Shown here: positions 1 through 40,634 of the stretch, in pieces
Position numbering within the stretch: position 1 is the first letter of the stretch
Layout of the letters: every line of letters starts with the position of its first letter
Source of the DNA: Nitrospinia bacterium
GTDB lineage: Bacteria; Nitrospinota; Nitrospinia; JACRGO01
Direction: 5' to 3'
Assembly: GCA_029261755.1 (NCBI GenBank)
Contig: JAJDAS010000068.1
Coordinates: forward strand, 1 to 40,634
Length of the DNA: 40,634 nucleotides
Made by a program: the position numbers and the translations under genes
The notes under the pieces: model-generated
Told to the model about the DNA's origin: nothing
The model's input: the letters and a program-made list of their open reading frames with translations, nothing else
Databases searched by the model: none

Positions 1-491
1 GTCGTTAGTGCGCCAAGCAAAGCTTGGCGCTTCTTTCGGGGTGCAAGTCCCCGTCGGGTAAGGCTTAGCCAGCCACCCGTATCGAGTGTTGCGTAGGTGA
101 AGGAGGCGAAAGCTGAACGACACCCACGAAGCGTACACAGAGAAGTGCATAGGCCACAGGGGAGTTCGTGCCTCCCTGAAGCTTGATACAGCCTCGTTAA
201 AGGGAAAATGCAGGCGGCCATGGTGTTAACGAGCCAGAAGCCAACACATAGGAATCGCTATTGGCGAGATTCCGGAGGGTCTGTCGGGGTCATTTAAGAG
301 CGTGGCATGTGCATAGAGAAGCGTCAAGAACTTGGGAGGCCCTATTGGTTCCTGCGGTAATTGAACCGTAGTATGACAGAAAGGATTTAAAACACGGAAG
401 GGGAAACCCGGAAACTAAGACAAGCCTGAGTTCTAACCCACGGAAGAGATTGCCAGCAGGTAAGCTTACCCAACCAAAAGAAGGATAGCTG

Positions 492-1934
492 ATGGTCAAT
501 AGGGAGTCAGATCACACCATAGTACTCGGAGACGGGAGAGCCGATCACATGGGGAAGGGTGTGACGGAACTGCGTAGCCCACAAAGGAAACATGGACCGG
601 ATATGGAAGGCCGGGCAAACATGCAAACCTCTCTGTGGGGAATAGCAAAGAGGGCGGAAAGCGATAAGAAATATCGGTTTGAGAATCTCTACAGTCTGCT
701 GAACGAGGCGAACCTAAAGACCAGTTTCTTTGAGTTGAAAAGGAACGCGGCCCCTGGGGTGGACCGGATCGATTTCAAAGAGTACCGGAAGAATCTGGAC
801 TCGAATATCCGTGACCTTGTAAAGCGTCTGAAAGAGAGGAAGTACCGAGCCAAGTTGGTTCGCAGGAAGTACATCCCCAAGTCACCGGGGAAATTTCGCC
901 CGCTGGGAATACCGGCCATTGAGGACAAATTGGTTCAGTTAGCGGTGGCTAAGATTCTGAACGCCATTTACGAAGAGGACTTCCTTAATTGCAGTTTTGG
1001 GTATCGACCCCAAATAGGGCCGCGAAACGCGGCTCAGGAGTTGACCTTTAATCTGCAATATGGAAGTTTCGGTTGGATAGTGGAGGCGGACATCAAAGGG
1101 TTCTTTGACAACATCAACCACGAGTGGTTGTTGAAGATGCTCAAGGAACGGATCAATGATCGTTCGCTTTTACGACTCATCAACAAATGGCTGAAAGCGG
1201 GAATCCTTGAAACGGACGGCAAGGTGGTTCACCCGGCAACGGGTACTCCACAGGGAGGAGTTGTATCTCCAATCCTGGCTAACATCTATCTGCATTATGC
1301 TCTGGACCTCTGGTTTGAAGAGAGGATTAAGGCTAACTGCAGAGGGATGGCCATGATCGTCCGTTATGCTGATGACTTTGTATGCGCGTTTCAATACAAG
1401 GAAGACGCCGATAAGTTTTATCGACAACTCGGCGAACGCCTTGGAAAGTTCAGTCTGGAAGTTGCACCTGAAAAGACGCGAATCCTTCGGTTTAGCCGGT
1501 TCAGTTTAGTCAACAACAAAGGGTTTGTATTTCTTGGATTTGAGTTTCGATGGAAACTTAATTACAAGGGCAAGCCGCAAGTAAAAAGGCGAACGGCCCC
1601 CAAGAAGCTCAGGGTGTCCATAAACAACTTCAAGGAGTGGATTAAAGAAAACCGGAACATGAAGATATCCCTGCTTTTCAAGACCCTTAAGTCTAAATAT
1701 CAAGGATATTGGAATTATTACGGAATCCGCGACAACTGTAAAAGCCAGGATAATTTCTTTTACTACACGACTCGGCTTTTGCTCAAATGGCTAAACAGGC
1801 GCAGTCAAAGGAAGAGCTATAATTGGAAAGGCTTAAGACAATTAATGGAGCATTTCTCAATTCCGAGCCCAAGGATAACGGAAAAACCTGCGGAACCACG
1901 GTTAAACTTCTTGTGGGCTAAAGCCAGCGCGTAA
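492..1934 (+). CDS. Group II intron-encoded reverse transcriptase/maturase
   Basis: 480-aa ORF with RT blocks 'RPLGIPAIEDKLVQ' and 'QGGVVSPILANIYL' and the catalytic YADD ('RYADDFVC'). A maturase (X) region 'YQGYWNYYG' follows. The C-terminus ends without HNH/En cysteine motifs. The N-terminal extension 'RESDHTIV' resembles those of other bacterial intron-encoded proteins; an alternative start is ATG 621. Confidence 0.9.
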   Translation: MVNRESDHTIVLGDGRADHMGKGVTELRSPQRKHGPDMEGRANMQTSLWGIAKRAESDKKYRFENLYSLLNEANLKTSFFELKRNAAPGVDRIDFKEYRKNLDSNIRDLVKRLKERKYRAKLVRRKYIPKSPGKFRPLGIPAIEDKLVQLAVAKILNAIYEEDFLNCSFGYRPQIGPRNAAQELTFNLQYGSFGWIVEADIKGFFDNINHEWLLKMLKERINDRSLLRLINKWLKAGILETDGKVVHPATGTPQGGVVSPILANIYLHYALDLWFEERIKANCRGMAMIVRYADDFVCAFQYKEDADKFYRQLGERLGKFSLEVAPEKTRILRFSRFSLVNNKGFVFLGFEFRWKLNYKGKPQVKRRTAPKKLRVSINNFKEWIKENRNMKISLLFKTLKSKYQGYWNYYGIRDNCKSQDNFFYYTTRLLLKWLNRRSQRKSYNWKGLRQLMEHFSIPSPRITEKPAEPRLNFLWAKASA

Positions 1935-1949
1935 GCGAGCAGTTTCGAG

Positions 1950-1982
1950 GAGCCCGGTGCGGTAATTCCGCACGCCGGGATC
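1950..1982 (+). ncRNA. Group II intron domain V hairpin
   Basis: gAGCccggtgcgg-taatt-ccgcac(gc)cgggatc. It has an AGC triad near the 5' end, a 6-bp upper helix gtgcgg/ccgcac, a 2-nt bulge on the 3' strand and is about 33 nt long, lying directly after the intron ORF stop. One G.A mismatch occurs where G.U is usual. Confidence 0.7.
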
Positions 1983-2044
1983 TGTGAGGGGGCAGCCGGG
2001 AGACTGACTGTTCTACCTTGATTGTTAAATTTAGGATTTAAAAA

Positions 2045-2785
2045 ATGAAAATATTAATTGCTGAAGATAACCAGCTTCTTCAAAATTTAAACAGGGAACT
2101 AATGAATCTCTGGGGTTATGATTTTGATCTGGCCTCGAATGGCCTGGAGGCCGTGGAACATGCACAAAAAAACGAAGGAAAATATGATCTCTGTTTAATG
2201 GATATTGATATGCCGGTAATGAACGGTTTGAAAGCAACAAAAATAATTCGACGAAAAATAAAATACTTTCCGATAATGGCTCTATCCGGAAGCACAGAAT
2301 ACAGGGAAAAATGTTTAATTATAGGGATGGACGAGTTCGTCGAAAAGCCCTGTTTTCCTGATATGCTTTACGATAAAATAAACGAATTAACGGTAAAAAC
2401 TTTCAAACTTGAATCTAAAGATGATGATATTTTTCTAACAAAGGAGACGCCAATGGATCAGCAACATGCTAAAGAGTTAAGGGAACTTGCTAAAGAAGGT
2501 CTAATCAAAATGAATATCAGAGGAATTGGGTCTCATGACATGGAGGTTGTCACGCACAAAAACGTACCCTATAAAATTTCTCAAGATTTTATAGGAAATG
2601 ATGATGAGATAACCATTTTTTTGGACCGTTCTAAAGATAAACCAGCGGAATGCCATTTATACAAATCAAGTAGCCCTATGCCTAATATATATCTTGAGGA
2701 AGAAGTATATGAGGAAAAACGGAGCAAAGAAGACGAGACGTTGAAAAATTGTACCGAAATAGCTAAGAAGAAAAAAGAGGCGTAG
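2045..2785 (+). CDS. Response regulator receiver protein with uncharacterised C-terminal half
   Basis: N-terminal REC: 'KILIAEDN', 'LCLMDIDMPVMNG', 'VEKP'. The roughly 120-aa C-terminal region is charged and has no motif I recognise. Confidence 0.8.
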   Translation: MKILIAEDNQLLQNLNRELMNLWGYDFDLASNGLEAVEHAQKNEGKYDLCLMDIDMPVMNGLKATKIIRRKIKYFPIMALSGSTEYREKCLIIGMDEFVEKPCFPDMLYDKINELTVKTFKLESKDDDIFLTKETPMDQQHAKELRELAKEGLIKMNIRGIGSHDMEVVTHKNVPYKISQDFIGNDDEITIFLDRSKDKPAECHLYKSSSPMPNIYLEEEVYEEKRSKEDETLKNCTEIAKKKKEA

Positions 2786-2817
2786 GTTTTAACGGGTAGT
2801 TTACAGGAAGAAAGCAC

Positions 2818-3306
2818 ATGAAAAAAAAAGTCTATATTGAAACCTCAATTGTTAGTTTTTTAACCGGAAGACCGTCTCGAAACCTTCTTTCCGCCGCATG
2901 GCAGACCTTGACTATTGAATGGTGGGAAAAACGAAGATTGTTGTTTGATCTTTATATTTCAGAACTGGTCCTTAAAGAGGCGGGTTGTGGTGATGAAGAA
3001 GCGGCAAAAAAACGATTAGAAAGTCTTGATGGCATTCCTCTTCTTGCGATGACCGATTCTGCAGTGGAGCTGTCGAAAACCTTAATAAGTCAGCACGCTA
3101 TACCTGGAAATGCCACCGATGACGCTTTGCATATCGCCTTGACCTCCGTCCACAATATTGATTATTTATTGACTTGGAATTGCCGTCACATTGACAATGC
3201 CGAAAGCAAGCCACTTATTCGGTCCGTTCTTGTCTCTAATGGGTACAATTGCCCTGAAATTTGTACACCACAAGAACTTTTAGGAGGTGAGTTGGATGAA
3301 GAATGA
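2818..3306 (+). CDS. PIN-like domain protein (putative VapC-like toxin)
   Basis: 162 aa. Acidic and polar residues are spaced as in a PIN fold: 'YIETSI', 'SELVLKEA', 'ATDDALHIA', 'LLTWNCRHI'. Paired with an overlapping small ORF downstream. Confidence 0.5.
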   Translation: MKKKVYIETSIVSFLTGRPSRNLLSAAWQTLTIEWWEKRRLLFDLYISELVLKEAGCGDEEAAKKRLESLDGIPLLAMTDSAVELSKTLISQHAIPGNATDDALHIALTSVHNIDYLLTWNCRHIDNAESKPLIRSVLVSNGYNCPEICTPQELLGGELDEE

Positions 3307-3466
3307 AATTATGGAAGAACTTTGGAAAATAAAAGATCAAATTGCCCATGAATGCGGGTATGACATTGATAAGTTAGCCAAAGAACTGCGTGCAAAAGAA
3401 AATAAGGAAAAAGCCCCTGTTGTTGATCTTACAGCCGAAGCCAAATCGGTAACGGTGAAGTCATAA
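3296..3466 (+). CDS. Small 56-aa ORF overlapping the PIN-like gene stop (putative antitoxin/partner)
   Basis: Not in the ORF track because it is under 60 aa. ATG at 3296 overlaps the upstream stop by 11 nt in another frame. Translation: MKNEIMEELWKIKDQIAHECGYDIDKLAKELRAKENKEKAPVVDLTAEAKSVTVKS, stop TAA 3464-3466. GGAGG at 3284-3288 serves as RBS. Confidence 0.5.
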   Translation: MKNEIMEELWKIKDQIAHECGYDIDKLAKELRAKENKEKAPVVDLTAEAKSVTVKS

Positions 3467-3687
3467 CCATGGCATCAACCAGACGCGAAATAGAGCGTTT
3501 TTTTTAGTTTCGGGTTAATCTGCATTCAAAACTTTTCTATAATGCCGTATCGGTATCGCGTTGGTTATGCCAGTCGTTAGCACTTTTTAAATTTAATAAG
3601 GAAAAGGAGGTTAAATATCAAAATCATATAATTCTAATTTCTTATTCTAATAAAATTTATTATATTTTTTTGGAAAGGAGGTTTTTA

Positions 3688-3873
3688 ATGAAAACGAAAT
3701 ATTTATTTTTTTCCTTATTCTTTTTAATTGCCTTTTATGGATGTGCTACAGGTGGCAAAGTTCATGGTGATGGGACAGCTACTGGCGGAAGTGTAAAAGT
3801 AGGTGATGTGGATGTCTCACCTTGTGTAAATTTACCAGGTTCTGCTTCATCAGGAGATTGCAAAAAAAAATAA
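3688..3873 (+). CDS. Small lipoprotein, Gly-rich (paralogue 1)
   Basis: RBS AAAGGAGG precedes ATG 3688; the track start at 3670 is a TTG extension. Signal peptide with lipobox-like 'FYGC'. The mature part is about 43 aa, 'ATGGKVHGDGTATGGSVKVGDVDVSPCVNLPGSASSGDCKKK'. Confidence 0.6.
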   Translation: MKTKYLFFSLFFLIAFYGCATGGKVHGDGTATGGSVKVGDVDVSPCVNLPGSASSGDCKKK

Positions 3874-3938
3874 AGGTTTTTTGATTTTGCCTTATTTCTA
3901 ATAATTTATTAAAATTTTTTATAGAAAGGAAGTTATAA

Positions 3939-4127
3939 ATGAAAACGAAATATTTATTATTTTCTTTTTTCTTTCTAATTGTAATTTATGGATGTGCGAC
4001 AGGTGGTAAGGTAGGTGGTGATGGTACAGCTACTGGTGGAACGGTGGAGGTTGGTGATATAGATGTATCTCCATGTGTCAATTTGACAGGTTCTACATCT
4101 ACTGGTGATTGCAAAAAGAAGAATTAA
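3939..4127 (+). CDS. Small lipoprotein, Gly-rich (paralogue 2, tandem duplicate)
   Basis: Near-identical signal peptide 'MKTKYLLFSFFFLIVIYGC', mature peptide and upstream leader compared with 3688-3873. Confidence 0.6.
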   Translation: MKTKYLLFSFFFLIVIYGCATGGKVGGDGTATGGTVEVGDIDVSPCVNLTGSTSTGDCKKKN

Positions 4128-4149
4128 TTAAATACTTAAAGGAGGGAAA

Positions 4150-4416
4150 ATGTTTAAAATACGTTTTTATTTTTTTATTTTGATATTAATGGTTTTATCT
4201 TCCTGTGCCATGGGGGGGACTGCTGAAACAGGGACTGGAGAAGGTGGCAAGATTAGTGTTCCTGTAACCGTTATAAAACAAGAAGGTCCAAAACTTGGAT
4301 GGACCTGTTATACCCAGGCTGGCGCCTGTCGAATGAATCAAGGTTGGCCCCTTAATGGTCCATGTACATGTGTTTTCCCTGGTTATGGTCAATTTCCTGG
4401 ACAAGTTGGTAACTAA
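4150..4416 (+). CDS. Small Cys-rich lipoprotein
   Basis: RBS AAAGGAGGG precedes the ATG. Signal peptide ends 'VLSSC'. The mature part carries five further Cys in 'WTCYTQAGACRMNQGWPLNGPCTCVFPGYG'. Confidence 0.55.
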   Translation: MFKIRFYFFILILMVLSSCAMGGTAETGTGEGGKISVPVTVIKQEGPKLGWTCYTQAGACRMNQGWPLNGPCTCVFPGYGQFPGQVGN

Positions 4417-4949
4417 TTGGATTTACAGGACAAACTAGGGATTTGGGTCGGACCAATCTAACGCATTGTTTTTAAAGAAAATTATTTAATTTTTGGGCAT
4501 TAAAACGGTCTTAATTGTAGGTTTTTACCCCAAAAAAGGACGAATTAAGGAAAGTCCGCAAGGAAAGGCTAAAACCTTAAAAAGGCTGCCTCAACCTTGC
4601 GGCTATAGTTCTTAACCTTTTGGAGGGTTTTCCTTCTTTCCAATCAAAAGATTTCGTCAGTGCATCGGAAGCTTGCTGGATGGAATCTTTTGAAAAAAAC
4701 AGAATTTGCTTTAAGCCATCCTTGCCCTCTTTCGAAAATTCCAATTGGTCAATAGGGGGCATTACCATTTCAGATTTATGATTTTAGATTTTTGATTTAA
4801 AAAGGAAAAATAATCAGAAATCGATATCTCTGCCAAAAAACAATTTTCTTGGCATATTCTGAAACCTCTTGATATTATATGTGTTCACGCCTTTAAAACT
4901 AAAAAAACGCTACCCAGCCGTGTTACGCAAAAAATAATGCTATATTTAT

Positions 4950-5264
4950 ATGAGTATAACACCTAATTTCATTCGTAAAGAAGTTGAAGAGCAAAGCTAT
5001 GAAATTTCACTTCATGCAGATGATGAACGCATTGCTGATGAATTAACTGTTGCTCAACTTGAATTCGGATTGCTGAATTGCGAAATCATTGAAGAATACC
5101 CTGATGATCCCCGGGGAGAAAGCTGTTTAGCTTTAGGTTTTCTACATGATAGAATACCTGTCCATATTATTTGCGGTAGAAATCCGATAGGGCGTTTGTT
5201 TCTTATTACAGTTTACATCCCAACCATGCCAAAATGGAAAGATCCATACACAAGGAATTTATAA
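4950..5264 (+). CDS. DUF4258-family protein (putative toxin)
   Basis: Pattern 'EIIEEYPDDPRGESCLALGF...IPVHIICG...LITVYIP...W' is typical of DUF4258 proteins, and the gene is followed by a YgiT-type zinc-finger gene. Confidence 0.7.
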   Translation: MSITPNFIRKEVEEQSYEISLHADDERIADELTVAQLEFGLLNCEIIEEYPDDPRGESCLALGFLHDRIPVHIICGRNPIGRLFLITVYIPTMPKWKDPYTRNL

Positions 5265-5280
5265 AGGAGGTTTTAAAAAA

Positions 5281-5520
5281 ATGGGAAAAGAATATAGTGA
5301 TTGTTACTATTGTGGAGGTTTTGTAGAAGAACGTCTTATCCCCCGTGAAGTTAGATGGAAGGGGCAGTTACTCATTTTTGAAAATGTGCCTATTGGCGTT
5401 TGCACCCAGTGTGGCGAAAAAGTAGTTAAGCCTAAAGTAGCAAAGGAAATTGATCATCTTCTAGAGGGAAATATTCAACCAACAAAAACTATCCAGGTTC
5501 CAGTTTACCAATATGCGTAA
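5281..5520 (+). CDS. YgiT/MqsA-type zinc-finger protein (putative antitoxin)
   Basis: 'CYYCGG...' and 'VPIGVCTQCGEKV' form the two CxxC pairs of the YgiT-type zinc finger. RBS AAGGAGG lies upstream. Confidence 0.7.
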   Translation: MGKEYSDCYYCGGFVEERLIPREVRWKGQLLIFENVPIGVCTQCGEKVVKPKVAKEIDHLLEGNIQPTKTIQVPVYQYA

Positions 5521-5640
5521 GTTTTGCAGCGCTCTGCGTTAAAATTGTTTTTTGTATTGCTCTTATAAAAACTTTGATAGAAAAACAAAGTTACGCAAGT
5601 TTGTAGTACAGATGACACAGAGTGTAAGCATTAAAAATAA

Positions 5641-6717
5641 ATGAACCCACCCAATGCTAAGTATGGAATTACGAGAAAGGTTTTTCTGGAAGGGGTAAAA
5701 GCGGTTGCTTTAGCAAATATACTCCCAGGCCTTTGTTATGCCACGGAACCGGAATTACAAATAGAAATAAAAAGCTTAGAACCATCCTTTCCCATAAGAG
5801 AAAAAGAAGCATACCTCGAAGAAGTTTCCATGTTGTATGGGGAAAAAGTAATGGAAATCATTCGCCCAACCTTAGCACAAACAGGCAAGATACCCTCCCA
5901 TAACGTCAAAGACATCCTCGCCAAAATAAATAGCGAAGTCCTGAAAATCAAAACCAACGACGACATCAGGAAAATCCAGGATTCCCTAGTTAACCGTGGA
6001 TTTTATCTTTTATTCACCTATGAAAATAAAATCGCCCTGGAAGAATCCCTGAAAAACAAATTAAATATTGGAGCTGTTCACGAGTTAAGCATCTACGAGA
6101 TAAAAGCAAAAGAAAAACACAATATATCCATTACCTTACCTGAGGGCTCAAACTACTCAAGCAACTTCTTGTATTTTACCTCTAAACCGAGAAACAGGGA
6201 TTCACTTTGTTGTGCCTGGAGTACAGAGAGTTTGAATATCCAATTTTCGGAAATTATAGAGGAGGGAAAGAAACTTCATGAGGGCGTACATACATTCATA
6301 CGCGAACACTATGGAATTGAACCGGGATTTGAGCCGTTAAGAGATTTCTCAATAAATTTGGATGGGTATAAAAACAGTTTTCCCATGGATCCTTATAATT
6401 ATCACGAAGCGTTGGCCTTAACGGCGGTTCTTATCAAGTCTCCGGACCTAAAGGAATCTTCTTATGGAAACCTTGCCTTTATCCTAAGCCTGGAAGAAAA
6501 CAACCCTGTCTATCATGGCTATGTCTCTAAAATGTACCAGGATATTTGGGACCATTATGTCAAAAAAATATATCCCGGGCTCCCAAAAGCATCCGCTTTA
6601 GCTAAACAAACCATCTTCGATCCCACACCAACCAACAGTCCTTTGAATAATTTGCTAATCAACATGGGGAAGAAAATCTTTACTCAATTGTCCTATCAAA
6701 AAAATAATTTTCACTGA
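5641..6717 (+). CDS. Hypothetical exported protein with HEXXH motif
   Basis: 358 aa. The N-terminal hydrophobic signal-like segment 'ITRKVFLEGVKAVALANILPGLCYA' is only weakly Tat-like (RK rather than RR). 'HEGVH' is encoded at 6277-6291. I recognise no other family signature. Confidence 0.5.
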   Translation: MNPPNAKYGITRKVFLEGVKAVALANILPGLCYATEPELQIEIKSLEPSFPIREKEAYLEEVSMLYGEKVMEIIRPTLAQTGKIPSHNVKDILAKINSEVLKIKTNDDIRKIQDSLVNRGFYLLFTYENKIALEESLKNKLNIGAVHELSIYEIKAKEKHNISITLPEGSNYSSNFLYFTSKPRNRDSLCCAWSTESLNIQFSEIIEEGKKLHEGVHTFIREHYGIEPGFEPLRDFSINLDGYKNSFPMDPYNYHEALALTAVLIKSPDLKESSYGNLAFILSLEENNPVYHGYVSKMYQDIWDHYVKKIYPGLPKASALAKQTIFDPTPTNSPLNNLLINMGKKIFTQLSYQKNNFH

Positions 6718-6739
6718 TCTGAAGTGTTGAAAATCATTC

Positions 6740-8497
6740 CTATCCTGTTCCACCTTGTTCTTTAACTGCTTCGTTATTTATGGGTAAGAAAAACACGAAG
6801 GTGGTTCCCGAACCAAGCTGACTTTCCGCCTTGATGGAACCTCCATGGGTTTCAATGATTTTTTTCACAATTGCCAAACCAAGTCCGGTACTTTTTTCTC
6901 CACCCGTGGGCTTTGCGCTTAACTTTTGGAATGTACCGAAAAGCTTGCCTTGGTCTTCTTGAGATAAACCAGGCCCTTCGTCCCTGACGCTGACTTTCAC
7001 CATGGAATGCTCTATCTCCATGGATAGGTAAACATTGGAACCCTTGGGAGAGAACTTTATGGCGTTACTTATGAGGTTATCCAGCACTTGAGAAATTTGG
7101 CTTTTATCAAGTGGGATATCCCGGATTTCAGGAAATGACAGGTGAAAAGCCATATTTTTTTTTCTGGCATGAACATCAAAAATGTGGACCCTCTCTCGGC
7201 CCAGCTCGTCAAGAGAACATGGTTCTATATTAAGCTTCAGTTGTCCGCTTTCAATGACGGAAATATCCAAAAGGTGATTTACCAAAGCCAGCATGTGGTC
7301 ACTTGAGGAATAGATAGTTTCTAAAAACTGTTTTTGCTCTTCGGGGGAAAAGTTCCCACCGTCTTCATACAATAGCTCGGAAAATCCGCGTATGTGGCCC
7401 AATGGGTTGCGAAGGTCGTGGGAGGCCATTCCAATAAATTGGTTCTTTAGTTCATTCAGCGCGCGTAAATTTTCATTGGCTTCGCTTAATTCAGTAGTAC
7501 GTTCCTTCACCATTTCCTCCAGCCGAATGTTCTCTTTTTTCGTCCTTTCCAGGTTGATCCGATAAATGGAATAGGTAATGGTTAGAGAGAATAGAATAGT
7601 TAGAAGGGTCGTGGCCACGGCGGTGAAAAAGAGCTTTTGAAGGTTGGCCACATACAAAGTGGCATCGATGAGCAGCATAAGATGGGAGCCTTCAGGGTCG
7701 TTGGGGTTGACGTGGCCGATGATCCGGTAAATATCCTTCCCCTTTTCAGCAGTGAAGCCTCGTTGAGAAATGGTGAACTCAACGCCCAACCTTTTCCCTC
7801 TTCTATCAAGGTTTGTGCTCACCTCCACTTTGCCCTCTCTGTTTAAAATAGCCACTTCCAGGATGCTTTCCGAAGACTTTAAAAAACTCTCCAGAAAGTC
7901 GGAGAAATCAACGGTTTCGAAGACAGACAGGCTGTTGAGGATGGAAGTGGATATTGCGTTTACGAGGTTATAAACATCGGTCCTCATCCGCAATAAAGCC
8001 GCAGATTTGCCTTCTTCCGAGCTATATTCGAATTCGGAAATATCCACAGCCAGATCTATTATGCCAATCAATTCTTTACCTCGTTTCACGGGATGAAAAA
8101 TGGCCAGGACATTAGTCATGTCCCGGATGTCTTGGTAAAAACGGCCAAGGTTTTTTGGGTCCAAAGGATCGAAATCAGGCCGTTGGAACTTTCCCCCAAT
8201 CTCTTTTGCAAACATGGAGTTGAGGATAACGCCATCTTTATTCATATACCGAAACTCAAAAATATCCAGTTCCAAAGAGATGCTTTTGAGCAGGTGCTGT
8301 ATTCCCAACGTATCTTTGATAGCGCTGAACTTGTTAATACTGGAGGAGACGGATTTGTGAACATTTTCGGTGTCAATGCTCAATTGATGGAGGAGAACCC
8401 GTTTTTGGGATATGTAGTTATAAAAAGCCAGTGAAGATAAACAGAGTATGAGGAAGAAGCAGAATATAAAAATATTGTGTTTTTTTATAAATTCCAT
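6740..8497 (-). CDS. Membrane sensor histidine kinase (shared extracytoplasmic sensor domain, paralogue 1)
   Basis: TM1 'IFIFCFFLILCLSSLAF', then an about 260-aa sensor domain, TM2 and a 'YRINLERTKKEN' linker. H-box 'ASHDLRNPL', N-box 'NLISNAIKFSP', G1 'DEGPGL', G2 'GLGLAIVKKI'. Confidence 0.9.
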   Translation of the reverse strand: MEFIKKHNIFIFCFFLILCLSSLAFYNYISQKRVLLHQLSIDTENVHKSVSSSINKFSAIKDTLGIQHLLKSISLELDIFEFRYMNKDGVILNSMFAKEIGGKFQRPDFDPLDPKNLGRFYQDIRDMTNVLAIFHPVKRGKELIGIIDLAVDISEFEYSSEEGKSAALLRMRTDVYNLVNAISTSILNSLSVFETVDFSDFLESFLKSSESILEVAILNREGKVEVSTNLDRRGKRLGVEFTISQRGFTAEKGKDIYRIIGHVNPNDPEGSHLMLLIDATLYVANLQKLFFTAVATTLLTILFSLTITYSIYRINLERTKKENIRLEEMVKERTTELSEANENLRALNELKNQFIGMASHDLRNPLGHIRGFSELLYEDGGNFSPEEQKQFLETIYSSSDHMLALVNHLLDISVIESGQLKLNIEPCSLDELGRERVHIFDVHARKKNMAFHLSFPEIRDIPLDKSQISQVLDNLISNAIKFSPKGSNVYLSMEIEHSMVKVSVRDEGPGLSQEDQGKLFGTFQKLSAKPTGGEKSTGLGLAIVKKIIETHGGSIKAESQLGSGTTFVFFLPINNEAVKEQGGTG

Positions 8498-8676
8498 AGG
8501 CTTTTCTCAAAAAAAGGCAGATTATAGCATAATTGAGCGAAAGTTATAATGGCAGAATCAACTTCAATTTTCACAAAAGAAAAATCAAAATAGTAGGAAA
8601 ATAGCTTAAAAAACAACATTCCGGAACTGCAATTTTATACCTTTCTATCTTTACCAGTTGTAACGTCATTTTTCGT

Positions 8677-8705
8677 TTGACTTATATACCTCAACCCTAT
8701 ATATT
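8677..8705 (+). promoter_or_regulatory. Candidate sigma70 promoter for the hydrogenase operon
   Basis: TTGACT (8677-8682), a 17-nt spacer, then TATATT (8700-8705), about 45 nt upstream of the small-subunit start. Sequence match only. Confidence 0.4.
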
Positions 8706-8747
8706 TTAGGCATGTCATTTCACTTTAACCAAGGAGGTACCGGGAAA

Positions 8748-9656
8748 ATGGGTAAATTTTTGGATAGGAGGGAGTTTCTAAAGTCAATTGGCGTTACCAC
8801 GGCTGGGGTTTCCTTGACTCAGGTATATAATCCCTTGGTGGCCAAAGTCTTTGCCGAGGTCGTGGAAACTGCGCCACCGGTGATCTGGTTCGCTGGGGGG
8901 ACCTGCGGGGGCTGCTCCATTTCGGCTCTGAACGCCATGGACCCTAAGATTGATGAGATTTTACTGAAACTAATCACTCTGCATTACCACATCAATATTA
9001 GCGCGGCCTCTGGCGAAACCCTGATGGAACAGGTCTATGAGGTTATGGAAAAGCATAAAGGAAAATATATTTATGTTCAGGAGGGGGTTATTTCCACAGC
9101 CGCCGAGGGCCGTTTTTGCATAGTGGGAGATTATAAAGGAAAGAAAATCACCATGGTTCAATTGGCCCGGGAGTTGGCTAAAAACGCCCAGGCCGTAGTG
9201 GCTGCGGGAAGTTGCCCTTCCTTTGGTGGTATTCCCTCCGCCAATCCCAACCCAACCGGTGTCAAGCCGTTAAGTGAGTTCACTGACAAGCCGGTGCTGA
9301 ATATTCCAGGTTGCCCTGTTCACCCTGACGATATTTTCGGATCCTTGATCTATTATTTGAAAAACGGACTTCCCGAGCTGGATAAACTGAATCGCCCCAA
9401 ACTGTTTTTTGGCGAAAGTATTCACCAGAAATGTTTTCTCAAGCCTCAATTCGATGCGGAAAATCTGGCTGAGAATTTCGGAGAACAAGGAAAATGCTAC
9501 GCTCTTATGGGATGCTTGGGGCCCAAAACCTATTGCAATTCCTGGAAACGAGGATGGAATGGAAATACCAATTGGTGCGTGAAAAGCGGATCTCACTGCA
9601 TTGCCTGCACGGAACCGACTTTTGCCAAAACCAGATCAGGCCTTTACGCATATTAA
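8748..9656 (+). CDS. [NiFe] hydrogenase small subunit, Tat-exported
   Basis: Twin-arginine signal 'DRREFLKSIGVTTAG'. FeS ligand patterns 'GGTCGGCS', 'GSCPSFGG', 'PGCPVHP', 'HQKC...GKCYALMGC' and 'NWCVKSGSHCIAC'. No C-terminal TM anchor. Start chosen at ATG 8748 (RBS AAGGAGG 8731-8737) rather than the track start 8712. Confidence 0.9.
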   Translation: MGKFLDRREFLKSIGVTTAGVSLTQVYNPLVAKVFAEVVETAPPVIWFAGGTCGGCSISALNAMDPKIDEILLKLITLHYHINISAASGETLMEQVYEVMEKHKGKYIYVQEGVISTAAEGRFCIVGDYKGKKITMVQLARELAKNAQAVVAAGSCPSFGGIPSANPNPTGVKPLSEFTDKPVLNIPGCPVHPDDIFGSLIYYLKNGLPELDKLNRPKLFFGESIHQKCFLKPQFDAENLAENFGEQGKCYALMGCLGPKTYCNSWKRGWNGNTNWCVKSGSHCIACTEPTFAKTRSGLYAY

Positions 9657-9671
9657 AGGGAGGAAAAATAA

Positions 9672-11105
9672 ATGAAAGAAAATAGTTCTAAGAAAAAGGT
9701 TATTACTGTTGATCCGGTGGGCAGAACCGAAGGACATCTTGGGATCACCATCACCATCGAAAACAACAAGGTCACAAGCGCCCAGGCCTTCAGTCCGGTT
9801 TATAGAGGATTCGAAAAAATTATGATCGGCCGCGATCCCAGGGAGGCCCAGGACCTGCCTACTCGAATTTGCGGCGTTTGTCCCATGGTGCATTCCGTCT
9901 GCGGCAATAAAAATCTTGAGATGTTATTCGGCGAGCCTTTTAACGAAAATGCCAGGTTGATGCGAAATATTTCTCACGGCACTCATATGATTGGAGACCA
10001 TGCCCTTCATTTTTTTCATCTGGCGGCCCTGGACTTCGTCAAGGGTCCGGATAAGCCACCTTTTATTCCGAGATACGGCGATGATTTTCGAATTCCCAAA
10101 AAAGAGAATGATGAAATCGTTGGGCACTACATCCAGGCCCTGGAAATCAGGCGGATAGCCCAGGAGGCCGCCACCATCTTTGCCGGCAAACTTCCCCATG
10201 CCATTACTTTCGTTCCAGGTGGCATGACGGAGACGCCCACCAAGGAAAAGATCGCCGCATGGAAAGAACGGTTCAATAAGATGAAGGCGTTCGTAAACGA
10301 CGTCTGGATCAAGGACGTGGAGGCTGTGGCCAAGTTTTATCCCGACTACGCAACAATCGGGAGCGGTCCATCAGACTATTTGAGTTTTGGCGTTTTTGAA
10401 TTGGATAACAAAGACACCAAGCATTACCACAAGCGCGGCTCCTTTATTGACGGCAAATATGAGGAATTGGATATCAAACGTATTACGGAAGATGTCACCC
10501 ATACCTGGCAGGATGGAAAAGATAACAAGAACCCCTTTGACCCGGACACGAAAACAGCGAATCCCGATAAAAAAGATGCTTATAGCTTTATTACAGCCGC
10601 CCGTTATAAGGATCGGGCCATGGAGGTCGGACCTTTCGCCCGTATGAAGGTAGACGGAAAAATGAAGGGACATTCTTCGGTTTTAAACCGCCACATGGCG
10701 CGGGTCCTGGAGGCGCAACATTTGATCCACGGTCTGGAAGAATGGGTGGACGCCTTGGCATTGGGAGAATCGGGAATGATCGAACAAATGCCCGTTCCGG
10801 ATGAGGGTACGAGTTATGGTTTGTCCGAAGCCCCCAGGGGCGCTTGCGGTCACTGGATGAAAGTGAAGGGTGGGAAAATTTCCCATTGGCAGGCCATTCC
10901 AGCCACCAACTGGAACGGTTCCCCCAGGGACGCCAAAGGAAACCTGGGGCCCTTTGAATTGGCTTTAATGGATACACCCATTGCCGATCCCAACGTTCCG
11001 GTGGAGGCCATGAGGGTGGTTCGGTCCTTTGATCCATGCATGGCTTGTGCGGTTCATGTAATTACTCCCGATAGGGATTTGGGGAAGTTTGTCGTGGTAC
11101 CCTAA
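9672..11105 (+). CDS. [NiFe] hydrogenase large subunit
   Basis: N-terminal Ni-Fe ligand motif 'RICGVCPMVH' and C-terminal 'DPCMACAVH', followed by a 15-aa tail (VITPDRDLGKFVVVP) of the kind removed by the maturation protease. 477 aa. RBS GGGAGG upstream. Confidence 0.92.
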   Translation: MKENSSKKKVITVDPVGRTEGHLGITITIENNKVTSAQAFSPVYRGFEKIMIGRDPREAQDLPTRICGVCPMVHSVCGNKNLEMLFGEPFNENARLMRNISHGTHMIGDHALHFFHLAALDFVKGPDKPPFIPRYGDDFRIPKKENDEIVGHYIQALEIRRIAQEAATIFAGKLPHAITFVPGGMTETPTKEKIAAWKERFNKMKAFVNDVWIKDVEAVAKFYPDYATIGSGPSDYLSFGVFELDNKDTKHYHKRGSFIDGKYEELDIKRITEDVTHTWQDGKDNKNPFDPDTKTANPDKKDAYSFITAARYKDRAMEVGPFARMKVDGKMKGHSSVLNRHMARVLEAQHLIHGLEEWVDALALGESGMIEQMPVPDEGTSYGLSEAPRGACGHWMKVKGGKISHWQAIPATNWNGSPRDAKGNLGPFELALMDTPIADPNVPVEAMRVVRSFDPCMACAVHVITPDRDLGKFVVVP

Positions 11106-11182
11106 GGCCTGATTGAGTTTAAAAGAGCATGCGATCCTTAGCGGGGAGAGAAGCCAAAACCAAAAAGAACTAATAAAGTAAT

Positions 11183-11325
11183 AATTTAACGCAGAGGTGC
11201 AGAGAACGCAGAGGCAAACAATAGTGACAAGTAACGAGTGACAAGAAAAACCTGCCGTTACTTGTTACTCGTTACTTGTTACTGCTTTTTTCTCTGCGTC
11301 CTCCGCGACCTCTGCGTTAAAATTG
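11183..11325. repeat. Long imperfect hairpin / REP-like composite repeat
   Basis: Outer arms aatttaacgcagagg (11183-11197) and cctctgcgttaaaattg (11309-11325). Inner arms gtgacaagtaacgagtgacaag (11224-11245) and cttgttactcgttacttgttac (11261-11282) are built of heptamer-like GTNACNA repeats. The element lies between the large-subunit gene and the Uma2 gene. Confidence 0.75.
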
Positions 11326-11398
11326 TCTTCCTTTTTATGGTTCCTTTAAAACTTTAGTTTGAGAAATATTTTTTTTGTCAGTTAACGGAGGACTGTAA

Positions 11399-11959
11399 AT
11401 GCAAACCGCTATCCAAGAAAAGACATATACCTATGAGGATTACCTGGAGACGCCAGACGACAAAAGGTATGAACTCATAAAGGGGGAGTTAATTATGACG
11501 CCAGCACCAAAGCCCTATCATCAATGGATTTCGGAAAACATCCAGTTTGAATTAGGGAAATTTGTCAGGCAAAAAAAAATGGGTAAGGTCTTTGATTCCC
11601 CATGCGATGTTTATTTTGACAATGAAAATGTCCTACAACCGGATATCCTTTTTATTGCAAAGGAAAGACTCGGCATTATTGGCGAAAAGAATATCCATGG
11701 GGCTCCTGATCTTGTTATCGAAATACTGTCCGAGTCAACGGCATATAGGGACCTGGTTCAAAAGAAAAAAATCTACGCGAAATTCGGGGTAAAAGAATAC
11801 TGGATAGTGGACCCTGGAGAAAAAAACGTGGAATTACATGTTTTAAAAGAAGAGTTGTTTGAGCTTGCCGGGCGATTCTCAGAAAATGAAATTTTTCAAT
11901 CCGTGCTGCTTGATGGATTTACCATGAATCTTGAGGATATTTTCACTTCCTGGAAATAA
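11399..11959 (+). CDS. Uma2-family (DUF820) restriction-endonuclease-like protein
   Basis: 'YTYEDYLETPDDKRYELIKGELIMTPAP', 'QPDILFI', 'GAPDLVIEILSEST' and 'KKKIYAKFGVKEYWIVDP' match the Uma2 family pattern. Confidence 0.8.
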   Translation: MQTAIQEKTYTYEDYLETPDDKRYELIKGELIMTPAPKPYHQWISENIQFELGKFVRQKKMGKVFDSPCDVYFDNENVLQPDILFIAKERLGIIGEKNIHGAPDLVIEILSESTAYRDLVQKKKIYAKFGVKEYWIVDPGEKNVELHVLKEELFELAGRFSENEIFQSVLLDGFTMNLEDIFTSWK

Positions 11960-11964
11960 AAATA

Positions 11965-12432
11965 TTGAAAAAAATCCTGGTCCTTGGAATCGGCAATCTG
12001 GTTCAGTCCGATGACGGTTTCGGGGTCCACATAATACGGGAATTGCTCAAGGAAAAAGACACTCTCCCACCCAATGTGGATTTACTGGACGGAGGAACAT
12101 CCATTGTTGACCAAATGGGAGATCTGGCGAACGCCGACCGGTTAATCTGCATAGATGTGGTGGAAGGGGGCGGGGCTCCCGGAACCATCTACCGCTTTAA
12201 ACCGGAAGACATCACATACAAAAAAAGCAAATTCCACCACGCCCATAAGATCTCCATTTTCGACACCCTGGAAATGGTCCGCCATATGAGCAACAAAGCC
12301 CCGGAGGCCATTATTATTGCCGTCCAGCCTGGAAATATTGACTGGGGAACGGAACTTTCCCAGACCCTGAAAAATTCGATCCCGCAAGTACTGGAAATAA
12401 TCCGAAATGAAATTGCGGAAGCACTGGTTTAA
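11965..12432 (+). CDS. [NiFe] hydrogenase maturation endopeptidase (HyaD/HybD/HoxM family)
   Basis: 'KILVLGIGNLVQSDDGFGVH', 'LDGGTSIVD' and 'HHAHKIS' are typical of the family. TTG start. The large subunit carries a cleavable C-terminal tail. Confidence 0.8.
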   Translation: MKKILVLGIGNLVQSDDGFGVHIIRELLKEKDTLPPNVDLLDGGTSIVDQMGDLANADRLICIDVVEGGGAPGTIYRFKPEDITYKKSKFHHAHKISIFDTLEMVRHMSNKAPEAIIIAVQPGNIDWGTELSQTLKNSIPQVLEIIRNEIAEALV

Positions 12433-12490
12433 CATTATCAGGAATTTTTGGCGCGAAAAATGTTCTCACTTTATCTTTCCAGCTATACTA

Positions 12491-12587
12491 AAACCAATTT
12501 GATTTTCGGTTTTTAAAATCAAATTTTGGTTGCAGTTAATGCTTAGCAATTGGTTTCGCTAATTTTAAGATACCGAAAACCAATTGC
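12491..12587. promoter_or_regulatory. Two adjacent inverted repeats sharing an AAACCAATT half-site (candidate operator)
   Basis: IR1: aaaccaatttgatttt (12491-12506) and aaaatcaaattttggtt (12515-12531). IR2: gcaattggtttcg (12546-12558) and cgaaaaccaattgc (12574-12587). That gives four AACCAAT-type half-sites about 90-185 nt upstream of the tetrahaem cytochrome start. Confidence 0.4.
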
Positions 12588-12675
12588 GGTAGAGTATAAA
12601 TGCTTGAAGATATGCACCCTGCATAATATACATAGCAAATCGAACCTGAACTTTATTTATTTTCGGAGAAATGTA

Positions 12676-13275
12676 ATGTCCCCAAAAAAATCTTTTTACT
12701 TTTTCTTTTTTATAGCCAGCTTGTTTTCAGTGTTATCATCCTTTGCTCCATGCTATGCCGAAGACGAGCGTATAGAAATAGAACTGAAGGATACCGCTCC
12801 CATGGCCAATCCCCTGAAGTACGCCCTGGGAGATGCAGAGTATGATAAGGCTATTAAATCCGGAGAATATTCCTACTCCGGAAATTTAAAGTGTCGGTTA
12901 TGCCACCGGGATTTCTTCATGGGTCGGAAAAAAGATCTGCATGAACATACCTTCAAAAAAAGTGTAAAGAAGCATCGGAAGGAAACCCGTTGCTTTCCTT
13001 GCCACAGCACCGGATACGGTATTGAGTCGGGCTTCACCAGTTTGAAAGAGACCCCAAAACTCGCCAATGTTCAATGCGAGGGGTGCCATGGCCCAGGAAG
13101 TAAACATAACATACTTGGCGCCAAGGGCGGCTTCTTGGCCGGGACCGATAAACCCGGCACCATTAAGAAAATGTGCCAAGCCTGCCACAACGCTAGATGG
13201 GACAAGTCTTATAAGGATGTTAACGCCGCATATGAGGTGTATAAAAACGCCGAGGCCGCCGCTACGTTGAAATAA
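12676..13275 (+). CDS. Tetrahaem c-type cytochrome (periplasmic), copy A
   Basis: Signal peptide, then four CXXCH motifs: CRLCH, CFPCH, CEGCH, CQACH. Start taken at ATG 12676 (RBS GGAGA). The track ORF start at 12550 lies in the regulatory repeats and has no signal-peptide logic. Confidence 0.88.
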   Translation: MSPKKSFYFFFFIASLFSVLSSFAPCYAEDERIEIELKDTAPMANPLKYALGDAEYDKAIKSGEYSYSGNLKCRLCHRDFFMGRKKDLHEHTFKKSVKKHRKETRCFPCHSTGYGIESGFTSLKETPKLANVQCEGCHGPGSKHNILGAKGGFLAGTDKPGTIKKMCQACHNARWDKSYKDVNAAYEVYKNAEAAATLK

Positions 13276-13318
13276 CCCAAACCCAGTTTGCAGGAAAGAA
13301 ATGTCCAAGGAGAAACCC

Positions 13319-14470
13319 ATGCGAAAATTAACTATTGCTTTTTTGTTCCCGCTCATGTTTTTTGCTTTTGCCCTTTCCTCTCTTTCAGCTCAAGCGGAAA
13401 AATCCGACCTTGTAAAGCCGGAAAAAAGCCTGGATCTGGACACTCCTGTAGATTGTGGAGAGTGCCATAAAAGGATTTACGAAGAGTGGGTGGGAACCAT
13501 GCACGCGCACTCTACTCCCGCAAAAAACCCCATGGTAAAGGCGTACTATGATTTTTTGCTTAAGGAAAATTACGACACCAGCAAATGCGATAAATGCCAT
13601 GTGCCGTTTCGAGCGCTCTATCCCGAGGAAAAGGATAAAAACGCGAAACTTTTTATGGACGGAGTAAGCTGCCTCTTTTGCCATTCCGTCCATGGGAAAA
13701 ATTCCGGGGACAACCAGGGGATCGATTACTATAAACTGGATTTTTTTAAACCGATCACCGGTCCCACCAAAACCGATAAAAGCGCACATGATTCCAAATT
13801 CCTGGGTTTGTATAAACATGTGGATATATGCTCCGGTTGCCATCAAAGCGGGGAAGCGGAATATTATGCCGAGGGAAAATCCAAGTCTTTGTGCCAGCAA
13901 TGCCACATGCCTTCCATGAGAAAGGTTAAGTCGGCTAAGAATGGGCCTGTACGGGAAAAGGTCTACCAGCATCTTTTCGAAGGGGGGCATTCCCCAATAT
14001 TACTCAGCATGGCCGCAATAATCGAAGGGAAGGCCCAAAAAAAAGACGGCAAAACTATCCTCCATTTAAAGCTGGAAAACTTGTCTCTTCACCGCATTCC
14101 TATTGGATTTCCCTTGCGAGCCATATATGTGAAGGTGACGGCTCTCGATGAAAATGACAATCCCATTTGGTCCAATTATAAAGAACACCCGAAAAACGAA
14201 GACCCCAAAAGCTATTTTGCCCTTTCCTATCCCGAAGAAGAGGCAGTCTATGTGCACTTCGTTAAAAATATTAAGCCGATTAAAGACACCCGTCTGGAAG
14301 CCGCATCTATAAAAAAACTGAGTTATGACGTATCTTCGGACAAAATTGCGGCATTTCAAGTAAAACTCTTTTATCGCCTGTTGCCTGAGTCAGTACAAAA
14401 AAAACTGAATATGGATGAAGCAGTCGCCCAGGAGACGTTGATGTCTGAAGAAACAATAACTATTGATTAG
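13319..14470 (+). CDS. Pentahaem c-type cytochrome with about 170-aa haem-free C-terminal domain, copy A
   Basis: Signal peptide 'MRKLTIAFLFPLMFFAFALSSLSAQA'. Five CXXCH motifs: CGECH, CDKCH, CLFCH, CSGCH, CQQCH. The C-terminal half has no Cys. Start at ATG 13319 (RBS AAGGAGA 13307-13313), matching the N-terminus of the paralogue at 22007. Confidence 0.88.
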   Translation: MRKLTIAFLFPLMFFAFALSSLSAQAEKSDLVKPEKSLDLDTPVDCGECHKRIYEEWVGTMHAHSTPAKNPMVKAYYDFLLKENYDTSKCDKCHVPFRALYPEEKDKNAKLFMDGVSCLFCHSVHGKNSGDNQGIDYYKLDFFKPITGPTKTDKSAHDSKFLGLYKHVDICSGCHQSGEAEYYAEGKSKSLCQQCHMPSMRKVKSAKNGPVREKVYQHLFEGGHSPILLSMAAIIEGKAQKKDGKTILHLKLENLSLHRIPIGFPLRAIYVKVTALDENDNPIWSNYKEHPKNEDPKSYFALSYPEEEAVYVHFVKNIKPIKDTRLEAASIKKLSYDVSSDKIAAFQVKLFYRLLPESVQKKLNMDEAVAQETLMSEETITID

Positions 14471-14537
14471 CGTCTTAGGGATTGACTTTTTAGCTTATTA
14501 GTTCCTTACCCATTGGCTCAATCAATATTTAAATCGA

Positions 14538-14957
14538 ATGGCGGAAATAACCGCTGATTTTGAAGGCACTTTAGATAAGTTCATGGGTGACGGCGTAATG
14601 GTTTTTTTGGGTGATCCCAAATCGCCCAGTATTGATAAAGATGCTAAAAAGTGTGTTCAAATGGCCATTGAGATGCAAAAAGAGGCCAAGAAAATGAATA
14701 TGGGTGTTCGAATCGGTATTAATTCAGGAATGTGTACGGTGGGGAATTTTGGCAGTAAAAATCGAATGGATTATACAATTATCGGAAGTACCGTCAATCT
14801 TGCGGCTCGTTTGGAAAGAAGCTCCGAACCCGGGCAAATTTCGATTTCCGATTCAACATACCAACTGGTCAAGGACGCGCTTCCTTGTACTCCGAGGGAA
14901 AGTATAACGGTAAAAGGAATTGAAGGTGAGATTGTAACCTATTGGGTTGATGGGTAA
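14538..14957 (+). pseudogene. Truncated class III adenylate/guanylate cyclase catalytic domain (C-terminal part only)
   Basis: The 139-aa ORF begins at 'DKFMGDGVMVF' (second metal Asp region) and continues through 'RIGINSGMCTVGNFGS', 'YTIIGSTVNLAARLE' and 'ITVKG'. The first beta-strand with the FxDIxGFT-type metal Asp is absent, and an in-frame stop lies just upstream of the ATG. Confidence 0.5.
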
Positions 14958-15030
14958 AATGTCCAGGTTATGATTGCTATCATGGGAAGGGCCCAACAAG
15001 GTTTAAGCGAGTGCCATGGAGTAAAGGATA

Positions 15031-15064
15031 TTTTGACTTTAAAATATGGTTCTGCTAACCTTTG
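15031..15064 (+). promoter_or_regulatory. Conserved promoter-like 34-nt box, copy 1 (TTGACT-N17-TAACCT)
   Basis: ttttgactttaaaatatggttctgctaacctttg matches 19825-19858 at 30 of 34 positions. It lies about 100 nt upstream of the hybrid kinase start. Confidence 0.45.
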
Positions 15065-15164
15065 CTCAAATTGTTCCTTTTTATAGAGTCATTCAATCTT
15101 TTCCCTTTTTCATTCTTACGCTTTACCATTTTCTGGTAAGTAGAGCCACTTACGTCGATTAATC

Positions 15165-17681
15165 ATGGAATTCTTTAAAAAACATAATCTTACCATCCTC
15201 TGCCTAACTCTCATCATTTGTCTGTCCTCCCTGGCTGCATATAACTATTTCCATCAAAAGGAAATTCTCCTCCAACAGTTAAACGTGGATACGGACAGCA
15301 TTGTCCAGTCCGTTACTTCCAGTATTACCAAGTTTACTGCCATCAAGGACCTGATGAATATTCAGGACCTGATTAAGAACATCTCTTTGAAATTGGACAT
15401 TTTTGAATTTCGTTATTTAGATAAAGACGGAATTATCCTCAATTCCATGTTTATCGAGGAAATAGGGGAAAAATTTGAGCGGCCCAATTTCGATCTCTCG
15501 GACCCCAAAAACCTTGGCCGGTTTTACCAGGATGAGCGTGATATGACCAATGTCCTTGCCATTTCCTACCCGGTCAAAGGTGGAGGGCAGGTGCTTGGCA
15601 TCATCGACCTGGCTGTGGATATATCCGAGTTTGATTACACTTCCGAAGAGGTCAAAGAGGCATCCGTTTTAAGGATGCAAACAGACGTAAATAATTTGCT
15701 AAATGCCATTTCAAGTTCTGTTCTCTCCAGCCTCTCCATTTTCGAGACGGTGGATTTTTTTGATTTTCTGAATGCCTTCATCAAGTCCACGGAGAATATT
15801 GTGGAAGTTGCGTTATTGAATAAAGAAGGACAAGTCATGGTCAGCAGCAATCCGGAAAGGGCAGGAAAAGAACTGGGAAAAGAGATCACTGACATCCAAA
15901 GGGGCTTTTTGGTTGAAAATGGAAGAGATGTTTACCGGATCATAGACCACATTGATCCAAAACAACCGGAAGGAAATCACTTGATGCTGCTTATGGACGC
16001 CACATCGTATGTAGCCAACGTGAGACAAATGCTTTTAACGGCCATAGCGGTTTCTCTCTTTACCATTGTATTTGCCCTGACCATAGCCTATTCCATTTAC
16101 CGCATCAATTTGGAAAGGGCGAAAAAGGAAAACCTCCGCCTGGAAACCATGGTCAAGGAAAGAACCAAAGAGTTAAAAAAAGCCAATGAACGCTTGAAAG
16201 AGCTGGACCAGGTTAAATCCGACTTTTTGTCCACCGTTTCCCATGAACTGAGGACGCCCCTCACCTCTGTGGTGGGATTCGCGAAGATTATTAAGAAAAA
16301 ACTTGAGGAAACCATTTTCCCTGTTATTCAGACCGAGGACAAAAAAGTTAAACGGGCTGTAAAACAGGTGGGAGGAAATGTTTCCATTATAGCCCAAGAA
16401 GGGGAAAGGCTTACGACTCTGATAAACGATGTGCTTGACCTGGCAAAAATGGAGGCGGGAAAAATCGAATGGAACATGGAAACTCTGTCCATAACGGAAG
16501 TAGTGGAAAGGGCAACCGCAGCTACCTCTGCCCTCTTGGAACATAAGGATGTTGAGTTCGTTAAGGAATTCGAAGATGGACTGCCCGAGGTAGAGGTAGA
16601 TAAGGACAAGCTGATACAGGTTGTGATCAATATGATCTCCAACGCGGTGAAATTTACGGACCAGGGGTCTGTTACCTGCAAGACGGAAAGAAGAAATGGT
16701 GAGATTGTGGTTAGTGTGTTAGACACGGGCCCGGGAATACCCCAGGAGGATTTGCCGAAGGTATTTGAAAAGTTCAAACAAGTGGGGGATACTCTCACGG
16801 ATAAACCTAAGGGGACGGGCCTGGGACTTCCCATCTGCAAGCAAATCGTGGAGCATCACGGCGGTAAAATATGGGCGGAGAGTGAGGTCGGCAAGGGAAG
16901 CAAGTTCTCTTTTAACATCCCGGTGACAGCGATTTCCGAAAAGGCGACAGAGACAATAGATGTTGAGGATATGAGTGCCTTCTTTAAGCGAGTCAAGGAT
17001 CATGTGGTGTCCACCGAAACCGCGTCTCATGACGGCAAGAAAACCGTCTTGGTCGTGGATGATGAGCCGTCTATTCGCGAGCTGTTAAGGCAGGAACTTG
17101 AGAGCACGGGATACTTAGTTAAAGAAGCTGTGGACGGAATCGATGCGGTGAAACAGGTGAAAGAGCAGCTACCGGACTTGATCATCATGGACGTAATGAT
17201 GCCGCACATGACCGGTTTTGACGCAGCAGCGGTTTTAAGGAATGACCCCCTTACCGCTTCCATCCCTATCGTTATTCTCTCCATAATACAAGACAAGGAA
17301 AGGGGGCGTCGTCTTGGGATCGACCGGCACCTCAGCAAACCCGTCAATATGGAGGAGCTTCTTAAAGATGTCGGCACCTTAACTCACAAAATGGGTTCGG
17401 CGAAAAAAGCCCTGATTATCGATAGTGACAAAAATACGGTAAACACTCTTAGGTATGCCCTAAAAGCCAAAGGGTATATGGTGGAAGGGGCTTATAGCGG
17501 GCCGGAGGGACTGGAAAGGGCCAGGGCCATTGCCCCCGATATGATTGTGGTGGACTCCCTTATCTCGGAACAGCATAGTATCGTAAAAACCCTGCGCTTT
17601 GAAAAAGGGTTTGAAGATGTTGTTTTCCTGTATTTATCGGAAGACCAAAAAAAGAATCTGGAAAATTTAGATGTCACATAA
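15165..17681 (+). CDS. Hybrid sensor histidine kinase (shared sensor domain, paralogue 2) with two C-terminal receiver domains
   Basis: The N-terminal about 330 aa are paralogous to 6740-8497 and 24498-26987. H-box 'SHELRTPL', N 'NMISNAVKFT', G1 'DTGPGI', G2 'GTGLGLPICKQI'. REC1: 'VLVVDDEP...IIMDVMMPHMTG...SKP'. REC2 ('ALIIDSD...MIVVDSL') stops before the conserved Lys region and looks degenerate or truncated. Confidence 0.9.
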   Translation: MEFFKKHNLTILCLTLIICLSSLAAYNYFHQKEILLQQLNVDTDSIVQSVTSSITKFTAIKDLMNIQDLIKNISLKLDIFEFRYLDKDGIILNSMFIEEIGEKFERPNFDLSDPKNLGRFYQDERDMTNVLAISYPVKGGGQVLGIIDLAVDISEFDYTSEEVKEASVLRMQTDVNNLLNAISSSVLSSLSIFETVDFFDFLNAFIKSTENIVEVALLNKEGQVMVSSNPERAGKELGKEITDIQRGFLVENGRDVYRIIDHIDPKQPEGNHLMLLMDATSYVANVRQMLLTAIAVSLFTIVFALTIAYSIYRINLERAKKENLRLETMVKERTKELKKANERLKELDQVKSDFLSTVSHELRTPLTSVVGFAKIIKKKLEETIFPVIQTEDKKVKRAVKQVGGNVSIIAQEGERLTTLINDVLDLAKMEAGKIEWNMETLSITEVVERATAATSALLEHKDVEFVKEFEDGLPEVEVDKDKLIQVVINMISNAVKFTDQGSVTCKTERRNGEIVVSVLDTGPGIPQEDLPKVFEKFKQVGDTLTDKPKGTGLGLPICKQIVEHHGGKIWAESEVGKGSKFSFNIPVTAISEKATETIDVEDMSAFFKRVKDHVVSTETASHDGKKTVLVVDDEPSIRELLRQELESTGYLVKEAVDGIDAVKQVKEQLPDLIIMDVMMPHMTGFDAAAVLRNDPLTASIPIVILSIIQDKERGRRLGIDRHLSKPVNMEELLKDVGTLTHKMGSAKKALIIDSDKNTVNTLRYALKAKGYMVEGAYSGPEGLERARAIAPDMIVVDSLISEQHSIVKTLRFEKGFEDVVFLYLSEDQKKNLENLDVT

Positions 17682-17692
17682 GGAGAAATGAA

Positions 17693-18073
17693 ATGCCAAA
17701 GATATTGATCGTGGATGATGAACCTCACATCAGGCTTCTTTTGGAGCAGACCCTGGAAGAGTTTGAGGATGAAGGTGTTGATATTTTAATCGCCGAAAAT
17801 GGGGAGGCTGGCCTGGAGCTGATCAAGTCGGAAAAACCGGAATTGGTTTTTCTGGACGTGATGATGCCAAAAATGAATGGTTTTGAGGTGTGCGACACAG
17901 TAAAAAACAAGTTGGGAATGAAGGACGTTCATATCATCATGCTTACGGCCAAGGGGCAGGAGTTCGACAAAGAAAAAGGGGCAGAGGTAGGTTGCGACTT
18001 GTATTTAACCAAACCTTTTGATCCGGATCATATCGTGGAAAAGGCTTCGGAGGTTTTGGGAATGGAATTGTAG
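17693..18073 (+). CDS. Single-domain (CheY-like) response regulator
   Basis: 'KILIVDDEPHIR', 'VFLDVMMPKMNG', 'IMLTAKG', 'YLTKPF'. 126 aa. Starts 12 nt after the hybrid kinase stop. Confidence 0.9.
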   Translation: MPKILIVDDEPHIRLLLEQTLEEFEDEGVDILIAENGEAGLELIKSEKPELVFLDVMMPKMNGFEVCDTVKNKLGMKDVHIIMLTAKGQEFDKEKGAEVGCDLYLTKPFDPDHIVEKASEVLGMEL

Positions 18074-18079
18074 CGTTCA

Positions 18080-19534
18080 CTATTTCAGCGGCAGCCGGAT
18101 TACGAAATTCGCCCCGTTAAACCCTTCCACTCCGGAATAATTTCCATTTACGGCCTTGATGCTTCCGCTATGCTCTTCTACCATGCTCTTCGTGATGGCC
18201 AGCCCCAAGCCCGTGCCTCTCTTTTTTCCTTTGGTCACGAAAGGCTCAAATAAGTCATCAATAATATCATCAGGGATTCCCTCTCCCGTATCTGAAAACA
18301 CTATTTCAAGGCTGTCAGGTTGGACCAGCCGAGTCAGCGCCAAAAATCTCCCACCACTGGCCAAAACTTCCTTTGCGTTCCCGGAAATATTGAATACAGC
18401 CCTTTGAAACCTGTCACGGTCAATATTAAAATCGCCGCTATAGCTAAGCCTGGTTTTCACTTCAATGTTTTTCGACGCCATATCACTTTCAATAAAAGAA
18501 ATAATCTCTCCAAAAAAGCTTTCCACGCTGGTTTTTTCCTTAACAATTACAATTTTATTTCCACGTGAAAAGACCAGGAGGTCTTCAACCATATCAACCA
18601 GTTTGTGCACGGATTTTACTACCATGTCGCTGAAACGGGCTCTCTCTTCAGAGGTTAATTCCATTGCGAGCAGTTCAGCAAACCCTTGAATTGCGGCCAT
18701 AGGGTTCTTCAAGTCATGAATAATCCCCCCGGCCATCTGGCCGATGAGGGTGAATTTCTCATTGGTTATTTTTTCTTCAAGAAGGCGGAAATTCTCGATA
18801 CCTTCCGCAATCAAAGTAGATATTGAACTAAGAAGGGATTCATCCTCACTGGTAAATATTCCCTTAGTTTTGTTACTTAAGTTTAAGACACCCACAACCT
18901 TTTCCTTTTGCTTTAAAGGCAGGCATAACAAAGATTCGATATTGACCTTGCCTCCCTTGATGAAATCAGGATGTTTTTCGGGTTCATTGGTAATGACGGG
19001 GTTTCCGCTTTCCATCACCTTGTCGGCAATTCCTCCATTGTTTCCCGTCAGCCATGATTCTTCGTTAAGAACTTTCCCGAAAGCGGTTTTGAGGATAAAC
19101 TTGCGGCTTTTAGGTTCCATCACCATGATGGAACAATTTTCAACACTTATTTCCTGGCTAATGATCTGAGTGGCGGTAGAAAGAATATGGTCAAGATCAA
19201 CCGATGAGCTAAAAATTTCGTTTAATTTTGCAAGAAAACTCAGCTCTTTGTATTTTTGGAGTGCGTGGGTGGTGAGGCTTTTCTTTTCAAGTATATTTTG
19301 TAGGGCTATGGTAAAGAGCTTTACAGCTTTCGGGTTTTCGGCTCCGCCGGAAAAATAACCAATAAGGGTATTCTCAAAAATAACCTCATTACGTTCATAT
19401 TCTGTATGCCATTCCGTTTTAAATTCCGATGTTTCATAGAGAGGGGATCCATCAACCCTATAAAAACAAATGGGTCCCGCCAAAGTGGAAAGGCTGTCGC
19501 AAATCAATTTAATGTCTTTTTTCCTGATGATCAT
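18080..19534 (-). CDS. GAF-domain sensor histidine kinase (cytoplasmic)
   Basis: No TM segment. The GAF-like middle region includes 'VENCSIMVMEP' and 'LCLPLKQKEKVVGVLNL'. H-box 'IIHDLKNPM', G1 'DTGEGI', G2 'GTGLGLAITKSM'. Confidence 0.85.
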   Translation of the reverse strand: MIIRKKDIKLICDSLSTLAGPICFYRVDGSPLYETSEFKTEWHTEYERNEVIFENTLIGYFSGGAENPKAVKLFTIALQNILEKKSLTTHALQKYKELSFLAKLNEIFSSSVDLDHILSTATQIISQEISVENCSIMVMEPKSRKFILKTAFGKVLNEESWLTGNNGGIADKVMESGNPVITNEPEKHPDFIKGGKVNIESLLCLPLKQKEKVVGVLNLSNKTKGIFTSEDESLLSSISTLIAEGIENFRLLEEKITNEKFTLIGQMAGGIIHDLKNPMAAIQGFAELLAMELTSEERARFSDMVVKSVHKLVDMVEDLLVFSRGNKIVIVKEKTSVESFFGEIISFIESDMASKNIEVKTRLSYSGDFNIDRDRFQRAVFNISGNAKEVLASGGRFLALTRLVQPDSLEIVFSDTGEGIPDDIIDDLFEPFVTKGKKRGTGLGLAITKSMVEEHSGSIKAVNGNYSGVEGFNGANFVIRLPLK

Positions 19535-19824
19535 TTATTACGTCCATTTTTCATAATAGTCATCACTGGAATTTTATTATGTGCGTATAGTCGAAGTTTT
19601 TTCCAAGTTTCTAAATTGTCGGAGCGTACTCAAAAAAACAATCCAATCGATTAATCATAAAGGTTCTCAATTTTTTGGTCAAGAAGGGTTATTTGTATAT
19701 TTTGGAGGTGGCGTGCACTAGCTGTATCCTGTTGAAATTTTGGGCAGCCTCAAGTGGCATTATGTCAGAAAAATCATACTTATTTTACCTAGCAAGGAAC
19801 TTGTAAAGACAAACCGGCCGTTTT

Positions 19825-19858
19825 TTTTGACTTTAAAAAGTGATTCTGTTAACCTTTG
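19825..19858 (+). promoter_or_regulatory. Conserved promoter-like 34-nt box, copy 2
   Basis: ttttgactttaaaaagtgattctgttaacctttg has the same orientation as copy 1 at 15031-15064. It is separated from the next + strand genes (20501) by the repeat cluster. Confidence 0.4.
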
Positions 19859-19972
19859 GTAAAATATGGGGGATAGTTTATAAAATCACTCTATTTTCTT
19901 CTCACTGCAAGCCTTTTTTGTAACCGTTCGCGGGGAGAAGGTTTGCTTGTCCGGCTATCCCGCTATTCCTCT

Positions 19973-20286
19973 CGTTCCCAGGCTCTGCCTCAATGGCATT
20001 AAGTTAAGGAAATTTTTCCGGTTTTGTCCCGGAGGGACAGCCGAAATTAGCCCAGCAATTCATTGCTGGGTAAAGGACCCAAATAATAAAGTCCCGTAGG
20101 GACGACTGAATCCCAGGGTTCGTTCCACATCGCTTTTCAGCCGTCCCTCCGGGACTTAAAAATCTCTGGCGGCAGACCCAGCGATAAATCGCTGGGCTAT
20201 TTTCGATTGTCCCTCTGGGACAAAAAAGAATCAAACCCCAAACCAAAAAGCTTAACTTAACGCCAGTGAGGCTCTACCTGGGAATG
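19973..20286. repeat. MITE-like element: about 36-bp terminal inverted repeats enclosing an inverted pair of about 80-nt stem-loop units
   Basis: TIRs are cgttcccaggctctgcctcaatggcattaagttaag (19973-20008) and cttaacttaacgccagtgaggctctacctgggaatg (20251-20286), matching at 29 of 36 positions when one is reverse-complemented. Inside are GTCCC-N3-GGGAC hairpins at 20026, 20091, 20143 and 20209, and cccagc-N8-gctggg hairpins at 20051-20070 and 20177-20196. Unit 20026-20103 is the inverted copy of unit 20143-20221. Confidence 0.7.
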
Positions 20287-20293
20287 CATACCC

Positions 20294-20435
20294 GGAGGCT
20301 CAGCCTCCTGTATGAAAAGGTCAGAAGGTTTCTTTTTCCCAACGCGTTCCCATGAAACATTAGAACCGAAGTTCCTACTTCCTCCACTTAAGAGGCAGAC
20401 CCTCTTAAACTGCATTCCCAGGCTGAGCCTGGGAA
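20294..20435. repeat. Additional short palindromic (REP-like) hairpins
   Basis: ggaggctcagcctcc (20294-20308) and ttcccaggctgagcctgggaa (20415-20435). They use the same cccagg/cctggg and ggagg/cctcc vocabulary as the neighbouring TIRs. Confidence 0.6.
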
Positions 20436-20500
20436 CGAGAGGAGGCTTCAAAAGCCCCTAAAAAAAGCAAATCCCTGTTGAGCTTAAAGGAAAATATCAT

Positions 20501-20869
20501 ATGGCAAGTATATTGGTTATTGATGATGATGAACAGATTTTAATTATGCTTAAGAAGATGCTTGAGCTGGCTGGGTACGAAGTTACTACAGCTAACAACG
20601 GCATAAAAGGGCTCCAACTTTTCCGCCAAAAACAGACTGATTTAGTTATTACAGATATTATTATGCCTGATAAAGAAGGAATAGAGACCATCGGTGACTT
20701 AAAAAAAGAATTTCCTGATGTAAAAATTATTGCAGTATCAGGAGGCGGGATCAATGAAGCTGAACACTATCTGGACATTGCATCCGACTTTGGCGCGGAA
20801 ATGACTTTTGCCAAACCTATAGACAGTAAAAATTTTTTAGAAGGAGTAAAAAAAATCCTATTACACTGA
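20501..20869 (+). CDS. Single-domain response regulator (tandem copy 1)
   Basis: 'ILVIDDDEQIL', 'LVITDIIMPDKEG', 'IIAVSGGG', 'FAKP'. 122 aa. Confidence 0.9.
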   Translation: MASILVIDDDEQILIMLKKMLELAGYEVTTANNGIKGLQLFRQKQTDLVITDIIMPDKEGIETIGDLKKEFPDVKIIAVSGGGINEAEHYLDIASDFGAEMTFAKPIDSKNFLEGVKKILLH

Positions 20870-20901
20870 AATTACCCTAATGTATTAGAGGAAAATATAA
20901 T

Positions 20902-21270
20902 ATGGCAAGTATACTGGTTATTGATGATGATGAACAGATTTTAATTTTGCTTAAAAGTATGCTCAAGCGGCAAGGGCACGAGATTGTTACCGCTAATAAC
21001 GGCGAGGAGGGAATCAAACTTTTCCGTCAAAAACCGACAGATTTGGTTATAACAGATCTTGTTATGCCTGAAAAAGAAGGAATAGAGACTATTATTGAGC
21101 TTAAAAAGGATTTTCCTGACGTGAAAATTATTGCAGTTTCAGGAGGCGGGATTAATGTTGCTGAAAACTACCTGGATGTTGCATCTGATTTTGGCGCGGA
21201 TATGGCTTTTGCCAAACCCTTAGACAGTGAAAAGTTTTTAGAAGGAGTGGGGAAAATCCTGCAACAATAG
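20902..21270 (+). CDS. Single-domain response regulator (tandem copy 2)
   Basis: Same length as copy 1 and near-identical at the 5' end, including the RBS region. 'LVITDLVMPEKEG', 'IIAVSGGG'. Confidence 0.9.
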   Translation: MASILVIDDDEQILILLKSMLKRQGHEIVTANNGEEGIKLFRQKPTDLVITDLVMPEKEGIETIIELKKDFPDVKIIAVSGGGINVAENYLDVASDFGADMAFAKPLDSEKFLEGVGKILQQ

Positions 21271-21338
21271 ATTTTTGTATCACTTATTTCGGGATTCCAC
21301 ATAATAGTGTCGCAGTACTCTTTGCCTGGAGAGGATTT

Positions 21339-21950
21339 ATGGTCAAAAAAAGAACTTTGAATTTTCACCTTATTTTCTTAGTATTTATCTCTCCTTTAAT
21401 TTTCGTTTCCTTCTGTAACGCGCAAGATGACCGCATTGAAGCGGAACTGAAAGACACCTCCCCTTTTGTTAATCCTTTAAAGTCTGCCCTCGGAGACGTT
21501 GCATATGAAAAAGCCATAAAGTCCGGGGAGTATACTTACTCAGGCAATTTAAAATGTCGGTTATGCCACCGGGATTTTTTTATGGGCCGGAAAAAGGACC
21601 TCCATGAACATACCTTCAAAAAAAGCGTAAAAAAACATCGCAAGGAAACCCGATGTTTTCCTTGCCATGCCACGGGTTATGGTATTGACTCGGGCTTCAC
21701 CAGTTTGAAAGAGACCCCAAAACTTGCAAACGTTCAGTGCGAAGGATGCCATGGGCCGGGGCGCAAACATAATGAACTCGGAGCCAAAGGGGGATTTTTA
21801 GCCGGCACGGATAAACCAGACACCATTAAAAAAATGTGCCAGGCGTGTCACAATTCCAGATGGAATAAGTCTTATAAAGACCTGGACACTGCCTACAAGG
21901 CGTATAAAGACGCCGAGGCAGCCGCTATCGCCCCAAGCCCAGGGAAATAG
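21339..21950 (+). CDS. Tetrahaem c-type cytochrome, copy B
   Basis: Signal peptide plus CRLCH, CFPCH, CEGCH, CQACH. Long runs are identical at nucleotide level to copy A, for example cgggcttcaccagtttgaaagagaccccaaaact. Confidence 0.9.
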   Translation: MVKKRTLNFHLIFLVFISPLIFVSFCNAQDDRIEAELKDTSPFVNPLKSALGDVAYEKAIKSGEYTYSGNLKCRLCHRDFFMGRKKDLHEHTFKKSVKKHRKETRCFPCHATGYGIDSGFTSLKETPKLANVQCEGCHGPGRKHNELGAKGGFLAGTDKPDTIKKMCQACHNSRWNKSYKDLDTAYKAYKDAEAAAIAPSPGK

Positions 21951-22006
21951 TAAAAAAGTTTTTTTCTGCGGTCTCTGCGCAGCGTTAAATTATTAAGGAG
22001 AGTCTC

Positions 22007-23164
22007 ATGCGAAAATCAACTTTTGCCCTGTTTTTCCCCATTTTGTTTTTTGCATGCATTCTTTTGCCCTCTTCGGTTTGCGCGGAAAAGTCCGCTGTAG
22101 TGAAACCACAAAAAAGCATTGCCCTCGGCACGCCCGAAACCTGTGGCGCATGCCATACAAGGATTTTACAGGAGTGGTCCGGCGCCATGCATGCGAAGGC
22201 GGATCCCGAAAAAGATCCCATCGTGGGGGCCTACTATAAATATTTCTCCGAAAAAAAAATCGACACCGGGAAATGCGATAAATGCCATGCCCCAATCCGC
22301 GCCCTTTATCCGGTAGAAACCAAAGGAAACATGGAACTCAAAAAGGCCGGCGTGAACTGTATCTTCTGCCACTCGATTTATGGAAAGAACCCCGGAGAAA
22401 AACATGGAATAGATTTTTACAAGCTCGACCTCCTGAAATCACCTGCGGGCGCGTCTAAAAATAAGGAAAAAGAGGAAGCCCACAATGCGGAATTTGTGGG
22501 TATTTTCAAACATGTGGATATATGCGCCGGGTGCCACCAGGGTGGGGAAACCGACTATTACGCAAAAGGAAAACCCAAGACCCTCTGCCAACAATGCCAC
22601 ATGCCGACGAAAAAAAATATGAAGTTGGCTGATGATGGCCCGGTGCGGGAAAAAGTCTATCGCCATCTTTTCGAAGGCGGGCATTCTGAAACCTTGCTAA
22701 ACTTGGCGGCCAGTGTTGAGGGGGGGGCAAGGAAAGAGAACGACAAAACTATACTAAATCTTTCCGTGGAAAATTTTGCCGTGCACGACATTCCGGCCGG
22801 GTTTCCTCTAAGGGCTATTTATTTGAAAGTGGTGGGCCTTGATAAGAACCAAAAGCCTGTTTGGTCCAATTATGAGAAAGACCCGAAAACGGAAGACCCT
22901 TCAGGTTATTTTGCCTTGCATTTTCAAGAAGAAGATGAGCCCTATGTCCATTATGTGAAAGATGTAAAACCCATTAAGGACACACGTTTGAAAGCCTCCG
23001 CTATTGAAGAGCTTACCTATGAGGTCCCGTCGGACAAGGTGGAGACTTTTCAGGTCCGACTTTATTATCGGTTGTTGCCCAAAAGCGTTATCCAAAAGCT
23101 AGAAATCGAGGGGGAATTCCCCAGGGAAACTTTGATGTTTGAAGCTACTGTTTATGTTAATTAA
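22007..23164 (+). CDS. Pentahaem c-type cytochrome, copy B1
   Basis: Signal peptide. CGACH, CDKCH, CIFCH, CAGCH, CQQCH. The haem-free C-terminal domain is paralogous to 13319-14470. Confidence 0.9.
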   Translation: MRKSTFALFFPILFFACILLPSSVCAEKSAVVKPQKSIALGTPETCGACHTRILQEWSGAMHAKADPEKDPIVGAYYKYFSEKKIDTGKCDKCHAPIRALYPVETKGNMELKKAGVNCIFCHSIYGKNPGEKHGIDFYKLDLLKSPAGASKNKEKEEAHNAEFVGIFKHVDICAGCHQGGETDYYAKGKPKTLCQQCHMPTKKNMKLADDGPVREKVYRHLFEGGHSETLLNLAASVEGGARKENDKTILNLSVENFAVHDIPAGFPLRAIYLKVVGLDKNQKPVWSNYEKDPKTEDPSGYFALHFQEEDEPYVHYVKDVKPIKDTRLKASAIEELTYEVPSDKVETFQVRLYYRLLPKSVIQKLEIEGEFPRETLMFEATVYVN

Positions 23165-23319
23165 TATACTTTTTTCGTAACTACTCAGGTGAAAAAGTCG
23201 AAGGCTGAGGGCTAAAGTAAATCAAGTATATCGAAATACCTTAATCAAACTATTCATAACCTTTTGAGTGCTTTTTCCTTCAGCTTTCAGTCTGAACACC
23301 TTAGCACTTACCTTTTTTC

Positions 23320-24498
23320 TTGAATACTGTGCTTTCCATTAAAAAAAATCCCTTCTATTTTTCTTTTCCGTTAGTTATACTTCTCTGTTTTATTTCCCAT
23401 TTCCCTGTTGACGCCAAGGAAAACAAGGTCATCTCCAAGCCTCCCGAAAGTTCCGGGCTGCCTTCCTCGGCTTCCTGCGGAACAGAGGATTGTCATACAC
23501 GGATCTTTAAAGAATGGTCCAAAACCATGCACTCGCAATCCTCTCCGCAAAAAGACCCATTGGTAAAGGCTTTTTATGGCTACTTGGCAAAAGAAAATTA
23601 CGATACCGGGGAATGTGACGTATGCCACGTTCCCATGCGATCGGTTTATTCGAAGGAAAAAGAAAAAAACTCAGCCTTTTTTGATGAAGGGGTAAACTGT
23701 GTCTTTTGTCATTCCATTTATGGGAAAACGGCGGAGGGTGGGAAGGGATTGCATTATTATCATCTGGATTTCCTGAAACCTCTCACGGGTCCCACAAAAA
23801 CGGGCAAGGAGGCGCATGATGCCGAATTTATCGGCATGTTTAAAAAGGTAGATATATGCGCGGGTTGCCATCAAAACGGGGAAATGGAATATGCCACCAA
23901 AGGGAAAACGAAGTCTCCTTGCCAGCAATGCCACATGCCTTCTAAAAAGAAGCTAAAGTCCGCAGATATGGGTAAGGTCCGCGAAAAAGTTCACAGGCAT
24001 CTCTTTGAGGGGGGGCACTCGGAGTTATTGCTCAGTATGGCCGTTATTGTTTCCGGCGAGGCTCGAAGAGATGGCGGCAAAACCATAGTGGTGATCACCC
24101 TGGAAAATCCATCCCTCCACCCCATACCCATTGGATTCCCCCTCCGGGCCATTTATATGAAGGTGGTGGGTCTTGATGAAAATGAAGAACCGGTTTGGAC
24201 CAATTATCAGGCAAATCCCAAAAAAGAGGCGGCGGACGCCTACTTCGCCCTGTTTTTTCCGGAAGAGGATGAAGTTTATGTACACTGCGTTAAAGACATC
24301 AAGCCGGTTAAGGACACAAGGTTGCAGGCTTCTTCTACCAGGGAGTTCTCCCTTGAAGTCCCCTCGGAAAAGATAGAGACTCTACAAGTTCAGCTCTTTT
24401 ACCGTCTGCTGCCCGAGACCATCCTTAAAAAGCTGAATGTTGATGAGGCCCATGCTCCGGAGGTCCTGATGCTGGAGGAAACGATTTATGTGGATTAA
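23320..24498 (+). CDS. Pentahaem c-type cytochrome, copy B2 (first site is CX4CH)
   Basis: TTG start per the ORF track, so the exact start is uncertain. 'CGTEDCH' replaces the first CXXCH, followed by CDVCH, CVFCH, CAGCH, CQQCH. The C-terminal domain is conserved with the other two paralogues. Confidence 0.85.
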   Translation: MNTVLSIKKNPFYFSFPLVILLCFISHFPVDAKENKVISKPPESSGLPSSASCGTEDCHTRIFKEWSKTMHSQSSPQKDPLVKAFYGYLAKENYDTGECDVCHVPMRSVYSKEKEKNSAFFDEGVNCVFCHSIYGKTAEGGKGLHYYHLDFLKPLTGPTKTGKEAHDAEFIGMFKKVDICAGCHQNGEMEYATKGKTKSPCQQCHMPSKKKLKSADMGKVREKVHRHLFEGGHSELLLSMAVIVSGEARRDGGKTIVVITLENPSLHPIPIGFPLRAIYMKVVGLDENEEPVWTNYQANPKKEAADAYFALFFPEEDEVYVHCVKDIKPVKDTRLQASSTREFSLEVPSEKIETLQVQLFYRLLPETILKKLNVDEAHAPEVLMLEETIYVD

Positions 24499-26987
24499 TG
24501 ATGGAATTTTTTAAAAAGCACAACATTACCATTCTCTGTCTCACCCTCATCATCTCTCTATCTTCCCTCGCCGTTTATAATTATTTCCATCAGAAAGATA
24601 TCCTCCTCCAGCAATTAAACGTGGATACGGACAATATTGTCCAATCCGTGACCTCCAGTATTTCCAAGTTTTCGGCCATCAAGGACGTAATGAACATCCA
24701 GGACCTGATCAAGAACATCTCCTTAAAACTGGATATTTTTGAATTTCGTTACCTGGATAAAGACGGAATCATTCTGAATTCCATGTTTACGGAGGAAATC
24801 GGGAAAAAGTTTGAACGTCCCAATTTCGACATCTCGGATAAAAGCAAACTTGGAGAATTTTATCAGGATGAACGGGACATGACCAGTGTCCTTGCCATCT
24901 CCTTCCCGGTAAACAGGGATGAAGAGTTAATAAGTATTGTAGACCTTGCGGTGGATATTTCAGAATTCGATTATACTTCCGAGGAAGCCAAAGAGGCATC
25001 CATTCAAAGGATGCAAACGGACGTCACCAACTTGGTTAATTCAATTGCGAGTTCCGTCCTGACCAGCCTTTCCATTATTGAAACCGTAGATTTCTTCGAC
25101 TTTTTGAATAACTTCCTTAAATCTACGGAAAATATCGTGGAAGTGGCCATACTCGATAAAGACGGGAAAGTGACGGTGAGCAGCAACCCGGAAAGGACCG
25201 GCAAAGACCTGGGGAAGGAAACTACCCAAACCCAAAGGGGATTTATGGTTGAACAGGGGAAAGATATTTATAGGATTATCGACCACATCGATCCTGACAA
25301 ACCCGAGGGTAGCCATCTTATGCTGCTTATAGACGCCACTTCCTATGTCTCCAACGTAAGGCAAATGCTTTATACGGCCATTGCTACCTCCCTGTTCACC
25401 ATCATCTTTGCATTGACCATCGCCTATTCCATTTACCGGATTAACCTGGAAAGGGCCAAAAAGGAAAACGCGTGCTTGGAGGCAAAGGTCAAGGAAAGGA
25501 CCAAGGAGGTTGGGGACATCCTGGACAACGTGGGACAAAGCATACTAACCGTTTCGGAAGACCTGATAGTCAATCCGGAATATTCGCTGACATCCGAAGA
25601 GATCTTTGAGCAAAAACCTGCCGGGATATCTGTGGAGAAGCTTTTGTACCAGACTGAGGAGGGTGAAACAACCTTCAAAGATTGGGCAAATTTTGTCTTT
25701 GGTGACGACAGGCTAATAGATATGGACGGTCTGATTGATATTGCCGACAAAGAGATCACTATCACAGTTGGAGAAAAAAACAAAATCATCCACGCCGAGT
25801 ATCGCCCCATTTATGAAGAAGGATCGGAAAAGGTTAAAAAAATAATGTTGGTTTTAACGGATATAACTCAGCAAAAAGAAATGGAGGCCCAAAACGCCAA
25901 GGAAAGAGAAGAGCACGAACAAGTGGTCAAAATCTTAAGAGACCAGGACTCCTTCTTTTCTTTTCTCAATGATTCGAAGACTATCATTCAAGACGCTGAG
26001 CGGATTCTCGAAAAGTTGATGGAGGAAGAAATGGATCACACTCCTTTAATCAACGAATTATTTAGGGGAATGCATACCATCAAAGGAACGGCTGCGGTAT
26101 TTTCCATTCACAATGTCTCTTTACTAGCCCACGATATTGAAAACACCTTTAACGATATCCGCCAAAAGAAAGAGAAAATAGAGCCGGAGCTTACAGAAGA
26201 TTTGCGGGAAAAAATCCAAAAACTTTTTGATAACCTGGAGGGCGTTGTCACAACCTTGGGCCAACTTGTGGGAGAATCCTTTGGAACAGGGCATAAGGTA
26301 GTTAAGGTCAAGGAAGAAAAAATTACCTCCTTCAGGAAATTACTGGAAGATGCCAAGGCGTCTGATAGCATCCGCAAAGAACTTACCCAGGGTTTCCGAG
26401 ACCTACTTAAAGTCCCCATTGGTAGGGCCTTCCGCAAATTCCCGGAAATGGCGCAGCTCACGGCGGAAAAACTCGGCAAGGCGGTACATTTGGAAGTTAT
26501 AGGAGGAGACCTGGAAATAGAAAAAGAAATAGAAGACATCCTCAGCGCACCCATGACTCATATAATCCGTAATTCCGTGGACCACGGTATAGAAGACCCT
26601 TCGGGCAGGGCCATGATGGAAAAACCGGAGACAGGGTCGGTTATTGTGGATTGTAAATTGGAAGAAAATCATGTGGTCATCCGAATTAAGGATGATGGCA
26701 AGGGAATTGACCCGGAAGTGATTAAAAAATTGGTTTTGAAAAAAGGCTTTATGCCTGAGGCAGAGGTTGCCAAGCTATCGGACCAGGAGGCCATTTTTCT
26801 TATTTTTCATCCGGGCTTCAGTTCCAAAGAAGAGACCACCGACCTTTCCGGACGAGGGGTCGGCATGGACGTGGTGAGGACGGAAGTGGAAAAATGCGGT
26901 GGCACCGTGGAGCTGGAGAGCGAGGTCATGAAAGGAACTACCATTACTTTAAGAATTCCTGAATCCATCCAAAGCGCGACTGGCTAA
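24498..26987 (+). CDS. Membrane sensor fused to a CheA-type kinase core (shared sensor domain, paralogue 3): HPt + CheA-like ATPase, no CheW-like domain
   Basis: The N-terminal about 330 aa are paralogous to the other two kinases. HPt motif 'FRGMHTIKGTAAVFS' (His codon 26073-26075). CheA-style core: 'VPIGRAFRKFPEMAQLTAEKLGKAVHLEVIGGDLEIEKEI', 'HIIRNSVDHGIE', 'DDGKGID', 'SGRGVGMDVV'. The protein ends about 30 aa after the G2 box, and no HisKA H-box is present. ATG 24498 overlaps the upstream TAA by 1 nt; an alternative ATG is at 24501. Confidence 0.85.
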   Translation: MMEFFKKHNITILCLTLIISLSSLAVYNYFHQKDILLQQLNVDTDNIVQSVTSSISKFSAIKDVMNIQDLIKNISLKLDIFEFRYLDKDGIILNSMFTEEIGKKFERPNFDISDKSKLGEFYQDERDMTSVLAISFPVNRDEELISIVDLAVDISEFDYTSEEAKEASIQRMQTDVTNLVNSIASSVLTSLSIIETVDFFDFLNNFLKSTENIVEVAILDKDGKVTVSSNPERTGKDLGKETTQTQRGFMVEQGKDIYRIIDHIDPDKPEGSHLMLLIDATSYVSNVRQMLYTAIATSLFTIIFALTIAYSIYRINLERAKKENACLEAKVKERTKEVGDILDNVGQSILTVSEDLIVNPEYSLTSEEIFEQKPAGISVEKLLYQTEEGETTFKDWANFVFGDDRLIDMDGLIDIADKEITITVGEKNKIIHAEYRPIYEEGSEKVKKIMLVLTDITQQKEMEAQNAKEREEHEQVVKILRDQDSFFSFLNDSKTIIQDAERILEKLMEEEMDHTPLINELFRGMHTIKGTAAVFSIHNVSLLAHDIENTFNDIRQKKEKIEPELTEDLREKIQKLFDNLEGVVTTLGQLVGESFGTGHKVVKVKEEKITSFRKLLEDAKASDSIRKELTQGFRDLLKVPIGRAFRKFPEMAQLTAEKLGKAVHLEVIGGDLEIEKEIEDILSAPMTHIIRNSVDHGIEDPSGRAMMEKPETGSVIVDCKLEENHVVIRIKDDGKGIDPEVIKKLVLKKGFMPEAEVAKLSDQEAIFLIFHPGFSSKEETTDLSGRGVGMDVVRTEVEKCGGTVELESEVMKGTTITLRIPESIQSATG

Positions 26988-27106
26988 TGGCTATTTAAGT
27001 ATTTTGCTGATTTTGACATGCTGCTTTGAATCTGATATCTTTTTGTAGCTTTTTCATCTGATTACCTTTCTTTACCAGAATCACCTTTTTTTTTACAGGA
27101 GCGCTT

Positions 27107-28780
27107 ATGTCAGAAGAAGACTTTTTGTTTGCCAAAGAAGATACAGATATAAATACAGGTGCCTGGAAAGTGCTCGTTGTGGATGATGAAAAAGACGTCC
27201 ATGATTTGACTAGCCTTGTTCTCTCCGATTTCAAATATCTTGGGAAATCTCTCCGGTTTTTGAATGCCCTATCGGGTGAAGAAGGAAGAAAAATCATAGA
27301 AGAAAACTCCGACATCGCCATGATTTTGCTTGACGTGGTTATGGAAACGGATGACGCGGGTCTGAAACTGGTGGATTTCATCCGCAAGGAAAAGGGGCTT
27401 CATGCCGTTCGTATCATCTTGAGAACAGGTCAACCCGGAAGCGCACCAGAGCGTAGCGTTATTGACAATTACGACATTGACGGCTATAAGGCAAAAACCG
27501 AACTAACGTCCCAAAAACTCTACACGACTGTTAGGAGCGCCCTGAAAAATTTTAACGATATCCGTATTGCGGAAGAAAGCCAACGTAACCTGAAAATTGC
27601 CGAGGAAACATCAGAGCTTAGGGAAAGCCTGACTTCCATGATCATCCACGACCTAAAAAACCCCCTTTCTACTATTCGGTCCGTTCTGGAGCTATGGAAA
27701 TCAAACAGCCTTTTCTCCATTGACCCTGACCTGTTTTTCCAGCTAAAGCTTATCTCGCAAGCCTCGGAAACGATTTCCGAGATGGTGCTTGAGCAATTGA
27801 GTCTTTCTCAACTGGAAGCCGGGAGATATGAACCCAAGAATGAACTTGTTGATCTCAACCAGCTTGCACGTTTCATTTACCTAAGCAATTCCCAGGATTT
27901 TGATGATTCTCTGAAGTTTGAATTTTACGCCTCTCCAACCGTCTTTCCTCAACTCTACCAGGACAAAGAACTTATTCGAAGGACTGTGACCAATCTTTTT
28001 AGCAACGCTATTAGGCATACTCCCAAAGGATTTGTAAAAATATCTTTTGAATATGACGAAGGAACCGAAACATTAACGATTTCCGTTTCCGATTCGGGAA
28101 TAGGAATCAAGGAAGAAGATATTCCCCACCTTTTTGACAAATTTTATCAGGCGGTTAGCCATCATAAAAAAAGTTCTAATTTCGGGATCGGCTTAAGTTT
28201 TTGCGATTTTGCGGTAAAAGCCATGGGTGGGACCATTAGTGTTAAGAGCGTCATTGGACAGGGGACGGATTTCATTATTTCCATCCCCGCTAAAAAAGGA
28301 GAGAAGACATGCGAACCCTATGAACTTCCCTCTTTGGAGCCGGTAAAGAAAGAGGCCCTCCAACAAGAACCGCAGGATCGGAAAGGACCAGGCCAAGAAG
28401 AATCGGGCTCGCCTGAAGACTTAGGAATTAAAGTTCTCCTCGTAGACGACAGCTCCACCATCAGAAAAATAATGACCGCGTTTTTGAAAAAATTTGGCAT
28501 TTTCCAGGTAGACGAAGCCAGAGATGGAAAATTGGGAGTGGATAAAATCAGTGAAAATCCTTATGATCTGGTCTTTTTTGATATCAGTATGCCGATAATG
28601 GGCGGGCTTGAGGCCGCAAAGATAGTAAAATCAAAATTTCCCGATCTGCGCATTGTGATGCTAACCGCTGAATTCCAAAAAAGGGAAGAAGCAAAAATCA
28701 TAGGCGTAACCTCTTTTTTAACAAAACCGTTTACTTTTGATAGTATCCAAGAGTGCTTGAAAAACTTAGGTATCATTTAG
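27107..28780 (+). CDS. Receiver('RTGQPG' type)-histidine kinase-receiver hybrid
   Basis: N-terminal REC variant: 'WKVLVVDDEKDV', 'ILLDVVMETDDAG', 'VRIILRTGQPGSAPE', 'YDIDGYKAKTELT'. H-box 'IIHDLKNPL', N 'NLFSNAIRHTP', G1 'DSGIGI'. C-terminal canonical REC: 'VLLVDDSS', 'VFFDISMPIMGG', 'TKPF'. Confidence 0.88.
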   Translation: MSEEDFLFAKEDTDINTGAWKVLVVDDEKDVHDLTSLVLSDFKYLGKSLRFLNALSGEEGRKIIEENSDIAMILLDVVMETDDAGLKLVDFIRKEKGLHAVRIILRTGQPGSAPERSVIDNYDIDGYKAKTELTSQKLYTTVRSALKNFNDIRIAEESQRNLKIAEETSELRESLTSMIIHDLKNPLSTIRSVLELWKSNSLFSIDPDLFFQLKLISQASETISEMVLEQLSLSQLEAGRYEPKNELVDLNQLARFIYLSNSQDFDDSLKFEFYASPTVFPQLYQDKELIRRTVTNLFSNAIRHTPKGFVKISFEYDEGTETLTISVSDSGIGIKEEDIPHLFDKFYQAVSHHKKSSNFGIGLSFCDFAVKAMGGTISVKSVIGQGTDFIISIPAKKGEKTCEPYELPSLEPVKKEALQQEPQDRKGPGQEESGSPEDLGIKVLLVDDSSTIRKIMTAFLKKFGIFQVDEARDGKLGVDKISENPYDLVFFDISMPIMGGLEAAKIVKSKFPDLRIVMLTAEFQKREEAKIIGVTSFLTKPFTFDSIQECLKNLGII

Positions 28781-29061
28781 AGCATTAAAAAAAAGATAGC
28801 GGCATATTCTTTGCAATATTAACAAAACGGCTAAACTATTAACAAAGCAAGAGTTACTATGAATTTTACTTAGAAGCTTTTGAATTCGGCGCGCATTTAA
28901 ATTTGTCGAGAAGTTTATTTGCCTGAATATACCGGGACAGCCGTGCAATCTGCCATGGCAATTTGCATGATTTATGCATTTTACAAGACTTCAAGTCCAA
29001 TCATTTCGAATATCGAGCTTTAGGAGGGTTTTATAAATTGCCTGTTGCCAAAGAAAATCAA

Positions 29062-30387
29062 ATGTTAAATAGCGAACTGATTTTCGCTGATGAAAATTCC
29101 GGCGAGGATATGCAAGACCAGGGGACCTGGAAGGTAATGATTGTGGACGATGAACCGGAGGTTCATAGTGTTACGGAACTGGCTCTTGGAAATTTTGAAT
29201 TTGAAGGGAAACCACTGGAATTCATTAATGCATACTCCGGAGAAGAGGCGAAGCTATTAATCCAGGACCACTTCGACACTGCGCTGATCCTTCTGGATGT
29301 GGTTATGGAGAAGGATGACTCTGGCCTCAAGTTCGTACAATACGTCCGGAATGAGTTGAAGCATTATCTTGTGAGAATCATTTTACGAACCGGACAGCCG
29401 GGGTACGCGCCTGAAAAGCAGGTCATAGTGGATTACGATATCAACGACTATAAGTCTAAGGCGGAGCTTACAGCAACCAATCTCTTTGCCTCGGTTGTAG
29501 CGGCGTTGAGGGGATCTCGGGATTTAAGGTCCCTGGAAAAAACCAGAAATGAATTAGAAGAAATTGCAAAAGCCGCCGGGCAGTTTGTACCTATTGAGTT
29601 TTTAAAGCACTTAGAAAAGAAAAGCATTGTGGATGTAAAACTGGGAGATTGCGTCCAGCTTAATATGTCGGTTCTTTTTGCGGATATTCGTTCTTTTGCT
29701 TCCCTTTCGGAAAATATGAGCCCTCAGGAAAATTTCCAATTCCTGAATTCCTTCCTAAAGCTTATGGGGCCTCACATTACGGAACATAATGGCTTTATCG
29801 ATAAGTACATAGGCGATGCGATCATGTCCTTATTTGACTCACCGGAAAACGCGGTTTCAGCAGCCATTGCCATGCTCCGGGAGCTTCGTGACTTTAATGA
29901 AGGGCGTGGGAAGGCCGGTGATCCTCTTATTCGCATTGGAACCGGAATCAATACCGGGACCCTTATGTTGGGAACCATCGGCGGGATTAACCGCATGGAA
30001 GGGACCGTTATCAGCGATGCGGTCAATCTGGCATCGCGCATTGAACAACTTACAAAAGCCTATAAGACGCCGCTTTTAATCAGTGAAAAAACCTACTCGG
30101 GATTGCCCGATCCCGGCAAATTTTGTATTCGATTTCTTGATCGCGTGAAGGTTAAAGGCAAATCCCAAGGGATTGCGGTTTATGAGGTTTTTGACGCGGA
30201 TTCTCCCGCTGTTCGGGAAGGCAAAATAAAAACACAAGAGATTTTTGAAAAAGCCTGGTCGCTTTATGGTCAAAAGGATTTGAGTGGGGCCAGGGGCTTG
30301 TTTGAGGAATGCCTGGCAGAAAATCCGGGAGATACCGTGGCCAAAATCTATGTGGAAAGATGCTTGAATCCAGTGAGAAGCGGTTAG
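29062..30387 (+). CDS. Receiver('RTGQPG' type)-class III adenylate/guanylate cyclase
   Basis: Start set at ATG 29062 by analogy with the paralogue N-termini (acidic leader, then 'WKVMIVDDEPEV'); the track start at 28963 is a TTG. 'VRIILRTGQPGYAPE' is present. Cyclase domain: 'VLFADIRSFASLSE', 'KYIGDAIMSLF', 'IRIGTGINTGTLMLGTIGG', 'TVISDAVNLASRIE'. A TPR-like C-terminal tail follows. Confidence 0.88.
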   Translation: MLNSELIFADENSGEDMQDQGTWKVMIVDDEPEVHSVTELALGNFEFEGKPLEFINAYSGEEAKLLIQDHFDTALILLDVVMEKDDSGLKFVQYVRNELKHYLVRIILRTGQPGYAPEKQVIVDYDINDYKSKAELTATNLFASVVAALRGSRDLRSLEKTRNELEEIAKAAGQFVPIEFLKHLEKKSIVDVKLGDCVQLNMSVLFADIRSFASLSENMSPQENFQFLNSFLKLMGPHITEHNGFIDKYIGDAIMSLFDSPENAVSAAIAMLRELRDFNEGRGKAGDPLIRIGTGINTGTLMLGTIGGINRMEGTVISDAVNLASRIEQLTKAYKTPLLISEKTYSGLPDPGKFCIRFLDRVKVKGKSQGIAVYEVFDADSPAVREGKIKTQEIFEKAWSLYGQKDLSGARGLFEECLAENPGDTVAKIYVERCLNPVRSG

Positions 30388-30451
30388 ATACTTACACGTT
30401 AAGTCTGAGAAGTCATCTCTCCGAATTAAAAAATAACTCAACTGACCCATT

Positions 30452-31690
30452 ATGTTTGAAGAAGATTCCGATTTATTGATTTTCAAGGAAGAAGAGGAAG
30501 GTACCGAATATCCTTCGGAAGCTCCCTGGAAAGTAATGATTGTGGATGATGAAGAAGACGTCCATGAAATGACGAAGATGACTCTTGACTCCATTACCTT
30601 CGAAAATAAGGGATTGCAGTTTGTCAGTGCCTTTTCCGGCGGGGAAGCCAAAAGACTCCTGAGTGAAAATTCCGACATAGCCTTAATCCTTTTGGACGTT
30701 GTAATGGAGACCGATGACGCAGGTCTGCGTGTGGTCAAATTTATTCGTCAGGACCAGGAGAATCATATGGTTCGGATCATTCTTCGCACAGGCCAGCCTG
30801 GTGTTGCCCCGGAAAATAAGGTGGTCGTGGATTACGATATCAATGACTATAAAGAAAAGGCGGAACTTACCTCTCAAAAGATGTTTACCTCAGTTATATC
30901 CTCCCTAAGGTCTTACCGTAACATAACGGAACTTGTGGAACAGGATAGGGCCGAACAGGAGATGAAAAAGGCGAAGGAAATAGCCGAGGAAAAGGCCAAG
31001 CTCAAAGACCTTTTTGTTTCCATAGTGGCGCATGATTTAAGAAATCCCTTGTCTACGATCAAGGGTTTTGTAGAACTTGTCGTTGGAGATAAAGCACATC
31101 CTGTTTCTGAAAAACATTCCCAATGTCTCACGCGAACTTTAAATGTCACGACAAACCTGATTGAAATGACCAAGAGACTTCTCTCTGTCGGCATCATGAG
31201 TTCCGGTAAGATGGAGCTTCACAAAGAACTTTTTGATGGCAACGAGACAGTGGCAATGCTTGTCGAACGCTTAGAGCCCTCGGCTGAAGGGAAAGGGGTC
31301 GAACTTATTAACAGCGTGTCAAAAACTAAAATCTTCGCGGATCGTGAACTCTTTAACCAAGTCATTCATAACTTGGTATCAAACGCTATGAAGTTCAGTA
31401 ACCCGAACGGCAAAATCCTCATATTTACTGTGGAGGGAGAACCCACCTGCATAGCCGTGAAAGACGAGGGTACGGGAATTGGTGAGAAAATCTTGCCGGA
31501 TATATTTAAGCATGAGATAAAAACCACTAGACTTGGAACAGCAGGTGAAAGAGGAACGGGACTTGGCCTCCCTTACTGCAAAGACATTATGGAGGCCCAC
31601 GGCGGGACACTGACCATTGAAACGACTCCCGAGAAAGGGAGCATTTTTTACGCCCGACTGCCGGAAGGAGAAAAAATCACTGACCATTAA
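30452..31690 (+). CDS. Receiver('RTGQPG' type)-histidine kinase
   Basis: 'WKVMIVDDEEDV', 'ILLDVVMETDDAG', 'VRIILRTGQPGVAPE'. H-box 'VAHDLRNPL', N 'NLVSNAMKFSNP', G1 'DEGTGI', G2 'GTGLGLPYCKDI'. Confidence 0.9.
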   Translation: MFEEDSDLLIFKEEEEGTEYPSEAPWKVMIVDDEEDVHEMTKMTLDSITFENKGLQFVSAFSGGEAKRLLSENSDIALILLDVVMETDDAGLRVVKFIRQDQENHMVRIILRTGQPGVAPENKVVVDYDINDYKEKAELTSQKMFTSVISSLRSYRNITELVEQDRAEQEMKKAKEIAEEKAKLKDLFVSIVAHDLRNPLSTIKGFVELVVGDKAHPVSEKHSQCLTRTLNVTTNLIEMTKRLLSVGIMSSGKMELHKELFDGNETVAMLVERLEPSAEGKGVELINSVSKTKIFADRELFNQVIHNLVSNAMKFSNPNGKILIFTVEGEPTCIAVKDEGTGIGEKILPDIFKHEIKTTRLGTAGERGTGLGLPYCKDIMEAHGGTLTIETTPEKGSIFYARLPEGEKITDH

Positions 31691-31752
31691 TGCTCGTTTA
31701 TTGTCATGGACTGCCATTTACTGACGGCGAAACCAAATGACCAATGACCATT

Positions 31753-34700
31753 TTATTTGCCGGTAATTCTCATGGGCAAATGAAGGGTAAAGGTGGTCCC
31801 CTTCTCCGGTTCGCTTTCACACTCTACCCTGCCCCCCAAGGTTTTATTCACGATATTGAAAACGATGTTCAGACCCAACCCTGTTCCCCCAGTCCCACGC
31901 TTAGTGGTAAAGAACGGATCAAAGATTTTTTTCAGATTTTCCTCCGGTATACCTTTGCCGTCATCAATGTACTTCAAAACAACCTCATGGCCTTCCCGAG
32001 AGGCGGTTATTTTTATATTTCCGCTTTCATCGTTTGTAAAGGCATGGTTTATGGAGTTCATGATGAAATTGGTTATCACCTGGGCCAATGCTCCGGGAAA
32101 ACTATCCATTTGAATATCTTCCGAGCAGATCACTTCCACCTGGTGGGACCTCTTTTTTAGTTCCGGGTTGAGGCTCATCACAATATCATTAAGATAAGAT
32201 TTAAGGTTAAAGACCCTCTTTTCCTGACTAGTCTGGTCCGCTGAAACCATCTTGAAGCTTTTCACGAGATCCGCTGTCCGGAGAAGATTTTTTAAGATCA
32301 AGTTGCAGCTTTTGCCGGCTTCCGAGAAATATTTCACCAAATCCGTTTTTTTCATGGCGTTTTTTTCAAAATCAGAGGTAATGCTTTTGGTGGATCCTTC
32401 AAAGTAAGAAGCCGCTGTCACTCCAATGCCTATGGGAGTGTTGATTTCATGGGCCACGCCTGCTACCAACTGTCCGAGGGAGGCCATTTTTTCCGACTGA
32501 ACCAGTTGTTCCTGGCTTTCTTCCAGCTCCCGGTTGGTCTTTTTCAGTTCGTCCATGGTCTCTCGGAGATCTGCGGTGCGTTCATCCACTTTCTGTTCCA
32601 GGGTGTGGCTGTATTCCTCCAGTTTTTCGTGGGACTTTCTTAGGTTTTCTGTTGTGGCCTCCAGGTTGGTATAGAGGCGAGCGTTTTCAATGGAGATGGC
32701 TACCTGGGAGGAGAGCAGACCCAAGACCTCCAATCGGTCCGGGGTAAAAGCCCCAGTGGTGAGATTGTTTTCCAGGTAAAAAATGCCGGTTAGTTTTCCC
32801 TTGTATACTATGGGGACGCACATGATGGATTTGGGCCTGTTTTTCAGGACATAGGAGTCATTGGTAAACATCCCTTCATTGGCAACGTCATTCAAGACCA
32901 CATTTACTCCTATCCTTTTCACGTAACGGATGATTGCCTCAGCAAGATCCTGTCTTGTTTCAATGGGAATTGACTGCAACACGGCCACATCCTCTTTGTC
33001 CACGCGTCCCTCTGCTTCGATTACCAGTTGGCCTTCCTTTTCCAGTACAAGGAAACCTTTTTGGGCGCCTGCGTTTTCCATGACAACCTTCACGAGCCTT
33101 TCCAATAACTTTTCCAACATGATTTCACCGGAAAGGGCCTGGGATGCCTTAATAACCGTAGCCACATCCAAGACCTCCGAGGTGCTGTCGGAAGATGAAG
33201 TGGAGTCTGCCGTGGTATCAGTGGTGGACAAGGTCAACTCTTGTGTTGTTGTCATACCCGCCGAAGACCTGGTGGATGCGATTTGCGGATATTTTTCATC
33301 GATACATTTTACCTTTGCAAAGGCGCCCCATTTGAGGTAAGCGAAACGGGCCTCCCTTATATAGGCCCTGCCGATGACGTCGGATCCATTAGCCAGATGA
33401 AACTTTGCGGCCAACTCATTGGCAATGGCCTCATCCTGAACAAATTCATTAGTCCGGGCGGACTTGATAGATCGGTCGTATAACTTTAACGCCTCGTTTA
33501 CATCTCCGGAAATCCTGGCCATTTCAGCTACAATCAGCAGGTATTGATGGAGGAAATTTTCCGGGCAGTTATCGGCCCATCTTTTCATCTTTTTCTGATT
33601 TCTTCTCAAGGTCTTCAGGAACATTCTTTTTTCTCCGGCCGAGGCAGATGGGTAGAGGGCCGTGAGAACCAATGAATAGTAAAAATAATGGGTGGGAACA
33701 AAGACCTGACCCATGGAGACCTCTATAATCATATCCGACTCCATAGCCATTTTTTGAGCCGTTGCAAAGTCTTCAAATATAAATAGGGTCTGACATTTAT
33801 TAATGTAATACCATGAGACGGGTACTTTTTCACTGCTTTTTTTCATCTCTTCCAGATGGCGGTCCTCATCAAAGTTGTCATCGCTGAAGCTTCCCGGCTC
33901 ACGAGTGGAACCTTTAAGGCTCAACACTTTTTTCTGAGTTAAAAGAAAAAAGTTGGCGGTGTCGTAATCTTTTATTTTATTCGCGAAATCGAGGTATTTT
34001 TGGGCCTTTTGAAAGAGGTCGTCCAGAGGGAGGCCCTTTACATTTAAGGAAAAAATTAAGGCATCGGCGGAATATCCGGCGAAAATCAAATTTCCGCAAT
34101 CCATGGAATGTTGATAAGCCTTTGAACAAAAGTCCAGGTTCGTTCGGATATGGCTTCTCCAGATATTCAGGAAAATTCCGAACATGCTTTGGCATTTTCC
34201 TATGTAATTGATGTTCTGATATTTCTGGCTGACCTTCAATGCCAGTTGTCCAAACTCATAACCGGCCTTGTATCTTCCGAATCCCGATCCAATGATCAGC
34301 CCAAAGCAGCTATATGCGTATGAAGAGATGTCAGCGTTTCCATATTTCAAGGATATATTGACCATTTTCATGGTCACCAAGGCCAGTAGGTCCTGGCTGG
34401 TGAAATAGGCCGGGACCGTTAAATTCATCAAAAGACTCATAATGGATAATTTCTCCGGCTCTTTCAAATCCGGTAAATCAATGAGATTCTCGATTTTTTT
34501 ATTACGAAGTTTCCATATAATTTTTAACAATTCGGGAACTATGTTTACGGGGCCAGGTTTGGCTGGTATGATCTCTCCGAACAATTTCAAGCCCTGTATG
34601 CCCAGTTCCACGGCTTTATGGTTATCCCCGCTATTGGTGCATAAGACCATTTCCAAGTTGAATACTTTCGCTTTTTCCTGTCTGGTTTTCGCGTTTTTTA

Positions 34701-37218
34701 GGATCAGGTCAAAGAATTTTTTCGCCTCCTCAAAGTTTCCGCAAAGGTATTCGCATTCGGCGCGTTCCATGTGGAGACCGATAGCCCGGTTATAACAGGA
34801 CTGGAAGCAATCTTCACTCAGCAAGTCAATGCCCATGGATAAATATTTCAATGCGGCTTCATAAGCGGTGGAAGCCTTGGCCTTTCTGGCTGCCTTGAGG
34901 TTTAGTTCGGCCAGTCGGCATCGTTCTTCCGGGTCCGTTATCAACTCTGTGCTTAAATTGAGTTGTTTCAGGATGTCAAAAACGGATTCTTCCAGCTTGT
35001 CATCCCTGGTATTTTTAAGAAGAAGCCGCCCCGTTTTACAATGAATCTCTTTTTTATAGTCTTCCGGGATCAAAGAATATACCGCCTCCTGCACTCGGTC
35101 ATGTGAAAACTGATAAAAAACCATGCGATCTGCGGATTCCGGGGAATTGACAGCTTTAGGCTCGTAATTTTGGAAAACTTTGTAAGAATCCCCTATTGGG
35201 AGGAGCAAGTCCTCCTGAAGCGCCTCCCAAAGGTGATCGGCCGTTTCCTCCGGTGTTTTTTCAGAAATAATGGACAGGTTTTTTAAGTCGAATCGGTTTC
35301 CTATACATGCGGCAAGTTTCAAGGCGTTCCGGGTATTTTCGGATAACTTTTGAATTTTTCCCGTCATAAGTTCCACCACATTGCCGGTAAATCCCTTGGC
35401 GTTTATTTTGTCCAAGTCCCACTGGCATTGGCCATCGGTCTGGTTAAATTCGAGCAACCCTTCCTTGTAGAGCATTAAAAGGAACTCTCTCACAAAGAAG
35501 GGGTTCCCGTCGGTTTTCCTGGCCAAGAGTTCCGCAAGCGCGGTTGTCTTTTCCCGCGAACAGTTGAAAGTATCGGATGCCATCTGGTTGAGATCGGCAA
35601 CCTTGAGAGATCCCAGAGAGATCTTGTGGATAACGCCCCCATCTTTTTGAATATCATCCAGGGTATGCGGCAAAGCATGACCGGTATCGATTTCATTATC
35701 CCTATACGCGCCGATCATGAGCAGAAATCGGGTGTCGGGGTCGGTGGTGAGGAGATGGATCAGGTGCAGAGAGGCTGAATCCGCCCATTGCAAATCATCA
35801 AGAAATATGGCGAGGGGATGGTCCGGTTGGGCGAAGACCCGGACAAAATCACGAAACACGGAATTAAAGCGGTTTTGGGACTCAGCCGGGGACAGTTCCG
35901 GGACATCCGGCTGCGTGCCGATAATGAGTTCCACTTCCTGGATAACATCGATGATAACCCGGCCATTAGGACCCAGAGAGGCCATGAGTTTTTCTTTCCA
36001 TACTGTTATCTTTTCTTCGCGTTCAGTTATAAGCTGTCGAATCAGGTCCTGGAAAGCCAGGATCAGGGAAGAATAAGGAATATTTCGCTTGAACTGGTCA
36101 AATTTTCCGGAGATAAAATACCCCTTTTCCCGGACAATGGGTTTATGAATTTCATGGATAAGTGCCGATTTGCCGATCCCGGAAAAACCGGTTACCAGCA
36201 TAAGTTCCTTGGTTCCTCGATTAACCCGCTCAAAGGAATCCATGAGGATGGAGATTTCTGCTTCCCTTCCGTAAAGTTTTTCCGGGATTTGAAAGGTATT
36301 GGAGAAGTCCTTTTGGCCGGGAACAAAATTTTCTATTTTCCCGGAGGATTCCCACTGGTCCATGCATTCTTCCAGGTCAGCTTTGATGCCATAAGCACTC
36401 TGGTATCTTCCTTCTGCTGTTTTGGATAGAAGTTTCAGCACAATCTCCGAAATGGCCTTGGGTATTTCTTTTTTTAGCTCATGGGGCGGTCTTGGCTGAC
36501 GGGCAATGTGGCAATGAACCATCTCCATGGGGTCATCAGCGTGGAAAGGAAGTTCGGCAGTGATCATTTCGTAAAAGGTAACCCCAAGGGAGTATAAATC
36601 GGAACGGTAATCCACGGACCGGTTCATCCTGCCGGTCTGTTCCGGAGCGATATAAGGCAAGGATCCTTCCAGTTTACTGGGATTATCGGTCTTTCCGCTC
36701 TCTCTGGAAAGACGCGAGGCAATGCCGAAGTCGGTAATCTTTACCTCTTCGGTTTTGATGTTGACAATGATGTTGGCCGGCTTGATGTCCTTATGAATAA
36801 TATGATTGTTGTGAATGGCCCCAAGGGTTTCCGATAGCCGGATGCCTATCCTGAAAAAATTCTTTAAACTCATTCCTTTGGCTGCCACATCGGTTTGACC
36901 CGATGCTTCCGGAGGGTGAATTCCGTCCGAAGAAATCAGATTTTTCAGAGACTCTCCTCCCATATCTTCAAAGACCAGGGCCATGCTGTTTTGGGAGTCT
37001 TCCAGGGCATAGGTTTTAACTACGCCATCTACTGCCAGGTCTTTCGTAATTTGAAATTGATGTTTTAAGCGCGCAATATCGTTTAAAGAAGGATACTCGG
37101 CTTTAAGGACTTTCAAGATAACCGGTTTTTTGTCACGGTTCCTTTCCCCTCTATAAATGAGGATTTTTGGTCCTTCGTAGATTTTTTCTTTGATTTGGTA
37201 GGCTGCGATAGATAGCAT
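31753..37218 (-). CDS. Giant multidomain Ser/Thr protein kinase - AAA/STAND-like ATPase - helical/TPR-like region - GAF - histidine kinase
   Basis: 1821 aa. Hanks kinase motifs 'HKDIKPANI', 'DFG', 'YIAPEQ'. Walker A 'GFSGIGKSAL'. A long helical repeat region follows, then a GAF region with 'MCVPIVYKGKLTGIFYLEN'. H-box 'GVAHEINTPIG', G1 'DDGKGIP', G2 'GTGGTGLGLNIV'. Confidence 0.9.
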   Translation of the reverse strand: MLSIAAYQIKEKIYEGPKILIYRGERNRDKKPVILKVLKAEYPSLNDIARLKHQFQITKDLAVDGVVKTYALEDSQNSMALVFEDMGGESLKNLISSDGIHPPEASGQTDVAAKGMSLKNFFRIGIRLSETLGAIHNNHIIHKDIKPANIIVNIKTEEVKITDFGIASRLSRESGKTDNPSKLEGSLPYIAPEQTGRMNRSVDYRSDLYSLGVTFYEMITAELPFHADDPMEMVHCHIARQPRPPHELKKEIPKAISEIVLKLLSKTAEGRYQSAYGIKADLEECMDQWESSGKIENFVPGQKDFSNTFQIPEKLYGREAEISILMDSFERVNRGTKELMLVTGFSGIGKSALIHEIHKPIVREKGYFISGKFDQFKRNIPYSSLILAFQDLIRQLITEREEKITVWKEKLMASLGPNGRVIIDVIQEVELIIGTQPDVPELSPAESQNRFNSVFRDFVRVFAQPDHPLAIFLDDLQWADSASLHLIHLLTTDPDTRFLLMIGAYRDNEIDTGHALPHTLDDIQKDGGVIHKISLGSLKVADLNQMASDTFNCSREKTTALAELLARKTDGNPFFVREFLLMLYKEGLLEFNQTDGQCQWDLDKINAKGFTGNVVELMTGKIQKLSENTRNALKLAACIGNRFDLKNLSIISEKTPEETADHLWEALQEDLLLPIGDSYKVFQNYEPKAVNSPESADRMVFYQFSHDRVQEAVYSLIPEDYKKEIHCKTGRLLLKNTRDDKLEESVFDILKQLNLSTELITDPEERCRLAELNLKAARKAKASTAYEAALKYLSMGIDLLSEDCFQSCYNRAIGLHMERAECEYLCGNFEEAKKFFDLILKNAKTRQEKAKVFNLEMVLCTNSGDNHKAVELGIQGLKLFGEIIPAKPGPVNIVPELLKIIWKLRNKKIENLIDLPDLKEPEKLSIMSLLMNLTVPAYFTSQDLLALVTMKMVNISLKYGNADISSYAYSCFGLIIGSGFGRYKAGYEFGQLALKVSQKYQNINYIGKCQSMFGIFLNIWRSHIRTNLDFCSKAYQHSMDCGNLIFAGYSADALIFSLNVKGLPLDDLFQKAQKYLDFANKIKDYDTANFFLLTQKKVLSLKGSTREPGSFSDDNFDEDRHLEEMKKSSEKVPVSWYYINKCQTLFIFEDFATAQKMAMESDMIIEVSMGQVFVPTHYFYYSLVLTALYPSASAGEKRMFLKTLRRNQKKMKRWADNCPENFLHQYLLIVAEMARISGDVNEALKLYDRSIKSARTNEFVQDEAIANELAAKFHLANGSDVIGRAYIREARFAYLKWGAFAKVKCIDEKYPQIASTRSSAGMTTTQELTLSTTDTTADSTSSSDSTSEVLDVATVIKASQALSGEIMLEKLLERLVKVVMENAGAQKGFLVLEKEGQLVIEAEGRVDKEDVAVLQSIPIETRQDLAEAIIRYVKRIGVNVVLNDVANEGMFTNDSYVLKNRPKSIMCVPIVYKGKLTGIFYLENNLTTGAFTPDRLEVLGLLSSQVAISIENARLYTNLEATTENLRKSHEKLEEYSHTLEQKVDERTADLRETMDELKKTNRELEESQEQLVQSEKMASLGQLVAGVAHEINTPIGIGVTAASYFEGSTKSITSDFEKNAMKKTDLVKYFSEAGKSCNLILKNLLRTADLVKSFKMVSADQTSQEKRVFNLKSYLNDIVMSLNPELKKRSHQVEVICSEDIQMDSFPGALAQVITNFIMNSINHAFTNDESGNIKITASREGHEVVLKYIDDGKGIPEENLKKIFDPFFTTKRGTGGTGLGLNIVFNIVNKTLGGRVECESEPEKGTTFTLHLPMRITGK

Positions 37219-37266
37219 ATTCTTTGGTAGTGTTTTTTGAAGGCTCTTTTTTTACATTGTTTTTCT

Positions 37267-37932
37267 TCAGGAAAACGCCTCTTCATGAACGATGAGGTTT
37301 TCCCCCGTTGTAGTAATATATCCCTGCTTCTTCATATTCTTTAACACCCTGGATACACTCTCCCTGGTAAGGCCTAACTTGGAAGAAATCTCGTGGGGAT
37401 GTGGGAAGTCTTCAATTTTAACTCCCTTTGTTATAGGTGTCCCGTCCTTCTTGGCTATTTCCATGATATAGGCAGCTACTCGTCCGGTGGCATCTAGGAA
37501 AGTCAGTGTGCCTACTTTTTTTGTTAAGTCCCTCAGCCTTTCGCAAAGCCTTTTGATAACTTTAATGGAAACGGCTGGATGGCCTTCCATGATTTCAAAA
37601 AGATCTTTCCCTTCAATGACCAAGAACTCGCAATTCGTCTTTGTAACTACACTGGATGACCTTGGCTTACCGTCTAATATGGCAATTTCTCCAAAAAAGT
37701 CTCCTTTTGAAAATTCGGAAAGAATGATCTCTTTCCCATCCTCTGAAAATAAAACAAAGTTTCCCTCACCGGACACCGTCATGAAAAAAGAATCTCCAGG
37801 CTCTCCTTCCTGGAAGACAATGCTTTTTTTTTGGAATTTCTTTCTTGTTGAAGAATGAAATACAAGGTCGAGCTCCTGCTCGTCCAAACCCGAGAAGAGA
37901 GGAATTTGGCTGATCATTTCCTTGCTATTCAT
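37267..37932 (-). CDS. Crp/FNR-family transcriptional regulator
   Basis: cNMP-binding domain: 'IPLFSGLDEQEL', 'FGEIAILDGKPRSSSV'. C-terminal HTH: 'HEISSKLGLTRESVSRVLKNMKKQG'. Start set at ATG 37932 (MNSKEMISQIPLF); the track start at 37983 adds 17 aa. Same strand as the giant kinase and 48 nt upstream of it. Confidence 0.85.
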   Translation of the reverse strand: MNSKEMISQIPLFSGLDEQELDLVFHSSTRKKFQKKSIVFQEGEPGDSFFMTVSGEGNFVLFSEDGKEIILSEFSKGDFFGEIAILDGKPRSSSVVTKTNCEFLVIEGKDLFEIMEGHPAVSIKVIKRLCERLRDLTKKVGTLTFLDATGRVAAYIMEIAKKDGTPITKGVKIEDFPHPHEISSKLGLTRESVSRVLKNMKKQGYITTTGENLIVHEEAFS

Positions 37933-38327
37933 ACCGTCACCTTTTTTGAAGTTTCCACTTAAAAGCAAACTGTGGTACCACATTCCGCAGAGGTCTTTGT
38001 TTTCCTGGGTATAAGATTATGGGTATTCTATAATAACAAGCTAACGTAGTCAAAATTCAAATCACAAAAAAAACAGATGCACGATGCTTGTTTGTCAATG
38101 GAATTACTTATTAGCAGTTACTTAGATGAACATTCTGAGAATTTATCTCTCGCAATCTAAAAATCCTTTGAAATCATAGACATGGAGCCGCGAATGAACG
38201 CGACTAAAGAAAAACCCAAAAACATTAGCGTAACAGCGAAAATAGCTGTAAAAAGGCCAGTAAATATTTTCAAATTGAAGTTCTTGCATTAAAAAATGTG
38301 GAAGGGGTATGATTAAACTTTCTTAAG

Positions 38328-40634
38328 ATGAAGTTTCAAGAAGAAAGGGAAAGGGAAGAAGCCCTCTCTCAAAACTTTAAAACTAATTCAATGTTATTTG
38401 TTACCCTAATTAATAAACATAACAAAGAAAAGAAGTTTTCTATTGAAAACAATGAAGATGTAACTGTTGGCAGATCTCCCGGGAATAAAATAACAATAGA
38501 CGGCAATGAGTTGTCCGTGTCGAGAAAGCAGCTTGTAATAACCAATGAGCAGGGGAAGTTCGTTCTACGAAATATTGGAGTTAACCCGGTAGGACTGAAT
38601 GGTTCTGTCGTTGAAGATACTGCGACATTAAATCATAACGACACAATAATCCTTGGTGAAAGTAAAATTATTTTCCAAGTTGACTCGAAAGAGGCCATTG
38701 TTAAGGAAGAAAATGATGATGGTAAAAACCCGACAATAATTATCCCATTTCAAAAAGTTAAATTAAAAGATGATCCTGAGCAAGAAAGCAAGGTCAATGG
38801 TGAAAAAGAAGAGAGCACACGATATATAAAAGTTCTAAAGCATGGAAAGTATATTGAGTCTCACTCAATCAAGGAAGGGGATGAATTAAAAGTCGGAAGA
38901 GTTTCAAACAACCACATTGTTCTAAAAGACCCGGAAATCTCAAGGTTACTTTTTATCATTTATCAAAAAGACAGCAATGTTTATGTTTCTTATGTTGGCA
39001 GGACCCCTGTTGAACTTGCGACAAGATTGCTTCCCCCAGGCAACAATTCTACAGAGAAATTTAACATTGGTGAAGAAATTAGTTTTCACACATTCCAGTT
39101 ACTTTTATCAGATAATAATGATCGGGATCCCATTGCTGTAAAACATCCTGAAAAGCTTGTAAAAGGAGGAGAAGACTCTGTTAGTTTTCAAAAATTCCAG
39201 TTCCATGATGAGGATGCGGATGATGCTGAAACTATATCTGAGTTAGGGGGAATTTTAGATGAGGGCAAAAATAAATACCGTTCCGTTGCTATTTTAGCGG
39301 GCGTTGTGGTGGTGATTGTTTTTGGGTGGCTGTTTTTGTTTTCTGACGAACAGGAGACATTTAATACTAATGGCGGCTTTATTGAGGGTGAGATAAGAAA
39401 AGTCAGTTTCCAAAAGAAATTCGATGTTCCCGGAATTATAAATTTCCTTGACCCAAGACCGGTAATGAGTAAGGTCTCAGGAAGAGTTATTAAGATTGGT
39501 TTTAAAGAAGGAAATTATGTGGATGCGGGTCAAATGCTTTTTAAGATTGAAAGCCTTGACCTTGAACAGCAACTTAAAGAAGCAAATATCGCTTTCCTTT
39601 CGGCAAAAGAGCAATCGCGTAAATTTCACAGTTGGGAACAATCCTCGGAATACCTCACCGCCAAAGCCGAACATTTAAATGTCATGGCAAATTACAGAAA
39701 AAAACAATCGTGGGAGGATACCCAGGAAATTAATGACGCAAAAAGGGCCATTAGCGACTCCGAAGCAAATATCAAAAACTTACGGAGCAAGATGGCAAAC
39801 TCTGAAAAGCTCTTTAATAAAGGTATTATTGCAAGAGATGAATTAGAAAGGGTCAAGGTCGATTATGGGGTGGCGGCCAATAATAATAGGAGCTTAAAGG
39901 AGAAATATCAATATGTTGTCAGATCATCAAAAGTGGACTCCAAAACCGCCAGGATTGAAAAAGCAAAGGCGGACAGGAATATGGAGTCGCGAAAAAAGAA
40001 CTTTTTCTCACAAAAAAAAATAGCGAGAATTAATTATGCAAAAGCCTCAAAAAACCTGGCGAGAATTAAAGACCTCATCGAAAACTCCCTTATTTTCTCA
40101 GATGTAAACGGCATCGTTAATTTTCCTGTTGGCTCCTCCGGCAAAAAAATAATTCTTGAGGGACAGATGATAAGCTCAGATAATGTCTTGGCGTATGTCG
40201 GCGATTTTCAAAACGTTGGTTTGAAGATTGAAATACCGGAATCGGAAATAAGCAAAATAAAAATAGGACAAGAAGTTAAGATAAGCGCTGAGATATTAAA
40301 AGGAAAAGCTTTAACTGGGGTTGTTTCCGAAATTGCCTCCAGCGCAACTATTAAGGAAAACGCTTCTTATTTTGATGTGAAAATAAAGATCAACATACCC
40401 TCTGAGTTAGAAAGAAAGATTCGAGTTGGCGCTTCAGCCTCGGCCTCGATTATTCTCGATGACGCGCCGCACGTCACGGCGGTCCCAATTACATCGATTA
40501 TTGAATATCAGGGGCAATCAGGCATCCTCATTTTAAAGGAAAATAAGGACATCAACTTTGTGCCGGTCTTAACTGGAATATCCAACCAGGATTACGTTCA
40601 GGTTACCGGGAATAATTTGTTAGTGGGAATGAAG
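38328..40634 (+). CDS. FHA-FHA-TM-HlyD-type membrane fusion (periplasmic adaptor) protein, 3' end outside the window
   Basis: Read by hand; it is missing from the ORF track because there is no stop before the window end (769 in-frame codons from ATG 38328). FHA1: 'VTVGRSPGNKITIDGNELSVSRKQLVI...NPVGLNGSVV...NDTIILGESKIIFQ'. FHA2: 'LKVGRVSNNHIVLKDPEISRLLFII...'. TM: 'VAILAGVVVVIVFGWLFLF'. Adaptor: lipoyl-like 'GRVIKIGFKEGNYVDAGQMLFKIE', a long coiled coil, 'IFSDVNGIV', 'IPESEISKIKIGQEVKI', 'VTAVPITSII'. The start codon is uncertain because the RBS is weak. Confidence 0.8.
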   Translation, partial: MKFQEEREREEALSQNFKTNSMLFVTLINKHNKEKKFSIENNEDVTVGRSPGNKITIDGNELSVSRKQLVITNEQGKFVLRNIGVNPVGLNGSVVEDTATLNHNDTIILGESKIIFQVDSKEAIVKEENDDGKNPTIIIPFQKVKLKDDPEQESKVNGEKEESTRYIKVLKHGKYIESHSIKEGDELKVGRVSNNHIVLKDPEISRLLFIIYQKDSNVYVSYVGRTPVELATRLLPPGNNSTEKFNIGEEISFHTFQLLLSDNNDRDPIAVKHPEKLVKGGEDSVSFQKFQFHDEDADDAETISELGGILDEGKNKYRSVAILAGVVVVIVFGWLFLFSDEQETFNTNGGFIEGEIRKVSFQKKFDVPGIINFLDPRPVMSKVSGRVIKIGFKEGNYVDAGQMLFKIESLDLEQQLKEANIAFLSAKEQSRKFHSWEQSSEYLTAKAEHLNVMANYRKKQSWEDTQEINDAKRAISDSEANIKNLRSKMANSEKLFNKGIIARDELERVKVDYGVAANNNRSLKEKYQYVVRSSKVDSKTARIEKAKADRNMESRKKNFFSQKKIARINYAKASKNLARIKDLIENSLIFSDVNGIVNFPVGSSGKKIILEGQMISSDNVLAYVGDFQNVGLKIEIPESEISKIKIGQEVKISAEILKGKALTGVVSEIASSATIKENASYFDVKIKINIPSELERKIRVGASASASIILDDAPHVTAVPITSIIEYQGQSGILILKENKDINFVPVLTGISNQDYVQVTGNNLLVGMK

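Follow-up and report, generated by a model that had tools for sequence, protein, structure and literature searches.

A c554-family tetrahaem cytochrome paired with a divergent dCache domain: a candidate two-protein periplasmic sensor with interchangeable outputs

Introduction

The window analysed here, the whole 40,634-nt contig JAJDAS010000068.1 of a Nitrospinia bacterium, encodes three signalling proteins that share one extracytoplasmic sensor module, differ in their cytoplasmic outputs and lie among genes for multihaem cytochromes and a hydrogenase. What does this module perceive, and do the cytochromes take part? A preliminary description of the sequence had proposed that cytochromes and sensor act together, reporting periplasmic electron flux or H2 oxidation into a branched phosphorelay. 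Here we follow up that proposal through domain searches, structure prediction and the gene neighbourhoods of homologues.

Results

Alignment bears out the paralogy of the three N-terminal modules, each consisting of a transmembrane (TM) helix, ~265 periplasmic residues and a second TM helix, at 63-81% identity. Over ~360 aa, copy 1 matches copy 2 at 65% and copy 3 at 63% identity, while copies 2 and 3 share 81% identity over 335 aa and 83% in DNA, where the likeness begins 15 nt 5' of the ATG. Pfam likewise recovered the three differing outputs that had been described, a HisKA kinase, a hybrid kinase and an Hpt kinase (Table 1). The last had been called CheA-type: its Hpt and HATPase_c domains (P1, P4) were found, but the Pfam search returned neither an H-kinase_dim nor a CheW-like domain, and the same architecture recurs beside a tetrahaem gene in a Nitrospirae locus (L003). 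The tandem receiver genes share the strand of tetrahaem 2 and end 68 nt before it; going by gene content, a branched phosphorelay from the window kinases is plausible.

Table 1. Positions of the features discussed, in window coordinates.
Feature	Position	Strand	Description and basis
Kinase 1 gene	6740-8497	-	HisKA + HATPase_c output (Pfam)
Kinase 1 sensor module	7493..8497	-	TM1, dCache-like periplasmic domain, TM2, linker (alignment)
Periplasmic [NiFe]-hydrogenase	8712..11105	+	Small subunit 8712-9656, large subunit 9672-11105 (NCBIfam, translations)
Uma2-family endonuclease gene	11399..11959	+	Pfam
Hydrogenase maturation protease	11965..12432	+	HybD/HycI type (NCBIfam TIGR00072, E 2.4e-39)
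Tetrahaem cytochrome 1	12670..13275	+	c554 family, Sec signal peptide, 4 CXXCH (Pfam PF13435; c554 (1bvb) profile); probable start
Pentahaem cytochrome 1	13301..14470	+	c552/ExtKL 'PHC' family, 5 CXXCH + C-terminal domain (PDB 5ze8)
Class III nucleotidyl cyclase fragment	14538..14957	+	Truncated (Pfam PF00211, profile positions 55-182 only)
Hybrid sensor kinase 2	15165..17681	+	Sensor module 15165-16169, HisKA, HATPase_c, two receiver domains (Pfam, alignment)
Single-domain response regulator	17693-18073		After hybrid kinase 2
Two tandem CheY-like single-domain receiver genes	20501..21270	+	20501-20869 and 20902-21270 (Pfam; repeat family D3)
Tetrahaem cytochrome 2	21339..21950	+	c554 family, 77% identical to tetrahaem 1
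Pentahaem cytochrome 2	22007..23164	+	PHC family
Pentahaem-type cytochrome 3	23320..24498	+	4 CXXCH + one CX4CH (CGTEDCH)
Sensor kinase 3	24498..26987	+	Sensor module 24498-25505, then Hpt + HATPase_c (Pfam, alignment)

The sensor domain was modelled and compared by Foldseek, as the preliminary description had suggested, and its AF2 model (pLDDT 82.6) matched dCache ligand-binding domains; its score lies under the Pfam dCache_1 threshold. The periplasmic part is free of Cys and of CXXCH in all three copies, as had been observed, the Cys residues being confined to TM1 and, in copy 3, C326 of the cytoplasmic linker. The predicted fold marks this domain as a divergent dCache lacking Cys. The family is discrete, with just 24 representatives at E < 1e-3.

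The described duplication of the cytochrome cassette is real (tetrahaems 77% identical in amino acids and 81% in nucleotides, pentahaems 53-56% in amino acids), and the longest identical run is 35 nt rather than the 34 nt first given. The mechanical ORF of tetrahaem 1 begins at TTG 12550; its signal peptide and the alignment of homologues indicate ATG 12670 as the probable true start. Sensor copy 2 had been said to follow the first cassette, but it does not do so directly: a 694-nt gap separates pentahaem 1 from kinase 2 and contains the cyclase fragment, which is probably a remnant. In the second cassette, the reported overlap of the cytochrome 3 stop with the kinase 3 start (TAATG, 24496-24500) is present. 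Cytochrome 3, counted earlier as a pentahaem, does have five haem-type motifs, but only four are CXXCH, the fifth being CX4CH (CGTEDCH). The statement that each sensor copy borders redox genes is weak for copy 1, which lacks its own cytochrome gene and runs divergently to the hydrogenase operon. Together with two paralogues in L001 and one in L002, copy 1 is among four sensors without an adjoining cytochrome, and no hydrogenase was seen beside the orphan copies of the closest relative (L001, L002).

Analysis of the neighbourhoods of sensor homologues revealed the enrichment that the proposal called for, specifically in the tetrahaem: of 71 genome loci encoding a sensor homologue, 68 have the gene of a tetrahaem homologue immediately 5' of it in the same orientation (41-61% identity; full-length matches at E 1e-47 to 1e-72), and one of the three unpaired loci is a truncated contig. 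The pair occurs in Campylobacterota, Gammaproteobacteria, Nitrospirota and Nitrospinota, with a median gap of ~2 nt between the ORFs and overlaps of 1-4 nt in 21 of 61 pairs. It is kept with five output types, comprising GGDEF, MCP (L152, L158), the Hpt kinase of L003 and the window kinases, most paired sensors being diguanylate cyclases or chemoreceptors. The gene pairing is near-obligate and translationally coupled, across phyla and outputs. Because the flanks vary, the pair lying for example between rplM-rpsI and addAB-like genes in Sulfurimonas, only the pair itself is conserved. Sulfurimonas sp. CS5 and S. crateris are among the bacteria that have it.

Searches begun from the cytochrome placed a sensor downstream in 9 of 10 assessable close orthologues and in 0 of 68 distant c554-like matches. 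Pairwise distances of cytochrome and sensor were correlated (r = 0.88; partial correlation 0.55; Mantel p 0.001), as were those of the sensor and its own fused GGDEF (r = 0.90), a co-divergence that is also expected under simple co-inheritance. In one protein the two partners are joined: P0205 (980 aa, GCA_030643045.1) comprises, in order, a signal peptide, a c554-like domain that matches the window tetrahaem at E 2e-31, two TM helices, a homologue of the present dCache (E 7e-13 against 1.84 billion proteins), a TM helix, HAMP and HK. It is known only from a single MAG contig, and a search for a second cytochrome-sensor fusion found none. Synteny, outputs, reciprocal search and fusion all argue strongly for the proposed coupling of cytochrome and sensor, with a different cytochrome as the partner.

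The preliminary description had suggested that contact might run through the C-terminal domain of the pentahaem protein, which carries no haem. Pentahaem 1 aligns over both domains with the pentahaem c552 of T. tepidum (PDB 5ze8, E 4.6e-30); it is a lineage-specific addition from the known c552/ExtKL 'PHC' family, and its C-terminal domain is the immunoglobulin-like domain of that family (PMC11976967). A pentahaem homologue was found in 0 of the 68 loci carrying the pair, the sole match among genome loci being in L001, which is without a tetrahaem. Because no pentahaem turned up in those 68 loci and its C-terminal domain belongs to a known family, contact through that domain is unsupported and the conserved partner is the tetrahaem.

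The hydrogenase small subunit has the Tat motif RREFLK, in keeping with the Tat-hydrogenase described earlier; the large subunit ends in DPCMAC and therefore has Cys, not Sec, and NCBIfam places the enzyme in a NiFeSe-like clade. There is no cytochrome b subunit gene, and the small subunit is without a C-terminal anchor. Desulfovibrio periplasmic hydrogenases pair with cytochrome c3, and by this analogy a soluble cytochrome acceptor would be needed here, since both gene and anchor are missing. The Uma2 gene, preceded by a hairpin at 11216-11290 (repeat search), was apparently inserted between large subunit and protease; in L152 and L158 the protease directly follows the large subunit. The window's order of [NiFe]-hydrogenase, tetrahaem and pentahaem is found again in three loci from metagenomes, of which two include a sensor gene: L152 and L158 read hydrogenase, protease, tetrahaem, pentahaem, sensor-MCP, and L157 keeps this order up to the contig end. 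As gene order goes, this recurring operon keeps the idea of H2 sensing alive for the window's clade. In L154, a tetrahaem and a pentahaem lie among hyp genes; because the tetrahaem is found without a nearby sensor there and in L081, it also serves as a plain electron carrier.

Discussion

We propose, with a probability of roughly 0.55, that the tetrahaem is a periplasmic co-sensor of the dCache domain, the two forming a two-protein receptor with interchangeable outputs; the contact, the redox signal and the hydrogenase as electron source are what we infer. The conserved unit would be a soluble c554-family tetrahaem and a cofactor-free dCache with two membrane helices and swappable cytoplasmic outputs. 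The cytochrome would equilibrate with periplasmic electron carriers; in the window's clade the electrons would come from the soluble [NiFe]-hydrogenase that Tat exports, and the c552-type pentahaem would probably contribute. It would dock on the dCache dimer, and its redox state would alter the complex and switch the output: c-di-GMP synthesis in most lineages, a chemoreceptor in L152 and L158, and in the window three kinases feeding several receivers. The literature searched holds no description of a cytochrome-dCache two-protein sensor; if the proposal is right, such a sensor may report periplasmic redox state, and here probably hydrogen oxidation.

It is possible, though in our estimate unlikely, that the cytochrome is instead a haem-based ligand sensor, in which an open or weakly ligated haem binds NO, sulfide, O2 or CO and the ligand-bound form modulates the dCache. 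The window tetrahaem is above threshold for Pfam PF13435 and matches N. europaea c554 (1bvb) by profile at E 3.1e-11, with the four haem motifs aligned in order; among solved structures, c554 also ranks first in a single-sequence comparison (E 3.3e-6). For four haems the family has only two invariant non-motif His, H89, aligned in the profile with the c554 His 12 residues past the first CXXCH, and H144, ~three residues off a c554 His. We take these c554 counterparts to be distal haem ligands. Haem 2 of c554 is five-coordinate and reacts with NO. The order of haem protein before HK or DGC resembles that of hnoX operons, H-NOX and NosP genes standing beside kinases and diguanylate cyclases, and record titles place the hosts at oxic-anoxic, sulfidic or nitrate interfaces. 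Coordination, however, is unreadable from sequence, with the invariant M166, Y65, Y189 or W175 as possible ligands; the tetrahaem modelled alone is poor (pLDDT 59.5), and the hydrogenase-linked operons suit an electron carrier better. Were the ligand-binding version true, the pair would do in the periplasm what H-NOX or NosP proteins do in the cytoplasm.

We consider it distinctly unlikely that the dCache alone binds a small molecule, with the cytochrome co-encoded through common physiology, whether by converting the compound or by belonging to the controlled pathway, and no complex formed. Invariant polar or charged residues of the membrane-distal module (including E81, R83, E99, R125, D126, D148 and D152) would, by predicted secondary-structure position, sit at the usual small-ligand site of dCache domains; the closest Foldseek neighbours are dCache domains that bind small molecules, and some loci have the cytochrome without a sensor. 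Yet pathway co-membership hardly accounts for near-obligate, coupled pairing over four phyla and five output types, GGDEF and MCP outputs do not control transcription of adjoining genes, the flanking genes are otherwise unrelated, and P0205 puts both domains in a single receptor. The low dCache_1 score also speaks against it, and inspection by eye did not reveal an amino-acid-binding motif with Trp such as PMC8915833 describes.

That the kinases only regulate nearby cytochrome or hydrogenase genes, their cue being unrelated and the adjacency a product of segmental duplication, is very improbable and, as the outcome that the preliminary description had named against itself, largely refuted: a single duplication may account for the position of copies 2 and 3 beside these genes in the window, and copy 1, like many regulators, is oriented away from the hydrogenase promoter region, but adjacency holds in 68 of 71 loci elsewhere, the partners are mostly diguanylate cyclases or chemoreceptors with non-transcriptional outputs rather than transcription-controlling kinases, and reciprocal search and fusion agree with the pairing.

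A cytochrome acting as co-sensor, the reading we prefer, has parallels in LuxP/LuxQ, HptA/HptS and TorT/TorS, whose sensor kinases perceive a signal via a separately encoded periplasmic partner, as LuxQ recognises AI-2 through LuxP (PMC8534201). These systems share with the present pair a double-PDC/dCache-type periplasmic domain without its own cofactor and a partner gene directly upstream in the same operon. Here, however, a multihaem c-type cytochrome takes the place of the periplasmic binding protein, electrons or a haem ligand would replace the metabolite as signal, GGDEF and MCP proteins are among the outputs, and the complex itself is a proposal.

In H-NOX/HnoK, the H-NOX-associated diguanylate cyclases and NosP/NahK, a small haem protein encoded immediately upstream of an HK or DGC controls it in trans. 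Those proteins are cytoplasmic, with a single haem b in an H-NOX or NosP fold, whereas here a periplasmic, covalent four-haem c554-type protein would act on an extracytoplasmic dCache. In the Geobacter PAS-haem chemoreceptors GSU0582/GSU0935, Desulfovibrio DcrA and the sCache_heme (DUF3365) family (PMC12889525), haem c is bound covalently inside a periplasmic sensor domain of PAS/Cache type and is the cofactor through which the receptor senses. Such receptors feed MCP, HK or GGDEF outputs, like the paired sensors here, but carry CXXCH within the sensor; the present dCache is Cys-free and, save in the fusion P0205, the haems lie on a separate protein.

A multihaem c-type cytochrome does bind a kinase sensor in E. 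coli, where TorC contacts the periplasmic domain of TorS and modulates the kinase, in the account that PMC8534201 gives of Ansaldi et al. 1999. The TorS sensor is all-helical and TorC membrane-anchored, both unlike the pair here; only immature apo-TorC inhibits TorS, which makes this a maturation checkpoint rather than a redox signal, and the two form no conserved dedicated gene pair. In the H2 sensors built on a regulatory [NiFe]-hydrogenase (HoxBC/HupUV with HoxJ/HupT), contact between the proteins links the oxidation of H2 by the hydrogenase to a histidine kinase. They are cytoplasmic and use a dedicated group 2b sensory hydrogenase without a cytochrome, whereas the window hydrogenase is a Tat-exported respiratory type whose link to the periplasmic dCache would pass via soluble cytochromes. 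N. europaea c554 itself (PDB 1bvb, 1ft5) has the haem motif order of the window tetrahaem and an unrelated C-terminal third; it shuttles electrons from hydroxylamine oxidoreductase without a receptor link, unlike the paired tetrahaem, whose family is set apart from c554 by an invariant GGFLAG loop and RW motif.

A divergent dCache-like sensor domain is shared by three membrane proteins

A survey of open reading frames revealed the 40,634-nt window to be a dense island of signalling and redox genes, whose coordinates are collected in the table. Three membrane proteins (kinases 1, 2 and 3) had been described as sharing a paralogous sensor module, and alignment bears this out with pairwise protein identities of 63-81%: copy 1 is 65% identical to copy 2 and 63% to copy 3, while copies 2 and 3 share 81% identity in protein and 83% in DNA, the DNA likeness beginning 15 nt 5' of the ATG. 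The periplasmic region is free of cysteine in all three copies, as first read from the sequence, and none of the three sensor domains contains CXXCH, the mark of haem-c PAS/Cache sensors (GSU0582/0935, sCache_heme). A haem c borne by the sensor domain itself was rejected, because the region has no Cys.

Genes and features of the window discussed in the text
Feature	Position	Strand	Remarks
Sensor kinase 1 (copy 1)	6740-8497	-	common N-terminal module of ~335 aa; membrane protein
Uma2-family endonuclease gene, with upstream hairpin (33-nt arms, 11216-11290)	11106-11959		between hydrogenase large subunit and maturation protease
Tetrahaem cytochrome 1	12670-13275		start probably 12670
Pentahaem cytochrome 1	13301-14470		
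Truncated adenylate/guanylate cyclase fragment	14538-14957		between pentahaem 1 and kinase 2; Pfam profile positions 55-182 only
Sensor kinase 2 (copy 2)	15165-17681	+	common N-terminal module of ~335 aa; membrane protein
Receiver gene	17693-18073		domain search
Receiver genes (two, tandem)	20501-21270		domain search
Tetrahaem cytochrome 2	21339-21950		
Pentahaem cytochrome 2	22007-23164		
Pentahaem cytochrome 3	23320-24498		
Sensor kinase 3 (copy 3)	24498-26987	+	common N-terminal module of ~335 aa; membrane protein
Receiver gene	27107-28780		domain search
Receiver gene (REC-cyclase)	28963-30387		domain search
Receiver gene	30452-31690		domain search

A dCache fold had been raised as a possibility in the preliminary description, and structure prediction combined with Foldseek now supports it. 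The AF2 model, built from residues 1-323 of copy 2 and 24 homologues (mean pLDDT 82.6), displays a helix at 8-63, strands at 79-152, a helix at 161-195, strands at 212-278 and a helix at 280-322. These form a long stalk helix, two PAS-like alpha/beta modules with a long helix between them, and a second TM helix, which is the dCache arrangement of a stalk helix and two PAS-like modules between two TM helices. The top Foldseek matches in the PDB are nearly all dCache ligand-binding domains (best E 2e-7, probability 1.0), including those of Mlp24, Mlp37, PctA/B, TlpQ, DctB and KinD. In Pfam, dCache_1, sCache_3_2 and Cache_WalK match below threshold only, and dCache_1 reaches at best 16.9 bits against a gathering cut-off of 45. 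A fold that matches dCache, with Pfam scores that are only sub-threshold, identifies the domain as a divergent dCache subfamily. The family is small and sharply bounded: an exhaustive phmmer search of 1.84 billion cluster representatives returned only 24 relatives at E < 1e-3.

The three outputs differ. Copy 1 carries HisKA and HATPase_c, and copy 2 the same pair followed by two receiver domains. In copy 3, Hpt (E 1e-10) and HATPase_c (E 9e-20) correspond to P1 and P4 of CheA; the P3 H-kinase_dim and P5 CheW-like domains were not reported even at E 0.1, so that the earlier label of "CheA-type" is only half true. The three outputs, together with the many receivers in the window, would be compatible with a branched relay. 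The overlap of the cytochrome stop with the start of kinase 3 (TAATG, 24496-24500) is real.

The tetrahaem cytochromes belong to the c554 family

The two tetrahaem cytochromes of the window, 77% identical to each other, match Pfam Cytochrome_C554 (PF13435) with 46.7 and 44.2 bits against a cut-off of 20.8. Their best solved relative is c554 of N. europaea: a profile of the family matches 1bvb at E 3.1e-11, and all four CXXCH motifs are collinear with those of c554. Membership of the c554 family thus follows from both the above-threshold PF13435 match and the four collinear motifs. Since only two histidines outside the motifs are invariant in the family (H89 and H144), one or two of the haems may not be bis-His; M166, Y65, W175, R32 and a GGFLAG loop are also invariant. 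The axial-ligand pattern of c554 itself comprises three bis-His haems and one that is five-coordinate. The AF2 model of the tetrahaem protein (45 homologues) reached a pLDDT of 59.5, with the haem core below 50, and the Foldseek matches of this low-confidence model to PARP and phycobiliproteins (E > 1) are noise. Public records hold about 290 clusters of the family, called only "cytochrome c family protein", "multiheme c-type cytochrome" or "hypothetical". The duplication of the cytochrome cassette, previously reported with a 34-nt identical run, stands, and the longest identical run is in fact 35 nt.

The tetrahaem gene is conserved directly upstream of the sensor gene

In the protein database, homologues of the sensor are almost all GGDEF diguanylate cyclases of 505-533 aa from Gammaproteobacteria MAGs and Sulfurimonas. 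A genome scan limited to one genome per species gave 71 sensor loci: 45 from Campylobacterota, 23 from Gammaproteobacteria/Pseudomonadota, one from Nitrospirae and two from Nitrospinota, the last two both from a single MAG that is the closest relative (78% identity). The co-occurrence of sensor and cytochrome genes suggested from the window alone was confirmed in these neighbourhoods, with tblastn using the window cytochromes detecting a tetrahaem homologue in 68 of the 71 loci, always directly upstream of the sensor and on the same strand (41-61% identity; full-length E 1e-47 to 1e-72). The three loci without it are the two from Nitrospinota and one that begins inside the sensor gene. At the level of ORFs the median gap between cytochrome and sensor is about 2 nt, 21 of 61 pairs overlap by 1-4 nt, and six gammaproteobacterial loci have two tandem cytochrome copies. 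Only the pair, and no other neighbour, is conserved at these loci; in Sulfurimonas it is flanked by rplM-rpsI and addAB-like genes. Carriers include Sulfurimonas sp. CS5, for which a complete genome is available (L044), and Sulfurimonas crateris (protein P0068).

The association holds in the reciprocal direction. In a metagenome scan seeded with the cytochrome, the sensor lies immediately downstream in 9 of 12 close orthologues; two of the other three are on contigs that end too early to tell, and the third has an unrelated convergent gene after it. In the same scan, not one of 68 distant c554-like matches has a sensor beside it. The pairing is also kept with differing outputs, which are mostly GGDEF, but include an Hpt kinase in the Nitrospirae locus (L003) and an MCP in two metagenome loci (L152 and L158), the first 322 aa of the MCP being 53% identical to the window sensor. 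Cytochrome and sensor co-diverge, their distance matrices correlating at r = 0.88; the value for the sensor and its own fused GGDEF domain is 0.90, and the partial correlation of cytochrome and sensor, controlled for GGDEF, is 0.55 (Mantel p 0.001).

Some loci show further cytochromes around the pair. In two Chromatiales MAGs (L006, 6049-11557; L021, 4750-9974), the pair directly follows genes for a decahaem cytochrome and a larger protein on the same strand, matching in L006 MtrA-like cytochrome families and the MtrB/PioB porin family (Pfam E 1.5e-108), and in L021 unannotated but of the same size and haem count. These neighbours hint at a link between the pair and an outer-membrane electron conduit. 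In several Sulfurimonadaceae loci (L026, 11608-14275; also L028, L036 and L059), convergent genes downstream of the pair encode a monohaem protein and cytochromes that have 8 and 11 CXXCH motifs.

A natural fusion joins both partners

A 980-aa protein (P0205) from MAG GCA_030643045.1 (locus L160, 121-3063) comprises, in order, a signal peptide, a c554-like domain, two TM helices, a dCache relative, a TM helix, HAMP, HisKA and HATPase_c. Its c554-like domain has six CXXCH motifs and aligns to residues 47-190 of the window tetrahaem (E 2e-31), and its dCache is one of the 24 library-wide matches (E 7e-13), retaining by eye the invariant sensor residues E81, R83 and R125, with Glu at the positions of D148 and D152. 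The locations of its hydrophobic segments suggest that cytochrome domain and dCache alike are periplasmic. The fusion supports a complex of partner and ectodomain only indirectly, and is the only one of its kind in the databases searched: a query with the cytochrome and dCache portions of P0205 retrieved no second fusion, its sole matches being c554-like domains joined to peroxiredoxin- or DsbA-like proteins. Taken together, synteny, fusion and output-independence make a strong case for an undescribed and widespread sensory module.

The gene after P0205 encodes REC, GAF and HD domains. Elsewhere, the c554-like tetrahaem module is fused to peroxiredoxin/redoxin, DsbA-like and UshA-like (seleno)proteins (P0213-P0233; NCBIfam NF041198), and appears to serve widely as a reusable module for periplasmic electron input.

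The pentahaem cytochromes belong to an electron-transfer family and have no homologue in the 68 paired genome loci

The three pentahaem-type cytochromes of the window share 53-56% identity and have five haem motifs, which in pentahaem 3 are four CXXCH and one CX4CH. At E 4.6e-30, phmmer matches pentahaem 1 to PDB 5ze8, which is the low-potential pentahaem c552 from Thermochromatium tepidum; residues 50-135 and 186-369 align to both parts of the chain, as expected for a family with a five-haem N-terminal and an immunoglobulin-like C-terminal domain. This c552 is grouped with ExtKL and the cable-bacteria sPHC, and the C-terminal domain of the family is immunoglobulin-like (PMC11976967). The preliminary description had proposed that the haem-free C-terminal domain contacts the sensor. 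Because the pentahaem proteins are homologous to 5ze8 in both domains, this domain is a known feature of an electron-transfer family, and none of the 68 paired loci has a pentahaem homologue next to its sensor; among all 71, one occurs only in the Nitrospinota locus L001, which lacks the tetrahaem gene. The proposed contact was therefore rejected. The coupling of cytochrome and sensor itself was right, as synteny, fusion and output-independence attest, and the redox/H2 idea attached to it is plausible, but the partner domain was wrong. A MccSep-like catalytic role was also considered; in the translations, the C-terminal half has no Cys in pentahaems 1 and 2 and one in pentahaem 3.

Kinase 2 does follow a tetrahaem and pentahaem pair in gene order, as described, but across a 694-nt gap that holds the truncated cyclase fragment. 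This fragment is only 30% identical to the intact REC-cyclase, and is thus no recent copy of that gene.

Close relatives of the window cytochrome are linked to hydrogenase genes

The [NiFe]-hydrogenase of the window belongs to a NiFeSe-like clade, with Cys in place of Sec, and is accompanied by its maturation protease. Both subunits and the protease (TIGR00072) match NCBIfam models; the small subunit carries the Tat motif RREFLK and the large subunit ends in DPCMAC. A Tat signal, a CxxC nickel site and a protease of its own identify it as a periplasmic group 1 enzyme. A regulatory hydrogenase of the HoxBC-HoxJ type (cytoplasmic, Tat-less, with a soluble PAS kinase) does not fit, because of the Tat motif, the respiratory NiFeSe-like best matches and the membrane kinases with periplasmic sensors. 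The translations revealed neither a cytochrome b gene nor a C-terminal anchor on the small subunit, and periplasmic hydrogenases of Desulfovibrio, which use cytochrome c3, provide a precedent for a soluble cytochrome acceptor; by this analogy, the window enzyme would need such an acceptor.

Hydrogenase genes were not detected beside the paired loci among the 71 genome loci. They occur at the loci of the closest tetrahaem relatives (62-68% identity). Both hydrogenase subunits in L152, and the large subunit in L158 (where the upstream gene is unannotated), are followed by protease, tetrahaem, pentahaem and sensor-MCP genes. L157 has the protease, two radical-SAM genes, tetrahaem and pentahaem before the contig ends, and in L154 the tetrahaem gene adjoins hypFBEDCA; a pentahaem gene (44% identical) lies within that hyp cluster, and within 10 kb there is no sensor. 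The first cassette of the window has the order of L152 and L158, hydrogenase, tetrahaem, pentahaem and sensor, broken by the Uma2 gene and the cyclase remnant. Since the protease is directly 3' of the large subunit in L152 and L158, the Uma2 gene looks like an insertion.

The two radical-SAM genes beside hydrogenase/cytochrome genes in L157 (1269-4087) also occur in L152 (2917-5590); one is fused to a HupF/HypC domain and the other has a BATS domain, and they are unusual neighbours of a [NiFe]-hydrogenase.

A proposed model for periplasmic redox sensing and its alternatives

We posit that the tetrahaem cytochrome and the dCache protein, as a conserved unit, form a two-protein receptor, in which the redox state of the cytochrome would be set by periplasmic electron flow. 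In the window clade, electrons would come from H2 oxidation, and the pentahaem protein would be an additional carrier; in Sulfurimonas and the MAGs of Gammaproteobacteria, they would derive from whatever feeds electrons into the periplasmic cytochrome pool. Contact with the dCache dimer would then transmit the state of the cytochrome to it, resembling the action of LuxP on the double-PDC domain of LuxQ (PMC8534201). The pairing itself is observed; what we infer is that the partners touch, what they signal and where the electrons come from. At a probability of roughly 40%, we tentatively propose that c554-type tetrahaem cytochromes and this dCache subfamily constitute a new class of periplasmic receptor with multihaem redox poise as its stimulus, plugged into a hydrogenase for H2 sensing in the window lineage.

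One alternative is that a haem ligand, for instance NO, is the signal, with the cytochrome detecting it in the periplasm by analogy with H-NOX or NosP. Another is that the dCache binds a small molecule alone: the invariant polar and charged residues of the sensor fall in the membrane-distal module, where dCache domains usually bind their ligands. The GGDEF and MCP partners and the breadth of synteny all but exclude a third view, in which the kinases do no more than regulate the genes around them.

The two-protein redox receptor would be an accessory-protein-dependent, haem-based extracytoplasmic sensor. As in LuxPQ, a gene for a periplasmic partner adjoins the sensor (68 of 71 loci, median gap about 2 nt), but the partner in LuxPQ, HptSA and TorT/TorS is a binding protein, whereas here it is a c554-type multihaem cytochrome and not a periplasmic-binding-protein fold with a small ligand. 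H-NOX and NosP operons encode cytoplasmic, haem b proteins, and the regulatory-hydrogenase/HoxJ system is likewise cytoplasmic, unlike the membrane-bound kinases of the window. In TorC-TorS, the apocytochrome is a checkpoint on an all-helical sensor. The haem-c PAS/Cache sensors, including the recently described sCache_heme family (PMC12889525), carry haem inside the sensor, in contrast to the Cys-free dCache here. None of these systems joins a dedicated multihaem cytochrome to a cofactor-free dCache, and the full-text literature searched yielded no account of a c554-like cytochrome that partners a Cache sensor; it is a body that leaves out most subscription-journal papers, so that absence from it is not proof.

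To our knowledge, the means by which chemolithotrophs living at redox interfaces detect available electron donors and acceptors beyond the cytoplasm are little understood; the extracytoplasmic Cache sensors known to us bind small molecules, and the known haem sensors are mostly cytoplasmic or hold haem within the sensor domain. A multihaem cytochrome as the input subunit of a dCache would, if true, be a new route from periplasmic electron flux to second-messenger, chemotaxis and phosphorelay signals, and would assign a role to a so far uncharacterised cytochrome family. In chemolithotrophs that oxidise sulfur, hydrogen and possibly iron, redox poise would then drive c-di-GMP synthesis, chemotaxis and phosphorelays, and the hydrogenase-linked versions are a candidate route, independent of a regulatory hydrogenase, for H2 sensing in the window lineage and H2 taxis in its metagenome relatives with MCP output. 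The pair is a compact two-gene operon, and the idea is directly testable.

Other elements of the window

A promoter and terminator scan of 8300-27200 gave no enrichment over shuffles, and operon boundaries were therefore inferred from gene spacing. Convergent with kinase 1 is a 358-aa ORF (5641-6717) with an N-terminal Tat-like motif (TRKVFLEG) followed by a hydrophobic stretch; it has no Pfam or NCBIfam match. The region 38000-40634 has a G+C content of 0.37, against about 0.44 elsewhere, and no ORF above 65 aa, and Rfam at gathering threshold reported nothing there. A group II intron occupies 44-1934, with its D1-D4 RNA matched by Rfam at 44-299 (126 bits) and a 480-aa ORF (492-1934) that, judged from its sequence, is a putative intron reverse transcriptase/maturase.

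The long intergenic region between the GAF kinase and receiver genes (19535-20500) holds two Rfam Acido-Lenti-1 motifs on opposite strands, at 20025-20070(-) and 20177-20222(+), and a 39-nt inverted repeat (20269-20307 / 20392-20430). It also contains one copy (19825-19865) of a 41-nt direct repeat, 85% identical to the other copy (15031-15071), which lies about 100 nt upstream of kinase 2. The repeat is not listed by the generic promoter scan; it contains TTGACT-N17-TAACCT and may be a shared promoter or operator.

Follow-up and report, generated by a model that had tools for sequence, protein, structure and literature searches.

Gene organization of the hydrogenase locus

We have analysed a stretch of 40,634 nucleotides (the window) of contig JAJDAS010000068.1 from a Nitrospinia bacterium, in which the genes for a soluble, exported [NiFe] hydrogenase are followed by genes for its maturation endopeptidase, a tetrahaem cytochrome (cytA) and a pentahaem cytochrome (cytB), and are flanked by sensor kinase genes (Table 1). 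A sequence-only reading of this region had described a Tat-exported small subunit without a C-terminal anchor, a short large subunit with standard ligand motifs and a dedicated endopeptidase, the absence of b-type cytochrome and HybA-like genes, and a same-strand cluster ending with the two cytochromes. Each of these observations was confirmed in our analysis.

Table 1. Features in and around the hydrogenase cluster of the window
Positions	Strand	Feature
6740-8497	-	HK1, sensor histidine kinase, divergent from the hydrogenase genes: TM, ~270-aa periplasmic dCache-type domain (SENS), TM, HisKA, HATPase
8677-8705	+	Promoter-like site (TTGACT-17-TATATT) ahead of the small-subunit gene
8748-9656	+	[NiFe] hydrogenase small subunit, 302 aa; Tat signal DRREFLK, no C-terminal anchor; proximal cluster 4 Cys, medial cluster 4 Cys, distal cluster His plus 3 Cys
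9672-11105	+	[NiFe] hydrogenase large subunit, 477 aa; RICGVCPMVH, EAPRG and DPCMACAVH motifs, 15-aa cleavable tail (residues 463-477); Cys at the position that is Sec in [NiFeSe] enzymes
11399-11959	+	Uma2-family (DUF820) nuclease-like gene, inserted between the large-subunit and protease genes
11965-12432	+	HycI/HybD-type maturation endopeptidase, 155 aa, TTG start
12676-13275	+	cytA1, soluble periplasmic tetrahaem cytochrome, c554-like, 199 aa, Sec signal peptide, 4 CXXCH
13301-14470	+	cytB1, soluble periplasmic pentahaem cytochrome of the T. tepidum c552 / ExtKL family, 389 aa, 5 CXXCH, C-terminal non-haem domain
14538-14957	+	Truncated class III nucleotide cyclase domain, likely remnant of a receiver-cyclase gene
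15165-17681	+	HK2, hybrid sensor kinase: SENS, HisKA, HATPase, receiver
17693-18073	+	Single-domain (CheY-like) response regulator, 126 aa
21339-24498	+	Second cytochrome cassette without a hydrogenase: cytA2 (21339-21950), cytB2 (22007-23164), cytB3 (23320-24498; first haem site CX4CH)
24498-26987	+	SENS domain fused to a CheA-like kinase core (Hpt and HATPase); start overlaps the cytB3 stop by one base
28963-30387		Intact receiver-cyclase gene

The start of the small-subunit gene is supported by an AGGAGG sequence 10 nt upstream and by the promoter-like site, although the latter is a pattern match only (10 of 12 consensus positions). Accordingly, the mechanically listed ORF from 8712 is probably too long, and the listed ORF of cytA1 from 12550 is also over-long. 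Pfam scans of the larger ORFs between 0.5 and 31.7 kb and of 37267-37983 revealed no b-type cytochrome and no HybA-like gene, the remaining ORFs, in particular 31744-37218, 38328-40634 and the small ORFs at 3.3-5.6 kb, being outside these scans.

The cluster in the window is interrupted. A 293-nt gap, the Uma2 insertion (Pfam Uma2, E 1e-37), a 243-nt gap before cytA1 and the cyclase fragment before HK2 break the gene series, and co-transcription here is therefore unproven. The Uma2 gene was absent from the same position in the related loci L001, L002, L004, L006 and L009 (L numbers denote loci of hydrogenase relatives), indicating that the insertion is specific to this lineage. The cyclase fragment matched only positions 55-182 of the 183-position Pfam Guanylate_cyc profile and is 30% identical to the cyclase part of the intact receiver-cyclase.

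Sequence features of the hydrogenase subunits

The small subunit matched Pfam Oxidored_q6 and NiFe_hyd_SSU_C, and its best NCBIfam match was the NiFeSe small subunit. The protein ends level with the soluble small subunit of Dm. baculatum, the TIGR00391 profile was matched only to position 306 of 365, and no hydrophobic stretch lies in the last 80 residues (maximum KD19 0.2). The large subunit matched PF00374 at 373.6 bits and NF033181 at 514.5 bits, which is below the equivalog cut-off of 600, and it carries the RxEGH and PRG residues in addition to the Ni-Fe ligand motifs. The endopeptidase matched PF01750 and TIGR00072 (134.6 bits).

In searches of PDB sequences, both subunits showed the highest similarity to the periplasmic [NiFeSe] hydrogenases of Desulfovibrio vulgaris Hildenborough (DvH) and Desulfomicrobium baculatum. 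The best large-subunit hits were those of DvH (E 6e-108), and the protein is about 41% identical to DvH HysA. The large subunits of the solved [NiFeSe] chains have 484-507 residues and thousands of relatives of 470-490 aa exist, indicating that 470-510 aa is the norm for the [NiFeSe]-like (HydDB group 1a) family. The statement of the sequence-only reading that typical group 1 large subunits are considerably longer is true of the Hya, Hyb and Desulfovibrio [NiFe] types (534-603 aa among the solved chains), but it is not true of the lineage to which this enzyme belongs. In the phylogenetic tree, on the other hand, the enzyme fell in a well-separated deep clade within this family (13 rows, SH-aLRT 100, stem length 0.69), which is known only from metagenomes, and the nearest named MAG is labelled Nitrospinota.

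Cytochromes conserved with the hydrogenase

Every clade member with readable context carries the same cytochrome pair. Orthologues of cytA and cytB accompany the hydrogenase in L001, L002/L003, L004, L006/L008 and L009, with the protease in three different positions. Gene order is thus shuffled between members, indicating that the pair is conserved with the enzyme. In locus L171, cytA lies beside a cytB-hypCDE-hypB-hypF string.

The two cytochromes are not novel folds. cytA1 matched Pfam Cytochrome_C554, and the cytA family profile hit cytochrome c554 of Nitrosomonas europaea (1bvb) at E 7e-10. The AF2 model of cytA was poor (pLDDT 64). Apart from the haem motifs, cytA has only two invariant His and a near-invariant Met for its four haems. 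cytB1 matched the pentahaem cytochrome c552 of Thermochromatium tepidum (PDB 5ze8) at E 4.6e-30 with the single sequence and 7e-52 with the profile, and it also hit NCBIfam ExtKL. In the second cassette, cytA2 is 77% identical to cytA1, and cytB2 and cytB3 are each 56% identical to cytB1.

A shared sensor domain beside the cytochrome genes

Pfam found HisKA and HATPase_c in HK1, and the AF2 model of its residues 1-300 (pLDDT 84) gave Foldseek hits that were mainly dCache ligand-binding domains (prob 1.0). HK2 is 52% identical to HK1 over 606 columns, and the SENS part of the CheA-like protein is 81% identical to HK2 and 65% to HK1. The window holds three SENS proteins, each beside cytA/cytB genes. 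The response regulator after HK2 was matched by a receiver query, and no DNA-binding domain fits in its length.

In five of six clade lineages, a sensor gene lies on the same strand just after the cluster. In L001 the operon SSU-LSU-HycI-cytA-cytB-MCP has gaps of -1 to 26 nt, and the sensor domain of this MCP is 47% identical to HK1 residues 1-351 (E 8e-110). L009 has a SENS hybrid kinase downstream. L004 and L006 end in other MCPs, 3 and 50 nt after the last cluster gene, which carry different sensor domains (dCache/PAS in L004, NIT in L006), whereas L002/L003 have the hydrogenase and both cytochromes but no sensor nearby.

SENS was also found apart from hydrogenases, in diguanylate cyclases of Campylobacterota and Gammaproteobacteria. 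All 4 SENS-GGDEF loci examined (Nitrosophilus alvini, Sulfurimonas and two Gammaproteobacteria) have a cytA orthologue directly upstream, 45-53% identical to cytA1, with spacing from a 4-nt overlap to 62 nt and with no hydrogenase nearby. In addition, 17 contig sizes were shared between the best 120 SENS matches and the best 120 cytA matches. Other clades of the same hydrogenase family are also tied to chemoreceptors. Of 13 MCP genes in 80 loci, 10 lie on the same strand within 6 kb downstream of hydrogenase genes, 7 of them within 36 nt.

Discussion

We consider that the genes at 8748-14470 encode a soluble, Tat-exported, catalytically complete [NiFe] hydrogenase, the natural Cys form of the short [NiFeSe]-like lineage. 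This identity is shown directly by the sequence and we hold it with high confidence, whereas the electron path and the sensor coupling described below are inferred from conserved gene neighbourhood alone. In the likely electron path, H2 would be split in the periplasm and electrons would leave through three [4Fe-4S]-type clusters to the co-encoded c554-like cytA and the low-potential-type cytB, which would take the place of the type I c3 of Desulfovibrio, and from there reach the periplasmic cytochrome pool. The T. tepidum relative of cytB is described as low-potential (PMC11976967).

The sensor coupling is more uncertain, and we regard it as about as likely as not. cytA belongs to a family that is otherwise the fixed operon partner of the SENS domain with interchangeable outputs, and SENS kinases flank this cluster. 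Accordingly, the redox state of cytA, set by H2 oxidation, may be read by HK1, HK2 and the SENS-CheA-like kinase, which would feed the receivers and the receiver-cyclase downstream. This hints at a way to sense hydrogen outside the cytoplasm. The outputs that do not bind DNA (GGDEF, MCP, CheA-like) argue that cytA is an input to the sensor and not a gene that the sensor regulates. However, the enzyme looks like a working uptake enzyme and does not resemble known H2 sensors, and the other sensor domains in L004 and L006 indicate that no single docking partner explains all cases. Taken as a whole, an uptake hydrogenase whose cytochrome acceptor also reports to sensors is our preferred reading, by a narrow margin over its being wrong.

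The sequence-only reading had proposed either an unusual compact lineage with a novel cytochrome pair as acceptor or an exported enzyme feeding the adjacent sensor kinases, and this interpretation was supported in part. The compact lineage is not supported as stated, because the length is ordinary, although the clade is separate. The enzyme's own cytochrome pair as acceptor is supported by synteny that survives shuffled gene order, and the link to the kinases gains real comparative support but remains an inference. Two outcomes named beforehand as contrary to this reading were not observed, since the large-subunit clade is not a characterised one with these partners and the cytochromes are conserved next to homologous hydrogenases.

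Other explanations can be considered, each of which we find less likely. A purely respiratory module, in which the hydrogenase, cytA and cytB feed H2 electrons into the cytochrome pool for energy conservation while the neighbouring kinases and chemoreceptors sense small ligands at their Cache or NIT domains and are merely co-located or co-regulated, is the strongest of these, but still unlikely in our view. The catalytic architecture with a maturation protease, the respiratory role of the closest characterised relatives, which donate to soluble cytochromes (HydDB), the missing sensor in L002/L003 and the differing sensor domains of L001, L004 and L006 are consistent with it. On the other hand, it does not explain why cytA orthologues are coupled to SENS-GGDEF genes in distant phyla with no hydrogenase present, and the sensor gene after the cluster in five of six lineages and the enzyme-free cytA-cytB-cytB-SENS-CheA cassette in the window also speak against it.

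Conversely, the hydrogenase may exist mainly to report H2 to the SENS kinases through cytA/cytB, as a periplasmic, cytochrome-mediated counterpart of HoxBC-HoxJ with no significant energetic role. The cluster lies inside a dense signalling island of three SENS kinases, CheY-like receivers, a receiver-cyclase and a Crp-like regulator, and MCPs occur both in relatives and in other clades of the family. However, the tail, the protease and the standard clusters are not sensor-like, cytB and L002/L003 fit an electron-transfer role, and the electrons need a sink in any case, so we consider this improbable. Slightly more doubtful still is that cytA-SENS is a gas or ligand sensor (NO, O2, CO or sulfide binding to an open haem), comparable to H-NOX, NosP or sCache_heme systems, and that the hydrogenase clade has only borrowed cytA as an electron acceptor, in which case the sensors would not report H2. 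The c554-like character of cytA, its few invariant distal ligands and the recent demonstration that haem-carrying Cache sensors behave as NO sensors (PMC12889525) favour this possibility, but haem ligation cannot be read from sequence, and a ligand-sensing cytochrome placed in the hydrogenase operon would still be reduced by the enzyme.

Comparison with known systems

The closest known enzymes are the periplasmic [NiFeSe] hydrogenases HysAB of DvH and Dm. baculatum (PDB 2wpn, 5jsu, 1cc1, 4kl8; HydDB group 1a), which share with the present enzyme the short large subunit, the Tat-exported small subunit without an anchor, the 4-Cys medial cluster, the C-terminal tail with a dedicated protease, and a soluble multihaem acceptor without cytochrome b. 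The present enzyme differs in having Cys in place of Sec as nickel ligand, in its low identity and separate deep clade with scores below the NCBIfam equivalog cut-offs, in its c554-like and c552/ExtKL-type partners in place of type I c3, and in the attached sensor genes. It also has no Cys in the N-terminal region of the large subunit that could carry a lipid anchor as reported for DvH.

The regulatory group 2b [NiFe] hydrogenases (HoxBC-HoxJ of Cupriavidus necator, HupUV-HupT) are likewise encoded with a histidine kinase and are the only established precedent for sensing H2 through an enzyme (HydDB; PMC6978683). Those enzymes are cytoplasmic, lack a Tat signal, the C-terminal tail and the protease, and bind the kinase directly, whereas the enzyme here is exported and tail-bearing, and any link to the kinase would run through cytochromes and a periplasmic dCache domain.

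Among cytochromes, c554 of N. europaea (PDB 1bvb, 1ft5) is a tetrahaem periplasmic shuttle that takes electrons from a soluble periplasmic oxidoreductase, but its similarity to cytA is remote and covers only about half of the protein, and cytA is paired with a hydrogenase or with a sensor, not with hydroxylamine oxidoreductase. cytB shows full-length homology, including the five CXXCH and the C-terminal non-haem domain, with the T. tepidum c552 / Geobacter ExtKL / cable-bacteria PHC family, in which c552 has no assigned function (PMC11976967) and for which our literature searches found no report of a hydrogenase partner. Finally, the pattern seen for cytA with SENS, a small haem protein in an operon with a sensor whose output module varies, recalls the accessory-protein-dependent sensors, namely the H-NOX and NosP genes beside kinases, GGDEF proteins or MCPs, TorC-TorS, the haem-MCP DcrA and the sCache_heme sensors (PMC12889525). 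In the present case, however, the haem protein is a separate four-haem cytochrome and the sensor is a cofactor-less dCache domain, with the interaction between them being inferred.

Sequence features and classification of the hydrogenase

The plus strand of the window from 8748 to 14470 carries six genes, which encode the two subunits of a [NiFe] hydrogenase, a Uma2-family protein, a maturation endopeptidase, and two multihaem cytochromes. The small subunit (302 aa) most likely starts at the ATG at 8748, since AGGAGG lies 10 nt upstream and a promoter-like site precedes it, although promoter and terminator scans of the stretch gave fewer hits than shuffled sequence and prove nothing. The subunit has the Tat motif DRREFLK at residues 6-12, ends where the soluble Dm. 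baculatum subunit ends, and has no hydrophobic C-terminal segment. The large subunit has RICGVCPMVH, the conserved RxEGH and PRG residues, and DPCMACAVH followed by a 15-residue tail, and a HycI-family endopeptidase gene is present. The Tat signal (RRxFxK), the RxCGxCxxxH and DPCxxCxxH ligand motifs, the C-terminal tail, and the specific endopeptidase are those of group 1 (periplasmic uptake) [NiFe] hydrogenases. Of the gas-channel residues typical of regulatory hydrogenases, only the Val in RICGVC, which is of the standard type, could be read directly. Pfam scans of the larger ORFs between 0.5 and 31.7 kb, plus the ORF at 37267-37983, found no b-type cytochrome or HybA-like gene among the ORFs scanned. 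Accordingly, what the sequence-only reading had observed, a soluble periplasmic [NiFe] hydrogenase with a short large subunit, no cytochrome b, and its own tetra- and pentahaem cytochromes, is confirmed.

Features of the window and their positions
Feature	Position	Strand	Description
Group II intron RNA domains	44-299		Rfam RF02005, 126 bits
Reverse transcriptase/maturase ORF	492-1934		follows the group II intron RNA domains
HK1	6740-8497	-	kinase with the SENS periplasmic domain
Promoter-like site	8677-8705		TTGACT-17-TATATT
Small subunit	8748-9656	+	[NiFe] hydrogenase
Large subunit	9672-11105	+	[NiFe] hydrogenase
Uma2-family gene	11399-11959	+	between large subunit and protease
Endopeptidase	11965-12432	+	HycI/HybD type
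cytA1	12676-13275	+	tetrahaem cytochrome
cytB1	13301-14470	+	pentahaem cytochrome
HK2	15165-17681		hybrid kinase with the SENS periplasmic domain
Acido-Lenti-1 RNA motif	20025-20070	-	Rfam RF01687; two inverted copies, 48.9 and 41.8 bits
Acido-Lenti-1 RNA motif	20177-20222	+	the other copy of the pair
Three tandem receiver genes	27107-31690		same atypical receiver; outputs kinase plus receiver, class III cyclase, and kinase
Crp-like regulator	37267-37983	-	cNMP-binding

Both subunits matched the periplasmic [NiFeSe] hydrogenases of D. vulgaris Hildenborough (DvH) and Dm. baculatum best among the PDB sequences. For the large subunit, the E-values run from 6e-108 to 4e-100 and the solved chains are 484-507 residues long, whereas the Desulfovibrio [NiFe], Hyb, and Hya types follow at lower scores and are 534-603 residues. 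A search of 5.8 billion proteins returned thousands of homologues, and nearly all of the best 120 listed are 470-490 aa, from Omnitrophota, Planctomycetota, Syntrophomonadaceae, Pelotomaculum, and others. Accordingly, the short large subunit is the family norm, and we rejected it as a novelty. NCBIfam ranks the NiFeSe models first, and the small subunit has the fourth medial-cluster Cys (NWC) typical of [NiFeSe] enzymes. The pattern TYC...NWC...HC..AC is conserved in the clade and aligns with the Dm. baculatum small subunit, so that all three clusters are inferred from their ligands to be of the 4Fe-4S type. The one defining [NiFeSe] feature that is missing is selenocysteine, since the first Cys of DPCMAC is encoded by an ordinary Cys codon in an open frame. 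Judged from these sequence relationships, the enzyme is therefore a [NiFe] member of HydDB group 1a, which HydDB describes as 'Periplasmic ... [NiFeSe] variants' (PMC5037454).

On the other hand, the enzyme belongs to a distinct clade. Identity to DvH HysA is about 41%, and all NCBIfam equivalog cut-offs are missed: the large subunit scores 514.5 bits against 600 and 471.6 against 780 with the [NiFeSe] models (NF033181 / NF045518), and the small subunit 310.7 against 470. In a maximum-likelihood tree of 95 large subunits, the window groups with 12 sequences from metagenomes (56-82% identity) with SH-aLRT 100 on a stem of 0.69 substitutions per site, and the rest of the family, including DvH HysA, lies on the other side. 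The nearest named source is a groundwater MAG labelled Nitrospinota, at 75-84% identity, whose gene is split over two contig ends. In other members of the family, namely the loci L027/L028 (Desulforudis sp. Tu-874), L019, L031, L037, L042 (Syntrophomonas zehnderi), and L043, an in-frame TGA replaces the second Cys of the N-terminal RxCGxC motif (RICGV*P, about residue 64 of the large subunit), and the frame stays open to a normal DPCxxCxxH end. This may be a selenocysteine at an unusual Ni-Fe ligand position, not the C-terminal position used by Desulfovibrio [NiFeSe] enzymes.

Conservation of the cytochrome pair

Every clade member with readable context, namely the loci L001, L002/L003, L004, L006 (=L008), and L009, carries orthologues of both cytochromes next to the hydrogenase. 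The gene order varies between SSU-LSU-HycI-cytA-cytB, SSU-LSU-cytA-cytB-HycI, and SSU-LSU-cytA-HycI-cytB, which argues for selection and not mere inheritance of a block. In a further locus, L171, a cytA orthologue (62% identity) lies beside a string of cytB-hypC-hypD-hypE-...-hypB-hypF. The Uma2 gene between the large subunit and the protease occurs only in the window. In L001, the closest long relative, a second small hydrogenase (398-aa large subunit, 173-aa small subunit) lies just upstream at 1068-6599 (minus strand), together with hypA, a cobW/hypB-like gene, two radical-SAM genes (one fused to HupF/HypC), and a CheA gene.

Neither cytochrome is a new fold. cytA has four CXXCH motifs and matches Pfam PF13435 at 43.4 bits against a cut-off of 20.8, and its family profile matches N. 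europaea cytochrome c554 (1bvb) at E 7e-10; the AF2 model of cytA is poor (pLDDT 64, with the haem regions below 50). cytB has five CXXCH motifs and a C-terminal non-haem domain, and is a full-length homologue of the pentahaem c552 of T. tepidum (PDB 5ze8; E 4.6e-30 with the single sequence across residues 50-369, 7e-52 with the profile) and of ExtKL, although the NCBIfam ExtKL hit scores 35.6 bits, below its cut-off of 250. The T. tepidum c552 is described as low-potential, and the family has a solved structure but no assigned role (PMC11976967). A metagenome scan with the cytB alignment returned one true relative (L088, with the same arrangement as L001), and the other 79 loci are remote pentahaem cytochromes at 20-30% identity with neither a hydrogenase nor a consistent sensor, indicating that cytB proper is rare and that the wider family says nothing about partners.

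Association with sensor genes

The two kinases flanking the cluster, HK1 and HK2, share an N-terminal module of a TM helix, about 270 periplasmic residues, and a second TM helix (52% identity over the whole alignment), and we call the periplasmic part SENS. The AF2 model of SENS (pLDDT 84.3) shows a long N-terminal helix followed by two PAS-like alpha/beta modules, and the listed Foldseek hits are mainly dCache ligand-binding domains at probability 1.0, for example Mlp24, PctA/B, TlpC, and DctB, though TM-scores are only 0.2-0.4 and Pfam gave only faint or sub-threshold Cache hits. In L001, whose large subunit is 80% identical, the operon is tight, with gaps of -1 to 26 nt, and ends in a methyl-accepting chemotaxis protein (MCP) whose N-terminal 351 residues are 47% identical to HK1 (E 8e-110). 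L004 ends in a dCache/PAS chemoreceptor 3 nt after cytB, L006 ends in a NIT chemoreceptor 50 nt after HycI, and L009 has a SENS hybrid kinase 4.5 kb downstream. Only L002/L003 show no sensor.

Further along the window, after a repeat-rich spacer holding the two inverted Acido-Lenti-1 copies, there is a second cassette without a hydrogenase, which consists of cytA2 (77% identical to cytA1), cytB2, cytB3, and a SENS domain fused to a CheA-like kinase whose start overlaps the cytB3 stop. HK1, HK2, and the CheA-like fusion have no CXXCH, and a direct haem-sensor mechanism, as in the Omnitrophota and deltaproteobacterial MCPs, is therefore excluded here. The receiver regions of the three tandem genes are 37-52% identical pairwise. 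Together with the Crp-like regulator, this suggests a route from phosphorelay to cyclic nucleotide to transcription downstream of the SENS kinases. In the Nitrospinota MAG (L024, 2837-5914), a 1025-aa protein with cNMP-binding, GAF, sigma-54 activator, and then 4Fe-4S domains lies upstream of the orthologous hydrogenase, and is a possible transcriptional end-point for a cyclic-nucleotide signal.

In the reciprocal direction, a search with SENS alone returned the two orthologues of the Nitrospinota MAG, the L001-type chemoreceptor, and about 110 SENS-GGDEF proteins of roughly 510 aa from Sulfurimonas, Sulfuricurvum, Nitrosophilus, Hydrogenimonas, and Gammaproteobacteria. All four such loci that could be read have a cytA orthologue directly upstream on the same strand, with 45-53% identity to cytA1, four CXXCH, gaps from a 4-nt overlap to 62 nt, and no hydrogenase nearby. 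In addition, at least 17 contig sizes are shared between the SENS and cytA hit lists, of which only the best rows were compared. Thus, cytA plus SENS is a conserved two-gene module whose output varies between GGDEF, kinase, hybrid kinase, CheA-like kinase, and chemoreceptor. Most of these outputs do not control transcription, and the simplest reading is that cytA is an input component of the sensor, as with H-NOX or NosP modules.

In the wider family, 80 loci from species-representative genomes (1.26 Mb) contain 13 chemoreceptor genes, of which ten lie on the same strand within 6 kb downstream of the hydrogenase genes, seven of them within 36 nt. In Omnitrophota/PVC loci, the order is SSU-LSU-HycI-MCP-cytochrome, where the MCP carries one periplasmic CXXCH and the cytochrome is a distant relative of cytA. 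In L007, L014, and L015 this cytochrome is a small tetrahaem protein, and in the small subunits of these three loci the first Cys of the proximal-cluster motif is Asp (GQSDSGCS in place of GxxCxGCS). In a deltaproteobacterial/Myxococcota clade (MAG loci L056, L064, L065, L072, L080, and L081), the order is LSU-SSU-MCP, and the MCP has one periplasmic CXXCH. The large subunit of this sensor-like periplasmic hydrogenase ends exactly at the His of DPCIACAVH, with no tail and no protease nearby, as in regulatory hydrogenases, yet the small subunit keeps a Tat RR motif.

Discussion

The sequence itself shows an exported, anchor-less, catalytically complete Cys-type group 1a hydrogenase, whereas the electron path and any sensing step are inferred from conserved gene neighbourhood. 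A low-potential soluble cytochrome is a sensible acceptor for a hydrogenase. We consider it likely that electrons from H2 pass to cytA and cytB, although this is an inference from synteny. That the redox state of cytA is read by SENS domains, so that the cluster would report H2 or periplasmic redox to HK1, HK2, the SENS-CheA-like kinase, and the downstream receivers and receiver-cyclase, is in our view about as likely as not. The interpretation in the sequence-only reading, either an unusual compact lineage using a novel cytochrome pair as acceptor or an exported enzyme feeding the adjacent sensor kinases, is partly supported: compactness is ordinary, whereas the conserved new acceptor pair and the repeated wiring to sensors, through a cytochrome that is itself a sensor partner, are of real interest.

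Against the sensor coupling, the enzyme looks like a working uptake enzyme, L002/L003 lack a sensor, and L004 and L006 carry other sensor domains. The cluster in the window is also interrupted by the Uma2 insertion, a 243-nt gap, and a cyclase fragment, and the only sequencing runs found to hold the stretch are three DNA runs from a biofilm metagenome, with no RNA runs. In addition, cytA has only two invariant extra His and one near-invariant Met for four haems, so it might instead sense a ligand such as NO (compare PMC12889525). We regard it as unlikely that sensing is the main purpose of the system.

A bolder possibility, which we hold only tentatively, is that the cluster is the input end of an undescribed periplasmic H2-sensing relay. 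In this view, the exported hydrogenase would reduce cytA, with cytB as wire or sink, and reduced or oxidised cytA would then dock on the cofactor-less predicted dCache domain SENS and switch whatever output is fused to it, namely a histidine kinase and a CheA-like kinase here, a chemoreceptor in L001, and diguanylate cyclases in Campylobacterota, where cytA would report general periplasmic redox state. This would make cytA-SENS a new class of cytochrome-dependent redox receptor, and this hydrogenase clade its H2-specific version. Literature searches, which reached few subscription journals, found no description of a chemoreceptor- or cytochrome-linked periplasmic [NiFe] hydrogenase, nor of a cytA-SENS module. 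The locus offers a concrete, testable set of parts, namely an exported hydrogenase, two soluble cytochromes, and one sensor domain with swappable outputs, and the cytA-SENS pair also occurs in cultivable H2 and sulfur oxidisers (Nitrosophilus alvini, Sulfurimonas, and Hydrogenimonas), where genetics is feasible. Even on the conservative reading, the analysis defines a new subclade of group 1a hydrogenases with a new acceptor pair, and gives a first functional context, as a hydrogenase partner, to the pentahaem c552/ExtKL family.

In comparison with known systems, the enzyme shares with the [NiFeSe] hydrogenases the short large subunit and the fourth medial-cluster Cys, but has Cys in place of selenocysteine and scores below the curated cut-offs of that family. 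The cytoplasmic regulatory hydrogenase with its kinase (group 2b) is the only established way in which bacteria sense H2, and no bacterial receptor for external H2 has been characterised. Whereas the group 2b enzymes have a small subunit without a Tat signal and a large subunit that ends at the His of the C-terminal motif, the hydrogenase described here has the Tat signal, the 15-residue tail, and the protease.

Follow-up and report, generated by a model that had tools for sequence, protein, structure and literature searches.

The window, as we call the whole 40,634-nt stretch of Nitrospinia DNA analysed here, carries a row of genes that is headed by two stand-alone CheY-like receivers and continues with three multihaem cytochromes c, a sensor kinase and three further proteins with N-terminal receivers (Table 1; genes are named by their first position). 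The sensor kinase, 24498, sits in the inner membrane, and its catalytic half belongs to the CheA type (class II). Its domains follow one another in the order TM1, dCache-like sensor domain, TM2, signalling helix (S-helix, as defined in PMC1592074), PAS-like domain, HPt domain with His526, short linker and CheA-type ATP-binding domain (P4).

Table 1. Kinase 24498, its domains and the neighbouring features of the window
Feature	Position	Strand	Basis
Third sensor paralogue, no adjacent cytochrome	6740-8497	-	
Tat-exported [NiFe] hydrogenase	8712-11105		
Paralogous module: tetrahaem cytochrome (12550), pentahaem cytochrome (13301), hybrid HisKA kinase (15165)	12550..17681	+	
Stand-alone CheY-like receiver, 122 aa, head of gene row; candidate phospho-acceptor	20501..20869	+	adjacency only
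Second stand-alone CheY-like receiver, 122 aa; candidate phospho-acceptor	20902..21270	+	adjacency only
Tetrahaem cytochrome c, 203 aa, 4 CXXCH, signal peptide; gene conserved beside the sensor domain	21339..21950	+	
Pentahaem cytochrome c, 385 aa, 5 CXXCH, signal peptide	22007..23164	+	
Second copy of larger cytochrome, 392 aa, 4 CXXCH and 1 CX4CH; stop overlaps kinase start	23320..24498	+	
Sensor kinase, 829 aa	24498..26987	+	ORF; start shares TAATG with stop of upstream cytochrome gene
TM helix 1, aa 8-30	24519..24587	+	hydropathy (Kyte-Doolittle); helix in AF2 model
Periplasmic dCache-like sensor domain, aa 31-289	24588..25364	+	AF2, Foldseek, weak Pfam Cache matches
TM helix 2, aa 290-313	25365..25436	+	hydropathy (Kyte-Doolittle), AF2 model
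S-helix, ERT signature KVKERT	25437..25532	+	AF2 model; definition in PMC1592074
Cytoplasmic PAS-like domain, aa 348-455	25539..25862	+	AF2 secondary-structure order; conserved across 164 proteins
HPt (P1-like) helical bundle, aa 457-591; His526 codon 26073-26075	25866..26270	+	
Flexible linker and two short helices, aa 592-637	26271..26408	+	
P4, aa 638-821; N, G1, F and G2 boxes intact	26409..26960	+	
REC(RTGQPG type)-HisKA-HATPase-REC hybrid kinase; possible downstream acceptor	27107..28780	+	adjacency only
REC(RTGQPG type)-class III nucleotide cyclase; possible downstream acceptor	28963..30387	+	adjacency only
REC(RTGQPG type)-HisKA-HATPase kinase; possible downstream acceptor	30452..31690	+	adjacency only

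A preliminary description of the locus had proposed a two-TM extracytoplasmic sensor followed by a PAS-sized linker, and both were borne out. The two hydrophobic segments of the protein flank the dCache-like domain, and the AlphaFold2 (AF2) model, with a pLDDT of 93 for aa 320-829, runs from the S-helix through a PAS-like domain and the HPt bundle to a short flexible linker and P4. The PAS-like domain has the order beta-beta-alpha-alpha-alpha-beta-beta-beta, is not recognised by Pfam and, as judged from the model and its conservation, is a family-specific linker before the HPt. The motifs quoted in that description are all in place in the ORF: HTIKGTAAVFS at aa 526-536 (His526 being encoded by CAT), FRKFPEMAQ... 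at aa 645-667, HIIRNSVDHGIE at aa 688-699 and GRGVGMDVV at aa 785-793.

The catalytic half and the domains of CheA

Pfam assigned Hpt to aa 489-576 (E 1e-10) and HATPase_c to aa 686-823 (E 9e-20) of the kinase and gave no match to HisKA, CheW or H-kinase_dim (PF02895). In a phmmer search of the PDB, aa 611-821 aligned with P3P4 and P4 structures of Thermotoga maritima CheA (E about 1e-45) and aa 484-593 with CheA P1. The match to the NCBIfam CheA models was confined to their P4 part, and Foldseek placed P4 onto CheA P4 structures with a TM of about 0.9. Together with the AF2 model these results uphold the earlier assignment of both domains to the CheA type rather than to HisKA. When the conservation of HPt and P4 residues was scored across 94 and 61 family members, His526 was invariant and K529 and E548 nearly so; in P4, H688, N692, D695-H696-G697, E699, G734, G736, S784-G785-R786-G787 and G789 were invariant or nearly so.

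What had been described as a CheA-style dimerisation/ATPase core stands as regards the ATPase domain but not as regards dimerisation, since no H-kinase_dim (P3) can be recognised. This domain was missing from kinase 24498 and from 61/61 family members, and the FRKFPEM... motif that had been taken into the core is the beginning of P4. In a profile-profile comparison (hhalign) with canonical CheA the alignment was limited to the 31 final columns, where P3 passes into P4, and in the AF2 model the position of P3 holds two short helices only (12 and 14 residues). The helices of aa 592-637 may be a divergent relic of the second helix of P3.

The protein ends 36 aa past the G2 box, which is 8 aa past the last strand of P4. 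As first proposed, there is neither a P2 nor room for a P5/CheW-like domain, and no frameshifted CheW-like domain follows: in the 119-nt spacer at 26988-27106 no frame reads as CheW. A CheW HMM gave no hit to the protein or to any of the six frames of the window (best E in the window 0.22; a Nitrospinae CheA, the positive control, scored 137 bits), and no CheW, MCP or other che genes were present within these 40.6 kb. With neither P2 nor P5 in the protein, and neither CheW nor MCP encoded in the window, input that does not run through chemoreceptor arrays is the straightforward reading. The proposal that the input is hard-wired and bypasses MCP and CheW is therefore supported by the fusion to a sensor and by the lack of these partners, but it has to be softened in one respect. 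In a related Nitrospinae MAG (locus L001) the orthologue P0002 has a complete che cluster as its tail-to-tail neighbour (MCPs, CheW, CheB and CheA-REC), so that some chemosensory link may exist. This cluster is convergent to the kinase gene and has a complete CheA of its own. A fragment of an MCP signalling domain, in a short ORF, adjoins the kinase in beta- and gammaproteobacterial members of the family.

CheA is the textbook case of a kinase without a sensor of its own that works only inside receptor-CheW arrays. Kinase 24498 shares with canonical CheA (P1-P2-P3-P4-P5; T. maritima 1b3q and 4xiv, Escherichia coli 6s1k) the HxxKG phospho-acceptor of the HPt, the position of the HPt before the kinase domain, and P4, with 35-43% identity and a TM of about 0.9. 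It differs in being membrane-bound, in having its own sensor and an extra PAS-like domain before the HPt, in lacking P2, P5 and a recognisable P3, and in its surroundings, where CheW and MCP genes are missing. Berry et al. (2023; PMC10782961) found CheW in 100% of CheA, that is, a CheW-like domain in all of the 13,673 sequences surveyed, and describe CheA as having no sensor domain. Since a CheW domain and the absence of a sensor define CheA in that work, kinase 24498 is by this definition not a CheA. Of the features listed there, the HPt with its phospho-acceptor His and the CheA-type HATPase_c are present in the kinase, whereas P3 and P5 are absent, a sensor is present and, in the window, the company of che genes is missing.

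Class I transmembrane kinases with PAS-DHp-CA order (VicK, 4i5s; YF1, 4gcz; WalK) follow the same logic of TM sensor, signalling helix, PAS, phospho-acceptor and ATP domain, and Foldseek aligned the full cassette of PAS-like domain, HPt and P4 with VicK, YF1 and WalK-type kinases at low TM. In contrast to these kinases, the phospho-acceptor of 24498 is a monomeric HPt four-helix bundle and not a HisKA/DHp hairpin, and the ATP-binding domain is clearly of the CheA type. Rhodobacter sphaeroides reportedly has split CheAs, with CheA3 composed of P1 and P5 and CheA4 of P3-P4-P5. They resemble the present case in showing that signalling survives a rearrangement of CheA modules; however, the split proteins keep P5 and act in chemoreceptor clusters, while kinase 24498 is without P5 and has a sensor added. 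A 'bipartite CheA' has also been described (PMC10782961).

Relatives with the same cassette and the neighbouring receivers

A search for the same architecture in other genomes, as suggested in the preliminary description, revealed that kinase 24498 is not a one-off. Among 349 proteins collected, 164 had the PAS-like-HPt-P4 cassette and none of these a CheW-like domain; 117 had CheW, none of them together with the PAS-like domain. The cassette, of about 500 aa, aligned in one stretch, after which the protein ends at P4 or continues in a non-CheW extension, and kinase 24498 fits this pattern. Ends no more than 30 aa after P4 were found in 130/164 members, and of the best 150 cluster representatives 98 both matched the whole cassette in one stretch and ended within this distance. 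Orthologues with 73% and 53% identity stop at the same place as the kinase.

In a Pfam census of 61 members we found HAMP (33), GAF (12), PAS (about 9), 7TMR-DISM (6), dCache (4) and CHASE4 (2) domains, and no CheW or H-kinase_dim. The hosts include Cupriavidus, Burkholderia, Ralstonia, Planctomycetota and Bdellovibrionales. In a neighbour-joining tree the P4 domains of the family clustered together, the sample being biased and the bootstraps unstable. No paper describing this family was found in the literature, and the database names of its members are generic, either 'CheA' (JGI) or 'ATP-binding protein' (NCBI). The family is large, carries many types of input domain and is apparently unstudied.

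A stand-alone receiver lies within about 3.5 kb of the kinase in 8/10 family loci examined. For kinase 24498 the two CheY-like regulators and the downstream 'RTGQPG' receiver proteins had been named as likely targets. The latter are real, being three paralogous N-terminal receivers with 52-55% identity, and gene adjacency makes all five candidate acceptors of its phosphoryl group. The other kinases that crowd this region could use the same receivers.

The dCache-like sensor domain and its cytochrome neighbours

The AF2 model of the periplasmic domain (pLDDT 85) has a dCache fold with two PAS-like alpha/beta modules on a long N-terminal helix. Foldseek matched it to the sensor domains of Mlp24, PctA, DctB and KinD with a probability of 1.0; the Pfam Cache matches were weak and under the curated cut-offs. 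The domain contains no CXXCH and no invariant His or Cys, and hence lacks a covalently bound haem. At other loci the same domain is joined to GGDEF, MCP or HisKA outputs.

Directly upstream of the sensor gene there is a tetrahaem cytochrome c gene in 50/53 cases. Among metagenome loci whose sequence reaches at least about 430 nt upstream, 45/45 have a homologue of the 203-aa cytochrome of the window there, as do loci L003-L005. In most such loci the cytochrome gene ends 15-60 nt before the sensor gene. The pairing holds for GGDEF, MCP and kinase outputs alike and occurs in Nitrospinota, Campylobacterota and other environmental lineages. The orthologue in L001 has no adjacent tetrahaem cytochrome, and two sensor-bearing genes of that locus are unpaired. 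The cytochromes have signal peptides and 4-5 CXXCH motifs. The sensor of the kinase is probably paired with periplasmic haem proteins. Because this domain is almost always encoded beside a tetrahaem cytochrome c, its input is probably not a free ligand alone.

Periplasmic haem-PAS sensors are found in the Geobacter chemoreceptors GSU0582 and GSU0935, where the haem is covalently bound inside the sensor domain. In both cases periplasmic redox sensing by c-type haem would feed a signalling protein; the haems of the window, in contrast, are on separate proteins and the sensor has no CXXCH. A separately encoded protein is read by the periplasmic sensor of LuxQ (tandem PAS/dCache-like), namely LuxP. 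Likewise, the c-type cytochrome TorC is described as binding the sensor kinase TorS (PMC8534201). LuxQ-LuxP and TorS-TorT/TorC thus resemble the present case in that a periplasmic sensor reads a separate periplasmic protein, which for kinase 24498 is suggested by gene pairing. The sensor of TorS is an all-helical bundle, unlike the dCache-like domain.

The window contains the sensor and its cytochromes a second time. The sensor of the hybrid kinase 15165 is 81% identical to that of kinase 24498 over aa 1-337, and the similarity stops in the S-helix, at about aa 337 (nt 25508). At the DNA level the duplication covers cytochrome, cytochrome and sensor and likewise ends in the S-helix. Beyond it the paralogue has HisKA, which Pfam did not find in kinase 24498. 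In this genome, then, the cytochromes and the sensor were copied together, and the two copies of the unit were fused, at the S-helix, to distinct kinase cores.

Proposed signal flow, alternatives and significance

The explanation which we regard as probable is that of a CheA-type sensor kinase with a cytochrome-read redox input and transfer to the neighbouring receivers. The exported cytochromes would be reduced by electron donors in the periplasm; one such donor could be the Tat-exported [NiFe] hydrogenase of the window, which has a Tat motif in the small subunit and a large subunit closest to periplasmic group 1a enzymes. The dCache-like domain would read the state of the cytochromes by protein-protein contact, as in LuxQ-LuxP or TorS-TorT/TorC, and the signal would pass through TM2, the S-helix and the PAS-like domain to alter the access of the HPt to P4. 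P4 would phosphorylate His526, and the dimer would be kept together not by P3 but by the TM, S-helix and PAS parts. The phosphorylated HPt would then donate to receivers 20501 and 20902, and may also donate to the three RTGQPG-type receivers, thereby reaching further kinases and a nucleotide cyclase.

Alternatively, the Cache-like domain could behave like an ordinary dCache sensor and bind a small molecule in its membrane-distal module while the cytochromes are only co-regulated or are themselves the regulated output, the steps from HPt-P4 to the receivers being the same. The match to the ligand-binding dCache domains of Mlp24, PctA, DctB and KinD would suit this view, as would the sensor-bearing genes without an adjacent tetrahaem cytochrome (two in L001, one in the window). 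We nevertheless think it unlikely: with the pair kept in 50/53 cases across four different output types a shared regulated target is hard to invoke, the genes overlap or lie 15-60 nt apart, and cytochromes and sensor were co-duplicated with the break exactly at the S-helix. It is improbable that the HPt is a phosphorelay station fed by the receivers of neighbouring hybrid kinases such as 15165 or 27107, with P4 being regulatory or inactive. For this, the ATP boxes of P4 are too well conserved, as are the His, Lys and Glu of the CheA P1 site (all invariant or nearly so in the family), and the fixed order of HPt and P4 is that of CheA, even if several hybrid kinases of the window end in a receiver without an HPt of their own and P0006, a relative of kinase 15165, has its own C-terminal HPt.

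A split CheA, working in chemoreceptor arrays with P5 supplied in trans by a CheW-like protein encoded elsewhere, might be suspected from the che cluster beside P0002 and from the MCP-fragment ORFs of the beta- and gammaproteobacterial members. This is very improbable, as the kinase has its own TM sensor, CheW was found in 0/164 family members, the canonical P3, part of the array core, is not detectable, no CheW or MCP was found in 40.6 kb, and the cluster in L001 is convergent with a complete CheA of its own. The missing P5, and nothing else, might finally be taken to indicate a pseudogene, i.e. a truncated or mis-assembled CheA. The family data rule this out, given the common end point of the 73% and 53% orthologues and the short C-termini of 130/164 members; moreover, the ORF is uninterrupted, and downstream of it none of the frames has CheW-like sequence.

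A broader reading, which we offer tentatively as a possibility, combines two parts. A widespread class of CheA-derived kinases, without P5 or canonical P3, would have been freed from the arrays and be driven by ordinary sensors through the PAS-like-HPt cassette. The tetrahaem cytochrome c and the dCache-like receptor reading it would form a portable periplasmic redox sensor that is coupled to c-di-GMP synthesis, to chemotaxis receptors, and to kinases both classical and CheA-derived. Where the genes of the pair follow those of a periplasmic [NiFe] hydrogenase, as they do in some operons, the pair would, if this reading is true, sense H2 or electron flux.

In kinase 24498 and its relatives CheA-type HPt and ATP-binding domains appear to be used without arrays. 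This would show that the catalytic chemistry of CheA also serves an ordinary one-protein sensor kinase, and it would offer a simple system for studying how the access of P1 to P4 is regulated. For annotation, the label 'CheA' inflates the counts of chemosensory systems, and 'ATP-binding protein' hides the signalling class. If the gene pair of cytochrome and sensor is matched by a physical pairing of the proteins, it would give bacteria a new means of reading electron flow in the periplasm.

Domain organisation of the kinase

The start codon of the kinase gene overlaps the stop codon of the preceding cytochrome gene (TAATG), and all motifs quoted for its product in the preliminary description were found in the reading frame. 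Exactly two hydrophobic segments, aa 8-30 and 290-313, exceeded the Kyte-Doolittle threshold (mean >1.6, 19-residue window), in agreement with the two-TM topology proposed there. Pfam models assigned Hpt to residues 489-576 (E 1e-10) and HATPase_c to residues 686-823 (E 9e-20); HisKA, H-kinase_dim and CheW were not matched, and Cache models matched the periplasmic part below threshold only. In phmmer searches against the PDB aa 484-593 matched CheA P1 (the HPt domain) and aa 611-821 the P3P4 (dimerisation and ATP-binding) and P4 structures of T. maritima CheA (E ~1e-45). The match to the NCBIfam CheA models was confined to the P4 part.

Residues 1-323 were modelled as a dCache fold (pLDDT 85) in the order long helix, first PAS-like module, long helix, second PAS-like module and TM2, and Foldseek matched this model to, among others, sensor domains from Mlp24, PctA, DctB, KinD and TlpA. 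The AlphaFold2 model of the cassette (aa 320-829), based on 94 aligned relatives, has a mean pLDDT of 93. What had been noted as a PAS-sized linker is modelled as a PAS-like unit in front of the HPt domain. The P4 model resembles CheA P4 crystal structures (Foldseek TM 0.85-0.94, identity 38-43%). The models show neither space nor density for a P2 domain, and no obvious one had been seen in the sequence either.

The CheA-style dimerisation domain is the sole part of the earlier observation that failed, as no canonical P3 was detected. H-kinase_dim was absent from the kinase and from all 61 relatives scanned, and the FRKFPEM motif, quoted as dimerisation/ATPase core, forms the first P4 strand. 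When the 115 residues preceding P4 in the family were compared by hhalign with the equivalent region of 71 CheW-bearing CheAs, only the final 31 columns aligned (probability 95.8%), in which the second P3 helix ends and P4 begins. Canonical P3 consists of two helices of 26-28 residues each (PMC10782961), whereas the helices modelled at this position in the kinase comprise 12 and 14 residues; they are possibly a divergent P3 remnant. A Foldseek match of the full cassette to CheA P3P4 (TMt 0.74) was rejected as evidence for P3 because P4 alone could yield it.

P5, the CheW-like domain, is missing, as had been described. Besides the negative Pfam result, the 119-nt spacer 3' of the kinase gene, where a frameshifted CheW-like domain was sought, contains no CheW-like reading frame. 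An HMM built from 55 CheA P5 domains (137 bits with a Nitrospinae CheA as positive control) found no CheW-like domain in the six-frame translation of the entire window (best E 0.22). An MCP signalling domain was likewise not found there, and none of the annotated neighbours of the kinase is a che gene.

Features of the kinase, its cassette, the window and related loci (cassette numbering + 319 = protein numbering; identities of sensor paralogues are to the kinase sensor)
Feature	Position	Strand	Remarks
Sensor paralogue	6740-8497	-	HisKA-HATPase; 65% identity
[NiFe] hydrogenase row	8712-12432	+	small subunit 314 aa, large subunit 477 aa, HycI protease
Uma2-family gene	11399-11959		between large subunit and HycI
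Cytochrome-sensor pair	12550-13275 with 15165-16100		
Sensor paralogue	15165-17681		HisKA-HATPase-REC; 81% identity
Exported c-type cytochrome	21339		203 aa; 4 CXXCH
Exported c-type cytochrome	22007		385 aa; 5 CXXCH
Exported c-type cytochrome	23320		392 aa; 4 CXXCH and one CX4CH
Cytochrome-sensor pair	21339-21950 with 24498-25436		
Kinase ORF	24498..26987	+	829 residues
HTIKGTAAVFS	aa 526-536		His526 codon CAT at 26073-26075
FRKFPEMAQLTAEKLGKAVHLEV	aa 645-667		
HIIRNSVDHGIE	aa 688-699		
DDGKGID	aa 732-738		
GRGVGMDVV	aa 785-793		
Long helix (AlphaFold2)	cassette 2-25		
PAS-like unit (AlphaFold2)	cassette 29-136		beta-beta-alpha-alpha-alpha-beta-beta-beta
HPt bundle (AlphaFold2)	cassette 138-272		five helices; His207 (= His526) on third helix
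Low-confidence loop (AlphaFold2)	cassette 273-286		
Two short helices (AlphaFold2)	cassette 287-298 and 304-317		
P4 alpha/beta domain (AlphaFold2)	cassette 319-502		
27107, REC-HisKA-HATPase-REC	receiver 27107-27580	+	RIILRTGQPG, YDI[ND].YK.K.ELT
28963, REC-nucleotide cyclase	receiver 28963-29500	+	same motifs
30452, REC-HisKA-HATPase	receiver 30452-30900	+	same motifs
Crp-type cNMP-binding regulator	37267-37983	-	
DNA match, CheA-like vs HisKA kinase side	21424-23079 vs 12761-14385		69%
DNA match, CheA-like vs HisKA kinase side	23523-24449 vs 13495-14421		69%
DNA match, CheA-like vs HisKA kinase side	24486-25508 vs 15150-16172		78%
Hydrogenase genes, same order	L005 286-3196		ahead of MCP with same sensor
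Cytochrome-sensor pairs outside window	L088-L135, L003-L005		
MCP-fragment ORFs	L009 7808-8767; L010 about 8100-8390; L017 7605-8330; L055 2256-3032		

The family of related kinases

The reading of the kinase as a CheA-type core with its own sensor and without P5 stood; it is not a singular oddity, however, but belongs to a large family that is apparently undescribed. Its nearest relatives, two Nitrospinae/Nitrospinota proteins (73% and 53% identity), share its architecture and end at the same place. By these relatives the window probably stems from Nitrospinota. In three metagenome proteins of 844-846 aa CHASE4 and HAMP replace the Cache-like sensor, with 44-45% identity to the kinase across the whole cytoplasmic part. 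When the cassette was searched against 1.84 billion cluster representatives and the best 150 matches were inspected, 98 contained all of it in one stretch, ended at most 30 residues past P4 and had no CheW-like domain; at least one TM segment preceded the cassette in about 70% of these, exactly two in 40. CheW-bearing CheAs made up 38 matches, limited to HPt and P4, and 16 had different C-terminal extensions. A profile search enlarged the collection to 349 proteins. The architecture was widespread: 164 proteins combined the PAS-like domain with P4, none of them with a CheW-like domain, and none of the 117 proteins with a CheW-like domain had the PAS-like domain. The C-terminus lay no more than 30 residues past P4 in 130 of the 164. 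P0087, P0255 and P0273 carry a CheX/CheC-like phosphatase domain behind the same cassette instead of ending at P4.

A Pfam census of 61 members gave HATPase_c in 61, Hpt in 60, HAMP in 33, GAF in 12, PAS in about 9, 7TMR-DISM in 6, dCache in 4, CHASE4, REC and cNMP-binding domains in 2 each, NIT and CHASE5 as single cases, and CheW in none. Named hosts include Cupriavidus pauculus, C. plantarum, Burkholderia sp. IMCC1007, Ralstonia chuxiongensis, Methylobacter, a Pseudomonadales MAG, Bdellovibrionales, Oligoflexia, Planctomycetota, Fibrobacteria, SAR324 and Bacillota. In databases the proteins are called 'ATP-binding protein', 'Hpt domain-containing protein', 'HAMP domain-containing protein' or 'MCP four helix bundle domain-containing protein', and by JGI 'chemotaxis sensor kinase CheA'. 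Among the matches listed in a contig scan with a generic CheA G2-box pattern most were canonical CheAs, the family accounting for 6 of 80 loci.

Alignments of 94 and 61 members showed complete or almost complete conservation of His526, Lys529, Gly530 and Glu548 in the HPt domain and of the N-, G1-, F- and G2-box residues in P4, which argues for active CheA-like phosphorylation chemistry in the family. When 214 P4 domains were arranged in a neighbour-joining tree, one split held all 141 family members and 4 CheW-bearing CheAs, with 67 CheW-bearing CheAs on the opposite side, and in bootstrap replicates 130-141 members stayed together with 0-18 CheAs. In this tree the family is cohesive, but a single origin does not follow from it. 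A PAS-like-HPt cassette of its own and the lack of a canonical P3 characterise the family.

According to a survey of 13,673 CheA sequences (Berry, Andrianova and Zhulin 2023, PMC10782961), CheA lacks a sensor domain, 100% of the sequences contain CheW, and H-kinase_dim is always accompanied by HATPase_c and CheW. Since this set was drawn from MiST CheA calls, proteins like the kinase fell outside it. A full-text literature search found no description of sensor-fused, P5-less CheA-like kinases, which others may have noticed; work on the Rvv system of V. cholerae, an archaeal TCS census, Methanosarcina kinases and the Nautilia genome was irrelevant to this architecture.

Could the missing domain be explained otherwise? 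The family data exclude a truncation artefact. Provision of P5 in trans is unlikely for proteins that never carry CheW, bring their own sensors and lack a canonical P3, even though the orthologue P0002 in a Nitrospinae MAG (L001) has a complete che cluster tail to tail with it and the beta- and gammaproteobacterial members adjoin a short ORF that encodes part of an MCP signalling domain. No CheW occurs beside four such members (L009, L010, L017 and L055). The HPt domain might alternatively be a pure relay station for the neighbouring hybrid kinases. As an added role this is possible, but the conserved ATP-binding boxes oppose an inactive P4.

Two MCPs, one of them with an ODP (di-iron oxygen-binding) domain, are encoded in the L001 che cluster (12512-22287, minus strand), together with ODP as a stand-alone protein, CheB, CheW and a CheA-REC that has two CheW-like domains. 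The beta- and gammaproteobacterial members have the architecture 4HB_MCP-HAMP-PAS-like-HPt-P4 and a stand-alone receiver nearby; the MCP-fragment frame of L010 overlaps the kinase gene and may not be a true gene.

Receivers and other signalling genes

On the plus strand, receiver genes 20501 and 20902 are followed by the three cytochrome genes, the kinase gene, 119 nt of spacer and genes 27107, 28963 and 30452. The first two encode ordinary CheY-like single-domain receivers. The last three have in common an N-terminal RTGQPG receiver (52-55% mutual identity, only 19-24% to other receivers of the window) which retains the acidic pocket and acceptor Asp. Of 10 family loci examined, 8 had a stand-alone receiver at most about 3.5 kb from the kinase; the L003 neighbours are REC, CheC/CheX-like and GGDEF genes on the divergent strand and a convergent NtrC-type regulator. 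The receivers next to the kinase are candidate acceptors of its phosphoryl groups. As the RTGQPG type was not found in related loci, its link to the kinase is without comparative support. Promoter- and terminator-like sites in 19500-32000 were no more numerous than in shuffles, so that a promoter-like sequence at 27013-27041 is no more than a hint at a possible separate promoter for 27107.

The window overall is a dense signalling island. As a speculation, the Crp-type regulator could read the product of the 28963 cyclase. It adjoins the gene for an 1821-aa protein (31753-37218, minus strand) with Ser/Thr kinase, AAA_16 STAND ATPase, TPR, GAF and histidine-kinase ATPase domains. A 139-aa ORF (14538-14957, plus strand) between the cytochromes and hybrid kinase 15165 matches the class III nucleotide cyclase domain only in its C-terminal two thirds (profile 55-182/183) and is possibly what is left of a REC-cyclase gene similar to 28963. 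The Acido-Lenti-1 RNA motif occurs twice (20025-20070, minus; 20177-20222, plus; 49 and 42 bits), 107 nt apart and in opposite orientation, in a long non-coding stretch ahead of the receiver-cytochrome-kinase row, the second copy overlapping a terminator-like hairpin. A group II intron occupies 44-1934 (plus strand; Rfam D1-D4 match 44-299, 126 bits), with its reverse transcriptase/maturase ORF at 492-1934.

The sensor and its probable cytochrome partner

The first 340 residues of the kinase are common to two more kinases of the window, many GGDEF proteins (from Campylobacterota and others) and two MCPs. The paralogue similarity ends at residue 337, within an S-helix with ERT signature (KVKERT; PMC1592074), beyond which HisKA follows in one paralogue and PAS-like-HPt-P4 in the other. 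The duplication extends upstream: paralogues of the cytochromes (77% and 56% identity) precede hybrid kinase 15165. Similarity to cytochrome c554 is weak for the small cytochrome 21339; the larger one is similar to pentahaem c552 (entry 5ze8).

Metagenomes scanned with a sensor-only alignment yielded 49 loci, with GGDEF (about 40), MCP (2) and otherwise kinase outputs. Wherever about 430 nt or more of upstream sequence was available (45 loci), a gene for a homologue of the 203-aa cytochrome lay upstream on the same strand, in most cases ending 15-60 nt before the sensor gene, and three further loci (L003-L005) also had it upstream. Altogether a gene for a tetrahaem cytochrome c of about 200 aa directly preceded that for the dCache-like two-TM sensor in 50 of 53 cases, whether the output was GGDEF, MCP, HisKA kinase or HPt-P4 kinase; the exceptions are two L001 sensor kinases and the minus-strand kinase 6740. 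No description of this gene pair was found in a full-text literature search.

The kinase sensor very likely forms a pair with a cytochrome, and the gene pairing, gene overlap and co-duplication suggest that the two proteins would form a periplasmic sensing unit. Because the aligned sensor relatives have no invariant Cys or His, any haem would sit on the partner. For the action of a cytochrome on a sensor kinase there is a precedent in TorC, which binds TorS (PMC8534201). A small-molecule ligand in the Cache pocket, instead of the cytochrome, is a real alternative as the input.

Genes for the small subunit, the large subunit and the HycI protease of a Tat-exported [NiFe] hydrogenase open the cytochrome-sensor row in the window, and the row also starts with these genes in two MCP loci. 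A twin-arginine motif (RREFLK) is present in the small subunit of the window. In its large subunit DPCMACAVH is followed by the last 15 residues, and the closest enzymes are periplasmic and of the [NiFeSe]/group 1a type (E 6e-108). The hydrogenase-cytochrome-sensor row may be an H2-linked sensing operon.

Follow-up and report, generated by a model that had tools for sequence, protein, structure and literature searches.

The window, which is the whole 40,634-nt stretch of Nitrospinia DNA analyzed here, ends inside a plus-strand gene whose predicted product joins a cytoplasmic FHA module to a single transmembrane (TM) helix and a periplasmic adaptor. When open ends are allowed, the ORF listing returns a frame at 38328–40634 (plus strand, 769 aa from an ATG, 3′ end open at the contig end), and this frame is missing from the supplied ORF track solely because it runs off the contig. 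The original prediction of an unlisted ORF of 769 codons on this strand holds up well: at the ~0.077 stops per codon estimated from local base composition, a run of 769 codons would stay free of stops with a chance of ~1e-27. From three biofilm-metagenome runs, independent Logan contigs (150–490 nt each, reaching no further than 40577) show 0 mismatches and 0 gaps against the window. They span the FHA/TM/adaptor junction at 38989–39342 and 39244–39520, where no stop or frameshift separates the FHA part from the adaptor part. The ORF is real. Comparison with its closest relative, at locus L006, indicates purifying selection on the adaptor gene (dN is about 0.23; dS, at 1.2 or more, is saturated; and dN/dS is well below 1).

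Start codon and upstream neighborhood

The start first assigned to this gene, ATG 38328, sits within the relic of an upstream gene, and the true start is therefore probably ATG 38391, 63 nt downstream. This second ATG encodes M22, which is the start point of all homologs in the alignment, including P0005, P0008, and the L004/L001 proteins. The probable true coding region is accordingly 38391–40634 on the plus strand, or 748 codons. Full-length relatives reach 25–60 aa past the window's last residue in the alignment, and the missing 3′ part of the gene would amount to about 25–60 C-terminal codons.

The relic itself (38250–38390, plus strand), identified by tblastn and translation and newly seen here, holds the last 46 codons of a decayed gene for a TolC-like outer-membrane efflux protein (OEP). 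Residues 614–659 of the L006 OEP (659 aa) match window positions 38250–38387 with 65% identity (E 5e-11). The relic translates as KKASKYFQIEVLALKNVEGV*LNFLKMKFQEEREREEALSQNFKTNS, for comparison with KKAVKDFQIAVLALKNVEGVLLDFLHIKFAEENEKEKVLYEKFKSN at the tail of the L006 OEP; it carries an in-frame TGA at 38310–38312, has lost the original stop codon, and is without the 5′ 613 codons. Logan contigs from three runs cross its breakpoint. The upstream TolC-like gene has evidently been deleted down to this 46-codon remainder in the genome of the window.

Divergent from the adaptor gene are a Crp/FNR-type regulator gene (37267–37983, minus strand; Pfam cNMP_binding and HTH_Crp_2) and, beyond it, a gene for an 1821-aa protein (31753–37218, minus strand) with the Pfam order Hanks kinase, AAA_16, TPR, GAF, HisKA, HATPase_c. 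The OEP relic lies upstream of the adaptor gene, so the adjacency of the adaptor gene to the Crp gene and the giant kinase evidently arose by lineage-specific deletion or rearrangement, and the Crp/FNR-type regulator is a neighbor by rearrangement. Exact-sequence look-ups of the Crp-type protein (from two candidate starts) and of the kinase returned no record. The 1821-aa kinase had been proposed as the obvious writer of the phosphothreonine mark. None of the L006, L003, and L004 neighborhoods contains this kinase, it is only 29% identical to the kinase found at L001, and the proposal is not supported by synteny. Upstream of the adaptor gene, we found no recognizable ribosome-binding site ahead of ATG 38328 or ATG 38391, promoter-scan scores were not above those of shuffles, and there was no inverted repeat or Crp-type operator within 37984–38400. 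As a separate observation, the cognate OEP gene is destroyed in the genome of the window, and the system could be impaired in that organism.

Domain architecture of the FHA-adaptor

Across the whole ORF, Pfam reports FHA (48.9 bits, cut-off 20.7, in two stretches), FHA_2 (30.1 bits), and Yop-YscD_cpl (37.5 bits, cut-off 33.2), and the NCBIfam model TagH (TIGR03354) matches at 48.5 bits. Two FHA-like domains had been predicted; the first proves canonical, whereas the second is degenerate. FHA1 (aa 22–119; 38391–38684, plus strand) scores 40.8 bits alone with PF00498 (cut-off 20.7) and 34.6 bits with FHA_2. Its AF2 model is a beta-sandwich (pLDDT about 80–88) that Foldseek matches to GarA (6i2q_B, TMt 0.85, rmsd 1.7 Å) and also to Rv1747 FHA-1. 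Residues G48-R49, S64-R65, and N85 align with the G-R, S-R, and N of GarA and are kept across the family; N91-G92 follows, and the usual FHA His is replaced by Gln67 in all family members. FHA2 (aa 165–261; 38820–39110, plus strand) scores 20.2 bits alone with PF00498, just below the cut-off of 20.7 and over profile positions 2–39 of 67 only, and 22.2 bits with Yop-YscD_cpl against a cut-off of 33.2; its orthologs in L003 and L004 score 12–15 bits with PF00498. AF2 models it as a beta-sandwich (pLDDT about 82–87) whose strands follow one another as in FHA1. It retains G190-R191 and S205-R206, but other residues stand in place of the conserved Asn and His (“GRTPV”, “SRLL”). From its score and its match to the first half of the profile only, we classify FHA2 as a divergent FHA-like domain. 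The linker between the two domains (aa 120–164; 38685–38819, plus strand) is predicted to be disordered (pLDDT < 30) and contains a Thr motif, PTIIIPF, around T136 (codon 38733–38735). This Thr and the hydrophobic residues right after it align in the window, L004, L001, L003, and P0008, and T136 is a candidate phospho-acceptor.

After a disordered juxtamembrane linker (aa 262–315), a single TM helix (aa about 316–339; 39273–39344, plus strand) is indicated by a hydrophobic segment at about 319–339 with a Kyte-Doolittle peak of 2.94 at 320–338 and by an AF2 helix at 316–337, and this helix, not a lipobox, anchors the adaptor. The periplasmic adaptor (aa about 355–769; 39390–40634, plus strand) is ordered in the AF2 model as membrane-proximal strand, lipoyl domain, alpha-hairpin, beta-barrel, and a membrane-proximal domain that the end of the contig cuts short. 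The hairpin (aa 412–585; 39561–40082, plus strand) has unusually long arms of about 85 residues each. Sequence profiles agree on the adaptor assignment: Pfam matches are HlyD_D23 (52.8 bits, cut-off 30) and HlyD_3 (48.0 bits, cut-off 22.2), and the top NCBIfam match is RND_mfp (TIGR01730; 89.9 bits, short of the 94.9 cut-off, in a protein whose C-terminal end is lost at the contig edge). PDB sequence matches include MacA and MexA, AcrA is also among the PDB matches, and the Foldseek matches include MacA in MacAB-TolC (9qgy_G, 2.9e-18), EmrA (4tko, 4.4e-18), and 5nik_D (6.3e-18). The predicted fusion of FHA domains, a single TM helix, and a membrane-fusion adaptor is thus borne out, but “HlyD-type” turns out to be a loose label: the type I HlyD model TIGR01843 reaches 37.3 bits, far from its cut-off of 208.65, and the partners of the relatives are MacB-type.

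The best matches in sequence and fold are to MacA of MacAB-TolC (Escherichia coli and A. actinomycetemcomitans; PDB 5NIK, 9QGY, 3FPP, 4DK0), although sequence identity is only about 14–18%. The two proteins share an N-terminal TM anchor and the order of lipoyl, hairpin, beta-barrel, and membrane-proximal domains, and in the relatives of the window protein, too, the partners are a MacB-type ABC transporter and a TolC-like OEP. They differ most on the cytoplasmic side, where MacA has a few residues and the window protein about 300 (two FHA domains and disordered linkers). Furthermore, the hairpin arms are nearer in length to those of EmrA than of MacA, and in the relatives two genes, one for the ATPase and one for the permease, make up the MacB counterpart. 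A 2021 review describes the cytoplasmic domains of TM-anchored adaptors in ABC, MFS, and T1SS pumps as sizeable, little known, and indispensable for recognizing substrates and for assembly (PMC8277102, section 7.2), and it calls them important and structurally unknown.

Relatives and operon context

FHA-adaptors are evidently very rare. Among 1.84e9 representative proteins only four (P0005–P0008) match at E<1e-30, all with the same layout, and the family comprises four clusters at 50% identity, every one of them from uncultured anaerobes. A word-indexed protein search, with the single sequence and with a family profile, returned distant plain adaptors only, and a single-protein search of genome contigs gave no match. 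The design is also unstudied, and our literature search turned up neither a publication on adaptors fused to FHA, PAS, or GAF domains nor biochemical data on any member of the FHA-adaptor family.

The window contig ends inside the adaptor gene, and the operon partners are known from relatives. A TolC-like gene lies directly upstream of the adaptor gene in every relative with context, and wherever sequence extends beyond the adaptor gene, the next genes encode a MacB-type ABC ATPase (226–227 aa) and permease (395 aa). For example, the L004/L001 operon encodes an OEP (498 aa), the FHA-adaptor (759–760 aa), an ABC ATPase (227 aa), and a MacB_PCD+FtsX permease (395 aa); the last two have MacB PRK10535 as their best NCBIfam match (243 and 204 bits, respectively) and carry no FHA domain. 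L003 has the same gene order, L002 shows the ATPase downstream of the adaptor gene, and in L006 the OEP (659 aa) is directly upstream. One relative's 92-kb contig, followed through the hydrogenase, yielded no further DNA, with synteny already diverged; the nearest named homologs of the hydrogenase belong to Omnitrophota/PVC, at only about 46–48% identity. With OEP genes upstream and MacB-type ATPase and permease genes downstream in these relatives, the adaptor probably partners a MacAB-TolC-type pump rather than an RND pump or an HlyB-type type I secretion system, and the prediction that the protein belongs to an export machine is supported by the operon of the relatives.

Within about 4 kb downstream of the L001 operon are genes for an FHA-LuxR (FHA-GerE) regulator (15704–16315, minus strand), a 340-aa Hanks kinase (Pkinase, 146 bits; 16426–17448), and a PP2C phosphatase (17457–18248), and the FHA-LuxR ortholog is also present in L004. 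Co-occurrence of a kinase with an FHA-adaptor is thus seen in one lineage (L001), in addition to the nonsyntenic kinase of the window. The L001 neighborhood supports phospho-control in general. Gating of the pump by Ser/Thr phosphorylation, as originally predicted, gains indirect support from this neighborhood and from the retention of G-R, S-R, and Asn in FHA1, which together suggest that protein phosphorylation may switch the pump.

Regulatory readings and sister adaptors

On balance we think it probable that the gene encodes the adaptor of a MacAB-TolC-type tripartite ABC exporter, with its FHA module under predicted kinase control. The periplasmic part would form a hexameric tube joining a MacB-type ABC transporter (a separate ATPase and a 4-TM permease) to a TolC-like channel, and FHA1, the disordered Thr linker, FHA2, and the second disordered linker would make up a cytoplasmic regulatory module of ~300 residues. 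A Hanks-type Ser/Thr kinase would phosphorylate a threonine in the adaptor's own linker (candidate T136), in the ABC ATPase, or in the kinase itself, and FHA1 would bind the resulting phosphothreonine. Binding would cluster or order the adaptor N-termini around the ATPase dimer, this clustering would switch on pump assembly or ATPase stimulation, and PP2C phosphatase would undo the phosphorylation. FHA2 is more likely a phospho-independent scaffold because its binding-site Asn and His are lost. These losses, and the Gln that takes the place of the conserved His in FHA1, count against the phospho-switch reading. We infer phosphothreonine binding, its target, and the direction of regulation.

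Several envelope-spanning exporters offer points of comparison. The ABC exporter Rv1747 of Mycobacterium tuberculosis carries two FHA domains at its N-terminus, and its phosphorylation by PknF acts as positive regulation (PMC3138270). In Rv1747 (FHA-1 structure 6CCD), as in the window protein, tandem FHA domains joined by a disordered linker with Thr face the cytoplasm in an ABC export system, and kinase-dependent positive regulation is a plausible logic common to both. However, the FHA domains of Rv1747 are fused to the transporter itself (NBD-TMD) with no periplasmic adaptor and its kinase is in the same operon, whereas those of the window protein sit on the adaptor of a tripartite pump whose operon includes no kinase. 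FHA or FHA-like domains likewise lie on the cytoplasmic face of T6SS Fha/TagH (PMC3953482), T3SS YscD/PrgH, and T7SS EssC machines, which are of other kinds and include no MFP adaptor. Among these T6SS, T3SS, and T7SS proteins, phosphothreonine binding is known only for T6SS Fha.

Indeed, the FHA domains of YscD and EssC function without phosphothreonine, and those of the adaptor could similarly be phospho-independent structural modules, like YscD/PrgH (T3SS) or EssC (T7SS), that build a ring in the cytoplasm or a platform on which the ABC ATPase docks, or that bring in substrate, with no kinase input. We consider this rather unlikely. It would fit FHA2, which lacks the Asn and His and matches Yop-YscD_cpl as well as FHA, and the N-terminal tandem FHA domains of EssC (5fwh, 1wv3), which Foldseek aligns over both domains (256–258 columns). 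It is also consistent with L003 (P0007), where FHA1 has been lost and only a degenerate FHA2 is left, and with the available flanks of L003 and L006, where we found no kinase or PP2C. Conversely, the phosphate-contacting G-R, S-R, and Asn of FHA1 are kept throughout the family, both FHA domains of P0006 are canonical (106 bits), and a kinase, a PP2C phosphatase, and a second FHA protein are next to the L001 operon, all of which argue against a purely structural role.

The locus in the window's genome might instead be a decaying remnant in which, through loss of the OEP gene and the ancestral promoter, the adaptor gene has become nonfunctional or unexpressed and its position beside the kinase is meaningless. 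The internal stop and missing 5′ 613 codons of the OEP relic, the lack of a ribosome-binding site before either ATG, the promoter-scan scores, and a frameshift in FHA2 of the closest relative (L006) point this way. Decay of the adaptor gene is nonetheless improbable given 748–769 intact codons in AT-rich DNA and a dN/dS well below 1, and the relic, still 65% identical, suggests a fairly recent event. TolC-like channels are, moreover, often shared, with genes frequently elsewhere in the genome. More improbable still is that the adaptor works with an RND pump or an HlyB-type type I secretion system, even though TIGR01730 RND_mfp is the top NCBIfam match, MexA and AcrA are among the PDB matches, and the long hairpin resembles those of EmrA and HlyD. 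TIGR01730 is a broad subfamily model that includes MacA-like adaptors, TIGR01843 falls far below its cut-off, and the anchor is a TM helix, not a lipobox. In addition, the L001/L004/L002 lineage and L003 have MacB-type genes directly downstream, with stop and start codons overlapping or adjacent.

Kinase control of a MacAB-TolC-type exporter through its adaptor would have wider meaning. Regulation of efflux and export pumps is mostly thought to be transcriptional, and to our knowledge post-translational control via the adaptor subunit is essentially unexplored. A phosphothreonine-reader adaptor would tie Hanks-kinase signaling directly to a tripartite pump, and the FHA branch would then be the first periplasmic adaptor to read Ser/Thr-kinase signaling directly. 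The FHA-adaptor family is tiny and alone would be a curiosity; the surrounding PAS/GAF clade broadens the question.

The nearest relatives among adaptors are MacA-like proteins fused to PAS or GAF domains (P0009, P0010, P0012, P0018, P0024, P0049, and others), a group much larger than the FHA branch. They have the same topology (a cytoplasmic sensor, one TM helix, and the adaptor) and the same partners (OEP, MacB-type ATPase, and permease), so the cytoplasmic module may be an exchangeable sensor; PAS and GAF sensors bind small ligands, whereas the FHA domains of the window protein's family would read phosphoproteins. One tentative reading, which we hold as a possibility short of probable, is that MacB-type tripartite pumps generally have unrecognized “inside-out” control, in which the adaptor N-terminus is an exchangeable sensor that gates pump assembly or ATP hydrolysis. 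PAS and GAF would sense small ligands and FHA phosphothreonine, with the signal relayed via the single TM helix or via six adaptor tails clustered around the ATPase dimer. The PAS and GAF sisters would thereby widen adaptor control to small-ligand sensing, and together with FHA-adaptors they could serve as a tractable model for how a cytoplasmic signal reaches a machine that spans the periplasm. PAS-adaptors form the sister group of the FHA clade, which falls within a 66-member clade (support 0.98) that includes 30 PAS and 13 GAF members. This larger group of adaptors fused to PAS or GAF domains, to which the FHA branch belongs, is apparently undescribed.

An FHA module on a MacA-like adaptor

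The adaptor gene, 38328..40634 (+), opens with ATG and encodes 769 aa before running off the end of the window, which seems to be a complete contig of 40,634 nt. An ORF listing that admits open ends confirms the 769 uninterrupted codons originally read by hand from ATG 38328 to the edge; the frame is missing from the default listing solely because it is open-ended. Local G+C is 37%, and at the ~0.077 stops per random codon expected from local composition we calculate a probability of ~1e-27 for 769 codons free of stops. Three public biofilm-metagenome runs (X1, X2 and X3) supply short Logan contigs that match the adaptor region with 0 mismatches and 0 gaps. Pieces spanning the FHA/TM/adaptor junction (X1 38989-39342, X2 39244-39520) match exactly, and a frameshift separating the FHA from the adaptor half is therefore not supported. 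Two X1 contigs match the window only from 38327 and 39060 onward, after 255 unrelated letters, probably through strain variation or at de Bruijn branch points shared with other members of the community. Judged by the family alignment, the protein lacks no more than about 25-60 C-terminal residues.

The gene encodes a MacA-like adaptor that is anchored by a TM helix and bears an FHA module on its cytoplasmic side. Pfam detects FHA (48.9 bits, two stretches), FHA_2 and Yop-YscD_cpl, as well as HlyD_D23 (52.8 bits) and HlyD_3 (48.0 bits) in the adaptor part. The top NCBIfam match is TIGR01730, the RND_mfp adaptor subfamily (89.9 bits vs a cut-off of 94.9, the query being truncated by the contig end), and the T6SS TagH FHA model scores 48.5 bits. 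With residues numbered from ATG 38328, the AF2 model (mean pLDDT 75) comprises a first beta-sandwich (FHA1, aa 22-119), a disordered stretch (aa 121-161), a second beta-sandwich (FHA2, aa 165-261), further disorder (aa 270-319) and a TM helix (aa 316-337), followed by a lipoyl domain, a hairpin (helices aa 412-436/440-497 and 503-585), a beta-barrel (aa about 620-720) and only the beginning of a membrane-proximal domain. The protein has a single strongly hydrophobic segment (aa 319-339), in line with the one TM helix ahead of a periplasmic adaptor that was originally described. Foldseek matches the adaptor part to MacA in the MacAB-TolC complex (9qgy_G, 2.9e-18; 5nik_D) and also to EmrA (4tko, rmsd 5.4 A over 354 columns). 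Residues 1-315, modelled separately, match the FHA domains of GarA/OdhI (TMt up to 0.87, rmsd 1.6-1.8 A), Rv1747 FHA-1, and the tandem FHA of EssC (5fwh, 1wv3) over both domains at once.

Of the two FHA-like domains originally described, FHA1 stands (40.8 bits alone) and FHA2 is degenerate. FHA1 retains G48-R49, S64-R65, N85 and N91-G92, aligned to the corresponding GarA residues, and carries Gln67 in place of the usual FHA His, a replacement found throughout the family. FHA2 alone scores 20.2 bits, slightly under the 20.7 cut-off, with a match confined to the first half of the profile; the domain retains G-R and S-R and has 'GRTPV' in place of the conserved Asn loop. Because the related FHA-adaptor protein P0006 keeps a canonical second FHA (106 bits for the pair), this degeneration is secondary. 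The disordered linker between the domains contains a Thr followed by hydrophobic residues that aligns across the family ('PTIIIPF' in the window, 'STIIIP' in relative P0008, 'ETILGSF' in loci L004 and L001, 'KTMFISD' in L003), and from this alignment we propose, by inference only, linker T136 as a candidate phospho-acceptor.

Relatives, operon partners and a wider adaptor clade

FHA-bearing MacA-type adaptors are rare and unstudied. HMMER, run in full against 1.84 billion representative proteins, returned 10,098 matches, and only four had E<1e-30: P0005 (760 aa, 39% identical to the window protein), P0006 (808 aa), P0007 (642 aa, without FHA1) and P0008 (a 192-aa fragment, 58% identical). P0008 was called as a fragment because the FHA-adaptor gene of locus L006 changes frame inside FHA2 (about 7499-7554, near an A-run), the mark of a pseudogene or of an error in assembly. 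The P0005 cluster bears the automatic JGI name 'multidrug resistance efflux pump/pSer/pThr/pTyr-binding FHA protein', P0007 is named an RND adaptor at NCBI, and our literature search found no study of FHA-adaptor fusions.

Profile-guided scans yielded four loci: L001 (72-kb metagenome contig), L002 (short contig), L003 (Nitrospirae MAG) and L004 (Syntrophorhabdaceae MAG). L001 and L004 share the order TolC-like outer-membrane efflux protein (OEP, 498 aa), FHA-adaptor (759-760 aa), ABC ATPase (227 aa) and MacB_PCD+FtsX permease (395 aa), while in L003 the OEP (673 aa) carries an AMIN domain and is followed by adaptor, ATPase (226 aa) and permease (395 aa). MacB PRK10535 is the top NCBIfam model for ATPase and permease alike (243 and 204 bits), and the partner is therefore a split MacB-type (type VII) ABC transporter. 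The original prediction of an export machine is borne out by these operons; of the downstream ABC or RND and outer-membrane genes it anticipated, the relatives have a MacB-type ABC transporter as the partner rather than an RND pump, with the OEP upstream instead of downstream. We hold the assignment of a MacA-like adaptor in a MacB/TolC-type operon with high confidence.

In L001 and L004 the permease is followed by one or two proteins of 441-445 aa that carry signal peptides, T2SS-T3SS_pil_N domains and weak Big_2 matches (L001 14316-15641; L004 14276-15613, 15847-17172). They are matched by no NCBIfam model and could be pump cargo or accessory parts. The hairpin arms are longer in the window protein and P0006 than in P0005/P0007, by 21-26 residues on the ascending side and by 25 on the descending side (in the window, aa 437-462, nt about 39636-39713, and aa 541-565, nt about 39948-40022; protein alignment A2); these matched indels alter hairpin length within the family. 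OEP sizes vary too (498, 659 and 673 aa; one with AMIN).

FHA-adaptors form part of a broader, apparently undescribed clade of adaptors with fused sensor domains. About 55 of the best 150 adaptor relatives have at least 60 cytoplasmic residues ahead of the TM helix; Pfam identifies a PAS class of about 585 aa (P0009, P0010, P0012, P0018, P0027) and a GAF class of about 630-700 aa (P0024, P0026, P0049, P0051, P0073, P0093, P0113, P0140). A tree built from the periplasmic regions groups the four members of the FHA family in one clade (support 1.0), whose sister is a set of six PAS-adaptors (support 0.81); both are nested in a 66-member clade (support 0.98) with 30 PAS and 13 GAF members. One PAS locus (L009) has the order OEP, PAS-adaptor, MacB-type ATPase, the last 57% identical to the L004 ATPase, and in the GAF locus L007 the adaptor precedes a MacB-type permease. 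The searched literature yielded no description of PAS- or GAF-fused MacA-like adaptors. On this comparison, one adaptor lineage of MacB-type pumps seems to carry its cytoplasmic module as an interchangeable sensor.

An OEP relic and the neighboring kinase

The closest relative is the 8.5-kb contig L006 (68% nucleotide identity, window 38230-39911 vs L006 6814-8452), whose OEP gene (659 aa) stops one base ahead of the FHA gene's ATG. Window 38250-38387 matches the C-terminal 46 residues of that OEP (65% identity, E 5e-11, tblastn); a 46-codon relic of a TolC-like OEP 3' end thus occupies 38250-38390, with an in-frame TGA at 38310-38312, more stops upstream, and the original OEP stop now a sense codon. 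ATG 38328 therefore sits within a dead OEP tail. Every homologue starts at the column of M22 (ATG 38391), probably the true start rather than the predicted ATG 38328; no convincing ribosome-binding site was found at either ATG. With the relic, the breakpoint of a deletion or rearrangement can be placed at about 38230-38250; the OEP gene and ancestral promoter region are lost in the window lineage. The breakpoint is spanned by Logan contigs of each of the three runs (X1 37799-38254, X2 37995-38294, X3 38199-38409), and the junction is therefore no binning or assembly chimera.

It is this OEP-loss event that brought the Crp gene and the 1821-aa Hanks kinase alongside the adaptor gene. The kinase looks active, with visible HKD, DFG and APE motifs (Pkinase 123 bits). 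Its nomination as the obvious 'writer' for the FHA module is not supported, given the rearranged adjacency, its identity of only 29% to the L001 kinase, and its absence around other family members.

Proposed phosphothreonine gating and its alternatives

Three genes directly follow the L001 operon. The first encodes an FHA-GerE/LuxR regulator (15704-16315, -), the second a Hanks kinase of 340 aa (16426-17448; Pkinase 146 bits) and the third a PP2C phosphatase (17457-18248, -). The same FHA-LuxR gene is present in L004 (17252-17866) before the contig end. This cluster is the best support for phospho-control, from a single lineage; as to co-occurrence with Hanks kinases, L001 is the positive case, and the flanks available for L003 and L006 show none. 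Gating by Ser/Thr phosphorylation stays plausible for the export machine, with the giant kinase unsupported as its writer.

A MacB dimer is ringed by an adaptor hexamer, and stimulation of the MacB ATPase depends on the MacA N-terminal region. In the mechanism we propose, a Hanks kinase would generate phosphothreonine on itself, on the ATPase or at T136 in the linker; FHA1 would bind it, ordering or clustering adaptor tails and so turning on assembly or ATPase stimulation; and the PP2C phosphatase would undo the switch. FHA2 would probably be a phospho-independent scaffold. Among known systems, PknF positively regulates the ABC exporter Rv1747, which has two FHA domains (PMC3138270), and T6SS Fha activates secretion by binding phosphothreonine on TssL (PMC3953482). 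In TM-anchored adaptors generally, the cytoplasmic domains are essential yet poorly understood (PMC8277102). Whereas Rv1747 has its FHA domains in the exporter, the window protein carries them on a MacA-type adaptor, as a phosphothreonine-reader-like module.

Taken whole, a phosphothreonine-gated adaptor of a MacB-type pump is the reading we favor, if modestly; for the gating itself, the chances appear evenly balanced. FHA1 keeps its conserved residues, FHA2 has lost its Asn loop, and kinase linkage is confined to L001; a purely structural, phospho-independent FHA module is a less likely but appreciable alternative. Decay to a non-functional locus in the window genome seems improbable, although the OEP gene is gone: the adaptor gene compared with L006 (dN about 0.23, dS saturated at 1.2 or above; 491 codons) is under purifying selection. 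Despite the RND_mfp model match, an RND or type I secretion partner is very improbable, given 37 bits vs a cut-off of 209 for the type I HlyD model TIGR01843 and the MacB-type ATPase and permease of relatives, which rule out an RND pump or HlyB-type exporter there.

Elsewhere in the window, the segment 27107-31690 includes a receiver-fused class III nucleotide cyclase (28963-30387), which is ~7 kb from the Crp-type cNMP-binding regulator (37267-37983) and the GAF-containing giant kinase. The three could form a local cyclic-nucleotide circuit, by synteny unrelated to the adaptor. The contig start carries a group II intron (RF02005, 126 bits, 44-299) with its reverse-transcriptase ORF (492-1934; RVT_1, 117.7 bits), and the Acido-Lenti-1 RNA motif occurs twice, in inverted orientation (RF01687; 20025-20070 (-), 48.9 bits, and 20177-20222 (+), 41.8 bits), in a repeat-rich gap before a CheY/cytochrome cassette.
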